A stretch of 54,875 bases of DNA from a virus (lineage: Duplodnaviria; Caudoviricetes). Positions 1 through 54,875 of this stretch are shown here, piece after piece. A program made the translations under genes and the position numbers. Below the pieces are notes generated by a model. It searched no databases and had not been told where the DNA came from. It saw only the letters and a program-made list of their open reading frames with translations. Position 1 is the stretch's first letter. Every line of letters begins with the position of its first letter. The stretch is from IMG/VR virus record IMGVR_UViG_3300009537_000013, positions 1 through 54,875 of that record. One strand, given 5' to 3'.

Positions 1-350
1 AGCGGCGCAGGTGGGGGCGGAAGCGGATTCGGGATAGGTGCCGGCGCTGGCGACCCCGGATCATGGGGCTGTGGAACGCTCGGATCAGGGTTGCCCGGGT
101 CGCAGGGATCTGGAATGAAGCTCGCGCCTGCGTCCCCGTTCACGCTCGCGCAGGGATCAGCCGGCGGGGGAGGCGAGGGAGACGGCGATGGCGGGTTCGG
201 CAGCGGCGGAGGAATCGTCGGGTCTGGGCTACTCGGATCGTTCGGATCCGGAATGAAACTTGCTCCGCTGTCCGAATCTCCCTGGCCAGCGACAGTCGGA
301 ACGAACACGAACAGGCCCGCGAGCAGCAGGCCCAGCAGAATAAATCGCAT
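1..350 (-). CDS. 5' part of a secreted proline-rich protein that continues across the junction into 54875..54260 (321 aa total)
   Basis: ATG at 350 preceded by GGGGAG. Signal peptide MRFILLGLLLAGLFVFVPTVAG, a duplicated GASFIPDPxDP motif and a Pro-rich linker. No stop before position 1. Confidence 0.8.
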   Translation of the reverse strand, partial: MRFILLGLLLAGLFVFVPTVAGQGDSDSGASFIPDPNDPSSPDPTIPPPLPNPPSPSPSPPPPADPCASVNGDAGASFIPDPCDPGNPDPSVPQPHDPGSPAPAPIPNPLPPPPAP

Positions 351-359
351 GGTCTCCCC

Positions 360-572
360 CTATGCGTCTAGCTTGGCTTCGAGATCAGAGATCTCGTTCT
401 CGATCTCGCGTAGCCTAGCGCGTAGCTCCTGACGGTACGCCAGTCCCTTCGTGGTGCTCGGGGGAGTGTTCGGGCCCAGTCCTCCGTCGAAGCTAGCCAC
501 GCTCCGAGCTAGAGACTCGCGCTCGTCGCGCAGGGCCTCTAGCTCGTCGGCGTCCATCCGAATCCAGGTCAC
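360..572 (-). CDS. Hypothetical coiled-coil protein
   Basis: 70-aa ORF, GTGA-coupled to the upstream gene, with a heptad-like C-terminus. Confidence 0.65.
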   Translation of the reverse strand: MTWIRMDADELEALRDERESLARSVASFDGGLGPNTPPSTTKGLAYRQELRARLREIENEISDLEAKLDA

Positions 573-805
573 GCCTGCCCGCCCCCAGTGAGGCAGTCCT
601 TCTCGTGCGCGATGCCGCGCTCGTTCAGGATCGAGTCAATCGCGGACTCGTGGCGGTCGCGCCGATCTGCGCACTCCTGCGTCCCTGCGATCATCCGCGC
701 CTCGAACTGGAGGATATTCCAGTAGGCCACGGCCTCGCGGTCGCTCATCTGGTTCAGGTTCTCGCGGAGGGTCATCGCCTGCTCCTTCTCTGGGGTTCCG
801 ATCAT
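569..805 (-). CDS. Hypothetical protein (start at 805 if leaderless, or at 775 after AGAAGGAG)
   Basis: Lies directly downstream of the conserved promoter element. The longer 892 start would run through that element. Confidence 0.65.
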   Translation of the reverse strand: MIGTPEKEQAMTLRENLNQMSDREAVAYWNILQFEARMIAGTQECADRRDRHESAIDSILNERGIAHEKDCLTGGGQA

Positions 806-890
806 GCTCATATCATCGGCGACTGTACCCGGGTACACAATCACCCTTTTGGGGGATTCGCTTTCCGGCTCGATCACCGATACTTGAACC
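806..890. promoter_or_regulatory. Conserved element copy 1, divergent promoters
   Basis: Inverted repeat ATCACC-N6-GGGGAT at 840-857 and palindrome TGTACCCGGGTACA at 824-837. CCGATGAT-N6-ATG points left and CCGATACT-N6-ATG points right. Confidence 0.8.
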
Positions 891-1073
891 ATGACGAGCA
901 GACCTCACATTCCGGACGATCGGCGCTTCATGGACTTCGAGACGCGAGCGATCGATGATCCTCGCTATCGCGGGAAGCGCGAAGAGGAGAAGGCTCCTCC
1001 GTTGCGCGGGGATGCCGAGCGCGCCCGGAAGCTGCGAGAGCGCACGGCTCGTCTGAGAAAGGAGCGCTCCTGA
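891..1073 (+). CDS. Small basic hypothetical protein, leaderless
   Basis: ATG lies 6 nt after CCGATACT. First gene of a translationally coupled plus-strand operon. Confidence 0.65.
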   Translation: MTSRPHIPDDRRFMDFETRAIDDPRYRGKREEEKAPPLRGDAERARKLRERTARLRKERS

Positions 1074-1312
1074 TGATTCTTCCTGTCGGAACGCGCATCT
1101 ATCACGAGAAGGGCGGCCCTGGAACGATCATCGGCGGCCATATGCCGCGCGCTGGCTACAGGGTCAGGCTAGACGAGAAGCGCTACTCCTTCTCCCCTGA
1201 CACTTTCGTCGCGCGGCCGATCTATCTGACTCCGCTCGATCCGAAGCTGCGCGCCAAGTGGGAGTCCGGTTGGCCGCCGTTCGTGGATCGCTCGTGGGCA
1301 AAGGAGATCTGA
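1073..1312 (+). CDS. Hypothetical protein (SH3-like by pattern)
   Basis: TGATG overlap. Pattern VGTRIYH..GPGTII..YRVRLD. Confidence 0.6.
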   Translation: MILPVGTRIYHEKGGPGTIIGGHMPRAGYRVRLDEKRYSFSPDTFVARPIYLTPLDPKLRAKWESGWPPFVDRSWAKEI

Positions 1313-1611
1313 TGCCAAGCCAGAAGATCATCGACCATGCTGAGCGCACCGTGGCAGTCGGCGTTCGCGTCCGCGTCGATGGGAAGATCGGAACCGTTCG
1401 CGGGATCTCGGACTACGACGTGGACTACAGCGACGAAGCTCAGCGCGCCGTCATGTTCCCGCCGAAGATCACGGTCGCCTTCGACCGGCAGCCGCTTCAG
1501 GAGATCGCGGAAACCTTCGACGTTACGAAGGTCACATGGGCGGACTACCCGGACGGGCCCTCCGTCTACACGTTCATGGCAGAGGGACTGGAAGTGGTTT
1601 CGGATGACTGA
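1312..1611 (+). CDS. Hypothetical protein
   Basis: AAGGAG SD and TGATG overlap at 1312. Confidence 0.65.
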   Translation: MPSQKIIDHAERTVAVGVRVRVDGKIGTVRGISDYDVDYSDEAQRAVMFPPKITVAFDRQPLQEIAETFDVTKVTWADYPDGPSVYTFMAEGLEVVSDD

Positions 1612-1888
1612 GATCGAGCTTGCCAGCGATCGCCGGCCGGAAGAGCGCTTCCGGATCTACCGTCTCCGCGACGGCGAACTGAAGTGCATCGCCACAACGC
1701 CAGACCCCGAAGGGATCGGGCTCGCGCTCTACACGCTCCGCTCCGAGGGCGAGATCACGAACGATGATCGGACTGGCGTGCTCGACTGCTTCCACGAACC
1801 GGAGGATCTCGCCGAGAACGCAGCCCTTGCGTTCCCGCAGATGACGCCGACAGGAACCTGGATCTCGAACCCGTTCGCCCGAGGATGA
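1604..1888 (+). CDS. Hypothetical protein (MTEIELASD...)
   Basis: ATGACTGA overlap with the upstream stop. This is the C-terminal part of the 1337..1888 ORF. Confidence 0.65.
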   Translation: MTEIELASDRRPEERFRIYRLRDGELKCIATTPDPEGIGLALYTLRSEGEITNDDRTGVLDCFHEPEDLAENAALAFPQMTPTGTWISNPFARG

Positions 1889-2139
1889 GCAGCGACTTCG
1901 GCATGACGGAGGATGAGTGGCTCGACTTCCGAACGAGCGAATTCATTCACCCCTCGTTCTTCTACCAGATCGGCCTCTACCACGATCCTTCAGAGATGCT
2001 GCGTCTGGTCTACACGACTCCGACAGCGCTCGGGCCCGCGCTTCTCGCAGCGCGGTCTGACGGCTACCGTCTCGTCGCTGTCCGCCGTGTCGAGATTGAA
2101 GATCTCCCTCCCGGTTTCCTTCTCCCGGGATGGGAGTAG
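1885..2139 (+). CDS. Hypothetical protein
   Basis: ATGA overlap with the upstream gene. Confidence 0.6.
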   Translation: MSSDFGMTEDEWLDFRTSEFIHPSFFYQIGLYHDPSEMLRLVYTTPTALGPALLAARSDGYRLVAVRRVEIEDLPPGFLLPGWE

Positions 2140-2179
2140 GGCCCGAGCGCTTCGGGGGTTCCGTTCCGCGCTCGGGCCC
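2139..2179. terminator. Hairpin between convergent operons
   Basis: Perfect 12-bp stem GGGCCCGAGCGC / GCGCTCGGGCCC. Confidence 0.6.
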
Positions 2180-2203
2180 GCCCCTCTGAGCCGCAGGGTT
2201 AGC

Positions 2204-2431
2204 TCAGACCGGGAACCACGTTCCGCCTCCGCCCTCGGGCCCGTAGTCCGCCGGGTCGCGACGAGCAGCGTCTACGATCGCCGGATGGGCGTCCGTGGGG
2301 GGAAGCCAGATCCGCAGTTCGCTATCCCCGAGATCGGCCTGCACGACTCCGCGAACGATCTTCTCGCCGTTCACTTCCGAGTCGCCAGCGCGGGCCTCTT
2401 CTCCAGTGTTGAAGTTGACGATCTGAGGCAT
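2204..2431 (-). CDS. Hypothetical protein
   Basis: AAGGAGG SD upstream. Last gene of the late operon. Confidence 0.6.
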   Translation of the reverse strand: MPQIVNFNTGEEARAGDSEVNGEKIVRGVVQADLGDSELRIWLPPTDAHPAIVDAARRDPADYGPEGGGGTWFPV

Positions 2432-2446
2432 GGGGGAGAACCTCCT

Positions 2447-3340
2447 TTACTGGACTGTCTGGACGATCTTATGCTCTACCACGGCTGGACGAGACTCCGA
2501 GGCTATCCGATTGAGATTCCTTTGGGGAGTCAATTCGAGCAGGGGCCCGCCGATAGGCTGTCCGCGAAATCCCTTTCTCTCGCTCCACAGCGAGCCTTCT
2601 ACCTCGGAGAGCTTGTCTGGGTCTGGCTTCGGCAGATTGTCCCGGTAGCCCCATACCCACGAGCCCCCGTTAATCACTGTCCGGCATCGTCGCGCTATCC
2701 CTGCCGCGTCATTGGACACGCCTAGCGTGATGAAGCCCTGCCCGTTCGGCTTGTGATTGTGACCGCGCAGAACGATGTCCGCCTCAGTCATCGATAGCTC
2801 CTTCTCCGCCTGGTTCACGAATGCGCCTGAAGAACGCCCGCCCTGCCAGCCGTGCTGAATGTCGATCAGTTGCGGGACTTTCTGGGTCTTGGTTAGCCAG
2901 AACGTCACATGTACGAAGCCCCGGTAGTCAACCCACTTGTCTGCGATTCCGAGGTTCGCGCATAGCTCCAGTCCGAACTTTCCTCCGTTCTTCGAGTCCA
3001 TCTTGTGCTCGTGGTTGCCGTCCGCGAACCCCCAGCACTTCGACGCGATCGGGGAGAGCATCTCTTCGAGATGTTCGAGGGTAGCCAGTCTCACGTCCAC
3101 TGCCTGCCGGTAGCGGGGAGCTAGCTCTGTGGGCTGATAGCGGCGATCATTGAACATGATGAGATCTCCGCCGTCTCCGCCCATAGTCCAGCGGGCGAAC
3201 TCATCCTCTTCGATCTCTCTCACTCGCTCTCTGAACTCCGCTTCCGCGAAGTCCGGGGCTCCAGCGTGAAGATCCGTCAGATGATGCAGCCGCCACACTG
3301 CTTTGGTCGGAGACTTCTCCTCGATCCTGACTACCCTCAA
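2447..3340 (-). CDS. Calcineurin-like metallophosphoesterase
   Basis: Motifs TDLHAG, GGD..D, GNHE, QHG and GHNH. Confidence 0.8.
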   Translation of the reverse strand: MRVVRIEEKSPTKAVWRLHHLTDLHAGAPDFAEAEFRERVREIEEDEFARWTMGGDGGDLIMFNDRRYQPTELAPRYRQAVDVRLATLEHLEEMLSPIASKCWGFADGNHEHKMDSKNGGKFGLELCANLGIADKWVDYRGFVHVTFWLTKTQKVPQLIDIQHGWQGGRSSGAFVNQAEKELSMTEADIVLRGHNHKPNGQGFITLGVSNDAAGIARRCRTVINGGSWVWGYRDNLPKPDPDKLSEVEGSLWSERKGFRGQPIGGPLLELTPQRNLNRIASESRPAVVEHKIVQTVQ

Positions 3341-3369
3341 TTCTCTCTCCCCCTTGCTAGCTGGCTACG

Positions 3370-3852
3370 TCATCGTCGCAACGTCGGCGATATCGCCTCC
3401 GGAGGAACCGGCTGAACCGGAACCTCTACACCGCTTCCGGGGAGCGGATCCTCGCCCGGTGTCAGGAACGCCTGAGCGACACGCACAAGCGCTGTCCCGA
3501 TCGCGAGCACGCCGGCCAACCCGGCAGCCTTCGCGGCTCCCAGATCCGGTGCTGCGAGCACCGCAAGCCACATGGCGAGAAACCCTCCGAGGAGCGTCTG
3601 AAGCGCAGTAAACGCAACTTCGGTGTAGGACTCAGGGATCCCGAAACGATCGATCAGCGCCTCGGAGATCTCCGGCACGAACACGCGGATCGCCCGGATG
3701 GCCGCTGTGATTGCGGCGATGGAAGCTGCTCCGGCGAGCCCGAGCGCGATGCTCAGGTTCGGAGCGTTCAGGATGCCTGTCGCGAGCGCGAGGAACGCAA
3801 TCAGTGCATCACGTAGCGCCGCACGTCCGGCGGCGCTGAGGATGACTCTCAC
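3370..3852 (-). CDS. Holin-like membrane protein
   Basis: Four hydrophobic segments in two internally repeated halves, downstream of the endolysin. Confidence 0.65.
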   Translation of the reverse strand: MRVILSAAGRAALRDALIAFLALATGILNAPNLSIALGLAGAASIAAITAAIRAIRVFVPEISEALIDRFGIPESYTEVAFTALQTLLGGFLAMWLAVLAAPDLGAAKAAGLAGVLAIGTALVRVAQAFLTPGEDPLPGSGVEVPVQPVPPEAISPTLRR

Positions 3853-3876
3853 GAGTCTCTCCTTTCGTCGTGGACA

Positions 3877-4149
3877 CTAGCCTCTGATCCAGAGAACCTT
3901 CACGAGTAAGCCTGCGATCATCGCCCCCAGAGCACCGATCGTTTTCAGCGCGTCATCGGGGGCGAGGTTCAGAGCCGCCACGGCCGCGACGGCAGACACG
4001 AGCATGAGCCTCTGTTCATTCTTGAACGACCTGAACTCTGAGCGCCACGCCTCGATCGTAAGCCTTAGCTCGTTCCTGGTCACGAAGCCGCCACTCCCGG
4101 GATCCTGCATGTAAGACGACTGTGGCAAGGGGGGACGCTCATCGCTCAT
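3877..4149 (-). CDS. Small membrane protein of the lysis cassette
   Basis: Two C-terminal hydrophobic segments. ATGA-coupled to the endolysin. Confidence 0.6.
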   Translation of the reverse strand: MSDERPPLPQSSYMQDPGSGGFVTRNELRLTIEAWRSEFRSFKNEQRLMLVSAVAAVAALNLAPDDALKTIGALGAMIAGLLVKVLWIRG

Positions 4150-4925
4150 ACCGCCACCACCTTCGGAGCCGCTGCCACCTGCGAAATCCGCTTACAGGCG
4201 TCGGCGTAGCCAAGCGGAGACGTGACGCCGTAGTGAATGTGATCCAGCCTGAAGTCCTGATCGCCGAGATAACCGATCACCTGGCCGGCCTTCACCCGGG
4301 CCCCCACCGTGATTCCGCCAGCACGCCGGCCCTGATGTGTCACGTAGTAGCGATAACTCTGCTCGGTCGTGAAGTACGTGCTCCAGCCGTACGCGCCGCT
4401 CGGATCGTTCACGTCCCACGTCGGCGGAGACCCAGAGAGCCTGTCAACTACGCCGTCCTCCACGGCGAGCACCGGAGAGCCTGGTGGGCCACAGAAGTCG
4501 ATTGCGCAGTTCCCGGGAATGCCTCCAGTCTGATGATGCCACTGGCAAACGTAGATGCTCGCGCCCAGCGGGAACGGATACACGATCTCCGGTGCGCGAT
4601 GGCGCTCCGCGTAGCTGTCCCACAGCCATTCCGTGAACGCATCGACCGCGCCGGCTTCACGCAGCTTCTTCGCTAGGAGCCCGTCGCATCTGGACGAGAT
4701 ACCAAGCCCGACGCCGGCACGCGCTTTCTTCACGCTCTGCCCGAAGAAGTAACCGAACGTCATGCGCTTCCGTGGAGGCTGCTCCCTCAGTTTCTTCAGC
4801 GAGTAAGCGTCTCCGTTCACCGTGTAAACAGCGCGTTTCCAGCCGATGATGTCCTGTCCCGCGAAGCGCGGCACTTTGTACCAGACTACGCGCGGAACCC
4901 ACGTCGAATCATTCCTGGACGGCAT
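4146..4925 (-). CDS. Endolysin, M23 peptidase
   Basis: H...AIDF, GSPVLAVEDGVV, GARVKAGQVIGYLG and HIHYG M23 motifs. The basic N-terminal region may bind cell wall. Confidence 0.85.
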   Translation of the reverse strand: MPSRNDSTWVPRVVWYKVPRFAGQDIIGWKRAVYTVNGDAYSLKKLREQPPRKRMTFGYFFGQSVKKARAGVGLGISSRCDGLLAKKLREAGAVDAFTEWLWDSYAERHRAPEIVYPFPLGASIYVCQWHHQTGGIPGNCAIDFCGPPGSPVLAVEDGVVDRLSGSPPTWDVNDPSGAYGWSTYFTTEQSYRYYVTHQGRRAGGITVGARVKAGQVIGYLGDQDFRLDHIHYGVTSPLGYADACKRISQVAAAPKVVAV

Positions 4926-5139
4926 CCGGACTCTCCTCCCCCGTCTCCTCTTCGTCGGCTACCCAGACCGGCCAGCCGACGTTCTCCCATTCATGGACTT
5001 CCTCGATGAACCCTGCTTCTGTCCACTGTTCGATATGGGGATCATCTGGCCTGAAGTAGACCAGATCGCCCGGACGCTTCTTCGTTCTGCCGTCCGGCTT
5101 GAAACGGATCCGTATGCGGTAAAGCCGCAGCTGCATCAC
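4909..5139 (-). CDS. Hypothetical protein
   Basis: Fills the gap between tail and lysis genes with coupled overlaps. Confidence 0.55.
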   Translation of the reverse strand: MMQLRLYRIRIRFKPDGRTKKRPGDLVYFRPDDPHIEQWTEAGFIEEVHEWENVGWPVWVADEEETGEESPDAVQE

Positions 5140-6716
5140 GGCTTCCCGTTGTATTCGACGCCGAGCGCATGGATGTTCTCTACCCCCGTGTTCGAGTCCG
5201 TGCCATGCGTGCCGTCACGAACCATCTGGAACTCCAGTGTGTCGCCAATCTGGAAAGCGGCCTTGTCCACGACGTACTCGACTACAGCCGTGTTCGTGTC
5301 CGTGACGGAGCGAGAAACGATCGTGGCTGACTGCACAACAGAGACGGCAGTTGCATCCCGGTAACGATTGATCGTCAGGTTCAAACGGACAAGGCCCGAG
5401 CCCACAGTGTTCTTATGGTATGCGCGAAATGTCAGGTCGCCATCTTCGTAGTCCTCGGGAACGATGTAGCTCCAGAAGATCGAGTGAACGGCTGCGTCCG
5501 GCAGCGACGGATAGCCAAGCGTCATATCGGTTCCGCCCCTGTTCACGGCCTGCTTATTCAGGAGCACGGACGCCAGCTTGTCGCGGGTGATTGTCCCATC
5601 GACAATCGTGATTCCAGACAGCGACCCGCCGACAATATCGCCCGTGGCGTTCGTTCCGAGCATCGATGAGAGCGTGGCTATCTCGTCCTGATCGAGTACC
5701 TCGTGAAAGATCGCCAGTTCCGCAATGGCCCCGTAGTAGAAGTTATCCCGCTGGCTGACTCCGAAGTCTGATTCGAGGTTATTGACAAACAGCGCGCCTA
5801 GATAGTTCGTGGGGTCAACCGTGCATGGCGTGGTGTCCATAAGCTGACCGTTCTTATAGGCGAGAAGATTTACCTTGTCCCACGTGAACGCCAGCGCCAC
5901 CCATGTATCAGGCTGCAACCATCCGAAGTTAGCTGTGAATAGGCCCACTCCTGTCTGATCGCCCCAAACCACCCTCCCTACCTGATGGTAACGATCTGCG
6001 AACATGCCCCATCCGCCCATGAATGAGCCACCGTTCACGCCGAACGCCCCGGCCAGCCCCTCCCCATAGCCACCATTCAGCGTCAGATCCACCGATGAAC
6101 CGGAAAACGGCTTGGCGAAACAGAACACTGTGAACCTGTCCTCACTGCCGCCTGAATAGGGAGCGGCAGCGGTGACATTCGCGGCAGTGAGAAGCGGGTA
6201 ATACGCAGCGGTTCCCGAGGCTGCTGGGCTTCCGTCGAATTGCCAGCCTGGCTTGTCCCCAGTTGTCGTGCTCGTCTGAATGAACTGGGTTTCCCAGCCG
6301 AGACGATCTACGGGCCCGAACGGAGGCTTGTCCGCGTCCGCGCCTTTGATCGGCGCTACGCTTGCAGCCGACCCGCTGCCACCTGATATACCGGCCGTTA
6401 GATCTAGCCCAACCCCGTCTGTGGGCCAGCCATTCCCTGAGCGTTCAAGAATGACGTTCGATTGTGAGCCGCCAGTGACAACACTGGGGTCAACGTCGGC
6501 GTCGATGAAGCGATACCAAAGCGACAGGCCCGCAAGGCTAAGAAGGTAGTCCTCCCAGTCCGTGCCATACTGGATGATTCCGCTTCCGTCCGTCGGCACG
6601 CACGCGCATCCAGCGGGCAGCCCTCCGCCGGCAGCCTGGAACTCCAGATTCCGGATTCGTTCATGGTGATCCCGTAGAGAAGATTCGAGATTCTGCGACT
6701 CGATTGGTCTCGTCAT
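5136..6716 (-). CDS. Minor tail / receptor-binding protein with a LamG (concanavalin-like) domain
   Basis: WVALAFTWD..LLAYKNGQL and YYGAIAELAIF..VL. N-terminal DHHERIRNLE coiled coil. Position after the tail-tip genes. Confidence 0.75.
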   Translation of the reverse strand: MTRPIESQNLESSLRDHHERIRNLEFQAAGGGLPAGCACVPTDGSGIIQYGTDWEDYLLSLAGLSLWYRFIDADVDPSVVTGGSQSNVILERSGNGWPTDGVGLDLTAGISGGSGSAASVAPIKGADADKPPFGPVDRLGWETQFIQTSTTTGDKPGWQFDGSPAASGTAAYYPLLTAANVTAAAPYSGGSEDRFTVFCFAKPFSGSSVDLTLNGGYGEGLAGAFGVNGGSFMGGWGMFADRYHQVGRVVWGDQTGVGLFTANFGWLQPDTWVALAFTWDKVNLLAYKNGQLMDTTPCTVDPTNYLGALFVNNLESDFGVSQRDNFYYGAIAELAIFHEVLDQDEIATLSSMLGTNATGDIVGGSLSGITIVDGTITRDKLASVLLNKQAVNRGGTDMTLGYPSLPDAAVHSIFWSYIVPEDYEDGDLTFRAYHKNTVGSGLVRLNLTINRYRDATAVSVVQSATIVSRSVTDTNTAVVEYVVDKAAFQIGDTLEFQMVRDGTHGTDSNTGVENIHALGVEYNGKP

Positions 6717-7919
6717 CTAACCCTCCGGCGACACAAGGAGCCGCTCGATCCGCTCAACCCCCGTGTCATCGATATTGATAGGGATGCCGTACACGCGCTG
6801 AAGCCCAGATAGTTCCTGTCGCAAGCGGTCGGACGCGAACACCTGCACGCGATCGCCGATGTCATACGCATTAAACGGAGGAGGAGCCCGTTCCGGATCC
6901 GGCGAGAACGTCACCGTCTGCTTCCCGTACTGCCGCAGAAGCAGCTGCGTTTCCGCCAATGACTCCACGGCTGCCGAGACTGTCCAGCCCGGGAACGCCT
7001 GCTGCGCCCACCATGCCCGGAACTTCGAGACCGATCCCAGCGATGTCTTTCGAGGAGCAGCAGTCACAGTCGAGCCCGTGTAGAACTGGATCACGTTCGC
7101 TCGCTGCGTCCCGTCCACAAGATCCTGAATGCCGGCAGCCGAGCGAACCGGCTTGTCCCACGAGAAGATCGCATCGTATTGATCCTGGCCGGCTTCGTTA
7201 TAGATCGAAAGCTCTGCGATGATGCCTGGACGGTTCAGGGGATCCCACACGGGGTTCAGCACAATGTCCATCGTCCCGGTCTCGATCAGCTGATCCCACG
7301 CCTCGCCCACGGATGAGCCCTGACGAAAGTTAATGTCCATCTGGCTTGTGTCCTCGATCGTGCCACTCCAGTAGACCGTGCCGCCGTAATCGGGGCCCGG
7401 ATCAATGAATGCTTCTCCGTCATTCAGGATCGTGTTTCGCAGTAGGGTCGCCGCGATCACGTTCCCCTTCGTGTCATCGTAAGACTGCCCGTTCTCTCCT
7501 GGCAGTGTCCCGTCGAGCTGCTGCACCGGACGCCCATACAGATACTTCCACGGATCGAACGCCGAGACTTGTGTACGTGCTGTCACATCATCGCCTATGT
7601 CCTCTATCTGCATGATCTGTCCGCCGAAGCGACAAACCCAGACCGGGGCGAGCGACGAGGCGGGGAACAGCGTTTCGCGACGGAAGCCCCAGAGGATCCG
7701 GGTTCCCTCCGCCACGAACGGATCCGAGTCGGTTCCTTCGGCAGCATCGATGTTCACGTAGGGATCGTCGCTCCAACAGGTGAACGTCCCCACCGCCGGC
7801 TTATTGAGCGTGCGCGTGATCGTCCGATTGAACGCGCGCGTATCGAGGATCGTCTGAACCTCTGAGTCGAGGTTCGTGACTACGAAGCGCCACTGAGGGG
7901 AATCATAGAAGCGAGCCAC
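6717..7919 (-). CDS. Minor tail protein (tail-tip hub, Tal-like)
   Basis: Second gene after the tape measure. C-terminal YDIGDRVQV..RVYGIPI pattern. Confidence 0.75.
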   Translation of the reverse strand: MARFYDSPQWRFVVTNLDSEVQTILDTRAFNRTITRTLNKPAVGTFTCWSDDPYVNIDAAEGTDSDPFVAEGTRILWGFRRETLFPASSLAPVWVCRFGGQIMQIEDIGDDVTARTQVSAFDPWKYLYGRPVQQLDGTLPGENGQSYDDTKGNVIAATLLRNTILNDGEAFIDPGPDYGGTVYWSGTIEDTSQMDINFRQGSSVGEAWDQLIETGTMDIVLNPVWDPLNRPGIIAELSIYNEAGQDQYDAIFSWDKPVRSAAGIQDLVDGTQRANVIQFYTGSTVTAAPRKTSLGSVSKFRAWWAQQAFPGWTVSAAVESLAETQLLLRQYGKQTVTFSPDPERAPPPFNAYDIGDRVQVFASDRLRQELSGLQRVYGIPINIDDTGVERIERLLVSPEG

Positions 7920-8834
7920 TCAGCACCACGCATAATTCCAGAGCATCTCTGCCGTGGGAGCAGCGAACGTTCCCTTCCCAGACACCTGGATCAGATTGTC
8001 GCCCGGGAACAGCGGCCAGAAGGTGCTGTTCTCCACATCGATCCCGGCGATCCTGTTATCACCCGAGCCGTTCAGGAACGCCGTCTCCCGGAACGTGTCG
8101 ATCTCCACGTAGTTCGGCGTGCTGATGAAGCTCGCGCCGGGAAAATCGTCGTCATAGATGATCTCTAGGTCATAGGTGTCGTTTCGCAGCGTGAAGCCGT
8201 CCGTGTCGCCGTACACCTTCCAGACCGGGAACATCGGGCACGAGCCCTCGTTCGTGATCGTCGCGCTCCACGAGCTACTCGTGGTCTCCGTGATCGACAG
8301 CCAGTACGGGAACGGGCTATCGAGCGTGAACGTGACGCCCATGATCTCTCTCTGCTGATCGAACTCCCAGAGGGGCCCTTCCAACAGGCGAACACCGTCG
8401 AGGATCCGTGAGCAGTCATCCCGTTCGCAGTAATAGATGATCCGTCCATCGAGTCCGGTAGCCGGATCCGGCCGGCGGAGATTCTGAAGGGCACGGTCGA
8501 GCCCGTCCATGAGCATCTGAAGCGGCTCGTCGCACGCCGGCTTCTGCCCCAACCCGGCACCGCTCGTCACCTGCCACAGATACGCCGAGAACGTCACCTG
8601 CATCCCGTCCACGAAGCGGAGATGCTGAGTGGAGCCATCCTTCGCCGGCAGCGGATTCGGGCCCGTGTGACGCATCCTGAGCCCAGCAGAGCATTCGTCT
8701 GTCCGCAGTAAGTACGCGCCTTGATACTCGGGGGGAAGCGAGCCGGAGCCGAAGCCGGGAAGATCGATCGTCTGGTTCAGGAAGATATCCTGAATGCCAT
8801 TGTCGATGTCGAAAGCCTTTGAGAAGTCGATCAT
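7920..8834 (-). CDS. Distal tail protein (Dit-like)
   Basis: First gene after the tape measure. SPFPYW, ITNEG..PVW and FWPLFPGDN motifs. Confidence 0.8.
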   Translation of the reverse strand: MIDFSKAFDIDNGIQDIFLNQTIDLPGFGSGSLPPEYQGAYLLRTDECSAGLRMRHTGPNPLPAKDGSTQHLRFVDGMQVTFSAYLWQVTSGAGLGQKPACDEPLQMLMDGLDRALQNLRRPDPATGLDGRIIYYCERDDCSRILDGVRLLEGPLWEFDQQREIMGVTFTLDSPFPYWLSITETTSSSWSATITNEGSCPMFPVWKVYGDTDGFTLRNDTYDLEIIYDDDFPGASFISTPNYVEIDTFRETAFLNGSGDNRIAGIDVENSTFWPLFPGDNLIQVSGKGTFAAPTAEMLWNYAWC

Positions 8835-11659
8835 CAGTTCACCAGATTCGCCACGCCGGAAAGGATCCTGACAGTATCGATGCCCGATCGGTTACTAGTC
8901 GGCTCCACGCGAATGTCCGGCCGGCGATCACGACCGCCGATCCCGCCGGGACTACCGGCCACAGCATTCAGGATCCCGGACAGAAGCACCGTCTGACGCT
9001 CTGCCTCCGTCAGCTGCCGCTGCCTCTGCTGCTCCGCAACCTGGATCGCCCGGGATCCTGCGTTCTGCAACGCGAGACCGCCGAACGTTCCGCGAGCTTG
9101 CTGCGCCGACAGCACTCCGCCCGCTCCCGGAGTCGCGATGTTCGAGCCGAACCTGCGGAACGCATCGACAGCCTCCTGGAAGAAGTTCACCCTTGATCGT
9201 GTGCGAGCGCCACGATCGCCGGCTGCTCGCCTCGCAGCTTCGCGCTGCCGACGGATCCTGTCGCGCTGTTCCTCCCGGATCCCCTGAAGCTGCAACTGTG
9301 CCCCGATCAGTTCTGACCTGAGTCCACGCCGCTCTGCGTCCGTGAACCGCGCATCCCTTAGCTGCCGCTTCAGAACGGTAATCAGCTGCTCTGTGAACTT
9401 CGCATCGTCTTTCAAGTTCCGTGCCGTCAACTGAGCCCGCTGGATTTTCAGATTCGCCTCTTCGCGAGATGCCGCTGTTTGGTCGAGGAACAGCTGGCGT
9501 TCCGCGTCGGCGATCTGTTGCTGGATCGACACAAGCTCAGACTGGAACGAGAGCCGCTCCGCTGCCGTGAGCCGAGCGTTCCTTACCTGCTCACGAAGGA
9601 ACTCGATGATCTGATCCTGAGCGCTTCTGTCGTCAGCGGTCGTGCGCCGCGTTGTCTCGGCAATCTGAAGCTGAAGATTAAGTCTCTGCTGCTCCAGCTG
9701 GATCGAGTCCCGGAGGGCCCGTGCGGCTTCTTCGCGTCTGCGCTGTTCGGCGTCCGCAGCCAATTTCGCTGCCCGCTCGCGCTCGCGTGCAATCCGTTCC
9801 TGCTCACGGGCACGGGCTTCTTCTCTCGCGATGCCGGCCTCACGGATGCTGAGGATTTCCGCCTCTGCCGCGTCCTGCTCCTCATACAGCCGGATCAGGT
9901 TGTCCTTTTCCTTGGCCGATAGATCCTTCTGGCCCTCGATCCTGTCGATGAGCTTCTGAATGAACTCGGCTCGCCGCTGAAGAAGAGGAACACGAGACTC
10001 GTCCGACGTAGCGCGGAGGATCTTCAACTCGAAATCAGCATCAGTCGGACGCGCTCGAACGTCCCGCGCTTCGATCTGCGATGCCTGACTCGCGATATCC
10101 ACGATCGTCTTGCCGATCTGAGCAAGGTTCTTCTGAAGCGCAGTCGAGATGTTCTGCGCCATCTTCTCGCCGCCGTCCTCGCCACCCTTACCGATCGCGA
10201 ACTCGATGCCTGTTTTCAGGTTCGTGTAGACACCGAGTGGGCCCGTGCGTGTCACAACTTCCTTCGCCAACCGGCCCAGCCCGAGATCCGTTCCTGGAAT
10301 CCTGACACGCGCGATCCGTTCGATGCCCGAAGCAGCCTCGTTCGCCAAGCCCACGAGCGTCGTCAGATCCTCGATGAAGTCTGTGATGATCGGGCCCAAC
10401 ACTTGCCCGATGCCCAGCGCCAGCGTCTCCACGTTCGAGCGCAAGCCCTCCACGGCTCCGGCGAGCCCTTCCATCTTCGCCTGCGCAAGCCGGCCGGCGT
10501 TCCCTGTTTCAGTCACCGTGGCTGCGAGATCATCGAAGCCCTGCTCTCCTTCGCGAATAAAGATCGACGCTGCCCGGATCGCGTCAGTGCCGAAGATCCT
10601 TCTCAGCGAAGCGTCACGAGCCGCCGCGTCGAGACCGCTCAAAGCTTTCCCAAGATCGTCAAACACTTCCGGTCTGATGCTGCCGTTCGCATCACGGATC
10701 TGAACGTTCAGCTTCTTCAGTTCCTTCGCGCCTGCTGCCGACGGAGCCGCGAGGTTCAGCAGTGCCACACGAAGAGACGTTCCAGCGCGGCCTCCGAGGA
10801 TTCCGTTCTTCGCGAGGAGCGCGATAAAGGTAGCTGTGTCCTCAATGCTCACCCCGGTCTGACGCGCAACCGCTGATGCTTGTGCGAGCGCGAAAGACAT
10901 ATCCCCGATCTCGCCCTGAGCAGCGATGGCAGCGCCGGCCAGAAGATCCGCTACGCGCACCGCTTCCGAGCCCGCAAGCCCGAAAGCGTTCAGCGCAGAG
11001 CCAGCAACCTTCGCGGCTGTCGCGTTGTCTGTCTCTGCGGCAGCGGCCAGCTGAAGCGTTCCCTTCGCTGCGTCCATCGCTTCCTGCACATCGAGACCGG
11101 CCTTCGCAAGCTCCGTCATCGCCTCTGCCGCATCCGTTGCCGACGTTCCCGGAAGCGTGATGTCTGCTCCTAGTTCCTTCGCTCGACGTGATACGTCTCT
11201 CATCTCGTCGCCGGTCGCCTTCGCGATCTGCTGAAACACATTCAGCTGCTTCTCGAAGGACGCAAACTGCTTCAGCGAAAACAGCGCTCCAGCGCCAGCT
11301 GCGGCAGCGGCAGCGCCAAGAGGACTAAGACCCAGCAGAGCCGCCCGAGACGCAGCAGATGTTCCCTGGAGCGCTGCGCCGGCTGCTCCTGCGGATCCAG
11401 CCAAGCGGGTCTGAGACGCGGCTAGCTGATTCGTGGAGCCCGTAGCCGCACGCTGAGTCCCGGCCAGCTGCCCCGTGGCGGTAGCAAGCCGAGCCGTCTC
11501 ACGAGTCGCACTGGCCTCTGCCGCCGCGAGAGACCGCGTGCTACCAGCCTGAGCCGACACGGCCGCAGCCGCCGGCTTCACCTGCCGCTCTAACTCCGGC
11601 AGAAAGCCAGTCGTGAGCGGACGAATCGCGACGAACGCAGTTCCGAGAATCTCAGACAT
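8834..11659 (-). CDS. Tape measure protein
   Basis: 941-aa Ala-rich helical protein with a TP901-type core (AKELG..SATDAAEAMTELAKAG), downstream of the chaperones. Confidence 0.93.
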   Translation of the reverse strand: MSEILGTAFVAIRPLTTGFLPELERQVKPAAAAVSAQAGSTRSLAAAEASATRETARLATATGQLAGTQRAATGSTNQLAASQTRLAGSAGAAGAALQGTSAASRAALLGLSPLGAAAAAAGAGALFSLKQFASFEKQLNVFQQIAKATGDEMRDVSRRAKELGADITLPGTSATDAAEAMTELAKAGLDVQEAMDAAKGTLQLAAAAETDNATAAKVAGSALNAFGLAGSEAVRVADLLAGAAIAAQGEIGDMSFALAQASAVARQTGVSIEDTATFIALLAKNGILGGRAGTSLRVALLNLAAPSAAGAKELKKLNVQIRDANGSIRPEVFDDLGKALSGLDAAARDASLRRIFGTDAIRAASIFIREGEQGFDDLAATVTETGNAGRLAQAKMEGLAGAVEGLRSNVETLALGIGQVLGPIITDFIEDLTTLVGLANEAASGIERIARVRIPGTDLGLGRLAKEVVTRTGPLGVYTNLKTGIEFAIGKGGEDGGEKMAQNISTALQKNLAQIGKTIVDIASQASQIEARDVRARPTDADFELKILRATSDESRVPLLQRRAEFIQKLIDRIEGQKDLSAKEKDNLIRLYEEQDAAEAEILSIREAGIAREEARAREQERIARERERAAKLAADAEQRRREEAARALRDSIQLEQQRLNLQLQIAETTRRTTADDRSAQDQIIEFLREQVRNARLTAAERLSFQSELVSIQQQIADAERQLFLDQTAASREEANLKIQRAQLTARNLKDDAKFTEQLITVLKRQLRDARFTDAERRGLRSELIGAQLQLQGIREEQRDRIRRQREAARRAAGDRGARTRSRVNFFQEAVDAFRRFGSNIATPGAGGVLSAQQARGTFGGLALQNAGSRAIQVAEQQRQRQLTEAERQTVLLSGILNAVAGSPGGIGGRDRRPDIRVEPTSNRSGIDTVRILSGVANLVN

Positions 11660-11990
11660 TCGGTCTCTTCACCGGCCTCTGCGTACCCATCGACGCGCGC
11701 AGCTGCTCGTCCTTCCCGAACTGACCCTTCGCTTCGAGCATCCTGCGCGCCTCGGCACGCCGACGCTCCTCACGAGTCATCTCGTGATCGAACTTCTCCT
11801 CCAGGCGACGATTCAGTGTGTCGCGACCGTCAGGATCGAGTCCCTCTGCGAGAAATGCGTAAGTGACGTTGCACAGTTGCCTGAGCGACAAGTCGCCTAA
11901 GCTCCCTCCCCCTGCGTAGAGGATGCGACCTTCGATGCTGTTCCAGGCTTCGATTGCTGTCCAGAAGAGTCGCCTGACTGCACGGTAGGG
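11652..11990 (-). CDS. Tail assembly chaperone extension, reached by predicted -1 frameshift
   Basis: The -1 frame is open from the RPT site: PYRAVRRLFWTAIEAWNSIEGRILYAGGGSLGDLSLRQLCNVTYAFL... Confidence 0.7.
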   Translation of the reverse strand, partial: PYRAVRRLFWTAIEAWNSIEGRILYAGGGSLGDLSLRQLCNVTYAFLAEGLDPDGRDTLNRRLEEKFDHEMTREERRRAEARRMLEAKGQFGKDEQLRASMGTQRPVKRPNV

Positions 11991-12301
11991 CGGCCAGAAG
12001 TAACCTCCGTGATGTGACGCAGAACCTCCACGATGTCATCCGTGGAGAGCGCGTCGTCTCCGGTTCGATTCCTGATCGCCTTCCACTTCGGATGCTGCTC
12101 CGGAGGGATCATCGAGAGCACGAAATCGTCCATCGCCTCCAGCGCCTCACTAGATGAACGCTTCGGATCAGTCACGATATCCTCATACGAAGCGGCAACG
12201 CTCGCAGACACGACAGCGGCGAATGTGAACTCCTCGCCGCCGATCCGGAACGAGCGATCTGGATTCACTCGCTCAGCACGGATGATGTCGAAGTCCTTCA
12301 C
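11897..12301 (-). CDS. Tail assembly chaperone
   Basis: Upstream of the tape measure. FRIGGEEF motif, and GRPT followed by a low-complexity tail. Confidence 0.8.
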   Translation of the reverse strand: MKDFDIIRAERVNPDRSFRIGGEEFTFAAVVSASVAASYEDIVTDPKRSSSEALEAMDDFVLSMIPPEQHPKWKAIRNRTGDDALSTDDIVEVLRHITEVTSGRPTVQSGDSSGQQSKPGTASKVASSTQGEGA

Positions 12302-12350
12302 GTGGAACCCCCTAGATTCGATTGCCTCGTGAGAATACTGAGCGGCACGG

Positions 12351-12671
12351 CTAGAGCGCCGCCCTCAGCGACGGACGAAGATACGGATACGGAGGCGCGC
12401 GATCCGTGCCAAGCTCCACATAGCCGGCGTATTCCACGTTCGAGCCTATGATCGCGGCCAGATCTCCCTCGATGACCGCGAACTCCCAGTGGATCGAGGA
12501 GCGCAGCCGGCCAGTCTGCACGTTCGGGCCCGGACGCCCACTCGCGTTCACCTTCGCCTGAGACTCCACCCGGATCGCACGCCGCGCCAGCGAGATACCC
12601 CACGGGCTCGCGGGGCTCGAAAAGAGATTCTCGACGCCGGCCGGGTTCGGAATGAACGCCACATCAGCCAT
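12351..12671 (-). CDS. HK97 gp10-like neck / tail-completion protein
   Basis: VQTGRLRSSI, IGSNVEYAGYVELGT and PYLRP motifs. Start at the TGATG overlap at 12671. Confidence 0.8.
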   Translation of the reverse strand: MADVAFIPNPAGVENLFSSPASPWGISLARRAIRVESQAKVNASGRPGPNVQTGRLRSSIHWEFAVIEGDLAAIIGSNVEYAGYVELGTDRAPPYPYLRPSLRAAL

Positions 12672-13192
12672 CAGGGGCTCACCGTGTAACCCTCGATCGC
12701 TGTGCGAACCTGCCAGACCCAGCCGCCGCAACCTCCAGCATCGTTCAGCGGGTTCGGCGGATCCACATAGATCGCCTGGCAGCGCCCCTCGAACAGCGAT
12801 CCCTGCCGTGCGGCAGTCGTGATGAAGTTCCACGTCGCCCAGAGATCCTGATGGATCTGAAGCGAAGCAGCGTTCATCTCCGTCGTGTTCGGCAGCTGGC
12901 CGGCGACAGGCTGCGGAGTGCAACGCACAGTCCACGCCGCGAGCGTCAGCAGATTGATCCAGCCCACCTGCGTTCTGTGGCCCACCTGAGCCGGCGGACT
13001 GTTCGGAGCCGTGTTCTCCATCGCGATCGAACTCGCGGCCACGATGATCGCGGGGCAGCAGTCGATAGAAGGAAGCTCAGGAGCGACGTACTGAGTGGCA
13101 GGAGCCCCGGCGTCCGTGGTCGCCAGAGCAGACGCGATCAGCGCGAGAAGCTCCTGCGCGAAGTCATAAACCGTGGAGACATCGTTCGGCAC
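12671..13192 (-). CDS. Neck / tail terminator-like protein
   Basis: Synteny, plus a VRC..P and GGCGGW pattern. Confidence 0.6.
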   Translation of the reverse strand: MPNDVSTVYDFAQELLALIASALATTDAGAPATQYVAPELPSIDCCPAIIVAASSIAMENTAPNSPPAQVGHRTQVGWINLLTLAAWTVRCTPQPVAGQLPNTTEMNAASLQIHQDLWATWNFITTAARQGSLFEGRCQAIYVDPPNPLNDAGGCGGWVWQVRTAIEGYTVSP

Positions 13193-13194
13193 AC

Positions 13195-14067
13195 TCAGTC
13201 TCCGATCCTCTCAGGGTAACGTGGCACATCTGGGCTCCACACAGACGGACGCCGGCGAAGCCTGTTCGGGTTATACGCCGACAGGAACGCATCGACGTTC
13301 ACGAGCCCCGTCGCCCAGTTCTTATCCTTCAGGCCCCACGCCACGAACGGAGCCTTCTCGATCTGGATTCCCTGCCTCGTGAGCTTCGTCGTCCCCTCCG
13401 GGATTTTGCAGTCCGCGCTCGATCCACCGGAAGCGCACTGGAGATAGATCTGGCAGGCAAGCTGCTTCGCCGCCTCCTGCCCGAGCACCGGAGGGCTCAT
13501 TCCGTGGCTGTACGTGACCTCCCACGTTCCGCTCTCAGTAGACGGCAGATCGAGACGCTGGCATGACGGCCAGAACTGCTTCGAGCCGTCCGCAGCCGCC
13601 ATCCGCGTCAGCCACTTGTATTCGTCCAGGCGATACTCGGTCGCCGCGAGAACAGCCCCGTCGATCTTGACGCTGAGAATGTCCGTCACCGGAAAGTCAG
13701 CGAGCAAGATCCGCGACAGGGGCCCGCAGCCGCAGACGTTCCCGCACGACTCATAGCCCCAGCCCCAGCCGGCGGATCCCCAGAAGCCCCACGACCAGAG
13801 CGGAACCTGCGGAACCTGAGCGGGGCTCACGAGCCAGTCCGCCCCCCAGCATGAGCAGTAAGGCTGGCACGGCCTGACCGTCCTCGTGCATTCCCCGAGG
13901 AACTGCCGGCCCGAAAGCTCGAAGAGAAGCTGCGAGGCGGCCGAGACCGCGTTCGCCATCAGATCGAAGTCTGTCCCGATCCCGGCAGCAGAACAGCACT
14001 CCGCCGCCTCTTCCGTCGTGATCCAATCGACGCAGGGGCCCGAGACGGGAACCTCCAGGGAACTCAT
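13195..14067 (-). CDS. Head-to-tail adaptor
   Basis: ASQLLFELSGRQF..TVRPC, WPSCQ, VTY..G..PP and LTRQG motifs. Confidence 0.8.
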   Translation of the reverse strand: MSSLEVPVSGPCVDWITTEEAAECCSAAGIGTDFDLMANAVSAASQLLFELSGRQFLGECTRTVRPCQPYCSCWGADWLVSPAQVPQVPLWSWGFWGSAGWGWGYESCGNVCGCGPLSRILLADFPVTDILSVKIDGAVLAATEYRLDEYKWLTRMAAADGSKQFWPSCQRLDLPSTESGTWEVTYSHGMSPPVLGQEAAKQLACQIYLQCASGGSSADCKIPEGTTKLTRQGIQIEKAPFVAWGLKDKNWATGLVNVDAFLSAYNPNRLRRRPSVWSPDVPRYPERIGD

Positions 14068-14099
14068 CTCGGGCCTCCTCTCGTCGTCTCAGACTGTCC

Positions 14100-14768
14100 T
14101 TACGATGCCGGCGTGATCGACTGATACGCGCACGAGCCAGCCGGCGGAGCCGTAGCTTGTGCCCAGACAGAGCCGAGATCGCCAACTGAACCGGCACTCG
14201 GGGGCCCGTCACCGTAGGGGCCAGTGCCCCACTGATCGTTACCCTCGGAGTAGCCCACGAGGTTCGGCAGGAAGAACTCTCCAGCGCCAAGCGTGGAGGG
14301 CCCAATCTGCCAGCGTGTAAGCGGCCAGACCCAGTGCCAGTACGGCCGGATGGAGTCCTGCTGATTTCCGTCCCAGTTGTAGCTCCACACTTCGAGAGCC
14401 ACCTTCGGGGGCGGATCCGCAGCACAGTCCGTGCCGGACGGCCAATCCAGGCCCACGATATCCGCTGAGTCGAGGATCGCTGCTCCGCCGATCATCAGCG
14501 TGATAAGCCCGGGCTCGATCGCGCCCAGATTGATCTCGAACGTGAATCGCTTCAGGAGATCCGGGCCACGGTATGAAGCCACGATGCAGTCGCATCCCGA
14601 CTTCTGCGTAACGTCCGCGCCCTCCTCCTGCTCCGGCGTGACACTGATGTCAACCAGATTGTCCGTGACCCAGTAGTTATCGCTACCGGGATCCACGTTC
14701 CCCGTATCGTCCAGGAGCGTCACGCGCAACCCACACGCGAGGATAGATGCACTACATTCAGAAGCCAC
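14100..14768 (-). CDS. Major tail (tube) protein
   Basis: LRVTLLDD.G, EEG...QKSGC..C and ALEVWS motifs. Strong SD GAGGAGG. Synteny. Confidence 0.75.
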   Translation of the reverse strand: MASECSASILACGLRVTLLDDTGNVDPGSDNYWVTDNLVDISVTPEQEEGADVTQKSGCDCIVASYRGPDLLKRFTFEINLGAIEPGLITLMIGGAAILDSADIVGLDWPSGTDCAADPPPKVALEVWSYNWDGNQQDSIRPYWHWVWPLTRWQIGPSTLGAGEFFLPNLVGYSEGNDQWGTGPYGDGPPSAGSVGDLGSVWAQATAPPAGSCAYQSITPAS

Positions 14769-14836
14769 GTGTTATCCCTCCTCTCGTGGGGATTGATTGG
14801 CTCGCGTGGCGCGAGTATTAATCGCCGAGAGCTTCA

Positions 14837-15679
14837 CTAGCAGCATCCGCTGAGATCCAGAAGTGTCCCGGCTTGAAGCGCTGTATCCCAGTCAACTAGG
14901 TAATGGCGCTCCGCTCGATACGTGATCGAGTTTACTTCCCTGTCTAGTGCCTCAGACACATTCGCAGGGATAGTTTCGATAGCAGTTCTCCGGATCTGAA
15001 TGGGGCCCGTAGCATAAATCCAGGCTTCGTCTACGCCAAGCGTTCCAACCGAATCGGGGAACTGCCCGACATATCCGGTTCCCACCACGATCGGGGTTCC
15101 CCTCATGGTGAAAAGCTGATTACTTCTATGCTGAACCAGATACGCCGAAGAAAGAGCGATGCTCGCAGCCGGCGACACATGAATGATGCCTCCGCGCGCC
15201 GTAACAGCGATAGCGTCCTCTAGTCTCCCAAGAGCACGAACGGGAGACTCGGCCGAAGCGCTGATTACGTCCAGGTTCGAGTCGTTCAGATACGGGTTAA
15301 GAGGCAACGCCGCGCCAGAAGCAAACTCGATCTCAACTGCGTAAGATTCTGAGGCTCCCAGCGCTATTTCTGCTCGTGCTTTGAACTCTTCCTGAGAAGA
15401 GATCGAGCGAGGGGTACAGGTCTCTGACAGATAGATCGTGTATGCGCCGAACTCGGGCAACGGAATGATTCCCCCGTCCGCCTTAATGCGATCCGATCCC
15501 GCTGAGCATGGATCGAAAGACACTGGAACATCGTCCGGATAGGAATGGACTCCTACTCCGTTAAGCCAGTGCTCGTCGGGCTCATCGATGATCGTCGCGA
15601 CATCGATGAGCCGATACGGAGGAGGAACAGGAGCGGGCCCATCGATGTAGAACGGGGGCCCCATCAGATTAGTGCTCAT
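14837..15679 (-). CDS. Second capsid protein (pentamer-type / minor capsid)
   Basis: Directly after the major capsid gene. LEDAIA..GIIH, GTPIVVGTGY and WIYATG..AER patterns, as in cluster-B-like actinophage heads. Confidence 0.65.
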   Translation of the reverse strand: MSTNLMGPPFYIDGPAPVPPPYRLIDVATIIDEPDEHWLNGVGVHSYPDDVPVSFDPCSAGSDRIKADGGIIPLPEFGAYTIYLSETCTPRSISSQEEFKARAEIALGASESYAVEIEFASGAALPLNPYLNDSNLDVISASAESPVRALGRLEDAIAVTARGGIIHVSPAASIALSSAYLVQHRSNQLFTMRGTPIVVGTGYVGQFPDSVGTLGVDEAWIYATGPIQIRRTAIETIPANVSEALDREVNSITYRAERHYLVDWDTALQAGTLLDLSGCC

Positions 15680-15717
15680 CTCCTGCTCCTCCTCCTCTGG
15701 TTCGATTCAGCCTGCTA

Positions 15718-17562
15718 TCAGCAGGTGATCCCGACTCCGTCGCTTGCGACGAAGCCAGCCTCACCACTCCAGCAGATCGTCGAAGTGACCTTCAGTGACT
15801 CGACGCCCGCGAACGCGATGTTCTCGAACGTCTCGCCGAAGATCTGGTAGTCGTTCGTGCTGTTCAGGGACGAATCACGAACGATGCCGAGATTCAGTTC
15901 CCCACCGTCCAGGAAGAGGAAGCTCCCCTCCGGGAAGATGTACCAGATCAGGCTCGTCGGGAAGTCATCCAAAGCGCCGGCAGCCTGCGCGCCGAACACC
16001 TGGCCTCCGCCCGTCTCACCATCGGGGGTGAAGGACACATCGACTTGTGCGACTTCGCTGAGGAAGCTCACGACGCCCTCGCGGCTCTGACCGAAGCGGT
16101 AGAACTGCGAGGCTCCGAGATCCGCTGCCAGCACGTCCACGGCCCATTCCGGGAAGATCGCCCGGAAGCGCCGGTTCCGTACTGTGCGATGCCTGGAGCG
16201 CATACCAGCCGCAGCCTTCAGAACGGCCTGAAGGATCGACGTGTAAGCGCCCTGGAGCGCTGCCTGCGTGACAGGGGTAGACGCGGCAGCGATGCCGTCG
16301 AGCAGTTGCGTCTCTGCTGTGCGCGCATGAGCAGCCATCGTCAGGTCATTGAACTGAGCAACCATCTCGGGGAAGGCCCGACTGTTGAGGTTCCCGTACT
16401 GCACGCAGTGGTAAACCATCGACAGATCGACTTCCGAGAACGTCGGGCAGGACACAACCTGGCACGTCTTGGCTGCGAACGTTCCGCCTGCCTCGTCATC
16501 AGCTGCCGTCTTAATCCCCACGGCAGTCGTGACATCAGCAAGCGTCGGAGGCGCTGCGAGATTGATCCCGCCGCGCGTTGCCGCGAAGCCCGCGAGCGCA
16601 TCCCTCACCGGACGATGCGGCGATGAGATGTTCTGAAGCTCGTAGAACGGCGTCACGGGAGCGCAGAGACCGCCGGTCGCAACCAGGGACTCTTCCCCGA
16701 TCACAGCGTCGATCTTCGCCTGGTCTGACGGATCGCCGTACAACTTCCGCTCCTCCGGCCACTGTTCGCCGTAGTTCACGGACGCCACGATCACGTCCTC
16801 CCGAACGCCCTGCGGCGTCGAGGACATTCGCTGCCTCTTCGCCATAACCGCCTCTGCGAGTGAGAGACGATCGAGCTTCTTCCCTTCAGCGACACCCTCG
16901 ATTCCGCTCGAAGCCGTGAACGCGGCTCCGGCAGCTTCGGATGCGACCGGCTGACGCTCCTTCGAGACCTTCGGAAGCGGCCGGCGAGAGAACGCGCGAA
17001 CGTCCTTCTTCTTCGGCTCTTCCTTCGGCTCGTCGGCAGACGCAGCAACGGGTTCGGGCTCCTTCACTTCCTCCTTCGCGTCGGCTGCGGACTCGTCGGC
17101 GTCGGCCTCAGCGACCGGCTCTGCTGCTGGCTCCCCCGAGGGCTCTTCCGTCTCTTCCGCCTTCGCGTCAGCGTCAGACTCGGCGACTACCTCTGCCTCT
17201 TCCTCGGACTCTTCCTTCTCGTCCTCGGACTCTTCGGCTTCGGCCTTCACTTCGTCTGTTTCCTTCTCTTCGTCGCTCGGCTCCGGTAGGCCAGCGCGAT
17301 CCGTGAGCTTCTTCAACTCGGAGGCGAACTCCTCGTCGGCTTCATTCCTGGCGTCCATCTCCGCCCGGATCTTCTCGATGTCCTCTACGCCTGCCTGAAG
17401 CTCATCGAGAACTTCCTTCATGGAGCGGTCGCCGAGAAGCTCTGGATCCTTGTCGCCCACTTTGCGAGCAAGTTCCTGGTGCTGCGCGAGCAGTTCCCTC
17501 AGATCTTCATTCTCGATCTGAGCGAGATCCCTCGGCAGCCCGGGAAAGATCTTCTCAGCCAT
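15718..17562 (-). CDS. Major capsid protein with an N-terminal acidic scaffold region
   Basis: Glu/Ala-rich N-terminus followed by LVATGGLCAP..YEL and LGIVRDSSLNSTNDY..FGETFE. Confidence 0.88.
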   Translation of the reverse strand: MAEKIFPGLPRDLAQIENEDLRELLAQHQELARKVGDKDPELLGDRSMKEVLDELQAGVEDIEKIRAEMDARNEADEEFASELKKLTDRAGLPEPSDEEKETDEVKAEAEESEDEKEESEEEAEVVAESDADAKAEETEEPSGEPAAEPVAEADADESAADAKEEVKEPEPVAASADEPKEEPKKKDVRAFSRRPLPKVSKERQPVASEAAGAAFTASSGIEGVAEGKKLDRLSLAEAVMAKRQRMSSTPQGVREDVIVASVNYGEQWPEERKLYGDPSDQAKIDAVIGEESLVATGGLCAPVTPFYELQNISSPHRPVRDALAGFAATRGGINLAAPPTLADVTTAVGIKTAADDEAGGTFAAKTCQVVSCPTFSEVDLSMVYHCVQYGNLNSRAFPEMVAQFNDLTMAAHARTAETQLLDGIAAASTPVTQAALQGAYTSILQAVLKAAAGMRSRHRTVRNRRFRAIFPEWAVDVLAADLGASQFYRFGQSREGVVSFLSEVAQVDVSFTPDGETGGGQVFGAQAAGALDDFPTSLIWYIFPEGSFLFLDGGELNLGIVRDSSLNSTNDYQIFGETFENIAFAGVESLKVTSTICWSGEAGFVASDGVGITC

Positions 17563-17676
17563 CCCTCTCTTCTCCTTCTCGTCGTTTCGGGGTTACAGCG
17601 ACTAGCGCCGGTTCCTATGGAAACGACTTGCGCCGGGAGGCTATGTCTCCAGGCTGCCTGCGCCGGAAGGTATCAC
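17563..17676 (-). promoter_or_regulatory. Capsid promoter (TGnTACCTT) and structured 5' leader
   Basis: Extended -10 at 17667-17675, three CCGGCGC repeats and two hairpins with CATAG loops. Confidence 0.55.
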
Positions 17677-17715
17677 GGTCATCGGACGGACGGGTACAGA
17701 GCGGGTACACCGAAG

Positions 17716-17766
17716 ATCACCCTTCTGAGGGATGCAACTGTACCCAGGTACACCGATAATAGGAAC
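17716..17766 (+). promoter_or_regulatory. Conserved element copy 2
   Basis: ATCACC-N6-AGGGAT, TGTACCCAGGTACA, CCGATAAT-N6-ATG. Confidence 0.8.
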
Positions 17767-17943
17767 ATGACCACTTACGAGAACCTCTCAGATCCGCAGG
17801 GCGCATGGGACAGCGAATCCAGGAAGTCGCCCTACTCGACAGTCTGTGATCCGAACGAGGATGACTTCTGCGAGGAGTGTCAGCAGGACGTGGACTACAG
17901 CGACGGCAGCGAACACGGTAAGTGCGGCTGCGAAAACGCCTAG
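17767..17943 (+). CDS. Small acidic Cys-containing protein (58 aa), leaderless
   Basis: ATG lies 6 nt after GATAAT. Asp/Glu-rich with CEEC and CGC. Confidence 0.7.
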   Translation: MTTYENLSDPQGAWDSESRKSPYSTVCDPNEDDFCEECQQDVDYSDGSEHGKCGCENA

Positions 17944-18049
17944 CGAGAAGGAGGGCGCAATGATGGACGGTCGGGAGCGCCAGCGTTCAGGATCTCCGGA
18001 TTCTCAGCTGCCGGAGGTGCCACGCGGAGGCGAAGAAGAGGGGCATCTA

Positions 18050-18190
18050 ATGAAGCTCCTCTGCCGCATCCTCGGGCACAAGCCGAAGCGCCGCGTGTTC
18101 CCCTACCTCCAGGGACTCACGAGCGATGATGTCGCCTCCTGGACGGAATGCGGGCGCTGCGGCCGGACGCTCGATTCTCCGTTCAGCTAG
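18050..18190 (+). CDS. Small Zn-finger-like protein (DUF1660-like)
   Basis: MKLLCRILGHK...CGRCG. GAGGGG SD. Confidence 0.6.
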   Translation: MKLLCRILGHKPKRRVFPYLQGLTSDDVASWTECGRCGRTLDSPFS

Positions 18191-18828
18191 TCGCGCGTCC
18201 AGTCGATCTCGCGGGCATCTCCGGCCACGAAGCAGACAGCCTGCCGGTTACGATCCCCGCGCCGCTGCCCGATCAGCGACGGAACATCGTCCGGATGATC
18301 CACAAGCGAAGGAACTGTGGCATAGATATCTGTGTTCGTCGCCCGCGCGTACTCGCCCACGATGTGATCGTCCGCCTTCTTCCGCTCAGGCAGATAGCCA
18401 CGGCTCGGGGCCCACTCCAGCATCCGCCACACGTGCTCGACGGGCCACACGAGCGCCACGACGGGAACCCACTCCTGACGATTCAGAAGCGCCCACGGGC
18501 GATCCTCGGCGCATGACGCCATCTGCGACCGCGCGCCCTTCCGCAGCTGCCTGGAAACGAACAGCGTGAAGAACCGATCCGGGTGAGCGCTGATCGCAGC
18601 AGTCACGGCCTCCAGGAAGTGATCGCAAACGATCGCGTCGTCCTGAATGACGATTCGATGCGTGGCGTCCTTCGGTGTCAGCCCGAGCGCGTGATGATAG
18701 GTGCGCCACGGGTTCCGCATCGCTCCGGGGTCTGGATCCTCCACGATCTCAGCGGGGATCCGGCCGGCCAGTCGCGCGAGCAGGCTGGCCCGAGCAGGGT
18801 GGTGCTGTATCGCGATCGAGATCTTCAC
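18187..18828 (-). CDS. Glycosyltransferase-like protein (GT-A fold)
   Basis: THRIVIQDDA, ADD and PSLVDH motifs. Confidence 0.7.
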   Translation of the reverse strand: MKISIAIQHHPARASLLARLAGRIPAEIVEDPDPGAMRNPWRTYHHALGLTPKDATHRIVIQDDAIVCDHFLEAVTAAISAHPDRFFTLFVSRQLRKGARSQMASCAEDRPWALLNRQEWVPVVALVWPVEHVWRMLEWAPSRGYLPERKKADDHIVGEYARATNTDIYATVPSLVDHPDDVPSLIGQRRGDRNRQAVCFVAGDAREIDWTRD

Positions 18829-19136
18829 TCATCTTCGAGCAATTCGATCTCGGCAAGCACCGTCGCATGGGCATCCTCGATGATGACCTGAGCATGCTTC
18901 GCAACCCTGGCCTGACCGCGTGCCTCGGCATCGTTCGCCGTGCCGAAATGGGTAGCCGCTAGCTTGCGGTTCACGTCGTGCTGGTAATACTCGGCTTCAA
19001 GCTGCACAAGACGCTGCTCCAGGATCTGCCTTCTCTGGCTGTCATCGAGACGACGATACGTCAAACCAGAAGGCTCGACCTCGGGTGCCTCGACCTCGAT
19101 GATCTCTTCTGGTTCTCCACGCAACCTTGGGGCCAT
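18825..19136 (-). CDS. Hypothetical helical protein
   Basis: GGGAG SD, coupled between the two GT genes. Confidence 0.65.
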   Translation of the reverse strand: MAPRLRGEPEEIIEVEAPEVEPSGLTYRRLDDSQRRQILEQRLVQLEAEYYQHDVNRKLAATHFGTANDAEARGQARVAKHAQVIIEDAHATVLAEIELLEDE

Positions 19137-19150
19137 GAACTCTCGCTCCC

Positions 19151-19978
19151 TTATTTCTCGTTGAACAGGACGTCATCATGCGCGACAGCTCGAATGATGT
19201 TAGCTGCTGTAGACAACGGCTCGTGTCGCCACGGCCTAGCCTTCCAGGCTGCTAGCAGGCCGTCTATGTTCTTGGCAAGAGCGGCGGCGCGATAGTCTGC
19301 GTACCATGCCTCTTCTTCCCAGCCGCCCATGCTGGCCCGTCGCGCATACATCTCTATGGCCTCGTCCGTGCGTCCAAGGCCCGCCAGAGCCTGGGCCGTG
19401 TAGAACACAGCCCTGGTGTCACCCGACTCCACACCCTCAGCGAGAAGCTCGATGTCGCGCTCATGCTTCGTCGCACGGTTCGCGCCGTCTGCGTGATGGT
19501 AAACCGACAGCCCGAGAAGAGGTCTCTGCTTCCTGCCCTTCCCATCGAGATACTCGTGCGTCAGCCCGACCCACTCCCAGTCCAGCCCGCCGCGAACCAT
19601 GATCGGCACCCGGTAGCTCACACTCGAATCCGAGACCTCTACCTGCCACGCATCCGTATCGGGATCTGGGTCTGTCGCGAGCCACTTCCGCAGATCGGGA
19701 TGGAAGCTCACTGTCATGTCTGAGTGGAGCCAGAGAAGCCAGTCAGCTGAGTCCTGTGCCTCCGCCATCAGTTCCGTGAGGTTCGCGCCGCAGTTGCGCC
19801 ACGGACGCTCAATCAGTTGGCCCGGCAGGCAGGAGAACTCGCTTTCCACGATCTCGCGTGTGCTGTCCTCGCTGCCGGTATCCATCACTGTCCACGAGTC
19901 GATCAGCGGGATCACGGATTCCGCGAGCCTCGGGATCGATTCATGCTCGTTCTTCACCATTGCGACCAGTCCGATCAT
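19151..19978 (-). CDS. GT2 glycosyltransferase with a C-terminal TPR region
   Basis: AMVKNE..IPRL.ES, MDTGSEDST, W.G.THEY and R.VFY.AQ...A...Y..R...GGWEEE motifs. Confidence 0.88.
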   Translation of the reverse strand: MIGLVAMVKNEHESIPRLAESVIPLIDSWTVMDTGSEDSTREIVESEFSCLPGQLIERPWRNCGANLTELMAEAQDSADWLLWLHSDMTVSFHPDLRKWLATDPDPDTDAWQVEVSDSSVSYRVPIMVRGGLDWEWVGLTHEYLDGKGRKQRPLLGLSVYHHADGANRATKHERDIELLAEGVESGDTRAVFYTAQALAGLGRTDEAIEMYARRASMGGWEEEAWYADYRAAALAKNIDGLLAAWKARPWRHEPLSTAANIIRAVAHDDVLFNEK

Positions 19979-20115
19979 GCCAGTCCATTCCTCGTTTTCA
20001 TGTTCGCCAGGGCTAGGGTGTTGAGGATCTTGATAGAGGCACGAGCTAGAGCGTTCACAGTCTTGATGCTTGAAGCGGTAGCCTGTTCCGCGTTTCCCCA
20101 ATAGATGTGCGACAT
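19975..20115 (-). CDS. 46-aa repeat peptide missed by the ORF track
   Basis: MSHIYWGNAEQATASSIKTVNALARASIKILNTLALANMKTRNGLA. Three 11-aa repeats, exact gap fill and an ATGA overlap. Confidence 0.65.
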   Translation of the reverse strand: MSHIYWGNAEQATASSIKTVNALARASIKILNTLALANMKTRNGLA

Positions 20116-20121
20116 GGCTTC

Positions 20122-20436
20122 CTACTGTGTAGTGGGAATGGAAATGACCTTATCGGCCCATTCCTTCGGGCTGGTTTGGTCTATGCACACGATAGTGACC
20201 ACGTCCGCGTTCATCTCCGTGGCGGACAAGGGAATGAGCACCAGCACGCTCGCAGCAGGAGAAACAGTCGGAAGGGTGCCCAGATTTACCAGACCACCCC
20301 CATCCTTGTCCACCTTGAAATCTCCGGACGCGATGGTCGGGCTGGACTTAAAATTGCCTGGATTCACATAGTCCTCAAGCGCAACGCGCACCTGGAAATC
20401 CTCGTTCTTCACTGGCGGGTTGTATGGTGCCGCCAT
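20122..20436 (-). CDS. Small virion / fibre-associated protein
   Basis: Beta-rich ORF within the fibre cassette. Confidence 0.65.
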   Translation of the reverse strand: MAAPYNPPVKNEDFQVRVALEDYVNPGNFKSSPTIASGDFKVDKDGGGLVNLGTLPTVSPAASVLVLIPLSATEMNADVVTIVCIDQTSPKEWADKVISIPTTQ

Positions 20437-21624
20437 CTATATCACCCCCGCTGAATACGACGTGTGTGGCTGCTGGATAGGAGCGACAAACTTTAACTCG
20501 TCCACCTGCTGATCGTTAAAGAAACACAGGCCCCAGCGACCGTCTGCTGTTCTTGGCGTAGTACAAAGCCACCTAATGCTATAGGTGAAATCCGTAGAAG
20601 TGAGTATGTTCTCTGACCCCCAGGTTGATCCTCCATCTGTAGAAACCTTGTAATAAACGTTCAGAGAAGTCGGGAATGTTTCTGATCCATCAGATTTTCC
20701 AGCATAGAAGACAAACCAGGCCTGTGTGTCCTCGTCAATCGAGATAGCTGCTAGCCCCTGGTCGTCCACCGAGTTCAGAACAACGTTTGTGACTTCAGTT
20801 ATCGCCGCTTCTGTGATGTGCCAGCAGCGAAGGTCTGCGTTGGCTGTATCTACGGCACTCCAGGCAACTAGAAGGTTACGAGAGTTTGTAATGTCTACGG
20901 CTGCTGCGTAATGAGGAAAAGCTGTTGTCGATGCCTGGTCTACCATGGATCCCGCGATGCTAGTCTCCGCCCAGGAGTCGAGCGAGTCATCGTAGACCTT
21001 GCGGCTGATCTCGTCCGCGCTCGCGTCCCAGAAGAAGCACATCATGTCTTGGTTATCTGCGGCCCAGCCTGGAACAAGAATCACCTGATCCTGTGTGGCT
21101 CCTTCATACACAGTTGCCCTGGCCGCATCCCATGCTCCATTAGGAACGTTCGCGTTCGGGAGCCTGAAGAACCCCCCCTCCGCACCTGCATCAATCATGG
21201 TGGCGCAATAAACGTTACCCCCCCTGGCCCGACAAATAGACAGCGAGCCTCCAGTTGCGGTGGTTGCCCCAGCGAAGATTGTCGTCTGCGTAGAGAGTGC
21301 ATCTGATGATTCGGTGTTTATTGTCCGGTAGAAAGTGTCGTCTAGACCCGAATCTGTATAGGCAATATGAATCAACCCGGCCGCAATGCCTGACCAGCGG
21401 TCATACCAAACCGAAAGATTAGTAATCGAGAGCGCAGCAATTGTAATTGGATTGCTCCACGAGACACCATTATCTAAACTCTTCCTGAACGCAACATCAG
21501 TTAGTGTGTCGATATAGACGGCATACAGCACTCCGCCAGGTGTTCTGATGGTGTAGTTAGTCCCAGCCCCACTGTATTGAACGGCAAGGGTTGGGGACGC
21601 TAGGACATCTGCTCTACGAGGCAT
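20437..21624 (-). CDS. Asp-box (BNR) beta-propeller protein
   Basis: SLDNGVSW and STDGGSTW Asp-box motifs. Confidence 0.7.
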   Translation of the reverse strand: MPRRADVLASPTLAVQYSGAGTNYTIRTPGGVLYAVYIDTLTDVAFRKSLDNGVSWSNPITIAALSITNLSVWYDRWSGIAAGLIHIAYTDSGLDDTFYRTINTESSDALSTQTTIFAGATTATGGSLSICRARGGNVYCATMIDAGAEGGFFRLPNANVPNGAWDAARATVYEGATQDQVILVPGWAADNQDMMCFFWDASADEISRKVYDDSLDSWAETSIAGSMVDQASTTAFPHYAAAVDITNSRNLLVAWSAVDTANADLRCWHITEAAITEVTNVVLNSVDDQGLAAISIDEDTQAWFVFYAGKSDGSETFPTSLNVYYKVSTDGGSTWGSENILTSTDFTYSIRWLCTTPRTADGRWGLCFFNDQQVDELKFVAPIQQPHTSYSAGVI

Positions 21625-21626
21625 AT

Positions 21627-24860
<3,234 letters not shown>

Positions 24861-26987
24861 CTAGCCCCCCGGGAGATAACCCTGCTTGCGAAGCCGCTCC
24901 AGCAGATTCAGAGATTGCGACGTATCCGGTTCCTTCACGAGATCCGGAGCAGCAGACATCACCTGATCCCACTCCTCCGAAGTGAACTTCTCTCCGGAGA
25001 TCGGCTGATCCTGCCAGTGCCCATGATCTCTCATGTAATCCACCTGTAGCCCCACTTCGCGCTGAACCTTCGGACTCATGCTCAGCATCGGCCGCAGATC
25101 CTTGCCCACGAGATCCCCGAGGCTGATCGTGATATTCACGTCCTGCGGCTCCGGCTCGACAGCCACCGATTGTGCCGGGGCAGCCCGCATCGAGCGGAAC
25201 CGCTTCGCCTGCTCAGTGAGCGGCTCCTTTGCCAAGCTGAGAAGCTCTTCTGCGCCGATCGCGCGAGCGCCGAGAACGCGGAGCTTCTGATCGAACTCCT
25301 GCTCCGACAAGGGCCCCTCGATCGCTTCCTCCGAGAAGCCAGCGATCAGAGCGGTCACTTCTTCCTCCGCGCCGGCTGCCGCGATAGCTCGCTGAATCGG
25401 AAAGCCGGGAACGGGAACGCTGAGCACGCCGACAAGCTCCAGCTGCTTCGTCCCGTCCGATCTTCGGACTGCGCGCCAATCTCCGGAAACGCTGTTCGCT
25501 CGGAGATCGCGGATCTGCTCGGGAGTCGCGTCAGACTTCAGGGCTCCGGCCATGTAGGGCCCGAACTCGTCCTCTCCCACCTGGACGTAGGCCACGACTG
25601 TGCCCGTATCGTCATAGTGCGCTGTGGCTGCCTCGCGAGCCGCTGTGAGCGGAGCGTGGCCCGTCGCAGCCGTGATCTTCCCCACCCGGATCGGAGACTC
25701 GTTCTCTGCGTCGATCACGCCGGTATTGAAGAAGTCATATGTGATTCCGCGAGGGGCCAGCACGCAGCGTCCCTGGATCCCCGTGTGGCACTGATCCCAG
25801 AGCGCCACATGCCCGAACACGCGGCCATCCTCCGTGACAGTGATCGGCGTCGGCTCTTTCAGCTGCGGATCATCGAACCATTCAGCCGGAGGATGAAGCG
25901 GGGCCACGGGGCTCGCCGCCAGTACCGCATCTCCCGTTTCATCCTCCGACAGCTGAGGATGCTCTAGCTCCACTTCCAAGAACTCTGCGATCGACGCGCT
26001 CATAGCATCCTCCACGTTCAGGATCAGCGCCGCGAGATGTCTGCGCGCCTGCGCGCGATCATCGTGGCACTTCACCACTTCCCCAGTCGTGGTTTTCACC
26101 ACGCACTGCTTACCCTCTCTCTCGCGAATCGCGAATGGCACATTCGGAAGAATGCCATCCCCTGCGGCTGTCAGAGCCTCAAACGGATCCAGCCCCGCGC
26201 TGTTCGCCAGCGACGGCTGCGCCTCGTCGCCATAGATGATCGAGCAGCGACAGTTGATCGTAAGCGCGCTCCCACCAGACGGATCCCCCGGGAACATCAT
26301 CGACGTTCCTCCGACATTGAACGGCTGCATCGTCGGAACCGTCTGCTTATTCGCGGCCACGTGCTCGGGTCTCACGCGATGATCGCCGGCAGTGATCCAC
26401 GTCTTGAACTGCGGTCTCTCCTGCTCGGGAAGCACGCTCGCAGAAGCAAGAGAGGAGCCGTTCGAGATCGCGATAAGATCTGTGCGTGCCAGCATCCGCG
26501 CTTGCCACGGAGCGATCGAGCGCATCTCTTCGAGGATCAGCTTCGCTGTGTTCGGCACACTCAGCCCCTCCGCCTGAGACTGAAGGATCACACGACGGAT
26601 CGCGTCCCTAGAGCCCTCCACAAGCCGCTCCGCCTGGATTCCCGCCTGCGACTCCACTAACTCCTCCAGCATCGGCAGAAGCCTGCGCTGAAGCTGCCCG
26701 CCCTCGATCACTGCGCCGATCATGCGGGCCATCCTGCGTCTCGTCGCCCGCGTCGTGGACGAACTAGAAGCCGCCACGGCCTCCGCGTGAAGAACCTCAT
26801 CGATCGACGGCTGCGGATGATCGTCGCCGGCCGCAGCACGGATCGACGCCTTCTCGACATACGCGCTCGCGGCGCGCTTCCCCGCCCGCCCGATAACTCG
26901 TTCGTACTGTCGAATCAGACGCGGCTCCAGAGCTAGCGCCTGGATCTGACCCTCGCGGATCGCGGCCTGAAACTCAGCCCCGGCCAT
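24861..26987 (-). CDS. MuF-like head morphogenesis protein fused to capsid maturation protease
   Basis: MuF motifs KTWIT.GD.RVRPEH and PGDP..INCRC. Protease region GRVFGHVALW..CH, GHA and SGDWR. Confidence 0.88.
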   Translation of the reverse strand: MAGAEFQAAIREGQIQALALEPRLIRQYERVIGRAGKRAASAYVEKASIRAAAGDDHPQPSIDEVLHAEAVAASSSSTTRATRRRMARMIGAVIEGGQLQRRLLPMLEELVESQAGIQAERLVEGSRDAIRRVILQSQAEGLSVPNTAKLILEEMRSIAPWQARMLARTDLIAISNGSSLASASVLPEQERPQFKTWITAGDHRVRPEHVAANKQTVPTMQPFNVGGTSMMFPGDPSGGSALTINCRCSIIYGDEAQPSLANSAGLDPFEALTAAGDGILPNVPFAIREREGKQCVVKTTTGEVVKCHDDRAQARRHLAALILNVEDAMSASIAEFLEVELEHPQLSEDETGDAVLAASPVAPLHPPAEWFDDPQLKEPTPITVTEDGRVFGHVALWDQCHTGIQGRCVLAPRGITYDFFNTGVIDAENESPIRVGKITAATGHAPLTAAREAATAHYDDTGTVVAYVQVGEDEFGPYMAGALKSDATPEQIRDLRANSVSGDWRAVRRSDGTKQLELVGVLSVPVPGFPIQRAIAAAGAEEEVTALIAGFSEEAIEGPLSEQEFDQKLRVLGARAIGAEELLSLAKEPLTEQAKRFRSMRAAPAQSVAVEPEPQDVNITISLGDLVGKDLRPMLSMSPKVQREVGLQVDYMRDHGHWQDQPISGEKFTSEEWDQVMSAAPDLVKEPDTSQSLNLLERLRKQGYLPGG

Positions 26988-28812
26988 TCAGCTTCGCTGC
27001 CTGCACATCGAAGCCGGCGGGAAGCAGAGAAGGAGCTTCCTCGAACAGCGTTTTCAGAGCGTGACGCTCAATGATATCGCCAAGCCTGCCCGCAGCAGCA
27101 GGCGCATAACCCAGACCGCGAGCATAAGATCGGAAGCTATCCGCACCGCCTTCCACAGACACGACGGGGGCGCTCTGCTGCCCCACCATAGAAGCGACCA
27201 GCGCATTCGCCACCCCGTCTATCAGCGCGTCCTCCTTCTTCCCCTTCAGCTTCGAGCGGATCCTGGAGCCGGCCAGTTCGCGGCAGCGAATCGTCGCCAT
27301 CTGAGCCGCTCCGATCAGCTGACCCGACACAGCGAGTGGAGCATCCTCGTCCTCCAGGCGCTCTTCGCTCGGCGGAGTCTCCGCAACCTCAGCCGCGTTG
27401 TCCGCCTCGGGCTCAGATTCCTCCTCCTCCACTTCTCCGTCCTCGCCGAGAAGTTCTGGACTGCGCAACTTGATCGCCAGCCACTCTGCGTGCTCCTCAT
27501 CGTCTGGAGCGTCATCGTCCGTGAAGCCAGTGACTTCGCGGAGTTTCGCGTTCGAGAGGGCCCCGCGATCGTGAACGTCCTTCGCGTCCTTCGCTCTGTC
27601 AGGATGATTCACTACATCGGCAGCGTCATAGCCGATGTGGAGATCTTCCCAGTCTGCGATCCCTGCTTCCTTCGCTGCCGGCCGCAGATACGCAGTCGTG
27701 AAATCGTCCACCATCTGCTGCGCGATCGGCTGGAGATGCGCCGTCCACGTCTGATCGTCAATCTGCCAAGCAGTCCAGTGGTTCGCATCAGACAGCCCCA
27801 GCAGAATCTCGGGCGGAAGATCGAGCCCCGTCGCGATCCGCTTCACAAGCTCGTCGCGAAGCTCTCGCTCCGGATAAGACTCCTGCGGATCGTAGAGCTT
27901 CAGATGATCCAGAGCCTTCAGCGACTCCGCGTCTCCCTGCACCACGATCGGCACGACCGAAGCCGCTGTTCCTGGATCCTTAATCGCGTTCACCATCGTC
28001 GTAGTGAGCGCGTCCACGAACGGGTCTCGCTCGGGATCCTCGTCTCCCTGACCTTCCGGCGATCCGAAGCTGATCTCTGTCGGGATCTTCAGGATCCCAG
28101 CGCCGGACGCACGGGACTTCGCGCGAGCGCCGACAGCAAGCCTGAGCAGAACGAGATCCTCGAACATGCCGAGCACGCCGCGCATCGGCGAATCCGCCCA
28201 CATCGAATACTCCGGATGCCTGCGCCACATGCGCCACACACGCGTCTCGCCCGTCTCATCGATCGCCTCGAACGCAGCATTCGGGGCTCTCGACAGATCC
28301 TCCCGTGTCAGCCCTGGAGCGCGGAGCCGCCAGAAGCGGGCACCGCTGCCAGTCTCTTCGAGCTTCAGTTCGGACGAGGAAAGGAACTCCCAGATCTCAG
28401 CATCGTCCTGATTCGAGACTGTCAGGTAGCCCTCGCCGGCCAGGAACATCAGCCGTCCGTAGCTCGCCTGAAGCTGCGACCGGCCTCCGTTCGTATCCCT
28501 AACTCGATCCCAGATCTGAACCGCCTCATCGTTCGGATCCTCGATCTCCTCCAGCTGGCCCTGCTCGCCCCTTCGGCCGGCGTACAGCCTGAGCTTCGCA
28601 AGCGCGCGAGCGTAGAACTGTGCTGCGTACCAGCACTCGCCGACCGTGTTGTAGTAGCCGAACGAGATCTGCTGCCACTGCTGATCGATCCGGCGGAGCT
28701 TCCCGACTTCGCTTCGATCTGTGATCTCCCTCGCGGCAGCCGTGATCGCTGTTCGCGGAGGAGCGTAGACCATCGCCCTCTGTTTGGGCGCTCGGCGTGA
28801 TCCCCTCGCCAC
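26974..28812 (-). CDS. Portal protein
   Basis: 612 aa, upstream of MuF. R.W..HP...ADSP, KSR..GAGIL..P.E and GLDLPPEILLG..ANHW.AW motifs. Confidence 0.9.
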   Translation of the reverse strand: MARGSRRAPKQRAMVYAPPRTAITAAAREITDRSEVGKLRRIDQQWQQISFGYYNTVGECWYAAQFYARALAKLRLYAGRRGEQGQLEEIEDPNDEAVQIWDRVRDTNGGRSQLQASYGRLMFLAGEGYLTVSNQDDAEIWEFLSSSELKLEETGSGARFWRLRAPGLTREDLSRAPNAAFEAIDETGETRVWRMWRRHPEYSMWADSPMRGVLGMFEDLVLLRLAVGARAKSRASGAGILKIPTEISFGSPEGQGDEDPERDPFVDALTTTMVNAIKDPGTAASVVPIVVQGDAESLKALDHLKLYDPQESYPERELRDELVKRIATGLDLPPEILLGLSDANHWTAWQIDDQTWTAHLQPIAQQMVDDFTTAYLRPAAKEAGIADWEDLHIGYDAADVVNHPDRAKDAKDVHDRGALSNAKLREVTGFTDDDAPDDEEHAEWLAIKLRSPELLGEDGEVEEEESEPEADNAAEVAETPPSEERLEDEDAPLAVSGQLIGAAQMATIRCRELAGSRIRSKLKGKKEDALIDGVANALVASMVGQQSAPVVSVEGGADSFRSYARGLGYAPAAAGRLGDIIERHALKTLFEEAPSLLPAGFDVQAAKLNGRG

Positions 28813-29043
28813 CGTCAGCCGTCCTTCTTAGCTGGACGGTTCTTCGAGGATGGCGAATGGTAGTAGTCAGGGCTCAGTGTGTCTGTGCGAACTCTTGGGG
28901 GAGCCGGCGTCCGCGTGTTCGCTTTCATTGTGCTCATCTTCTCAGGGGGTTCATACTTCGATCCCTTACAGCCGCAGCCCATGTGTCTCCCTCTCGATTC
29001 GGCCGAATCAGATGTTCGGCATGGTACAGCGATCGGCTGACAG

Positions 29044-29094
29044 ATACCCCGATCGGGGGATGCGACTGTACCCGGGTACGCCGATACTAGGGGT
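29044..29094 (+). promoter_or_regulatory. Conserved element copy 3
   Basis: ATACCC-N6-GGGGAT, TGTACCCGGGTACG, CCGATACT-N6-ATG. Confidence 0.8.
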
Positions 29095-29277
29095 ATGGCT
29101 TATGAGATCTACAAGAAGAGTCAAAGCCGATGGGGCATCGTCTATCGCATCGATGCGCGAACTTCATTCGATCAGGGGCTTAGCTTCCGGACGAAGCGGG
29201 AGGCGAAGCTGACTAGGATGAAGCTGAATGAAGATCTGAAGATCGAACGCGAACTGAATGCGAGAGAGGAGGGCTAG
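29095..29277 (+). CDS. Small basic protein, leaderless, opposite to the late operon
   Basis: ATG lies 6 nt after GATACT and is followed by hairpins. Confidence 0.7.
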   Translation: MAYEIYKKSQSRWGIVYRIDARTSFDQGLSFRTKREAKLTRMKLNEDLKIERELNAREEG

Positions 29278-29303
29278 CGAGCGCTGACTGACATAAGGTG
29301 CGA

Positions 29304-29342
29304 GCCGGAAACGGCATCAGGGGCCTCGGAAACGGGGCCCCT
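29304..29342. terminator. Two GAAA-tetraloop hairpins between convergent genes
   Basis: GCCG-GAAA-CGGC and AGGGGCCTCG-GAAA-CGGGGCCCCT. Confidence 0.6.
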
Positions 29343-29346
29343 TCCG

Positions 29347-29661
29347 CTAGTCCCAGTTCGAGGCGATCAGCCCCACGACGGCAGAAAGCGCGAACGGCAG
29401 GCACGCCCACAGCGTAGGCACGGGCCAGATCAGCCATGCCAGAAACACTGCGACCGCCACCCAGAACCCGAGACACCACGCGCAGTGCAACCACTCATCG
29501 AACGCCCGACGATAGAGCGTCTCATCCTCCTCGAACCGATCGCGGCGCGTCAGCCTGTCGCGCAGACGATCGAACACAACATCTGCGCCGATGATTCGCC
29601 ACAGCCTGAAGCTCGCCAGCGACAGAATCACGAACTCGAACCAGAGAGGAAGATCTGTCAC
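29347..29661 (-). CDS. DUF1360-like membrane protein
   Basis: LASFRL.R...D..F..LR, L.C.WC.GFWV and hydrophobic segments. Confidence 0.75.
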   Translation of the reverse strand: MTDLPLWFEFVILSLASFRLWRIIGADVVFDRLRDRLTRRDRFEEDETLYRRAFDEWLHCAWCLGFWVAVAVFLAWLIWPVPTLWACLPFALSAVVGLIASNWD

Positions 29662-29844
29662 TTCCCCACCGAAATGCTCTTGCCTCTGGGATGCCCTCTG
29701 CGTGGAGCGTCGAGATCGTCAGGGTCGCTCGACAGAGATGTTCCGTAGTACGCGCGAGCACAGACGGCAGAGCAGAACTGATCGCCGACAGCTGGCCGCT
29801 TGCACATCAGGCACGTCTCCTCATCCTTCTTCTTCCGCTTCTTC

Positions 29845-30672
29845 TTAGACACCGGGGCACGGATCCATGATGAGCGACGTATCCTCACGCGGACGCGCAC
29901 TGAAGAACCACTCTCGATAGTGGCCCTTCACGATCTCGTCGCCGGCCAGTTGCTTCGACAGATCGCCGATGTCATCGAGCGACTCGCCTCGATAAGCGTT
30001 CGTCTGCCACTGCCGCCAGTGCTGCCCAGTCGTCTCTGGGAACTCCGTGTGCGCATAGGCGACAATGCCGTTCCTGATCTTCCTCACGTACTGATCCGGG
30101 GAGCGCCATGAGAAGTGACGGATCACGAGCCCGGGAACGGACAGCGCGGTTCCGCTCGTCCGCGCCGCATGGTTGCCCATCTCGATCCGGAGATCCGGGC
30201 GGATGCGACAGCAGACCTTCGCGCCGTCGCCGGCCTCACGCTTCCTCCAGCGGATGCGCTTGGCCGGGTTCGCCTCCGCGCTCGGATCCTCGCTCGTCGG
30301 AATGTGATGAAACATCTGGGCAGTCACGATCTGGGCATCAGGAGAGAGCCCATCGAGCCTGTCCCTGATCGGCCTCATGTCGGGCGAATACCAGAACTCG
30401 TCGGCGTCACACGGCAACGCCCACTGATAGCCGAGATCGCCGGCCATCAGCGCCAGCCGCGTCGTCTTAGCTGACTGCTCATAGCCGATCTCGGGATCAT
30501 CGATCACAGTCACCTGCTCGCGAGGAACATGGTTCGTCAGGATCCGACGAGTCCGGTCGCGGCTCATGTTGTCCGCGACGATCACGTGATCCACCTGCGT
30601 CAGCAGATAGCGGATCGTGTGCTCGATGATGTCCTCTTCATCTTTCACCAACATGACCGCTGCCACGCTCAT
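29845..30672 (-). CDS. GT2-family glycosyltransferase
   Basis: MLVKDEEDII, ADNMSRDRT, CDADEFW, GNH and HFSWRS motifs. Confidence 0.88.
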   Translation of the reverse strand: MSVAAVMLVKDEEDIIEHTIRYLLTQVDHVIVADNMSRDRTRRILTNHVPREQVTVIDDPEIGYEQSAKTTRLALMAGDLGYQWALPCDADEFWYSPDMRPIRDRLDGLSPDAQIVTAQMFHHIPTSEDPSAEANPAKRIRWRKREAGDGAKVCCRIRPDLRIEMGNHAARTSGTALSVPGLVIRHFSWRSPDQYVRKIRNGIVAYAHTEFPETTGQHWRQWQTNAYRGESLDDIGDLSKQLAGDEIVKGHYREWFFSARPREDTSLIMDPCPGV

Positions 30673-30869
30673 CCGTTCACTCCGAACTCTTCTTTCAGTG
30701 ACTTGATCTCTGCTCGCAGCTTCATAATCTCGATATCCGCAACCACCCCTAACTCGCACACAGGACAGCCGCCATTCTGCGGCACGAACACGAGCCCACA
30801 TTTTTCGCATTCATGGCAATTCCGTTGGCCTACCATCACGATCGGCGGGGGCCACCAAAAGACGCTCAT
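30669..30869 (-). CDS. Small Zn-ribbon protein
   Basis: CEKC..CPVC. ATGA overlaps at both ends. Confidence 0.6.
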   Translation of the reverse strand: MSVFWWPPPIVMVGQRNCHECEKCGLVFVPQNGGCPVCELGVVADIEIMKLRAEIKSLKEEFGVNG

Positions 30870-31171
30870 GCGGCATCCTTTGGCGGCTCGCGAAACGGAA
30901 ACTGTGCTGGCCTCGGAAGATCATCGGGGCCCGCGATCGTGACGCCAGTCAGGTTTTGCACAAGCATCCTTGAACCCTCATCGCTCAGCGGAAACGCGAG
31001 CATCAGCGGGCCCATCAGAAGAACCTTCTGCTTCGTCCCATCAGGAGCCGGATGCTCCTGCACCTGCAACTGGCAGCCGAACAGTGGCACCACGGGAAGA
31101 TTCATTCCCTGCGGCTGCGCTCCGCCGTTCCCGCCCATCGGCGGAACGCCAGGTGGCTTCTTCTTACCCAT
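30866..31171 (-). CDS. Hypothetical protein
   Basis: GGAGG SD, coupled within the operon. Confidence 0.6.
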   Translation of the reverse strand: MGKKKPPGVPPMGGNGGAQPQGMNLPVVPLFGCQLQVQEHPAPDGTKQKVLLMGPLMLAFPLSDEGSRMLVQNLTGVTIAGPDDLPRPAQFPFREPPKDAA

Positions 31172-31871
31172 AAGAACCTCCGATCTGTTTCTCCCACTCT
31201 AATCGCTCCAGGATGATCTGTCTCATCTCGGTCGCGTTCGCCTTCGCCGCCAGGTAGCGCTCGCCGAGAACCTGATTCGCACCGTGAGTCGGCGACTCCT
31301 CCCGCTCCGCACGGTCTGTCGGATGCCACAAGTGATAAATGTCGCCACGGACTCGCTCGAACCCTCCGAACATCGCGCAGCACGAACTCCAGAACGCGAG
31401 ATCCTCCCAGCCCCATCCCTGGAAGCGCTCATCGAAGCCGTGAACCGTTTCCCAGATCTCGCGTGTCACGACGAGCACTCCGCTGAACGTATTCGGATGC
31501 CTCGTCTCCGCCGACTCGATCTCTCCGCCGGCCATGATCCGGTCGCTCTCCTCCTCGCTGAGAAGCGTCAGGTGATCGTGCGCGAACACGAGCTTTCTCT
31601 TTCCGTGCGCCCGTCCGATCGCCTCGTGGATCTGCCCGAAGTGGTGAGCGAAGTGTTCGCCTCCCACGATCAGGGCACCGTCCCACGGGCCAGCCCTTCG
31701 CGCTGCGTCGTTCGTAGCCGCCGCAAGACTGAACGGGCCCGGGCCCTTATGGGCTCCCTCGAAGATCTCCCATGACGGAGCCTGCTCCTGCCAGCGGGCT
31801 CGACACCACGCCCAGATCTCATCCCGTCGTCCTCTGTCCGGCCGGCGTCCCACGAGAATGACGTTCCTCAT
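31164..31871 (-). CDS. Glycosyltransferase with a GT7-like (galactosyltransferase) C-terminal motif
   Basis: PFSLAAA.N, GFDERFQGWGWED and YHLWH motifs. Confidence 0.85.
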   Translation of the reverse strand: MRNVILVGRRPDRGRRDEIWAWCRARWQEQAPSWEIFEGAHKGPGPFSLAAATNDAARRAGPWDGALIVGGEHFAHHFGQIHEAIGRAHGKRKLVFAHDHLTLLSEEESDRIMAGGEIESAETRHPNTFSGVLVVTREIWETVHGFDERFQGWGWEDLAFWSSCCAMFGGFERVRGDIYHLWHPTDRAEREESPTHGANQVLGERYLAAKANATEMRQIILERLEWEKQIGGSYG

Positions 31872-32374
31872 AGTCGCTTGCCCTCGCGAACCAGACGTGG
31901 ATCTGCGGGCGGAGGATAATGCATGACCGGGAAACCCCGATAGTCATACTCCCGGGCCTTCATTCCTCTGACGGTCGCCCGCGCGCTTACGTCGTCAGCG
32001 ACGATCGCCCCGGCTCCGATCACAGAGTCCTGAGCGATCGTGACGCCCCCGAGGATCACGGCTCCGCTGCCGATCGACACGCGATCCCCGATACGTGTCT
32101 CTAGCATCCCATCGGGCCCATAGCCCTCGATCGAGGGTCGCTTGTCATTCACGAACATCACGCCGTGACCGATGAAGCACTGCGCGCCAATCGTCACCCC
32201 AGAGCAGACGAACGTGTGAGACTGGATTCGCGTCTCCTCCCCAATGATGACGCCGGCCTGGATCTCGCAGAACGGGCCCACGAACACGAAGGGGCCCAAC
32301 ACGCACTGATAGAGATTCGAGGGATCCCTGATCTGATGCCCCTCCCCTATGAACCTCACATCGTCAACTGCCAT
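31868..32374 (-). CDS. Left-handed beta-helix sugar N-acetyltransferase (WbpD-like)
   Basis: NLY.C..G..VGPFCEIQ..IQSHTFVC.GVTI..FIGHGVMF.ND..P hexapeptide repeats. Confidence 0.88.
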   Translation of the reverse strand: MAVDDVRFIGEGHQIRDPSNLYQCVLGPFVFVGPFCEIQAGVIIGEETRIQSHTFVCSGVTIGAQCFIGHGVMFVNDKRPSIEGYGPDGMLETRIGDRVSIGSGAVILGGVTIAQDSVIGAGAIVADDVSARATVRGMKAREYDYRGFPVMHYPPPADPRLVREGKRL

Positions 32375-33444
32375 GAGCCCTCCTTCTGAAACCACTCCAC
32401 GTAGCGCCGAATGCCCTGATCGATCACTGTCGGCGCGAGTCCGTCTTGCGGAAGGTTCAATGTCCGCTCTAAGAGAGTCGGGCTCATCATCACGTTACGC
32501 ACGTCATCTGCGCGCCACGTTCCCTCCATCTCCATCTTCCAGTCCGAGTGTTGAATCCCGAGCATGGGAGCGAGCAGCTTTACGAGCATTCGCACCGGGA
32601 ACGAGCGACCGGAGCAGCAGTTGTAGACACCGGCCGGCGCATCTGCGGCTGCGACTGTCGCCCTAGCAGCGTCCTCCACGTAAAGGAAATCGCGAAGCTG
32701 CCCTCCGTCCTCGTGAACCGTCGCCGTTCCCCATTCCGTAAGCTCTCGCGCGAAGATCGAACAGATCCCCGTGTAATCGTTCACGAGTGACTGCCACGGG
32801 CCATACGTCAGCGAGTAGCGAAGCGCGATCGGCTTCACGTTCCACTCCGGCAGGAGCTTCATCACGAACCGTTCCGCTGCGAGCTTCGACTGTCCGTACA
32901 CGCTTCCGGGAGAGCAGTGATGCTCCTCGAACGAAATGGCCTGGACTGCGAACTTGCCGCACAGCGAGCAGCGGTTCTCCCATCTTCCGTTCTCCAGATC
33001 GAGCACGCTTCTCGGCGGCGCGTACTGATCGCCGTGATCCTCGCACACGATCCGCCCGTTCCCGTACACACTGCCGCTAGACGCGAACACGAGCGTCTCC
33101 ACGCTGGAGTCCTTCACGGCATCGATCACGTTCAGCGTTCCGCCGATGATCGTATCGATCGTCTTTCGCGGGCTGGGGTTGAAGCCTCCGTAGGCTGCGA
33201 GATGAAACACCGTGTCGGGCTCGAACGCCCTGATCGCTTCCTCCAGCGTATCGGCATCGCAGATGTCGCCGATCATCAGCAGATATCTCTCGCGTAGCTC
33301 GGGGTCATGCCAGCGGCCCCCATCGGGCCCGTGCGTATCGGGCTCCAGATTGTCGAAGATCGATACTGCGTGGGCGGTCTCTAGAAGCTGATGCGCAACC
33401 CACGAGCCGATCATTCCCGCTCCGCCTATCACGAGCGCTCTCAT
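32356..33444 (-). CDS. NAD-dependent NDP-sugar epimerase/dehydratase (WbiB-like, with a Cys insertion)
   Basis: GGAGMIG, FHLAA, YGQSK and EDG.Q.RDF motifs, plus a C..HG...WE..C..C insertion. Confidence 0.88.
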   Translation of the reverse strand: MRALVIGGAGMIGSWVAHQLLETAHAVSIFDNLEPDTHGPDGGRWHDPELRERYLLMIGDICDADTLEEAIRAFEPDTVFHLAAYGGFNPSPRKTIDTIIGGTLNVIDAVKDSSVETLVFASSGSVYGNGRIVCEDHGDQYAPPRSVLDLENGRWENRCSLCGKFAVQAISFEEHHCSPGSVYGQSKLAAERFVMKLLPEWNVKPIALRYSLTYGPWQSLVNDYTGICSIFARELTEWGTATVHEDGGQLRDFLYVEDAARATVAAADAPAGVYNCCSGRSFPVRMLVKLLAPMLGIQHSDWKMEMEGTWRADDVRNVMMSPTLLERTLNLPQDGLAPTVIDQGIRRYVEWFQKEGSWQLTM

Positions 33445-33635
33445 CTGCATCCCCCTTCGATCTCTTCGATTTTCTTCTCCAGTTCCTCGATGTGATCCTC
33501 AAGCCTTGTAAGCGCCTCTCTGGGCTTAAAGCTCTCATCGCCATAAACCATCGTCTCGGGAAGGTTGGGTCTAATAATCACCACGTCATCACGCCACGTT
33601 CCAGTCCGAACGAACCAGCTACGAACGTCCCTCAT
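33441..33635 (-). CDS. Hypothetical protein
   Basis: TGATG start overlap and a coiled-coil C-terminus. Confidence 0.5.
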   Translation of the reverse strand: MRDVRSWFVRTGTWRDDVVIIRPNLPETMVYGDESFKPREALTRLEDHIEELEKKIEEIEGGCR

Positions 33636-33964
33636 CAGCACTTGTCTCCGGTCTGCGTGTACCTGACTATGGATCCGTCTACCCAGAACGCGACATGCTC
33701 CCCGTCGTGCGCTTCTGGCCGCAGGCAGAGCAGCCCAGTATGAATGCACCGCTCGAAGCACACCTGCCCCTCGAACGAGTCGATCTCCTTCATGTCCTCG
33801 ATGTCTCGCGCAGCGTTCTTCTCCTGAGTCTCCAGCACCGCGAGGAGGCGCTTCCAGGAAACGATCTGATGGCTCGCGTGCTGGATCTTCCCCTCTACCG
33901 CGCGGATGCGTGCCTGCGCCTGCTCGTGCTCCCTGACGAGCTTCGCGTACTGATTGAGGTTCAC
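33635..33964 (-). CDS. Hypothetical coiled-coil protein with a Cys/His motif
   Basis: GTGA overlap. C.....C....H.G.H pattern. Confidence 0.6.
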   Translation of the reverse strand: MNLNQYAKLVREHEQAQARIRAVEGKIQHASHQIVSWKRLLAVLETQEKNAARDIEDMKEIDSFEGQVCFERCIHTGLLCLRPEAHDGEHVAFWVDGSIVRYTQTGDKC

Positions 33965-34947
33965 AGATCTACAGGAGCGCCGTCGTTCGCGAGCGACTGA
34001 CTAGCCGCCTCGCACAGCGCCACCACTTCTATCGCTAGCTGTCCACCTATCACGGGAGTCTTGTGCTCGATGCAATCCCTGAAGTGGTCACACTCTACTC
34101 GCAGAGCCTCTCGCGTGTCTAGAGCCGGCGCGTACACGTCGCCCTTCCTGTAAGCCACCATGAGCCCGTGAGCGCGTTCCCTAGAGCGTTCCAGGCTCAC
34201 CCCGGCGTCATAGATCCTGACCTTCTCAGACGGCTCCAGATCGTCATACACGGCCATGCGCTCGTCTCCGACTATGAGCGTCTGGCGGAGCTTCACCGGA
34301 GACAGCCACGAGACCGCGATGTGCGCCTGAGTGCCCGCCGGCCACGAGCAAGAGATCCAGGCTGCGTTCGCCTGCCCGCTGCCGGCGAAGTCGCCGCCCA
34401 GCGCCCTGATCCGTGTCGGCTTCGAGGCGAGCGCGTAGAGCATGATCGAGAAGTCGTGTGGCGCGAGATCCCAGATCACATCGCAGTCCTGCTGGAACAG
34501 TCCGAGATTCACGCGCGTCGATGAGAAGTAGTGGATTCTGCCGAGATCCGTTGCCGCTAGGTTCCTGACGGCCCCGGTGAAGAGGAACGTGTGATCCGTG
34601 AGGAGCGTCAATCCTGCGTCCTCCGCGATCGCTGTGAGTCTCGATGCCTGCCGTGAATCCTGCGCGAGCGGCTTCGTGACGAGCACGTGCTTTCCGTCCA
34701 TGAGCGCGTCCAGCGCGAGATCGTAGTGCGTGGACAGCGGAGTGGCGATCGCGACGGCATCGAGATCGCTGGCTCGCGTGACCTCCCTCTCGTTCTGCGT
34801 GATCCAGACCTGGGGATGCCGGCGCTTCGCGAGCGCAAGACGATCGGAGTCCCTGTCTGCGATGTGCGCGAGAGAGAACCCTGCTTCGATCAGGTTGCGC
34901 GCGAGGTTCGGGCCCCAGTAGCCGTATCCGATCAGCCCGACTCGCAT
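33961..34947 (-). CDS. Gfo/Idh/MocA oxidoreductase (sugar-nucleotide dehydrogenase type)
   Basis: GYGYWGPNLARN, IATP..H, GKHVLV.KP and WDLAPHD motifs. Confidence 0.9.
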   Translation of the reverse strand: MRVGLIGYGYWGPNLARNLIEAGFSLAHIADRDSDRLALAKRRHPQVWITQNEREVTRASDLDAVAIATPLSTHYDLALDALMDGKHVLVTKPLAQDSRQASRLTAIAEDAGLTLLTDHTFLFTGAVRNLAATDLGRIHYFSSTRVNLGLFQQDCDVIWDLAPHDFSIMLYALASKPTRIRALGGDFAGSGQANAAWISCSWPAGTQAHIAVSWLSPVKLRQTLIVGDERMAVYDDLEPSEKVRIYDAGVSLERSRERAHGLMVAYRKGDVYAPALDTREALRVECDHFRDCIEHKTPVIGGQLAIEVVALCEAASQSLANDGAPVDL

Positions 34948-35552
34948 CAGTAGCCGTGCGACCCTGGAGCGCGCTCTACGCCGATATGAGCCGCCCACGG
35001 CTCTCCCCACCCCCACAGCCCAAACACAGCGTCAGGATAGCGCTGGATGATCCTGGGGCCTATCTCCGTCTCGCATCCCGGCTGCGGATCCCACGGAAAC
35101 TCGCGTGCAAGCTCCGTCCGGAACAGCGCCGGATTCGTCGCCCAGTTCCGTGTCGTGGCGATCCACGGACGCTGCCACGAGCCGCGCCGCTCATACAGTC
35201 CCGGCATCTGCGGAATGTAGCCGCCCCACTCGATCTCGAATCCCCACGGGCAGCGGACGAGCGCAACCTGCTTCACGCTCGGCTGCATCTTCATCAGCGC
35301 CACGAAGTGAGTGAGATCGACCGGCCGGAGGATCGCGAAGTCCTCCTCCAGATGGAATACCCATTCCTCCTCACGACCGGCGGCTGTCTCCCAGCACTTC
35401 GCATGAGCAGCGCACATGCCAAGCTTCGAGTGGCGATCGTCATAGATGTACGTGAACGCCGGCTTCGGCTCCACGAACCTGTCGAAGCTGTCCAGAGCGC
35501 GCTCTAGGTACTCGTCCCTGCCGTTCGCCAGCACCGTGAGAACGTAGTTCAC
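34947..35552 (-). CDS. Glycosyltransferase-like protein (paralogue A)
   Basis: GR.EYLER.L.S, FHLEEDF, TNP.L and HIG motifs. Confidence 0.75.
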   Translation of the reverse strand: MNYVLTVLANGRDEYLERALDSFDRFVEPKPAFTYIYDDRHSKLGMCAAHAKCWETAAGREEEWVFHLEEDFAILRPVDLTHFVALMKMQPSVKQVALVRCPWGFEIEWGGYIPQMPGLYERRGSWQRPWIATTRNWATNPALFRTELAREFPWDPQPGCETEIGPRIIQRYPDAVFGLWGWGEPWAAHIGVERAPGSHGY

Positions 35553-35767
35553 TGCACGCGGCGCAGTTCGATCCGGTAACAGTCCGCGAGGTTCACGAGC
35601 TTCCGGCCGTCCTGCGACGGGAACCGCTCCCACGCCCTGCCACGATTAAGCCGCTTCTGCGTGTTCACGAAATACTTGTGCATGGCGGGATACGGGCCCT
35701 TCCGTAGCGAGATCTCCGGCTGGCCCTCACACGCCGCAATCACTTCCCACGTGCCATCAGTGCTCAT
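35549..35767 (-). CDS. Hypothetical protein
   Basis: Fills the gap and has a GTGA overlap. Confidence 0.5.
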   Translation of the reverse strand: MSTDGTWEVIAACEGQPEISLRKGPYPAMHKYFVNTQKRLNRGRAWERFPSQDGRKLVNLADCYRIELRRVQ

Positions 35768-35959
35768 CGATCACAGCCTACTCTTCACATCGACAGGCAC
35801 AAGGGATCGCCTTCCCCAGTTCCAGACGAAGCTCCTCGCGATCATCATCGAAGTCCTGCACGCTCTTCTCCAGCGCCTCAACGCGCTCCACGAGCTTCTC
35901 GCACGCGCTCGTTAGCGTTCCCACGATCAGCGTCAGATCCTCGCAGTCCCGACAGCGCA

Positions 35960-36616
35960 TCAGTAGCCCGTTCCCGTCCGGACGCCGATGTGCCGAACCC
36001 ACGGGGCCCCGTCGCCCCACGCGCCGAACGTGTAGCCGCGAGCGAGCAGATCGATTCCGAGCCGGCCCTCACACTCGGAGCCGTAGTCGGGCCACGGATT
36101 CGCACGCATGAAGTCCCGGCTCATCAGGCTCGGGTTCGTGGTGAAGTACGCCTGATGTTCGAGCCACGGATGCCGTCCCTCGATCCTCGGTCGGTACTGC
36201 CCGTGACGCGACTCGAACAGCCCGCCGGCCTCCTTCTCCTGCTCGTTCACCGCGTCCCGCATCAGCGCCATCTGCGCCACGTCAGGCTCCTCATCGAGCA
36301 CATCAGCGAGATCCCTGAGATCGACCCTGCGGAGGATCTCGAAGTCGTGCTCTAGCCAGAAGATCCACTCCTCGGAAGAATGCGAAGCCTGGATCCAACC
36401 GGCGCGTGTCGCTTGGCAGAAGCCGTTCAGGCGGGGCCCGAGCGGAAGTATCTGGTACGTATCTCCGAGATAGACGCTCGGAATGTAAGGCCCGTCCACC
36501 ACGAGCAGCACGTGGGAAGGCTGTGGGACGACGTGCTCGGCGACACTATGAAGTGTGCGTTCGAGGAAGCTGTGATCCTCGCCGTGCGTGAGAACGATCA
36601 GCCGATAGCGCATCAT
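35960..36616 (-). CDS. Glycosyltransferase-like protein (paralogue B)
   Basis: FLERTL.S, FWLEHDF, TNPSL and HIG motifs. Confidence 0.75.
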   Translation of the reverse strand: MMRYRLIVLTHGEDHSFLERTLHSVAEHVVPQPSHVLLVVDGPYIPSVYLGDTYQILPLGPRLNGFCQATRAGWIQASHSSEEWIFWLEHDFEILRRVDLRDLADVLDEEPDVAQMALMRDAVNEQEKEAGGLFESRHGQYRPRIEGRHPWLEHQAYFTTNPSLMSRDFMRANPWPDYGSECEGRLGIDLLARGYTFGAWGDGAPWVRHIGVRTGTGY

Positions 36617-36621
36617 TCACT

Positions 36622-37281
36622 TTACTCGGGCGAGCGGCGAGCGAACACAGCCTGCGGATGCTTCTCGAACCGCTCGACGGCAAACCCGGACTCCTGAAGC
36701 AGCGCGATCGCGTCATCCACTTCGAGCCCGTTCATCTCCTTGTGAAGTTCCGCCAGCACGAACCTGACCCTCGGGGCCCAGTCGTGCGCATCCTCGAACA
36801 CGGCCCGCTCCGCCCCCTCGATATCGAGCTTCACGAAGTCACACACCGCCTCGGGCCCGAACGCCGAATCGATCAGGGTGCGCAGCCGGCGAGACGGAAC
36901 CTGCACGTCTCCGCCCTCCTGAATCCGGTACGCCCATTCGCCATCGAGCGACGAGTATGTGCGGAAGCCGTCATCGCCGGCGCACGCTGCCCAGATGACG
37001 CGGCCGGCGAAGTTCTGCTCCGCCCACTCGGCGTTCAGCGCGTCCATCTCGACAGCCACGATGTCAGCCTCCGGCCACATGGCCGCATAGTGCGCAGCAG
37101 TGAGCCCGATGTTCGCGCCCACATCGAGCACGCGCAGAGGGACGGGCATCGTCTCGGGGGGAACGTGGTATAGCCCCACGAACGTGTCGCTCCACACCGC
37201 CTGATCCGTCGTGTGCGGACGCAGCCTCACTGACCGCCCGGGCCCGAGCGCGTGGGTCTGCTGCTCGATCGCGCTAGCCAT
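36622..37281 (-). CDS. FkbM-family methyltransferase
   Basis: VLDVGANIG, AVE and FVKLDIEGAE..ELH motifs. Confidence 0.9.
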   Translation of the reverse strand: MASAIEQQTHALGPGRSVRLRPHTTDQAVWSDTFVGLYHVPPETMPVPLRVLDVGANIGLTAAHYAAMWPEADIVAVEMDALNAEWAEQNFAGRVIWAACAGDDGFRTYSSLDGEWAYRIQEGGDVQVPSRRLRTLIDSAFGPEAVCDFVKLDIEGAERAVFEDAHDWAPRVRFVLAELHKEMNGLEVDDAIALLQESGFAVERFEKHPQAVFARRSPE

Positions 37282-37699
37282 CTGGCTCGTGCTGCTTCAT
37301 GTGCTCGCCGAGATCCTCGAAGTGCTCTCCGCACTCAGGACAGTCGCCAGCGTGAACGGCTGCGAGCTTCCTCTTCTGCTTCGTCACGACTCCGCGCGTG
37401 GCGCTCAGGCTCGCCTTCGTCTGATCGAGGTTCGCCGTGAGGAACGCCGTGCGATCACGCTCGCGCTCCAACTTCAGCCGAAGAGATTCCTCCCTCGTCG
37501 GCCCCCTGTAGCTAAAGCTGTGCCCGTTCGGGCAGTAGAACGACTTCCCATCGCGTCTGCGCTGCTCGAAGTACGTCTCGACCACAGCGAAGATCACATC
37601 GCAGCGCGAGCACTGATGGAACTCCATATCCGATAGGCCGGTGAACGTCCACGTCCCGAGGTTCTCGGTGCCTCGCCTCTCTGTTCTGACTGTGCTCAT
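37274..37699 (-). CDS. Zn-finger / coiled-coil protein
   Basis: CSRC, FYCPNGH and CPEC..HM..H motifs. Confidence 0.7.
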   Translation of the reverse strand: MSTVRTERRGTENLGTWTFTGLSDMEFHQCSRCDVIFAVVETYFEQRRRDGKSFYCPNGHSFSYRGPTREESLRLKLERERDRTAFLTANLDQTKASLSATRGVVTKQKRKLAAVHAGDCPECGEHFEDLGEHMKQHEPDG

Positions 37700-38352
37700 G
37701 CCGGAATCATCGCCTCTCTGTGCTCTCGCACGATCGCTCTGTACGCATCCTCCAGGATGCTCCGATCCTGACTGTTCCTCCCCCCTGCCCGTGTCCACGC
37801 ACGATAGACCGCCAGCGGAACGTCCGCCACTGTCGCGCCGGCGCGAACACAGCGAAGGAATAACTCCCAGTCCTCATACGCCGGCAGATCCCGAAAGCCG
37901 CCGACATCGAGGAACAGTTCCCTCGGGACGAGCGTTCCGATCACGCAGTGATTCAGCTTGTCCATCGGCTGATGCCTGTTCGGAAGCTCCGGCCGGCTCT
38001 CCTCCCCGTCAGCGCTCACGTACTGGATTGACGGAGCAAGCAGAAGCGGACGGGGCCCATTCTCGTGGTAGAACGCAGCGGCAGCCGCAGCCATGTAGTC
38101 CACATAGCCGGGAGCCAGTTCGTCATCTGCGTCGAGGAAGCACAGCCACGACGCGCGCACCTGCGAAGCAGCGTAGTTTCGCGCATCGGCGATCGAGCCG
38201 CCGGCCTCATGCCAAACGTACACCTGGACGCGCTCATTCCAGATGCCGTCACGTCCCTGTCCGATCGTGGACGGGAACGCGCGAGACCAGGCTAGCTCCT
38301 CCCATTCCGAGGAGCCATGCGTGGCAATCAGGATTGCAACTGCTGGCACCAT
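37696..38352 (-). CDS. GT2-family glycosyltransferase
   Basis: ARN, FLDADDEL.PGY and VGGF..YEDW.L.LR motifs. Confidence 0.88.
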   Translation of the reverse strand: MVPAVAILIATHGSSEWEELAWSRAFPSTIGQGRDGIWNERVQVYVWHEAGGSIADARNYAASQVRASWLCFLDADDELAPGYVDYMAAAAAAFYHENGPRPLLLAPSIQYVSADGEESRPELPNRHQPMDKLNHCVIGTLVPRELFLDVGGFRDLPAYEDWELFLRCVRAGATVADVPLAVYRAWTRAGGRNSQDRSILEDAYRAIVREHREAMIPA

Positions 38353-38520
38353 TGACGCGAAGTGTGCTCTAACCCCCGGATGACGGATCGGCGGAAAACC
38401 TCCCGCGTTTCCGAAGCTTCTCCATTCGTTCATCCCACTCAGCTTTCGCCCCCGCAACGTTCGAGTAGAAGTCCGGCCTGACGCACGGGCAGAAATGCGA
38501 ACTGTGAGACCGGCAGAACC

Positions 38521-39222
38521 TCAGCGCGGTCTCTTCGGCGTGCCTCTCTGCCTGTCCGTGTGCCATAGCCTCTGCCTCGTGTTATATAGCCGCCTGTCAT
38601 CCTCGAACGCGACCAGAGCCGTCCGGTACGTATCGTCCATCTCGCCCTTACCCCATAGCGGATGCAGATGCTCCACGACGGACTCCGGCTCGTGAACGAA
38701 CTCGCCTCGCGCCTTCGCCGTCTCGATGAACTCGTTATCGACCCAGTTATGGGAATAGCCCTCATGCAAAACCACGTCCGGATCATCGATCGATCCCAGT
38801 TGCGCATAACTGCGATGAAACAGAGAGTGCGTGGAATGCCTGCCGGCCGCTACCTGGCGGTTCCCGAGATCGTTCGTGCCCACGACGCGCCTTCCCTCGC
38901 AGCAGGCTACGCCCACGGCGCAGTCAGCCCAGCCATGATGGAAGTCCAGGTCTGACGAGGCGAAGAAGATCCAGGGAGCCATCGTGTTCCGGATGCCGGC
39001 GTTCATCTTCCTCGCGTAATCGCCTGGCTCCCACGGCTCCGGCAGCACGAGCACGTCGTCCGGCGTGTGGCTCAGCGCTTCCAGAACGGGCCCATCGCTC
39101 TCAGTCACGATGAACAGCGGTCTCAGTTCGAGAAGCCGCTGGCTCGCCGCGAGGTTCTCGATGATCTCCGGGACGCGCTCTGCACGCCCGAGCATCGGGA
39201 TCAAAACATCTACGTCCACCAT
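38521..39222 (-). CDS. GT2-like glycosyltransferase
   Basis: VLIP..GR, YA.K.N.G, HEGY.HN..D.E and VEHLHP motifs. Confidence 0.8.
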   Translation of the reverse strand: MVDVDVLIPMLGRAERVPEIIENLAASQRLLELRPLFIVTESDGPVLEALSHTPDDVLVLPEPWEPGDYARKMNAGIRNTMAPWIFFASSDLDFHHGWADCAVGVACCEGRRVVGTNDLGNRQVAAGRHSTHSLFHRSYAQLGSIDDPDVVLHEGYSHNWVDNEFIETAKARGEFVHEPESVVEHLHPLWGKGEMDDTYRTALVAFEDDRRLYNTRQRLWHTDRQRGTPKRPR

Positions 39223-39344
39223 CTCTGATGATAACGAATACTGGCCCGGAGGATAGTCGCCAGCCGAGAGGCTACCTCCGGCCCTCCCGCCCTCTAGGCC
39301 CTCCCGAGAGCACGGGGCGGAACTCGGCTATGGGGACTCACATT

Positions 39345-39908
39345 CTAGTCACGAAACGCGCCGTGTGGACTGCACTCCCACTGGCTCCAGCCCTCATCGA
39401 GCCACAGCCTGTACGCCGCGCGGGCCTGCGTCAGCGCGTCCCAGCCGTGTCCGTAGTTCGAGCGGGCCCAGTCGCCCATCTGGAACAACCCGAGATACTG
39501 GCCGTTCCGCGCGTACACGGAGTAGTTGCTTTCGCACCACGCGACCTTCAGTGCGTTCCCCGCCTCCGCCCCCCACACATGGCGGATCGCGCCCTCCACC
39601 GTTGAAAGGCTCGCGAGCGTCTCACGCGCCTCGTTCAGCCGGCCGCGCCACTGCGCCGCAACCCAGCGGAGATACTTGCATGACAGGTAGCTGGACGGAT
39701 GCCTGGCGCTCGCCACATGGCGCGCCTCGCCGATCCTGTCCTGGATCTTCCAGGTCTGCGTCTTAGTCCGCGCGATGTGCTTAACCGTGCCCGGGCACTT
39801 CGCGACGGCTGAGAGCTTCCGATGGTCTGGCTTGTGATGCGGGATCGCTGCCGACGCAACCATCAGTGCCAGCGCAAGCAGGCCCAGCGTCGTGATCGAT
39901 CGCTTCAT
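39345..39908 (-). CDS. Secreted lysozyme-like transglycosylase (SLT/Rpf-like)
   Basis: Signal peptide. VA.CES, YLGLFQ and GWSQW.C motifs. GAGGAG SD. Confidence 0.8.
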   Translation of the reverse strand: MKRSITTLGLLALALMVASAAIPHHKPDHRKLSAVAKCPGTVKHIARTKTQTWKIQDRIGEARHVASARHPSSYLSCKYLRWVAAQWRGRLNEARETLASLSTVEGAIRHVWGAEAGNALKVAWCESNYSVYARNGQYLGLFQMGDWARSNYGHGWDALTQARAAYRLWLDEGWSQWECSPHGAFRD

Positions 39909-39995
39909 GTTCTCTCTCCTCCTCTATAGGCGGCGGGGCCCCGCCGCTCCACACGTAAGGGCCCCATGATCGGGAGATCTGTGAACGCGCGGTAT

Positions 39996-40184
39996 CTAAG
40001 CAGCCCTCTCGGACGCCGCCTCGGCTTCGAGCTTGTCGGCGAGTCTGTCAAGATCGCTGGCGCTGAACGTATAGCCGTTCTCCACGAGCAGCGAGAGAGA
40101 GCGAAGGATGCACGCCTGCGCCTGGAACGTCATCGCGTGCAACAGGTCATCGAACACCGGCCTCGGGATCTCAATGTTACCCAT
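39996..40184 (-). CDS. Hypothetical protein
   Basis: AAAGGAG SD before MGNIEIP. Confidence 0.5.
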   Translation of the reverse strand: MGNIEIPRPVFDDLLHAMTFQAQACILRSLSLLVENGYTFSASDLDRLADKLEAEAASERAA

Positions 40185-40434
40185 CAGGCTCCTTTCGTAA
40201 TGGCTCGCTCTCACAATGTGGCTCTCTCGTCATTCCCTCCAGGGCCACAGCTATCCGCTCCAGAAGCGGAACCAGGCGATCCTCCAGGTCTGCTGTTCTC
40301 CGAAGCTGCGCCTCCTGCCGCATCCCTGAGTTAATCGGATCCGTGTAGCAGATCGGGCACCACACGGACTGATCCTCTGGAAAATGGCCGTGCTGTGAGC
40401 ATGATCCGGGCCCGCTCACTGTGACATCGCTCAT
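40177..40434 (-). CDS. Hypothetical Cys/His protein
   Basis: ATGA overlap. C..H...C..C pattern. Confidence 0.55.
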   Translation of the reverse strand: MSDVTVSGPGSCSQHGHFPEDQSVWCPICYTDPINSGMRQEAQLRRTADLEDRLVPLLERIAVALEGMTREPHCESEPLRKEPDG

Positions 40435-41306
40435 GCTGTAGCTCCTTCCAGGATCTCCGGCTTCGTCGGCCGCTTGTAGAACCCGAAGTGATCCTCCCCT
40501 TCCTTCGGCTGGATCTGCGCCGCGAACCTGACGCGCGAGCCCTGGAGCTTCCTGTTCGTGTCGCTGATGCTCCAGTCCAGGAACGCGCTCGGCACTCCGC
40601 CCCAGACGCGATTCCCGTTGTCCATCTGCACGAGCATCTTCCAGCTATCTCCGTACATCGTCTCCTCGCAGCGGAGGGAGAGGATCTCGCCCTCGATCGT
40701 CTGGCGTCCTTCCTGGAGAGCCGGCGCGTTCGCCACGAGTGCGTCGTGCTGCTCGCGCTTAGCCTGCCTGACCTTCTCCTGAAGCACGACGTTCCGAGCG
40801 GCGCTGATCTGCTTCTCGCTGAGAGTCCAGCCCTTCCGATAGACCCTCCGGTAGAGATCGAGGATGAAGCTGTTCGCGCTCTCCTCGTCGGCGGCTGCGG
40901 CTTCGAGCGCCTCGCGAACGTCCTTCGGAGTCGCCTCGATCGCTGCCTGCCGCTCGGCTGCGAGCTTCGCGTTCTTCTCTGCTGCTCGCCGGACGATGCT
41001 CGCGCGATCCGGAAGTCCCACTGTGTTCTCAGCGCACTGATGTCCGACGTGGATAATCGTGTCGCTCGGAGTGTGGAGGAAGGCCACGCCGTGTGCGAAG
41101 CGGGCTCCGCAGTGGTCGCACTGGCCGCGATCCTTCCAGTTGCCGGCGAAGATCTCGTGGCGCGAATGGGCCTGCGCGAGATCCTTATGCTCCCACTTGT
41201 ATTCGTCTGCGATCTCCTGGCTAGAGCCCTGGTAGAAGCACGCGACGAACTCATACTCGGCGGGATCGATCATGCTCGGGCGATGTGTGTCAGTCCGTGT
41301 AGTCAT
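40431..41306 (-). CDS. Conserved-type phage protein with a Zn site and an OB-fold-like C-terminus
   Basis: CDHCG..VG..C, LSEKQ and G.RV.F.A..FG.YKRPT motifs. Leaderless start after element 4. Confidence 0.75.
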   Translation of the reverse strand: MTTRTDTHRPSMIDPAEYEFVACFYQGSSQEIADEYKWEHKDLAQAHSRHEIFAGNWKDRGQCDHCGARFAHGVAFLHTPSDTIIHVGHQCAENTVGLPDRASIVRRAAEKNAKLAAERQAAIEATPKDVREALEAAAADEESANSFILDLYRRVYRKGWTLSEKQISAARNVVLQEKVRQAKREQHDALVANAPALQEGRQTIEGEILSLRCEETMYGDSWKMLVQMDNGNRVWGGVPSAFLDWSISDTNRKLQGSRVRFAAQIQPKEGEDHFGFYKRPTKPEILEGATA

Positions 41307-41358
41307 GCTCTAAGTATCGGTGTACCCGGGTACAGTTCGCATCACCCAGACGAGGGAT
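41307..41358 (-). promoter_or_regulatory. Conserved element copy 4
   Basis: Inverted repeat at 41341-41358, palindrome at 41321-41334, CCGATACT-N6-ATG. Confidence 0.85.
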
Positions 41359-41360
41359 CT

Positions 41361-41657
41361 TCACAGCGAGCCAGTGAAGTCGATCAGCGTGTCCTTCAGA
41401 GCCTTCCTCTGCTCGCCCAGCGAGCGCTTATGTCCGGGATCGCGCGTCTGCTTTAGCCGGCGCTCCACGTGCGCCAGACGCCTCCTGAGAGCCTGCACGC
41501 ATCGGCCGCACGGCTTCTCGCCGTAGTTCGGGCCACGAGCGGCGGACGCAGCCGGCTTCCCGCACAGCGGCTCCTTCGTCTCGGAATCGTGCAGATGAAC
41601 GCGCCCAGTCACGCTGCCGTCGCGCGGAACGTGGTAGAGGCGAACGAACCCAGTCAC
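41361..41657 (-). CDS. Hypothetical Zn-binding protein
   Basis: VH....LCG...C..C pattern. Confidence 0.6.
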   Translation of the reverse strand: MTGFVRLYHVPRDGSVTGRVHLHDSETKEPLCGKPAASAARGPNYGEKPCGRCVQALRRRLAHVERRLKQTRDPGHKRSLGEQRKALKDTLIDFTGSL

Positions 41658-41884
41658 TAGTCATCTCCCGTCAGCACACGTGCGAGCCGCTCGTTCACTT
41701 CCAGTAGCTCAGCCACGAGCGCCTCCAGCACAGCCACGCGAAGTCGGAGCCTATCTATCTCCGGGCTCGCCCTCTCGATCCAGCGTCCGTACACAGTCGA
41801 GCGCTCGCCGTCCCTGCCCTTGTGCCCAGTGGCCCGCTCGGACTGGGAGATGCGCTCTGCGAGTGTGCTGAGATCAGTCATCAT
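41657..41884 (-). CDS. Hypothetical coiled-coil protein
   Basis: GAGGAGG SD, coupled to neighbours. Confidence 0.55.
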   Translation of the reverse strand: MMTDLSTLAERISQSERATGHKGRDGERSTVYGRWIERASPEIDRLRLRVAVLEALVAELLEVNERLARVLTGDD

Positions 41885-42053
41885 CCTCCTCCTCAATCGA
41901 TTCGATCTCTGAGCCCGTAACCTCGCTCACGACGCACACGCAGTTCTCTGATTCACCGTCAACCCAGAGATCCACGGCCTGCTCCTTCGTCTCCGCGCGC
42001 ACGGAGTAGATTTCGCGGGCCTCGCCTCGTGCCTCAATCCTCCAGACCTTCAT
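41874..42053 (-). CDS. Small acidic hypothetical protein
   Basis: TAATG overlap with the upstream gene. Confidence 0.55.
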   Translation of the reverse strand: MKVWRIEARGEAREIYSVRAETKEQAVDLWVDGESENCVCVVSEVTGSEIESIEEEDDD

Positions 42054-42310
42054 TAGCTCTCCCTTCCCTCCAGTGTTCCCTCTCTCAGCCACCACTCGTG
42101 AGCCAGAGCCCAATCTTCGAGATCCCCACGCTCGGGCCAATACTCAGACATTCCCCCAGCCTTAGCTCGGAGGCTGTCCACTGAAGCCTCGAAGCCGTCA
42201 CGCCACGGAATCCCCATCTCCGTCAGCGGACGAAGCTGATCGATCTTCTCAGAGAGGTTCTCGCGAAGGATCTCCGCGTCCCTATCAGTGAGCGCGTCCC
42301 AGCTATTCAT
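42053..42310 (-). CDS. Hypothetical protein, leaderless
   Basis: ATG lies 6 nt after GATACT of element 5. Confidence 0.65.
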   Translation of the reverse strand: MNSWDALTDRDAEILRENLSEKIDQLRPLTEMGIPWRDGFEASVDSLRAKAGGMSEYWPERGDLEDWALAHEWWLREGTLEGRES

Positions 42311-42362
42311 ACCCATAGTATCGGTGTACCCGGGTACAGTTAACATCCCCCGAACGGGGGAA
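42311..42362 (-). promoter_or_regulatory. Conserved element copy 5
   Basis: Inverted repeat at 42345-42362, palindrome at 42325-42338, CCGATACT-N6-ATG. Confidence 0.85.
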
Positions 42363-42365
42363 CTT

Positions 42366-42611
42366 TCACCGATGCAGCGGAGAGGGCTCCACCATCCCGC
42401 CAGTATCCGTGAACCACTTGTAGCCACGGAAGCCGTGAATCTGAAGCTCCGTCTGATCGCGCTCAGCAAGAGACTTGTCGATCACGTACATCAGATCCGA
42501 TCGGCTGCGGAGCCGCACTAACTCGAACTTCGGCTCCCCACGAGCGAACAGCGTATAGCCCATCCCGTCAGGGTACGGCTCTACTCGATGTCCGAAGAGT
42601 GTCTGTGCCAT
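42366..42611 (-). CDS. Hypothetical protein, paralogue of 53366..53623
   Basis: Shared GY.L...L.R...MYV...WFTD..G..E pattern. Confidence 0.65.
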   Translation of the reverse strand: MAQTLFGHRVEPYPDGMGYTLFARGEPKFELVRLRSRSDLMYVIDKSLAERDQTELQIHGFRGYKWFTDTGGMVEPSPLHR

Positions 42612-42873
42612 GCGTCTCACTCAACTGAGAAACCGCCGGCTGTCAACCCCACTCGCTGTAACGCAGGCGCTCCACGAAGTGCTCCGGCGCGTTCCCCGCC
42701 TCGCCCATCTCACGAAGCTCCTCAACGGTCAGCCTGGCGCAGATCTCCCTACGGATCGTCCACACGCTGTAAGAGCCAACCGGATCGCCCCTGCCGGTCA
42801 GCCACCACTCTGTCCCCTCGCCTGTATCACGGGCCTCCAGAAGAAGCCCCTCCGGTGACGGCAACTGTCCGGC

Positions 42874-43203
42874 TCAGATCTCGAAGTGGTTGATCCACGG
42901 AGGATCCCCGGGCCCGGGCTCATACTCGATCAAGCCCTCCCGGACGAACACCTTCGTCTTGCCGTCCCAGTTCAGCACAAAGTCTGGGTCTACCTCGAAC
43001 ACGCCCATCACGAACTTCGCGTGCTCCTCGGATAGATCCTCGAACGCAGCCTGGTAGCCGCGAGCCACGCGCATCGCGTCATGCGTCGTCGTGCGCCACT
43101 TCCCTAGCTCGCGCCACATCGCGACACCCGCACCGATAGCCAGTCCGGCCGCTATCCCCAACATGATCTCCGTTCCCTCCATCGGGCTCTCCCTCCCGGT
43201 CAT
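42874..43203 (-). CDS. Hypothetical membrane-anchored protein
   Basis: N-terminal hydrophobic helix, coupled to terL. Confidence 0.55.
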   Translation of the reverse strand: MTGRESPMEGTEIMLGIAAGLAIGAGVAMWRELGKWRTTTHDAMRVARGYQAAFEDLSEEHAKFVMGVFEVDPDFVLNWDGKTKVFVREGLIEYEPGPGDPPWINHFEI

Positions 43204-44606
43204 AGCCTCACGGCCGGCGGAGCGAACACACGCGCCTTCGTGGTCTGCTTCCGCCTAAGCCAGTTCATCGCCTGACTCCACGCATCCACCTGATCGTCGT
43301 GGGAATCATGCGTGCTGTCAACCCGAAACATCGCGCATTCCACGACAAACGAAACCGTGCCTGCTGGAGAGCGCTGCTCGTCCACTCCGCCGGCCGGATC
43401 GGCATAGCCGGGAAGCCAGCAGTTCCCAGACTCCAGATCCCCAGATGCGGCGAACGCCCGCATCCCCTTCGAGCCAAGCGGGCCCGGGTTCACGTCATGT
43501 ACCCCGGTTATCTCGCGCTTCAGATCCACGGCAAGGTCTGAGCCGTAGCCGCCCTTCTCCACCAGCACTGAGATCTTCGCTTGCGGCCACACTGAGCGGG
43601 CCCAGTTCCACTGTTCGATTACAAGCCGGCGAGACGTGCTGTAGTTGAAGTGACCGTGAACGGAGGCGAGCAGGTAGCGATCCGACTTGTGCACGCCCCA
43701 TAGCTGGCCGGCCACGAAGTCTGAACTCTCCTTGTCCTTCTGCGGGAGATCCCACGAAGAAATCAGTTGCGTGAATGCCGGCAGCCGGCGCGAGAACTGC
43801 TGATCGGTCTCCTCGATTCCCTGCGGCTCATAGAGCTTCCACCACTCGGCACGCAGAACGTCTCCTTCGAGATTCGGGATCCACAGCCCCTCTAGCTCTT
43901 GCTTCCCGAGCGTCGTCCCTTCATACCGCTCCTTCAGTTCGGCGACGATCCCCGGCGCGAGGTTCTCGATGTTGTCCTCCATCCTCATATGCGACTTCGG
44001 GATGGTCTCGCTCTCTACAAGCCGGCGGACGAGACCGTGGCCCATCTTCGGCGTTCCTGTAGCCACGATCTTTCCCGGGCTCATCCGCACAGCGAACGCA
44101 ACAGACTCATCCCAGGATCGCTGCCATTGAACCCACAGCCCCACTTCATCGCACCATGCGCCACGCAGGTTCTTCCCCTGCACTCGAAGCGCCCCGTCGT
44201 CTGCGCCGTCGAGAAAGATCCTGGAGCCGTCTACCGTCGTGATCTCACCGATCGAGCGGTTCCACTGGCCCACCATCCCATCGAGGGCCTCCAGGATCCC
44301 CGAGGGGCCCTCTACGCACACGTCTCGCGCATCCCCATAGGTGGGAGCCACGATCGCCCAATCGCCCGGAGGATGCGTCTGAATCCACCCTGCGAGCGTC
44401 TCCGAACCCGTGCGTGTCTTTCCCGAGCCTCGCCCTCCCTGGAGATACCAGATGCGATGCTCGTCGTCTGCGGGCTCTAGCTGTTCTGGTCTCGCGAGCC
44501 TCTGCCAGCGCTCACCGTGAAGCTGTCTAAGCGTTCTGAGCTTCTCTTCGAGCGGCCAGTTCGTCCACGCCGGCTCGCTCGTCGGCGATCTCCGCTGCTC
44601 GCTCAT
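43200..44606 (-). CDS. terL: Terminase large subunit
   Basis: Walker A GGRGSGKT, Walker B AWCDE, TGTP motif III, and nuclease SWD..SDF and HDDQVDA.SQA motifs. Confidence 0.95.
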   Translation of the reverse strand: MSEQRRSPTSEPAWTNWPLEEKLRTLRQLHGERWQRLARPEQLEPADDEHRIWYLQGGRGSGKTRTGSETLAGWIQTHPPGDWAIVAPTYGDARDVCVEGPSGILEALDGMVGQWNRSIGEITTVDGSRIFLDGADDGALRVQGKNLRGAWCDEVGLWVQWQRSWDESVAFAVRMSPGKIVATGTPKMGHGLVRRLVESETIPKSHMRMEDNIENLAPGIVAELKERYEGTTLGKQELEGLWIPNLEGDVLRAEWWKLYEPQGIEETDQQFSRRLPAFTQLISSWDLPQKDKESSDFVAGQLWGVHKSDRYLLASVHGHFNYSTSRRLVIEQWNWARSVWPQAKISVLVEKGGYGSDLAVDLKREITGVHDVNPGPLGSKGMRAFAASGDLESGNCWLPGYADPAGGVDEQRSPAGTVSFVVECAMFRVDSTHDSHDDQVDAWSQAMNWLRRKQTTKARVFAPPAVRL

Positions 44607-44910
44607 CGATGAGCTTCCCGATTGCACGGTCGATGTCACTTAGCTCCAGTGGGTCGCCATCCTCGATCGGCGCGAACGCAGGAGCCTTGCCCCATCCTCG
44701 ATCGAATAGCTCCTGGATCGCACGGATCCTATCAGCGGACTTCTCGCTCTCGTCCAGCGCGATCGCAGACAGCGCCTCCACGAGCTTCTCAGGTTCCTTC
44801 AGGTTGTCCCGGACGATCTTCGAAATGCCCCGTCCGGAGCCCTTCGGCCGGCCCTTCGGGTTTCCGCTCTGCCCGGGCTTGAAGAGATGCGCTTGTGATC
44901 TGCTCGCCAC
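44527..44910 (-). CDS. terS: Terminase small subunit (DUF5681-type)
   Basis: FKPGQSGNPKGRPKG and DRGWGK motifs, directly upstream of terL. Confidence 0.75.
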   Translation of the reverse strand: MASRSQAHLFKPGQSGNPKGRPKGSGRGISKIVRDNLKEPEKLVEALSAIALDESEKSADRIRAIQELFDRGWGKAPAFAPIEDGDPLELSDIDRAIGKLIDERAAEIADERAGVDELAARREAQNA

Positions 44911-45232
44911 TGTTCTCGTCCTGTTCGTTCAGTCGCTCGACTGTGAGAATCGTAACAGGGGGATCAGAAGAGAGGATCGTTTCTCCGCCCCCTTCGATGG
45001 CGCGGAGAGCGGCGCGGGCGTTCACTATCGCCACCACGAGACGATCCAAGTCCCATAGGCGAAACTCTCCGTCTCCTGCATCCTCGGCCCATAGGTCGTA
45101 TTCGTGGACGATTGGTTTCAGCGCCTCCCGCAGCCGGTCGCGCTCGGCTTCGAGTTCCGCGATGCGGCCCTCAAGCCGGTCGATGGTATTCCAGCGCATC
45201 GTTTCGTTGTCAGCGGTTCCAGCGTCACTCAT
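44789..45232 (-). CDS. Hypothetical coiled-coil protein
   Basis: ATGAGTGA-coupled start. RIAELEAERDRLREAL. The 3' end overlaps terS. Confidence 0.55.
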   Translation of the reverse strand: MSDAGTADNETMRWNTIDRLEGRIAELEAERDRLREALKPIVHEYDLWAEDAGDGEFRLWDLDRLVVAIVNARAALRAIEGGGETILSSDPPVTILTVERLNEQDENSGEQITSASLQARAERKPEGPAEGLRTGHFEDRPGQPEGT

Positions 45233-45419
45233 CGCCGTCCCCTTCGGAGGCTCGCTCATAGGAGACCGAGATGTGGGTCGCCAGCGTGCGAATCTCCTCA
45301 GCGAGCGGCCGGTTCCCGCCCATCTCGATCCCACTGGCCACGATCCGTGCGACGAGCAGGAGGATGGCGATGACCGTTCTCTCACGCCACGTCATCGGCC
45401 TGCGCAGCCCGTCACTCAT
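45225..45419 (-). CDS. Hypothetical protein
   Basis: ATGAGTGA overlaps at both ends. Confidence 0.55.
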   Translation of the reverse strand: MSDGLRRPMTWRERTVIAILLLVARIVASGIEMGGNRPLAEEIRTLATHISVSYERASEGDGDE

Positions 45420-45726
45420 CGCTGCCCCCTTCGGAGGCGCGGAGAAGGTGAAGCACGTCTCGGTCTATCTGCGCGGTGACGTAATCGAGGCGCGGGTCGT
45501 CTAGGTCAATGCTGATGCCTTCCCGTAGCCGCTCAACCTCGGCCTCGGCCTGATTAGCCCGCGCCCACTCCTTGAGCGCGTCTTCCGAGCGAGAGGAGAA
45601 GTCCGCCTCCGCTTCCGCCAGCCTGCGGGCGAGTTCATAGACGGATTCCTCGACCGAGCGTCTATGCCGTGGCGACCCTGCCAGGAGGGTCTCCACTAGC
45701 TCCTCGTTGCTGCGCGGGTCAGTCAC
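45412..45726 (-). CDS. TDPRSNE-family small protein 4
   Basis: VTDPRSNEEL...ELARRLAEAEA...AEAEVERL. Confidence 0.7.
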   Translation of the reverse strand: MTDPRSNEELVETLLAGSPRHRRSVEESVYELARRLAEAEADFSSRSEDALKEWARANQAEAEVERLREGISIDLDDPRLDYVTAQIDRDVLHLLRASEGGSDE

Positions 45727-46007
45727 GGCTTCTCCCCCAGGGCTTCGCGGGCTACTCTGGCCAGCTCGTCGCGCTCCCGCTTGGCCCACTTCTCGCTGTC
45801 GAGCGCATCGTCTAGTCTCCGTTGCAGCCGCTCAACCTCGGCCTCCGCCTCCGCCAGCCAGCGGGCCAGATCCTCAATCACGGCCTCTGCCCGTTCCAGC
45901 CTGCGGGCGAGTTCGTCCAGGGCGGCTCGCTCTGCGGCGTAGTTCACGCCAGGGAGCACGGCGCGGATAACTTGGTCTAGCTCCTCGTTTCTGCGCTGGT
46001 CAGTCAC
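45723..46007 (-). CDS. TDPRSNE-family small protein 3
   Basis: VTDQRRNEEL...ELARRL...AEAEVERL. Confidence 0.7.
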   Translation of the reverse strand: MTDQRRNEELDQVIRAVLPGVNYAAERAALDELARRLERAEAVIEDLARWLAEAEAEVERLQRRLDDALDSEKWAKRERDELARVAREALGEKP

Positions 46008-46494
46008 GGTCGTCCTCCCCGAAATCGAACCGGTCGAGTGCGTCATCGAGAACGGCTGCTTGTTCGATCGATAGCGCCCCCGACTCGGCTACTAGCCGCG
46101 CTGCTTCCAGCACGTCGAGCAGGGCGAGCACGACTCCTTCCGGATCTTCAAATCCATAAACCAAGTCGTGCGAACTGCGCCGTAGTTCGTTGACGTTGAT
46201 CCGGTCGCTCTGAGCTTCTTGCCTTGTGCGCCGGTGTGGGATGGGCTCAGGAGTGAGCGGGTTGGGGTCGATGAAGTAGCGGGTCAGAAGCTCCCGCAGC
46301 CGCGCAACGTCGGCCTCGGCTTCCGCAGCCCGAACCCCGAGACGTTCCGCCTCATCATCGAAGAGGTCGGCGTTGCTCTCCGCCTCCGCCAGCCTGCGGG
46401 CAAGCTCCTCGATCGCGTCCACGCGGGGGGACTCGTCGTCTAGGCCGTGCAGGGCGTGGACTACCAGATCCTCGTTGCTGCGCGGGTCGGTCAT
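46000..46494 (-). CDS. TDPRSNE-family small protein 2
   Basis: MTDPRSNEDL...ELARRLAEAE...AEADVARL. Confidence 0.7.
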   Translation of the reverse strand: MTDPRSNEDLVVHALHGLDDESPRVDAIEELARRLAEAESNADLFDDEAERLGVRAAEAEADVARLRELLTRYFIDPNPLTPEPIPHRRTRQEAQSDRINVNELRRSSHDLVYGFEDPEGVVLALLDVLEAARLVAESGALSIEQAAVLDDALDRFDFGEDDRD

Positions 46495-46799
46495 GCGTCC
46501 TCCCCGAGAGCGACGCGGGCCTCGGCCAACCTCCGCTCCAACTCAGGAATCGCGGCGGCCCTTTCCTTCGCGTGCTCTAACTGCGCTTCGTAAGCGCAGA
46601 CCCAGCACCACATCGGCGCCCAACCATGCGTAAAGGCGAGGGCGTCGCCCCACCTCACCTCGCCCTCTCGCTGCTCACAGTTGGGGCATTTACTCATCGC
46701 CGCCCCCTTCGCCCGCAGATCCGCGTCTACTGCTGCGGCGAACTTCCGGAGCGCGAGGGCGGCGGCATCGGATCGCTCGTTGCTGCGCGGGTAAGTCAC
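46491..46799 (-). CDS. TDPRSNE-family small protein 1 (with CxxC pairs)
   Basis: MTYPRSNE...CPNC..CWVC..ELERRLAEA. Confidence 0.65.
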   Translation of the reverse strand: MTYPRSNERSDAAALALRKFAAAVDADLRAKGAAMSKCPNCEQREGEVRWGDALAFTHGWAPMWCWVCAYEAQLEHAKERAAAIPELERRLAEARVALGEDA

Positions 46800-46832
46800 G
46801 GTCAGCCTCAGCGCTCACGAAATCCTCGAACG

Positions 46833-47120
46833 TCACTCGTCCTCCTCCGCTCGCCTAAGAGCATCCTGCACAGCATGACGGAAGATCTCCCCATAGTAGG
46901 AGACGAAGCCGTTCACGATCCAGTCCGGCAAAGGGACGCCATCATGGGCCCCGTCAATATGGAGGAACACGCGCTCCCCGTCCGGCTTAATCACATCGGC
47001 GAGCACCACGTAGCCGAGCACGATCCCGCCCTCGCCATCTCCCTCCTCCTCGGAGAGCGCGTCCCAGTAGTCGCCTATCTGATCGACAAGCGCCTTCCTC
47101 TGTTCCTCCAGATCAGCCAT
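46833..47120 (-). CDS. Acidic hypothetical protein
   Basis: TAATG overlap. Confidence 0.6.
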   Translation of the reverse strand: MADLEEQRKALVDQIGDYWDALSEEEGDGEGGIVLGYVVLADVIKPDGERVFLHIDGAHDGVPLPDWIVNGFVSYYGEIFRHAVQDALRRAEEDE

Positions 47121-47377
47121 TACTCGAACGTGAGCCGCTCGATCGTCATGGGCTTAGCGACTTTCGGCCTCCACGAGCGCTTCGGGACAGCCACGTACTG
47201 CGCGCAGCTATCGTCCTTCTTCCGCCCCTCAGTGAGCACGTGATTCTTTGAGCCCTCGAACTCCCCGAGCACGTCCCAGAGCCCCTCGGAGTTAAGCCCG
47301 AGCACCACGTACCTCGTCGGCTTCTTCTGCTTTTTCTCCGGCTCCTGTATGGCCGGCTCCTGCTCTGCGACTGTCAT
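47120..47377 (-). CDS. Hypothetical protein
   Basis: AAAGGAGG SD. Confidence 0.65.
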   Translation of the reverse strand: MTVAEQEPAIQEPEKKQKKPTRYVVLGLNSEGLWDVLGEFEGSKNHVLTEGRKKDDSCAQYVAVPKRSWRPKVAKPMTIERLTFE

Positions 47378-47753
47378 CAGTCGCCTCCTTTCGTCGTCTC
47401 GCGTCCCAGATCGAACCGTCTCCGGCCACTCGCACTGCTGGCTTCCAGGGCCAATCGTGCGTAACGTCTAGACAGGATTCGCATACTCGCAATATCCCCA
47501 GATCGTCTAGATAGCCTCGCCGGCTGGCGACCGGGTGATAGCAAATGAACGTCTGCGGGAACGTTTCCCACCATCTCAGAACGGACTCCCCCATTCGGCG
47601 ACCGCGTAGCACAGCCAGAACACACCCCACACGATCAGGAAGAGGCGCGCAGACTCGCCGATGATCTTCGCGATCTTCACCGGCCGATCCGACAATGGCT
47701 CAGCCGGCTCCCAGCACTGCTTCTCCTGATTCCACTGCTGCTCGGGCATTCAA

Positions 47754-48215
47754 TCACGCCCTCCCGATTGACACTGACGGACGGCCCTCGAACTCTTGAC
47801 GTGCCCGATCGATGATCGCTGCATACTCAGGGTTAGCCGATGCGATCTGGCGGGCCTCGCGCCCGTCCACGCGCTGCTCGACAGTCTCCTTCACAAGAGC
47901 ATTCCAGCGATCCTCCGGCAGCCCTGCGTCACGCAGCTTCGCTAGCTCATCGAAGTCCCAGACGATCTCCTTCCTCATGCTCACACGCGCGGCACGATCA
48001 CCGGCCAGCGCCAGAGTCTTAGTGCCCCGACGCTGCGACTCCTCCACGATCGCGCGAGTCAGGATCGACTTCGCCTCTCGAACGACTAACTCATGCTGGC
48101 GTAACGCATCGAGAGCGAGCGCGCACTGCTCAGGATTGTCGAGCGAAACGATCTCTCCTGTGCCGGGAATCGCTAGCTCTGTGTGCTCCTCGATCACTGT
48201 GACTTCTTCAGTCAT
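47754..48215 (-). CDS. Hypothetical protein of the replication region
   Basis: GGAGGAG SD before MTEEVTV. P.TGEIV motif. Confidence 0.7.
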   Translation of the reverse strand: MTEEVTVIEEHTELAIPGTGEIVSLDNPEQCALALDALRQHELVVREAKSILTRAIVEESQRRGTKTLALAGDRAARVSMRKEIVWDFDELAKLRDAGLPEDRWNALVKETVEQRVDGREARQIASANPEYAAIIDRARQEFEGRPSVSIGRA

Positions 48216-48303
48216 GCTCTCCTCCGATCCTGCCTGGGCCCCGGCCTGACAGGGGAACCTCCGAGGGGGTGGAGGTAGGGCCAGCACCGGAGCCCAGACA
48301 TCT

Positions 48304-49491
48304 TCAGTCCCACGACCACTTCTCTCCCGAGGGAACAGCATCCCCGCTCTCCCTGATGGGAGAGGGAGTCGCAGGAACACTGACCCCGCCACGGCCAACA
48401 GGGGAGCCGCCGGTAACGGCATCTTCCCTCGGAAGCTCTCCAGTCCTCACGAACTTGTGATAGCCGACGAGCAGCCGGCGAGACTCCTCCGCCTCGTCCG
48501 CTCCTCGCCTCTGAGCATCGACAGCAGCCACGAGAAGATCCCGGGCCCGTCGTCTCTCGTCGCTCGACTTGAACGGCCTCGCCCAATCGCCGACATCGAG
48601 CCCAGCCGTGGAATGCGGCAGCAGATCCAGCAGAGTGATCGAGACACCGCCGATCTCTTTCTCCAGATCGAACCCCACGGTAGTCATCAGCGTTCGGCCA
48701 GCGAGATCAGCGTCAGGGATCAGCACAAGGCGCTTCTGAACGAACCTACGGGCCCACGAGGGATGCCAGCCGTTACCCCGGAACCTTCCCGGCGTAGCCG
48801 TGCTCCCTGACGAGCCAGACACGGAACCGGGCAGCGCCACAGCAGGCAAGCCCAGCGACCAAAGCGACAGCGCTGTTCCCTCGCCCTCCACCACGAACAG
48901 GAACCGTGCGCGATACTCCGTGCTCACCGTTTCCGGAGGGGGCCACGGCAAGCGCGGCCGGCCCGGAGACTGAAGCATCTTCCAGCGCCCCCCGGCGAAC
49001 GGATCATAACGAAGCACGTCGTTCAGTTCGCCCTCCTTGTCGAAGCTCGGGAGAGTCAAACGCTTCTCCGTCTCGTCCCAGCCGACTCCGAGCAGGGCCA
49101 GCGCCTCGCTCGTCCAGCCCCGCTTCTCGTGTAGACGCTCCAGAACTCCGGTCTCGCTCTGCAACTTCTCTGCTGCCATTGTCGCCTCAATCGCGACAGA
49201 CCTTCTCCGCTCGGCGTTCCACGGACGCTTCTTCGCCTCACGTGAAGTCTTGCGATCCCAGAAGAGATCGTTCCATGTGAGATCAATCGCGGCCAGCACA
49301 GCCTTGGTCGTGCAGCCAGCGTGGCAGTACACCACGATCCCTGTATCTCCAGCCCGAACCGCGAGGCTCGGAGAACTGTCCTCATGCGCAGGACAGCTAG
49401 CGAGATACTGGCCCGCCACCTTACGGACGTTCTCTAGCCGGCTCAGTACCTCGCTGAGCTTGTCGATCGCGGGATCAGGAAGATCGGCCAC
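48304..49491 (-). CDS. DNA primase (Zn-binding + TOPRIM)
   Basis: CPAHED..PSL...CHAGC, VVEGE and PDADLAG motifs. Confidence 0.85.
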   Translation of the reverse strand: MADLPDPAIDKLSEVLSRLENVRKVAGQYLASCPAHEDSSPSLAVRAGDTGIVVYCHAGCTTKAVLAAIDLTWNDLFWDRKTSREAKKRPWNAERRRSVAIEATMAAEKLQSETGVLERLHEKRGWTSEALALLGVGWDETEKRLTLPSFDKEGELNDVLRYDPFAGGRWKMLQSPGRPRLPWPPPETVSTEYRARFLFVVEGEGTALSLWSLGLPAVALPGSVSGSSGSTATPGRFRGNGWHPSWARRFVQKRLVLIPDADLAGRTLMTTVGFDLEKEIGGVSITLLDLLPHSTAGLDVGDWARPFKSSDERRRARDLLVAAVDAQRRGADEAEESRRLLVGYHKFVRTGELPREDAVTGGSPVGRGGVSVPATPSPIRESGDAVPSGEKWSWD

Positions 49492-49997
49492 TACTCGAAC
49501 GGAGCGTCATCGTCCGATGGAGCAGGGCGATCCTCATACGGCATCGGCGAACCATCCGGGTACGTGCGCGCGGACTCGATGTCAGGGCCCGACGCAACCG
49601 TGGCCGGCGCATCTCCCCAGTTGAAAGAGCCGCCCTCTCGCTCGGGCATGACGCCCGTGTAAGCGTAGTAGCTGTTCCCTCCGCCCTTCGGCTCCACGAC
49701 GCCCTCGAACTGAAGAACGATCTTCTCGCCGAAGTCTGGCTTCAGCTTGTGAACCAAGAGGTTATAGAGGAGCGTGCGGAATCCGTGGACTCGAACGCGC
49801 TTCCCGTCCTCCGTCTCGACAGTGATGATCGGATAGCGAGAGGGCCCGTCACCGCCGAAGCGATCGTTCTCTGCCCAGTCAAGATCCACGCACTTCCCGA
49901 CGAGCGGATTCGCGTTCATCTCAGTCTCTTCGTTCTCTACCTCTGTGAGATCCGGCCTCCACGTGAGCGGCGGCTGAATCGTCTGCTGCTCTGACAT
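49491..49997 (-). CDS. Single-stranded DNA-binding protein-like
   Basis: OB-like core with an acidic DDDAPF tail, adjacent to the primase. Confidence 0.6.
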   Translation of the reverse strand: MSEQQTIQPPLTWRPDLTEVENEETEMNANPLVGKCVDLDWAENDRFGGDGPSRYPIITVETEDGKRVRVHGFRTLLYNLLVHKLKPDFGEKIVLQFEGVVEPKGGGNSYYAYTGVMPEREGGSFNWGDAPATVASGPDIESARTYPDGSPMPYEDRPAPSDDDAPFE

Positions 49998-50036
49998 CGA
50001 CTTATCTCCTTCCGGTAGCGCAGCGGATAGAACGGA

Positions 50037-50378
50037 TCATGACGCTGTATCGGCTGCTTCGGTATCCCTCGTTCGAGGGTAATAACGATCGAGGTACCAC
50101 TGAAGCCCGAGGTTCTGCACGTACTCCACGACGGACGCAGGCAGATCCTCGAACCGGATCCTCGAACTCGCGAGCGTGTGCCTGATGTGGCTGCGCTCGC
50201 AGACAGCCACCCCCATCCGCGTGTCCCAGATCGCGTTGTCCAGCCCGCGCTTGCGGAGCGTCTGCTGGGTCACGACGTGATGTGCCTGTAGCGGGCCCTC
50301 GCAGCCCTCTGGGCTCTCATGGAGGATGCATCCGTGCAGACACACACGCCGCTTCCAATCGAGCGGAGAAACGATCAC
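50037..50378 (-). CDS. HNH-like nuclease
   Basis: C.G.L.AHHV...VC..SH..H pattern. Confidence 0.55.
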   Translation of the reverse strand: MIVSPLDWKRRVCLHGCILHESPEGCEGPLQAHHVVTQQTLRKRGLDNAIWDTRMGVAVCERSHIRHTLASSRIRFEDLPASVVEYVQNLGLQWYLDRYYPRTRDTEAADTAS

Positions 50379-50842
50379 AGGATCTGCCTCTTAGTCGCAA
50401 CGGCAATGCACCACGCATCGAACGCATCCTGCGTCCAGCCGACGCAATCCTCAACCTGACCGCGAACGAACTCGGCTACATCATCCTTCGTGGCGTTCCC
50501 CGGTAGGCCAGCCAGCTTCTTCCACTTCGCCGGCTCGATCGGATTCACGAGGGTCTCGCGCGGCAGACACGCGACGATCGCTCCCTGGATCCCCTTCAGC
50601 TTCGCCACAGTAGGCTTGTGCATCCCTTGTGGCTCCTCGATCCCGATAGCCACACAATCATGCAGCCACCATAGACGCTGCCCGTAGTTCTCGTTCAGCG
50701 CAATCGGAACGTTCCTCATGCGCTCAAACGCATCCCCGCCAGACAGATCGTAACGCTCCCAGTCCGCCCCCCCGATGCCCAGCACTACTACATCGATCCA
50801 ATTTGTCTTGAAGTCGATGCCGGCGACAGAGCCCTGAGTCAT
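50375..50842 (-). CDS. RuvC-like Holliday junction resolvase
   Basis: AGID, IEEP, P..WKK..G.GNATK and DA.DA motifs. Confidence 0.8.
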   Translation of the reverse strand: MTQGSVAGIDFKTNWIDVVVLGIGGADWERYDLSGGDAFERMRNVPIALNENYGQRLWWLHDCVAIGIEEPQGMHKPTVAKLKGIQGAIVACLPRETLVNPIEPAKWKKLAGLPGNATKDDVAEFVRGQVEDCVGWTQDAFDAWCIAVATKRQIL

Positions 50843-51441
50843 TCCAGCGCCTTCTCCAGTTCTGCCATCGGGCCCTCCGGCACGATGTAGGAGCCGTCAT
50901 CCTGAAGCTCCGCGTTCTCGCGCACGTGGCCGGCAGCGATGATGATGCGCTCCACAGCCATCGGACTTCGACGCTCGTGCTCGCGCACCTTCGTTTTCTC
51001 CGAGCCGCCCTTCTCGGCTTTGATTGCTTCCTCTAGCTCGACTTTCGACCACTTCTCCTTCTTCGCGCGCTTCAGCCACATCGACTGATCCGCAGCGTCC
51101 TTCATCGAGCACACGACGCGGTGATGGCTCCAGGAGAGACCCTCCATCCGCCGGCTGCGAGGAATCATCTCTGCGACCCTGATGTACTGCCATCTCTGCT
51201 GCTCGCTCAGCCCAAGCGATTCTGTGTAGCCGTACATCTCTTCGCCGAACAGTTCCTCCCCCTGCACGATCGCGTCACCGATCGCGAACTTCAGGCTCTC
51301 ATGTGCGCTCCCGAGGAACAGGCAGAGCGCTTCGTAGTTCTCCGGCGTGATGTCCCGGGACAGCTTCAGCCCCATGAGATCCATCTGTGCGCCGAGAACC
51401 TGGACGGAATCGGCGAGTGTCAACTGCTGTCCTGGATTCAT
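50839..51441 (-). CDS. LmbU-like DNA-binding protein
   Basis: F.IGD....G, Y..VA.....RR...LSWSHH..V and Q..WL..A....WS..EL motifs. Confidence 0.65.
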   Translation of the reverse strand: MNPGQQLTLADSVQVLGAQMDLMGLKLSRDITPENYEALCLFLGSAHESLKFAIGDAIVQGEELFGEEMYGYTESLGLSEQQRWQYIRVAEMIPRSRRMEGLSWSHHRVVCSMKDAADQSMWLKRAKKEKWSKVELEEAIKAEKGGSEKTKVREHERRSPMAVERIIIAAGHVRENAELQDDGSYIVPEGPMAELEKALE

Positions 51442-51743
51442 CGCTCGAACTCCTCTAGCTCTGCGTCGATGGCTTCGAGCCACGCGACGGACACAGCGGC
51501 CACCTGATTCAACTCTTCGCGCAGCTTCGCGAGGAACGACCCACGGTTATCTCCGAGGTTCCAGTTCGGCTTCTCGATCAGCACGCGCGCAACCTTTCCG
51601 ACTTCCTCCACGAGCACAGCGAGCTTCTGATCGTGGCCCACGAACTGATCGGCGCAATCCCACGGAATCGAGCCGGACTCCACGAGCCGCGACTGTCGCT
51701 CTCGCTCGTGAGTGATGCGCTGATAGATCCGATCTGTGTCCAC
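51438..51743 (-). CDS. MazG-like nucleotide pyrophosphohydrolase
   Basis: VLVEEVG.VA and LREEL.QVAAV.VAWLEA motifs. Confidence 0.7.
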   Translation of the reverse strand: MDTDRIYQRITHERERQSRLVESGSIPWDCADQFVGHDQKLAVLVEEVGKVARVLIEKPNWNLGDNRGSFLAKLREELNQVAAVSVAWLEAIDAELEEFER

Positions 51744-51778
51744 CTAGCTCTCCCAGAGTGTATCCGATTTGGGACTTC

Positions 51779-51817
51779 GACGGGCCCGAGCGGCTGGCCC
51801 TACGGCCCGGGCCCGTC
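51779..51817. terminator. GC-rich hairpin
   Basis: GACGGGCCCG / CGGGCCCGTC stem downstream of the 51865..52527 gene. Confidence 0.45.
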
Positions 51818-51864
51818 TCTCCCCCACTCGAACGGTTAGCGCTGGAGCTACCGCCCGAGCCTCG

Positions 51865-52527
51865 TTACGCCTCTACGTAAGGCTGATCGCACGTGAGCCC
51901 GAGACCGGGAACGTTCGGCGCAAGAATGACTCCTCCGCCTGGTTCCCACGGCTCGATCCCCGTAAACGTCACGTCCTTACCATCGAGGCGAACAGTCGCG
52001 CCCGACACGAACAGTTCATACCACGGCTGTCCGGGCTCGAACGCCCCATCGTGAGCCTGCACAAACGTCCAGCCGTAGTTCGAGGACTGCACGCAGAAAC
52101 CAACACCCGGATAGCCCTTCGGCGTCTCCGGCGGAGGAGCGGGCTCCGGCTCCGGCTCCGGCTCGGGCTCCGGCTCCGGCTCCGGCTCCGGCTCGGGCTC
52201 GGGCTCGGGCTCCTCCTGTTCGCACTTGCCATTCAGGTAGATGAGCTTCGTCTTGGTCTGCGTCTCGCGCGTTCCGAGCCAGCCCACCTTCACCTTCACG
52301 ATCTTCAGACCCTTCGCGTTCCCGGGGAACGACTCAGGATCAATGCTGATGATGAACGCTCCCGGCCACGACGAGGACTGAACGATCTCAGCCTCGATCA
52401 CATACGTCCCGGTTTCGACATCGCATGTCGCCTGAACCTTCACGTCCTTCACGTGCCACGCCATCGCCGTCGATGCCGTAGCCAGCGCGAAGGCGATCAC
52501 GCCCAGCACGACCATCAGTTTCTTCAT
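51865..52527 (-). CDS. Secreted two-domain protein with a (Pro-Glu)n linker
   Basis: Signal peptide ending AMA-W. AAAGGAG SD. EPEPEP tract. Confidence 0.8.
   Translation of the reverse strand: MKKLMVVLGVIAFALATASTAMAWHVKDVKVQATCDVETGTYVIEAEIVQSSSWPGAFIISIDPESFPGNAKGLKIVKVKVGWLGTRETQTKTKLIYLNGKCEQEEPEPEPEPEPEPEPEPEPEPEPEPAPPPETPKGYPGVGFCVQSSNYGWTFVQAHDGAFEPGQPWYELFVSGATVRLDGKDVTFTGIEPWEPGGGVILAPNVPGLGLTCDQPYVEA
52141..52214 (-). repeat. Hexanucleotide GAGCCG/GAGCCC tandem repeat encoding (EP)n
   Basis: Visible tandem repeat. Confidence 0.9.
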
Positions 52528-52584
52528 TCGCCGATCTCCTTTCGAGTAGAGCCCATCGGCAGGGCTCGCTGAATCAGCAGTCTC

Positions 52585-52612
52585 ATCATCTGCGTGAGTC
52601 CGCCGCTGTCAA
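52585..52612 (-). promoter_or_regulatory. Sigma70-type promoter
   Basis: TTGACA-N16-GATGAT upstream of the secreted-protein gene. A similar GGGGTTGACAGC occurs at 42639-42650. Confidence 0.5.
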
Positions 52613-53164
52613 CCCCGCGCGCCATTCGTCCAAGACGAACGACGCATACCGCTCGCACGCAACCTCGGAACTTCCCTTCCTCCGAAACATCTGAACCGCG
52701 TGCATGAACTCGTGAGCAGTGATCCTCACAAGCGCTTCCTGCCAATCGTTCACTATGTAGACGGGCCACTGCCCAACCGTTCTTCTCCCCTCTGCGTAAG
52801 CCATCTCCGCAGCGGGATTCTCCTCCCACCCGACGCCGCTCATCCGAACGGCCTCTAGAGCTTCCTTCGAGTGGTAGCAGACCTTCGGCCGACCATACAG
52901 CGGCCACTCATCAGACGGAACACGAACCATGATCGAACAGCCCAAATGACGCCTGACGCTCCTAGCCCAGTGAGCGCGATAGTGGTAGAAGTACCCCACA
53001 TCGAACTCCAGTCCGCCTCCGCCGTTGAAGCGCCCATGAGTCACGCGCACCGGCAGCGTTCCAGATGGAAGGCTCAGCCCGGAAGTCGCGAAGCGAACGA
53101 TCCGCTCTACTTCCTCCTCCGGGCGACCATGACCGGCATGAAAGATCTTCGTCTTGTGCATCAT
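52586..53164 (-). CDS. HExxH metalloprotease-like protein
   Basis: AHEFMH...E motif. Confidence 0.6.
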   Translation of the reverse strand: MMHKTKIFHAGHGRPEEEVERIVRFATSGLSLPSGTLPVRVTHGRFNGGGGLEFDVGYFYHYRAHWARSVRRHLGCSIMVRVPSDEWPLYGRPKVCYHSKEALEAVRMSGVGWEENPAAEMAYAEGRRTVGQWPVYIVNDWQEALVRITAHEFMHAVQMFRRKGSSEVACERYASFVLDEWRAGLTAADSRR

Positions 53165-53171
53165 CGCCCCG

Positions 53172-53369
53172 CTACAGCCACGCTGCCGAGTAGAGGGGGA
53201 TCCCGGTCACGATCAGGACACCGGGCCTCGGATCCGGCCGCACGGTCTGGCCGTGGCAGATCACGAAGCCACCCGGGATCGAGGGCCACGACCTCGCATC
53301 GAGCGAGAGTCGTGCGTCTGTGAGCGCGCGAAGAACGTCCTGCGCGAATGTGAGCGGAGCGAGCGTCAT
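53172..53369 (-). CDS. Hypothetical protein
   Basis: ATGA overlap and GGAGG SD. Confidence 0.5.
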   Translation of the reverse strand: MTLAPLTFAQDVLRALTDARLSLDARSWPSIPGGFVICHGQTVRPDPRPGVLIVTGIPLYSAAWL

Positions 53370-53623
53370 GCCCAGACCTCCAGCTTCCCGTCGCGATCCG
53401 TGAACCAGCCGTTCCCGGCCGCGCTCGTGACCTTGTGCTTCCGCTCGTTCCAGACGTACATAAACTCGGGATTCCGCTGGGTGCGGAGGAGCGCGTAGCG
53501 TGCGCCTCGGGGCCCGTGGAGCCAGTAGCCGGTCGCGAACGCTTCGCCGTTGTCCTCGGGGTTCTTCTCGATCTGATAGCCGAGGATCGTGGTCTGCTCT
53601 GAGATGTTCTGTGTCTGTGTCAT
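53366..53623 (-). CDS. Hypothetical protein, leaderless
   Basis: ATG lies 6 nt after GATACT of element 6. Y.L.GPRGARY.L.R motif. Confidence 0.7.
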   Translation of the reverse strand: MTQTQNISEQTTILGYQIEKNPEDNGEAFATGYWLHGPRGARYALLRTQRNPEFMYVWNERKHKVTSAAGNGWFTDRDGKLEVWA

Positions 53624-53674
53624 GTTCTAAGTATCGGCGTACCCGGGTACACCCGTATCACTCGAAAGGGTGAT
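53624..53674 (-). promoter_or_regulatory. Conserved element copy 6
   Basis: Inverted repeat at 53657-53674, palindrome at 53638-53651, CCGATACT-N6-ATG. Confidence 0.85.
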
Positions 53675-53689
53675 CTTTCCCTGAAGAGG

Positions 53690-54085
53690 AAGGGCGCGGA
53701 GGAGAGTCCACGCGGGCTCGTGATGGTGCGTGCGTTCACGGTTTAGAGGGCTCCCATCTGTCGCCCCGAGCTAGCCCCTCTGGGCCCCTGGACGCCGGCT
53801 CTCCGTTTCCCGATCTGTCTGGGCGGATTGCCAGCCGGCGCGGTTCCCGTCGCCGCTGAAGGGTCGCGTTCCTCTTGCTACGGCTCCCCCGCTAGCTACG
53901 GCCTCGTGCGTGACTCTCGCAACGCTTGTCGCCTCGGATCAGGGTCGAAGGGCTCCTCCTCCCCCGATCCGAGGCGTGCTGTCTCCCTCCCGCCCGGGGG
54001 AGAGAAAGAGGCTAAGAGGGAGCCGCAGTGATGATCTGGCTTCGAGGATGAGATTCCCCTGGCTTCGGATGACGGTTCGCGGACG
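53690..54085 (-). ncRNA. Candidate structured non-coding RNA (about 400 nt)
   Basis: Largest gene-free stretch, with nested inverted repeats and an upstream TGnTACGAT extended -10 at 54089-54097. Confidence 0.4.
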
Positions 54086-54218
54086 CCGATCGTATCACAG
54101 ACAGAGAGAGGGCCCCGGATCGGAAAACGGGGCCCTCGCCTCTCGCGATGTCATCAGCCAGAAGAACGGACTATGAAGCCCATCACCGGCAGCGGAAGCG
54201 TATCACTTAGGATGACGT

Positions 54219-54255
54219 GATGGGGGCTCGCAACTGTCCACCGCGAGCCCCCATC
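54219..54255. terminator. Hairpin after the junction-spanning gene
   Basis: Perfect 13-bp stem GATGGGGGCTCGC / GCGAGCCCCCATC. Confidence 0.6.
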
Positions 54256-54259
54256 CTCT

Positions 54260-54875
54260 CTAGATGTTCTTCAGTGCGGGCAGCGCCAGACAGCCGAGCC
54301 TCTTCTTGTCCGTAAAGATCCGGGCCTCCTGAGTCTCACCGTCCGGGAAGGTGACACGAACTCGCGAGCGTGTTCGGTAGAACATGAAGTCCGTGCTGAG
54401 GTCGATCAGTTCAGAATCGAGGCACGTCATCGACGCGAAGGACTTCATGTAGTAGCCACCGACTCCTGGATCCTCCGTGCTGTCGAAGGTATCGCATCTC
54501 ACTGCCAGCGGTCGCTCCCATGGAAACGTCCCGAGATACGCTTCGATGCACGTGCGATGCCAGATCTTCCTCACCGGGGAAGGGAACGCTGTCGCCGGTC
54601 GCCCTGAGATCCGCGACCGCAGCACGCATGTCGTGTCTGTCTCCCCGATCGCTATGAGAGGGGTGTCTGACCTTCCTATCGCCGCGTCATAGATGATGCG
54701 CGGATCCTTCGCGTCATTGAGGCATTCGTGGAACACGCCACTCGTAAGGTTGCGCGGCCAGATCGAGAACAGGCTGAATCCGCCCGTCAGAACGTTGCAG
54801 GGATTCTCCTCTGTGCAGACTGCCGGCTGTGCAGGCGTCGGGCTCGGACTCGAAGGCGGGGCCGGCGGGGCAGGA
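54260..54875 (-). CDS. 3' part of the secreted Pro-rich, Cys-containing protein that starts at 350
   Basis: Open from the window end (PAPPAPPSSPSPTP...) in frame into the 54260..54736 ORF. Confidence 0.8.
   Translation of the reverse strand, partial: PAPPAPPSSPSPTPAQPAVCTEENPCNVLTGGFSLFSIWPRNLTSGVFHECLNDAKDPRIIYDAAIGRSDTPLIAIGETDTTCVLRSRISGRPATAFPSPVRKIWHRTCIEAYLGTFPWERPLAVRCDTFDSTEDPGVGGYYMKSFASMTCLDSELIDLSTDFMFYRTRSRVRVTFPDGETQEARIFTDKKRLGCLALPALKNI

Follow-up and report, generated by a model that had tools for sequence, protein, structure and literature searches.

The IMG/VR record IMGVR_UViG_3300009537_000013 (Caudoviricetes) comprises 54,875 nt, the whole of which was analysed and is called the window below. 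It comes from an uncultivated phage whose host is putatively actinobacterial. Positions 18187-39222 of this window carry, on the minus strand and thus in the orientation of the late genes, eight GT-A-type glycosyltransferases (GTs), GTa to GTh, and four sugar-tailoring enzymes. A preliminary description of this DNA had placed six of the GTs between terL and the portal gene, about 14 kb apart, and the other two between the protease gene and the capsid gene, all twelve enzymes being co-oriented with the late genes. All the genes that it named are indeed found where it had put them on the minus strand, both placements and the co-orientation are borne out, and 14.4 kb separate the terL stop from the portal start.

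The island between terL and the portal gene is bordered on the left by TerL, the large terminase (43200-44639, this and all following features being on the minus strand; Terminase_6N 3e-14, Terminase_6C), and on the right by a DUF1360 membrane protein (29347-29661; PF07098 1.4e-10). As a homologue of the latter lies upstream of the portal gene in 46 of the 80 related loci used for comparison, including some devoid of GTs, it travels with the portal gene and not with the GTs. The island also includes a zinc-finger or endonuclease VII-like protein (37274-37798; phrog_33336 6e-22, phrog_1035 endonuclease VII 4e-5) and two small overlapping ORFs with no family match (33441-33964). Beyond its right border are found the portal protein (26974-28812; phrog_776 5e-100), a fusion of a MuF head-morphogenesis domain with a head maturation protease (24861-26987; Phage_Mu_F, phrog_2468, phrog_18402), a collagen-like fibre protein (21627-23390; Collagen 1.3e-34 and PHROG tail-fibre families) and two candidate acceptors. 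These are the major capsid protein (MCP; 15718-17562; phrog_777 4e-71), which has an acidic N-terminal domain and shares 40% identity with actinophage capsid proteins in tblastn, and the major tail (tube) protein (14100-14768; phrog_792 1e-23), with the C-terminus ...SITPAS.

All eight GT calls hold up in profile or fold comparison. GTa (38521-39222) matches the Pfam GT2 family below its cut-off (18.1 bits, E 0.0027; cut-off 23.3 bits) and PHROG glycosyltransferase families at 4e-8 and 2e-5. Its AF2 model (pLDDT 93.5) gives 426 Foldseek matches in the PDB at E<=1e-3, headed by AvpGT, SpsA, TarS/TarP and ppGalNAcT. Homologues occur in 11 of the 80 related loci, and GTa is the first gene after terL in relatives. 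GTb (37696-38457) exceeds the Pfam cut-offs for both Glyco_tranf_2_2 (31 bits, 2e-7) and GT2 (27.5 bits). GTc (35960-36616; GT2 25.3 bits, phrog_3047 1.5e-7) and GTd (34947-35633; phrog_3047 2.9e-6, no match in the Pfam profile search) are paralogues (34% identity, 5e-30). GTe (31164-31871) belongs with Glyco_transf_7C (38 bits, 1.3e-9) and GTf (29845-30810) with Glyco_tranf_2_4, a GT2-type match (52 bits, 1e-13). Near the capsid gene, the GT2 enzyme GTg (19151-20101; GT2 25.3 bits, phrog_13126 3.5e-15) carries a weak TPR-like tail and is without a counterpart in any of the 80 related loci. GTh (18187-18828), a GT25-like enzyme, finds no Pfam match but matches phrog_854 (4.6e-25), and its AF2 model (pLDDT 93.1) has a GT-A fold; QDD, D154 and H178 are invariant. 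Its Foldseek matches include mimivirus R655 and R699, GnT-I, POMGNT1, the collagen galactosyltransferase COLGALT1 and LH3 in the PDB and, among viral proteins, Ardmore gp87 and the Hendrix GT (TM 0.73).

The four tailoring enzymes announced by the preliminary description are all real by profile search. The first is an FkbM-family SAM methyltransferase (36622-37281; Methyltransf_21 45 bits, 1.5e-11), which scores 55.3 bits against TIGR01444, above the cut-off of 37.7. The second is a Gfo/Idh/MocA NAD-dependent sugar dehydrogenase (33961-35016; PF01408 7e-19), whose top NCBIfam match, NF040723 (1e-31), remains under the equivalog cut-off; its closest named match is a UDP-GlcNAc 3-dehydrogenase and its PDB matches are 3c1a and 7bvj. 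The third, a GalE-like NDP-sugar epimerase/dehydratase of the extended SDR type (32356-33450), matches PF01370 (2e-40) in two stretches, carries an insertion of about 40 aa and resembles UDP-glucose 4-epimerases in the PDB. The last is a left-handed beta-helix (LbH) N-acetyltransferase of the NDP-3-amino-sugar class (31868-32395; Hexapep 4e-20, NeuD/PglB/VioB profile 9e-20), whose nearest PDB chains are the N-acetyltransferase 7s43, a WxcM-like protein, 3mqg and QdtC. The known route to UDP-2,3-diacetamido sugars uses a WbpB/WlbA dehydrogenase, a WbpE/WlbC aminotransferase and a WbpD/WlbB acetyltransferase. No aminotransferase (DegT) was detected in the window by profile search to complete such a 3-acetamido route, which counts against it.

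The closest known systems are those of the mycobacteriophages Che8 and Corndog. Virion O-glycosylation by Che8 gp108-110 and Corndog gp35-38 is described in passages of PMC12363180, PMC12619734 and PMC11600133 that cite Freeman et al. 2023; the first of these passages presents gp110 and gp38 as the two GTs essential for capsid glycosylation. In Corndog, an O-methyltransferase and three GTs lie between the genes for portal and protease (PMC4351075). Judging from blastp, three GTs of the window are homologues of the Che8 proteins: GTh of gp110 (3.6e-11, 28% identity over 201 aa), GTe of gp109 (4e-7) and GTb, weakly, of the N-terminal domain of gp108 (2.4e-4). GTh and GTe are also homologues of Corndog gp38 (4.4e-9) and gp37 (7e-9). 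Overall, identities to the Che8 and Corndog proteins are low (23-28%), which weakens the case built on them. Like these phages, the window has a sugar methyltransferase and, as in Corndog, its glycosylation genes are set among head genes. However, it has eight GTs instead of three, adds an NDP-sugar dehydrogenase, an epimerase and an N-acetyltransferase, carries a methyltransferase of the FkbM type and not of the TylF/Methyltransf_24 type, has its main block between terL and the portal gene, and belongs to an uncultivated phage. Another comparable set is the trio pas33-pas35 (GT, methyltransferase-domain protein, GT) with which the late genes of the Actinoplanes phage phiAsp2 end; of all proteins of cultured phages, pas35 matches GTh best (30.5% identity, 99% coverage). 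Nevertheless, it consists of three genes without nucleotide-sugar enzymes, and its function is predicted.

The C-termini of virion subunits provide a further point of comparison. Those of the Che8 MCP, Che8 tail tube and Corndog MCP are ...TGS, ...DGS and ...VGS, and the window tail tube (...TPAS) is the sole structural protein of the window with a terminal Ser. Among records positive for GTh, 9 of 13 tail tubes have a terminal Ser and all 13 have S/T within the last three residues, against a terminal Ser in 3 of 15 complete tail tubes of GTh-negative records, two of those three being directly followed by GT genes; these sequences are phylogenetically non-independent. The signature is loose, since the tail tubes of four GTh-positive relatives end in T or P. 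Furthermore, the window capsid protein ends in ...GITC, i.e., in Cys, which counts against a capsid Ser signature.

Taken together, these data suggest, with a probability of about 0.65, a cytoplasmic O-glycosylation of virion proteins, most likely the tail tube and the capsid, using donors that would partly be phage-made amino sugars. This reading is supported by the homology of GTh, GTe and GTb to a validated system, by the co-orientation of the twelve enzymes within the head module, by the absence of a TM-like segment in all eight GTs and by the Ser at the C-terminus of the tail tube, as in the Che8 and Corndog subunits. It is also supported by the likeness of the Gfo enzyme to UDP-GlcNAc 3-dehydrogenase and of the LbH enzyme to NDP-3-amino-sugar N-acetyltransferases. 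The interpretation given in the preliminary description, with its protein acceptor, is supported in every element open to sequence tools. Gene content, folds, homology to the Che8 and Corndog enzymes, conservation across the clade and the lack of DNA and lipid-carrier routes are shown, whereas the nature of the acceptor, the succession of steps and the sugars involved are inferred. The GTs and tailoring enzymes would be soluble, cytoplasmic and produced along with the late proteins. GTh could add the first sugar to Ser/Thr near the exposed C-termini of virion subunits, the best candidate being the tail tube, then the capsid, and the seven remaining GT-A enzymes could extend the glycan. The dehydrogenase, the N-acetyltransferase and the GalE-like epimerase may use UDP-HexNAc/UDP-hexose of the host to make unusual donors, of which a 3-acetamido-3-deoxy sugar is the probable one, transamination being presumably supplied by the host or by a genome part missing from the record. 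The FkbM enzyme may methylate a sugar, and a methyl-capped glycan is a matter of speculation. On the other side, the particle glycan is a prediction from genes, and the record is only 68% complete.

Alternatively, the target of the enzymes in the infected cell could be a polymer of the host envelope (teichoic-acid-like, arabinogalactan or lipoglycan) or the cytoplasmic precursor of such a polymer, and its modification could serve to prevent superinfection or to change the debris that is released, which seems unlikely. Solubility of the GTs does not by itself decide against such an acceptor, because TarS, TarP and RmlT, wall teichoic acid GTs that are fold neighbours of GTa, act without membrane spans. 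Furthermore, loci for cell-surface glycans typically contain GT25, GT2 and NDP-sugar enzymes. Among known systems, bacterial O-antigen/capsule clusters resemble the window and its relatives in being mosaics of GT2/GT25, methyltransferases, epimerases, deacetylases and formyltransferases, with variable content and conserved flanks, and the window dehydrogenase and LbH acetyltransferase are of the classes used in their UDP-2,3-diacetamido sugar route. However, the window locus belongs to the head operon of a lytic-type phage, where a conserved GT adjoins the capsid gene, and lacks an initiating polyprenyl-phosphate transferase, flippase, polymerase and aminotransferase. As claimed by the preliminary description for the transferase and for a DNA hydroxymethylase, profile searches with Bac_transf, Glycos_transf_4 and Thymidylat_synt found nothing in the window, nor in five relatives (four complete and one 84%-complete; 0/5 for each). 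Tyrosine and serine integrases are absent from the window and the four complete relatives (0/5), so that there is no setting for lysogenic conversion. Lastly, the homologous Che8 and Corndog genes are reported, in the passages cited above, to act on virions.

Quite unlikely too is a glycan carried by the collagen-like protein or another accessory virion protein and not by the tail tube or capsid, as in the glycosylated collagen-like fibres of spores and giant-virus fibrils. This protein of 587 aa has two long GXT-repeat blocks, is encoded in the head module and adjoins GTg. The Thr-rich collagen repeats of the Bacillus exosporium protein BclA are O-glycosylated, and GTh has COLGALT1, LH3 and mimivirus R655/R699 among its fold neighbours. 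R655 is the best PDB match of the GTh model (E 5e-6, TM 0.62), and giant-virus GT25 proteins are among its viral fold matches. Giant-virus fibril glycosylation is also a known system in which virus-made sugars decorate the virus's own particle, as proposed here. Yet this resemblance is at the level of fold (9-14% identity), with another realm and another acceptor. In relatives, the cluster is not accompanied by the collagen-like gene. Collagen-like matches occur in just 5 of the 80 related loci, in two of these (L007 and L042) they are at another place, either downstream of the gene for the tail tube or upstream of that for the portal, GTh and the island are retained with no collagen gene close by, and g489, g395, GTg and g104 are almost confined to the window among these loci.

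A hypermodification in which the GTs attach glycans to hydroxymethylated or hydroxylated pyrimidines of the phage DNA is very improbable: phage GTs can build diverse 5hmC glycans, according to bioRxiv 10.1101/2023.12.21.572611, and two complete relatives (G011 and G015; 2/5 with the window) encode C5 DNA methylases, but neither the window nor the complete GT-bearing relatives G005 and G010 encode one, the thymidylate-synthase-type hydroxymethylase is lacking as described above, Tet_JBP is absent from the window and four complete relatives (0/5, a weak negative because its control matched no control genome), and the GTs belong to the head module, not to the replication genes.

The absence of hydroxymethylase, TET, lipid-carrier and integrase genes thus favours glycosylation of virion proteins, as does the clade-wide presence of GTs. 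PF00535 (GT2) matches are found in 18 of 18 records at portal identity >=36% and in none of 16 at <=35%, which indicates more than a chance occurrence; for phrog_854 the corresponding counts are 16 of 18 and 0 of 16. In the same way, 11 of 15 loci at portal identity >=35% have a gp110-like homologue of GTh beside the MCP gene, in the interval from the MuF-protease gene to it, and none of the 22 below do. The terL-portal gap of the relatives is itself a mosaic of GTs, methyltransferases, deacetylases, epimerases and formyltransferases. The GT trait therefore extends beyond this phage as the property of a clade, whose wild members hold the same variable island with differing gene composition.

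The glycosylation genes that the preliminary description had noted in the head region of this phage are confirmed, and the eight glycosyltransferases (GTs) and four tailoring enzymes that it had proposed, i.e., twelve enzymes, are all upheld by profile, homology or fold comparison. Five of the GTs (GTb, GTc, GTe and GTf, located between terL and portal, and GTg, located between the MuF-protease and capsid genes) pass the Pfam gathering scores. GTd has no Pfam match; it is a paralogue of GTc (34% identity, 5e-30, blastp) and matches phrog_3047. The weakest GTs by Pfam are GTa, in the terL-portal interval, and GTh, the last GT before the capsid gene. Sequence searches of the PDB with GTh, GTa and GTe gave only chance-level matches and folds were therefore predicted, using as AF2 input alignments of natural homologues (13 for GTa and 17 for GTh). 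The model of GTa (pLDDT 93.5) superposes on SpsA, AvpGT, TarS/TarP and ppGalNAc-transferases; its matches in the PDB at E<=1e-3 number 426. The model of GTh (pLDDT 93.1) shows a GT-A fold and can be superposed on mimivirus R655, GnT-I, POMGNT1, C1GalT1 and COLGALT1 (titled GLT25D1 in its PDB entry). Its best viral matches are Mycobacterium phage Ardmore gp87 and a GT of Microbacterium phage Hendrix (TM 0.73); numerous GT25 proteins of giant viruses come next. A QDD triad, D154 and H178 are invariant across the GTh family, as expected of a putative metal-dependent GT-A enzyme. None of the eight GTs of the window has a transmembrane-like segment. The tailoring enzymes, namely the FkbM methyltransferase, the SDR epimerase, the Gfo/Idh/MocA dehydrogenase (Gfo) and the Hexapep N-acetyltransferase (LbH), all score well over the cut-offs of their families. 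In the epimerase (32356-33450, minus strand), some 40 residues, several of them Cys and His, are inserted at ~135-176. The insert, which may bind metal, interrupts the Pfam match so that it falls in two separate parts.

The window is an entire IMG/VR record (54,875 bases), which is linear, about 68% complete according to CheckV, has a G+C content of ~62% and carries almost all its long ORFs on the minus strand. In the order of transcription, the map starts with a DUF5681 small-terminase-like gene and TerL, followed by ~4 kb of small genes, the glycosylation block (39222-29845), a DUF1360 membrane protein gene (29347-29661) directly upstream of portal, portal itself and a MuF and protease fusion. 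Then come the genes of a 489-aa protein (23391-24860), a collagen-like protein of 587 aa (21627-23390), a 395-aa protein (20437-21624), a 104-aa protein, GTg, a 103-aa protein, GTh, the major capsid protein (MCP, 15718-17562) and a phrog_779 protein (14837-15679), and lastly those of the major tail protein, the adaptor, the tape measure and Dit (7920-8834); the genes given here with coordinates are on the minus strand. No tRNA was detected in the window by a tRNA scan, no Rfam family matched it, and the promoter and terminator scan gave a signal below the shuffled expectation. Among 50,697 cultured phage records, none contains DNA near-identical to the window. An actinobacterium is the likely host, because the portal and capsid proteins resemble those of actinophages (26-41% identity to counterparts from Microbacterium, Arthrobacter, Gordonia, Streptomyces and Mycobacterium phages) and more distant portal relatives are held by Streptomyces, Rhodococcoides and Actinomycetes assemblies.

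Several of the enzymes are related to those of known virion glycosylation systems. Passages of one article (PMC12363180) report that mycobacteriophages add glycans to the proteins of their capsid and tail tube with GTs of their own, two of which, gp110 of Che8 and gp38 of Corndog, are essential; part of another (PMC12619734) locates the glycans of both subunits at their C-termini. A section of a third (PMC4351075) describes a Corndog O-methyltransferase and three GTs encoded between portal and protease, and notes a poor recovery of capsid peptides. The gp110/gp38-like GT (phrog_854, GT25-like) is present in the window as GTh, which matches Che8 gp110 over its full length (blastp, 3.6e-11), Corndog gp38 (4.4e-9) and phrog_854 (4.6e-25); gp110 and gp38 both match Glyco_transf_25. 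In the same way, the gp109/gp37-like GT is present as GTe (blastp, 7e-9 to Corndog gp37 and 4e-7 to Che8 gp109). GTb shows a weak match, over 82 aa only, to the GT2 domain of Che8 gp108 (2.4e-4). The methyltransferases, however, differ: those of Che8 (C-terminal domain of gp108), Corndog (gp35) and the Actinoplanes phage phiAsp2 (pas34) are of the Methyltransf_24/TylF type, whereas that of the window belongs to Methyltransf_21/FkbM and has no blastp match at 1e-2 to the Che8 and Corndog enzymes. It is thus ruled out as their counterpart, the families being different.

A search of IMG/VR with the single portal protein found no relatives. A portal search yielded 350 proteins at E<=0.001 (the 120 listed matches are 40-55% identical), and an alignment of 35 of the portal proteins led to the recovery of 80 IMG/VR loci, against which 34 proteins of the window were compared by tblastn. 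Portal was found in all 80 loci, MuF in 68, DUF1360 in 46 and MCP in 39. Among the glycosylation proteins, GTh was matched in 17 loci, GTa in 11, GTe and GTf in six each, GTc and GTd in five each, the epimerase in four, GTb in three and FkbM in a single one; Gfo, LbH and GTg were matched in none of the 80. In the closer relatives, the order is TerL, GTa with a variable cassette, DUF1360, portal, MuF, a variable stretch, GTh, MCP, the phrog_779 protein and the tail tube, and in distant relatives TerL directly adjoins portal. The DUF1360 protein is encoded directly upstream of portal across the wider clade, with or without GTs, as a conserved neighbour of the portal gene whose presence has no obvious explanation.

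Profile searches of 34 whole records, divided by portal identity, draw a sharp line. PF00535 is matched in all 18 records with a portal identity of at least 36%, versus none of the 16 at 35% or less, with two to six matches per positive record (four in the window). The phrog_854 family, always in single copy, is found in 16 of the same 18 records versus 0/16; the two misses are G007, a record 59% complete that ends just past MuF, and G027. When only loci showing both MuF and MCP are counted, a GTh homologue lies between these two genes in 11 of 15 loci at a portal identity of at least 35% and in 0/22 below, with an estimated gap to the capsid gene of -11 to 1742 bp. In public data (1.84 billion representatives), a profile of the GTh family matches 4024 clusters, defined by 50% identity, when the limit is set at E<=1e-3, and 2374 when it is set at E<=1e-10. 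Some gp110-like members (P0145, P0177, P0197, P0236, P0242 and P0254) span 435-716 aa and match the profile twice; they are therefore tandem or fused forms.

The block between TerL and DUF1360/portal, hereafter the island, varies widely. When the plus-strand ORFs that reach 110 aa in the islands of 16 relatives (129 ORFs) were compared with Pfam, the families identified included GT2 (17 ORFs), GT2_4 and Methyltransf_23 (eight each), PIG-L deacetylases (six), Epimerase (five), FkbM (four), HNH_3 (three), and Formyl_trans, GNAT and Glyco_transf_7C (two each). Because of this varied mix of enzymes, the island is, as judged from its predicted genes, a glycan-synthesis locus of mosaic make-up between conserved flanks, the composition seen in the window being one among many. 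The island of the window also holds an endonuclease VII-like/zinc-finger gene (phrog_33336; 37274-37798, minus strand) that, like the HNH_3 endonucleases of the relatives, may be an agent of island turnover.

What the island enzymes act on can be approached by elimination. Cytoplasmic proteins would be the simplest acceptors, because searches bearing on DNA, lipid carriers and lysogenic conversion came out negative. A less probable alternative is a host polymer, which soluble GTs may modify, as TarP does. Glycosylation of the phage DNA (T4-type, 5hmC or 5hmU) appears improbable: the enzyme making the hydroxymethylated or hydroxylated base was not found in the window. The Thymidylat_synt hydroxymethylase has no match in the window (68% complete) or in five relatives (four complete and one 84% complete), and Tet_JBP none in the window and four complete relatives, the latter test being weak because its control matched no control genome. 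A C5 DNA methylase does occur in two of these last five records; it is absent from the window and from the complete GT-bearing relatives G005 and G010. Synthesis on a lipid carrier, or lysogenic serotype conversion, also appears improbable, since neither its initiating transferase (polyprenyl-phosphate sugar transferases Bac_transf and Glycos_transf_4, none in the window and 0/5 relatives) nor its integrase (Phage_integrase and Resolvase, i.e., tyrosine and serine integrases, 0/5 for the window and four complete relatives) was found. The lack of a polyprenyl-phosphate transferase and of a base hydroxymethylase reported in the preliminary description thus holds in profile searches of both the window and its relatives. 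A glycan built on virion proteins, as first proposed, is the best supported reading, to which we give a probability of roughly two in three.

The C-termini of the virion proteins bear on this reading. The Che8 capsid, the Che8 tail tube and the Corndog capsid share a C-terminal G-S. The tail tube of the window (...SITPAS) is its only structural protein with a terminal Ser, as in the subunits of Che8 and Corndog, whereas its capsid protein ends with Cys. A terminal Ser is found in 9/13 tail tubes of GTh-positive records (leaving out L083, whose match reads as frameshifted) and in 3/15 complete GTh-negative ones (leaving out three open-ended matches). Two of these last three (loci L038 and L066) adjoin, downstream, homologues of GTa or GTe. 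Given the relatedness of the sequences, the association of the terminal Ser with GTh is suggestive only. The terminal Ser marks the presence of GTs less sharply once a second set of the GTh-positive records is included, three of which end in T or P. A complex prediction for the tail tube and GTh scored 0.00 in both runs, which were made without controls, and is evidence neither way. In L038 (~18179-19114) and L066 (~19707-20633 and ~20669), the GTa or GTe homologues come immediately after the tail tube gene; both loci are without GTh upstream of the capsid gene and their tail tubes end with GSGS. Several virion proteins of the window end with Cys: MCP (...GITC), the phrog_779 protein (...SGCC) and Dit (...YAWC). 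The capsid tail, C-x(12-16)-C and rich in Ser/Thr/Gly, recurs in many related loci (MCPs of L003-L099), with or without GTh.

As to the donor sugars, the best named match of Gfo is a UDP-GlcNAc 3-dehydrogenase (111 bits, far under the equivalog cut-off), the closest solved relatives of LbH (7s43, the WxcM-like 4mzu, 3mqg and QdtC) are N-acetyltransferases of NDP-3-amino sugars, and the SDR enzyme is GalE-like. We infer the substrates of Gfo and LbH from such kinship, because their scores are far under equivalog cut-offs. Dehydrogenases and N-acetyltransferases of these classes are used together in 2,3-diacetamido sugar pathways. Compared with the pathway to UDP-2,3-diacetamido-2,3-dideoxy sugars, the window has these two classes but no DegT-type aminotransferase. 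The phage would thus direct the synthesis of a 3-acetamido sugar, with the transamination possibly supplied by the host or by the missing third of the genome.

Other genes lie between and around these modules. The association of the cluster with collagen fibres in related contigs, envisaged in the preliminary description, was not seen in the 80 loci. The collagen-like protein has two long GXT-repeat blocks with a globular domain between them; its gene lies in the head module (protease-capsid interval), yet its PHROG matches are tail-fibre families. None of the 80 related loci encodes a homologue of the 395-aa protein, whose gene has a G+C content of ~53% versus 62% in its neighbours and whose weak leads are BNR/sialidase-like (Pfam E ~0.006, Atlas scores 0.85-0.90). 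The protein may be a beta-propeller of recent acquisition that either binds glycans or acts as a glycosidase. The 489-aa protein belongs to no Pfam or PHROG family and its sole homologue, in L003 (72% identity over the matched segment), is likewise encoded after MuF; within its gene, the stretch 23600-24199 has a G+C content of 53%. The gap between GTh and the capsid gene (624 bp) holds two small Cys-rich, zinc-ribbon-like ORFs on the opposite strand (17479-18190, plus strand), the sole plus-strand candidates within the late operon. Lastly, a 187-aa protein (39345-39908, minus strand) has a signal-like hydrophobic segment at its N-terminus and a C-terminal part that is transglycosylase/Rpf-like by eye, with no Pfam, PHROG or NCBIfam match.

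To our knowledge, virion glycosylation has so far been demonstrated only in a few mycobacteriophages, each having between two and four enzymes, and it is discussed mainly as a means of antibody evasion in therapy. New with respect to what is in print are the twelve enzymes with nucleotide-sugar tailoring and their placement between terL and portal, as well as a variable island found clade-wide, whose anchor is a conserved GT25-like enzyme adjoining the capsid gene. No published description of such islands was found in a literature search conducted mostly outside subscription papers and supplements. The window and its relatives hint at a larger and more varied virion glycosylation than that of the few-enzyme mycobacteriophage cases. 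We tentatively propose, as a possibility somewhat short of even odds, that a large clade of uncultivated lytic actinobacterial siphoviruses carries an equivalent of the O-antigen locus, with a GT25-like priming enzyme fixed at the capsid gene and a fast-exchanging mosaic between terL and portal. This island would supply amino, acetylated, formylated and methylated sugars made by the phage, and through its exchanges the particles of related phages would come to differ in the “serotype” of their glycan coats. Virion glycosylation would in that case be widespread and would be diversifying among the phages of soil and water, beyond a few mycobacteriophages, and a selective force other than mammalian antibodies would be indicated. 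If the acceptors are indeed virion proteins, the island enzymes would provide parts with which therapeutic phages could be glyco-engineered. Furthermore, the surface glycan of environmental phages would diversify as bacterial O-antigens do, and the question would become which agent selects for it, for example proteases, adsorption, capsid- or tail-sensing defence, or grazers.
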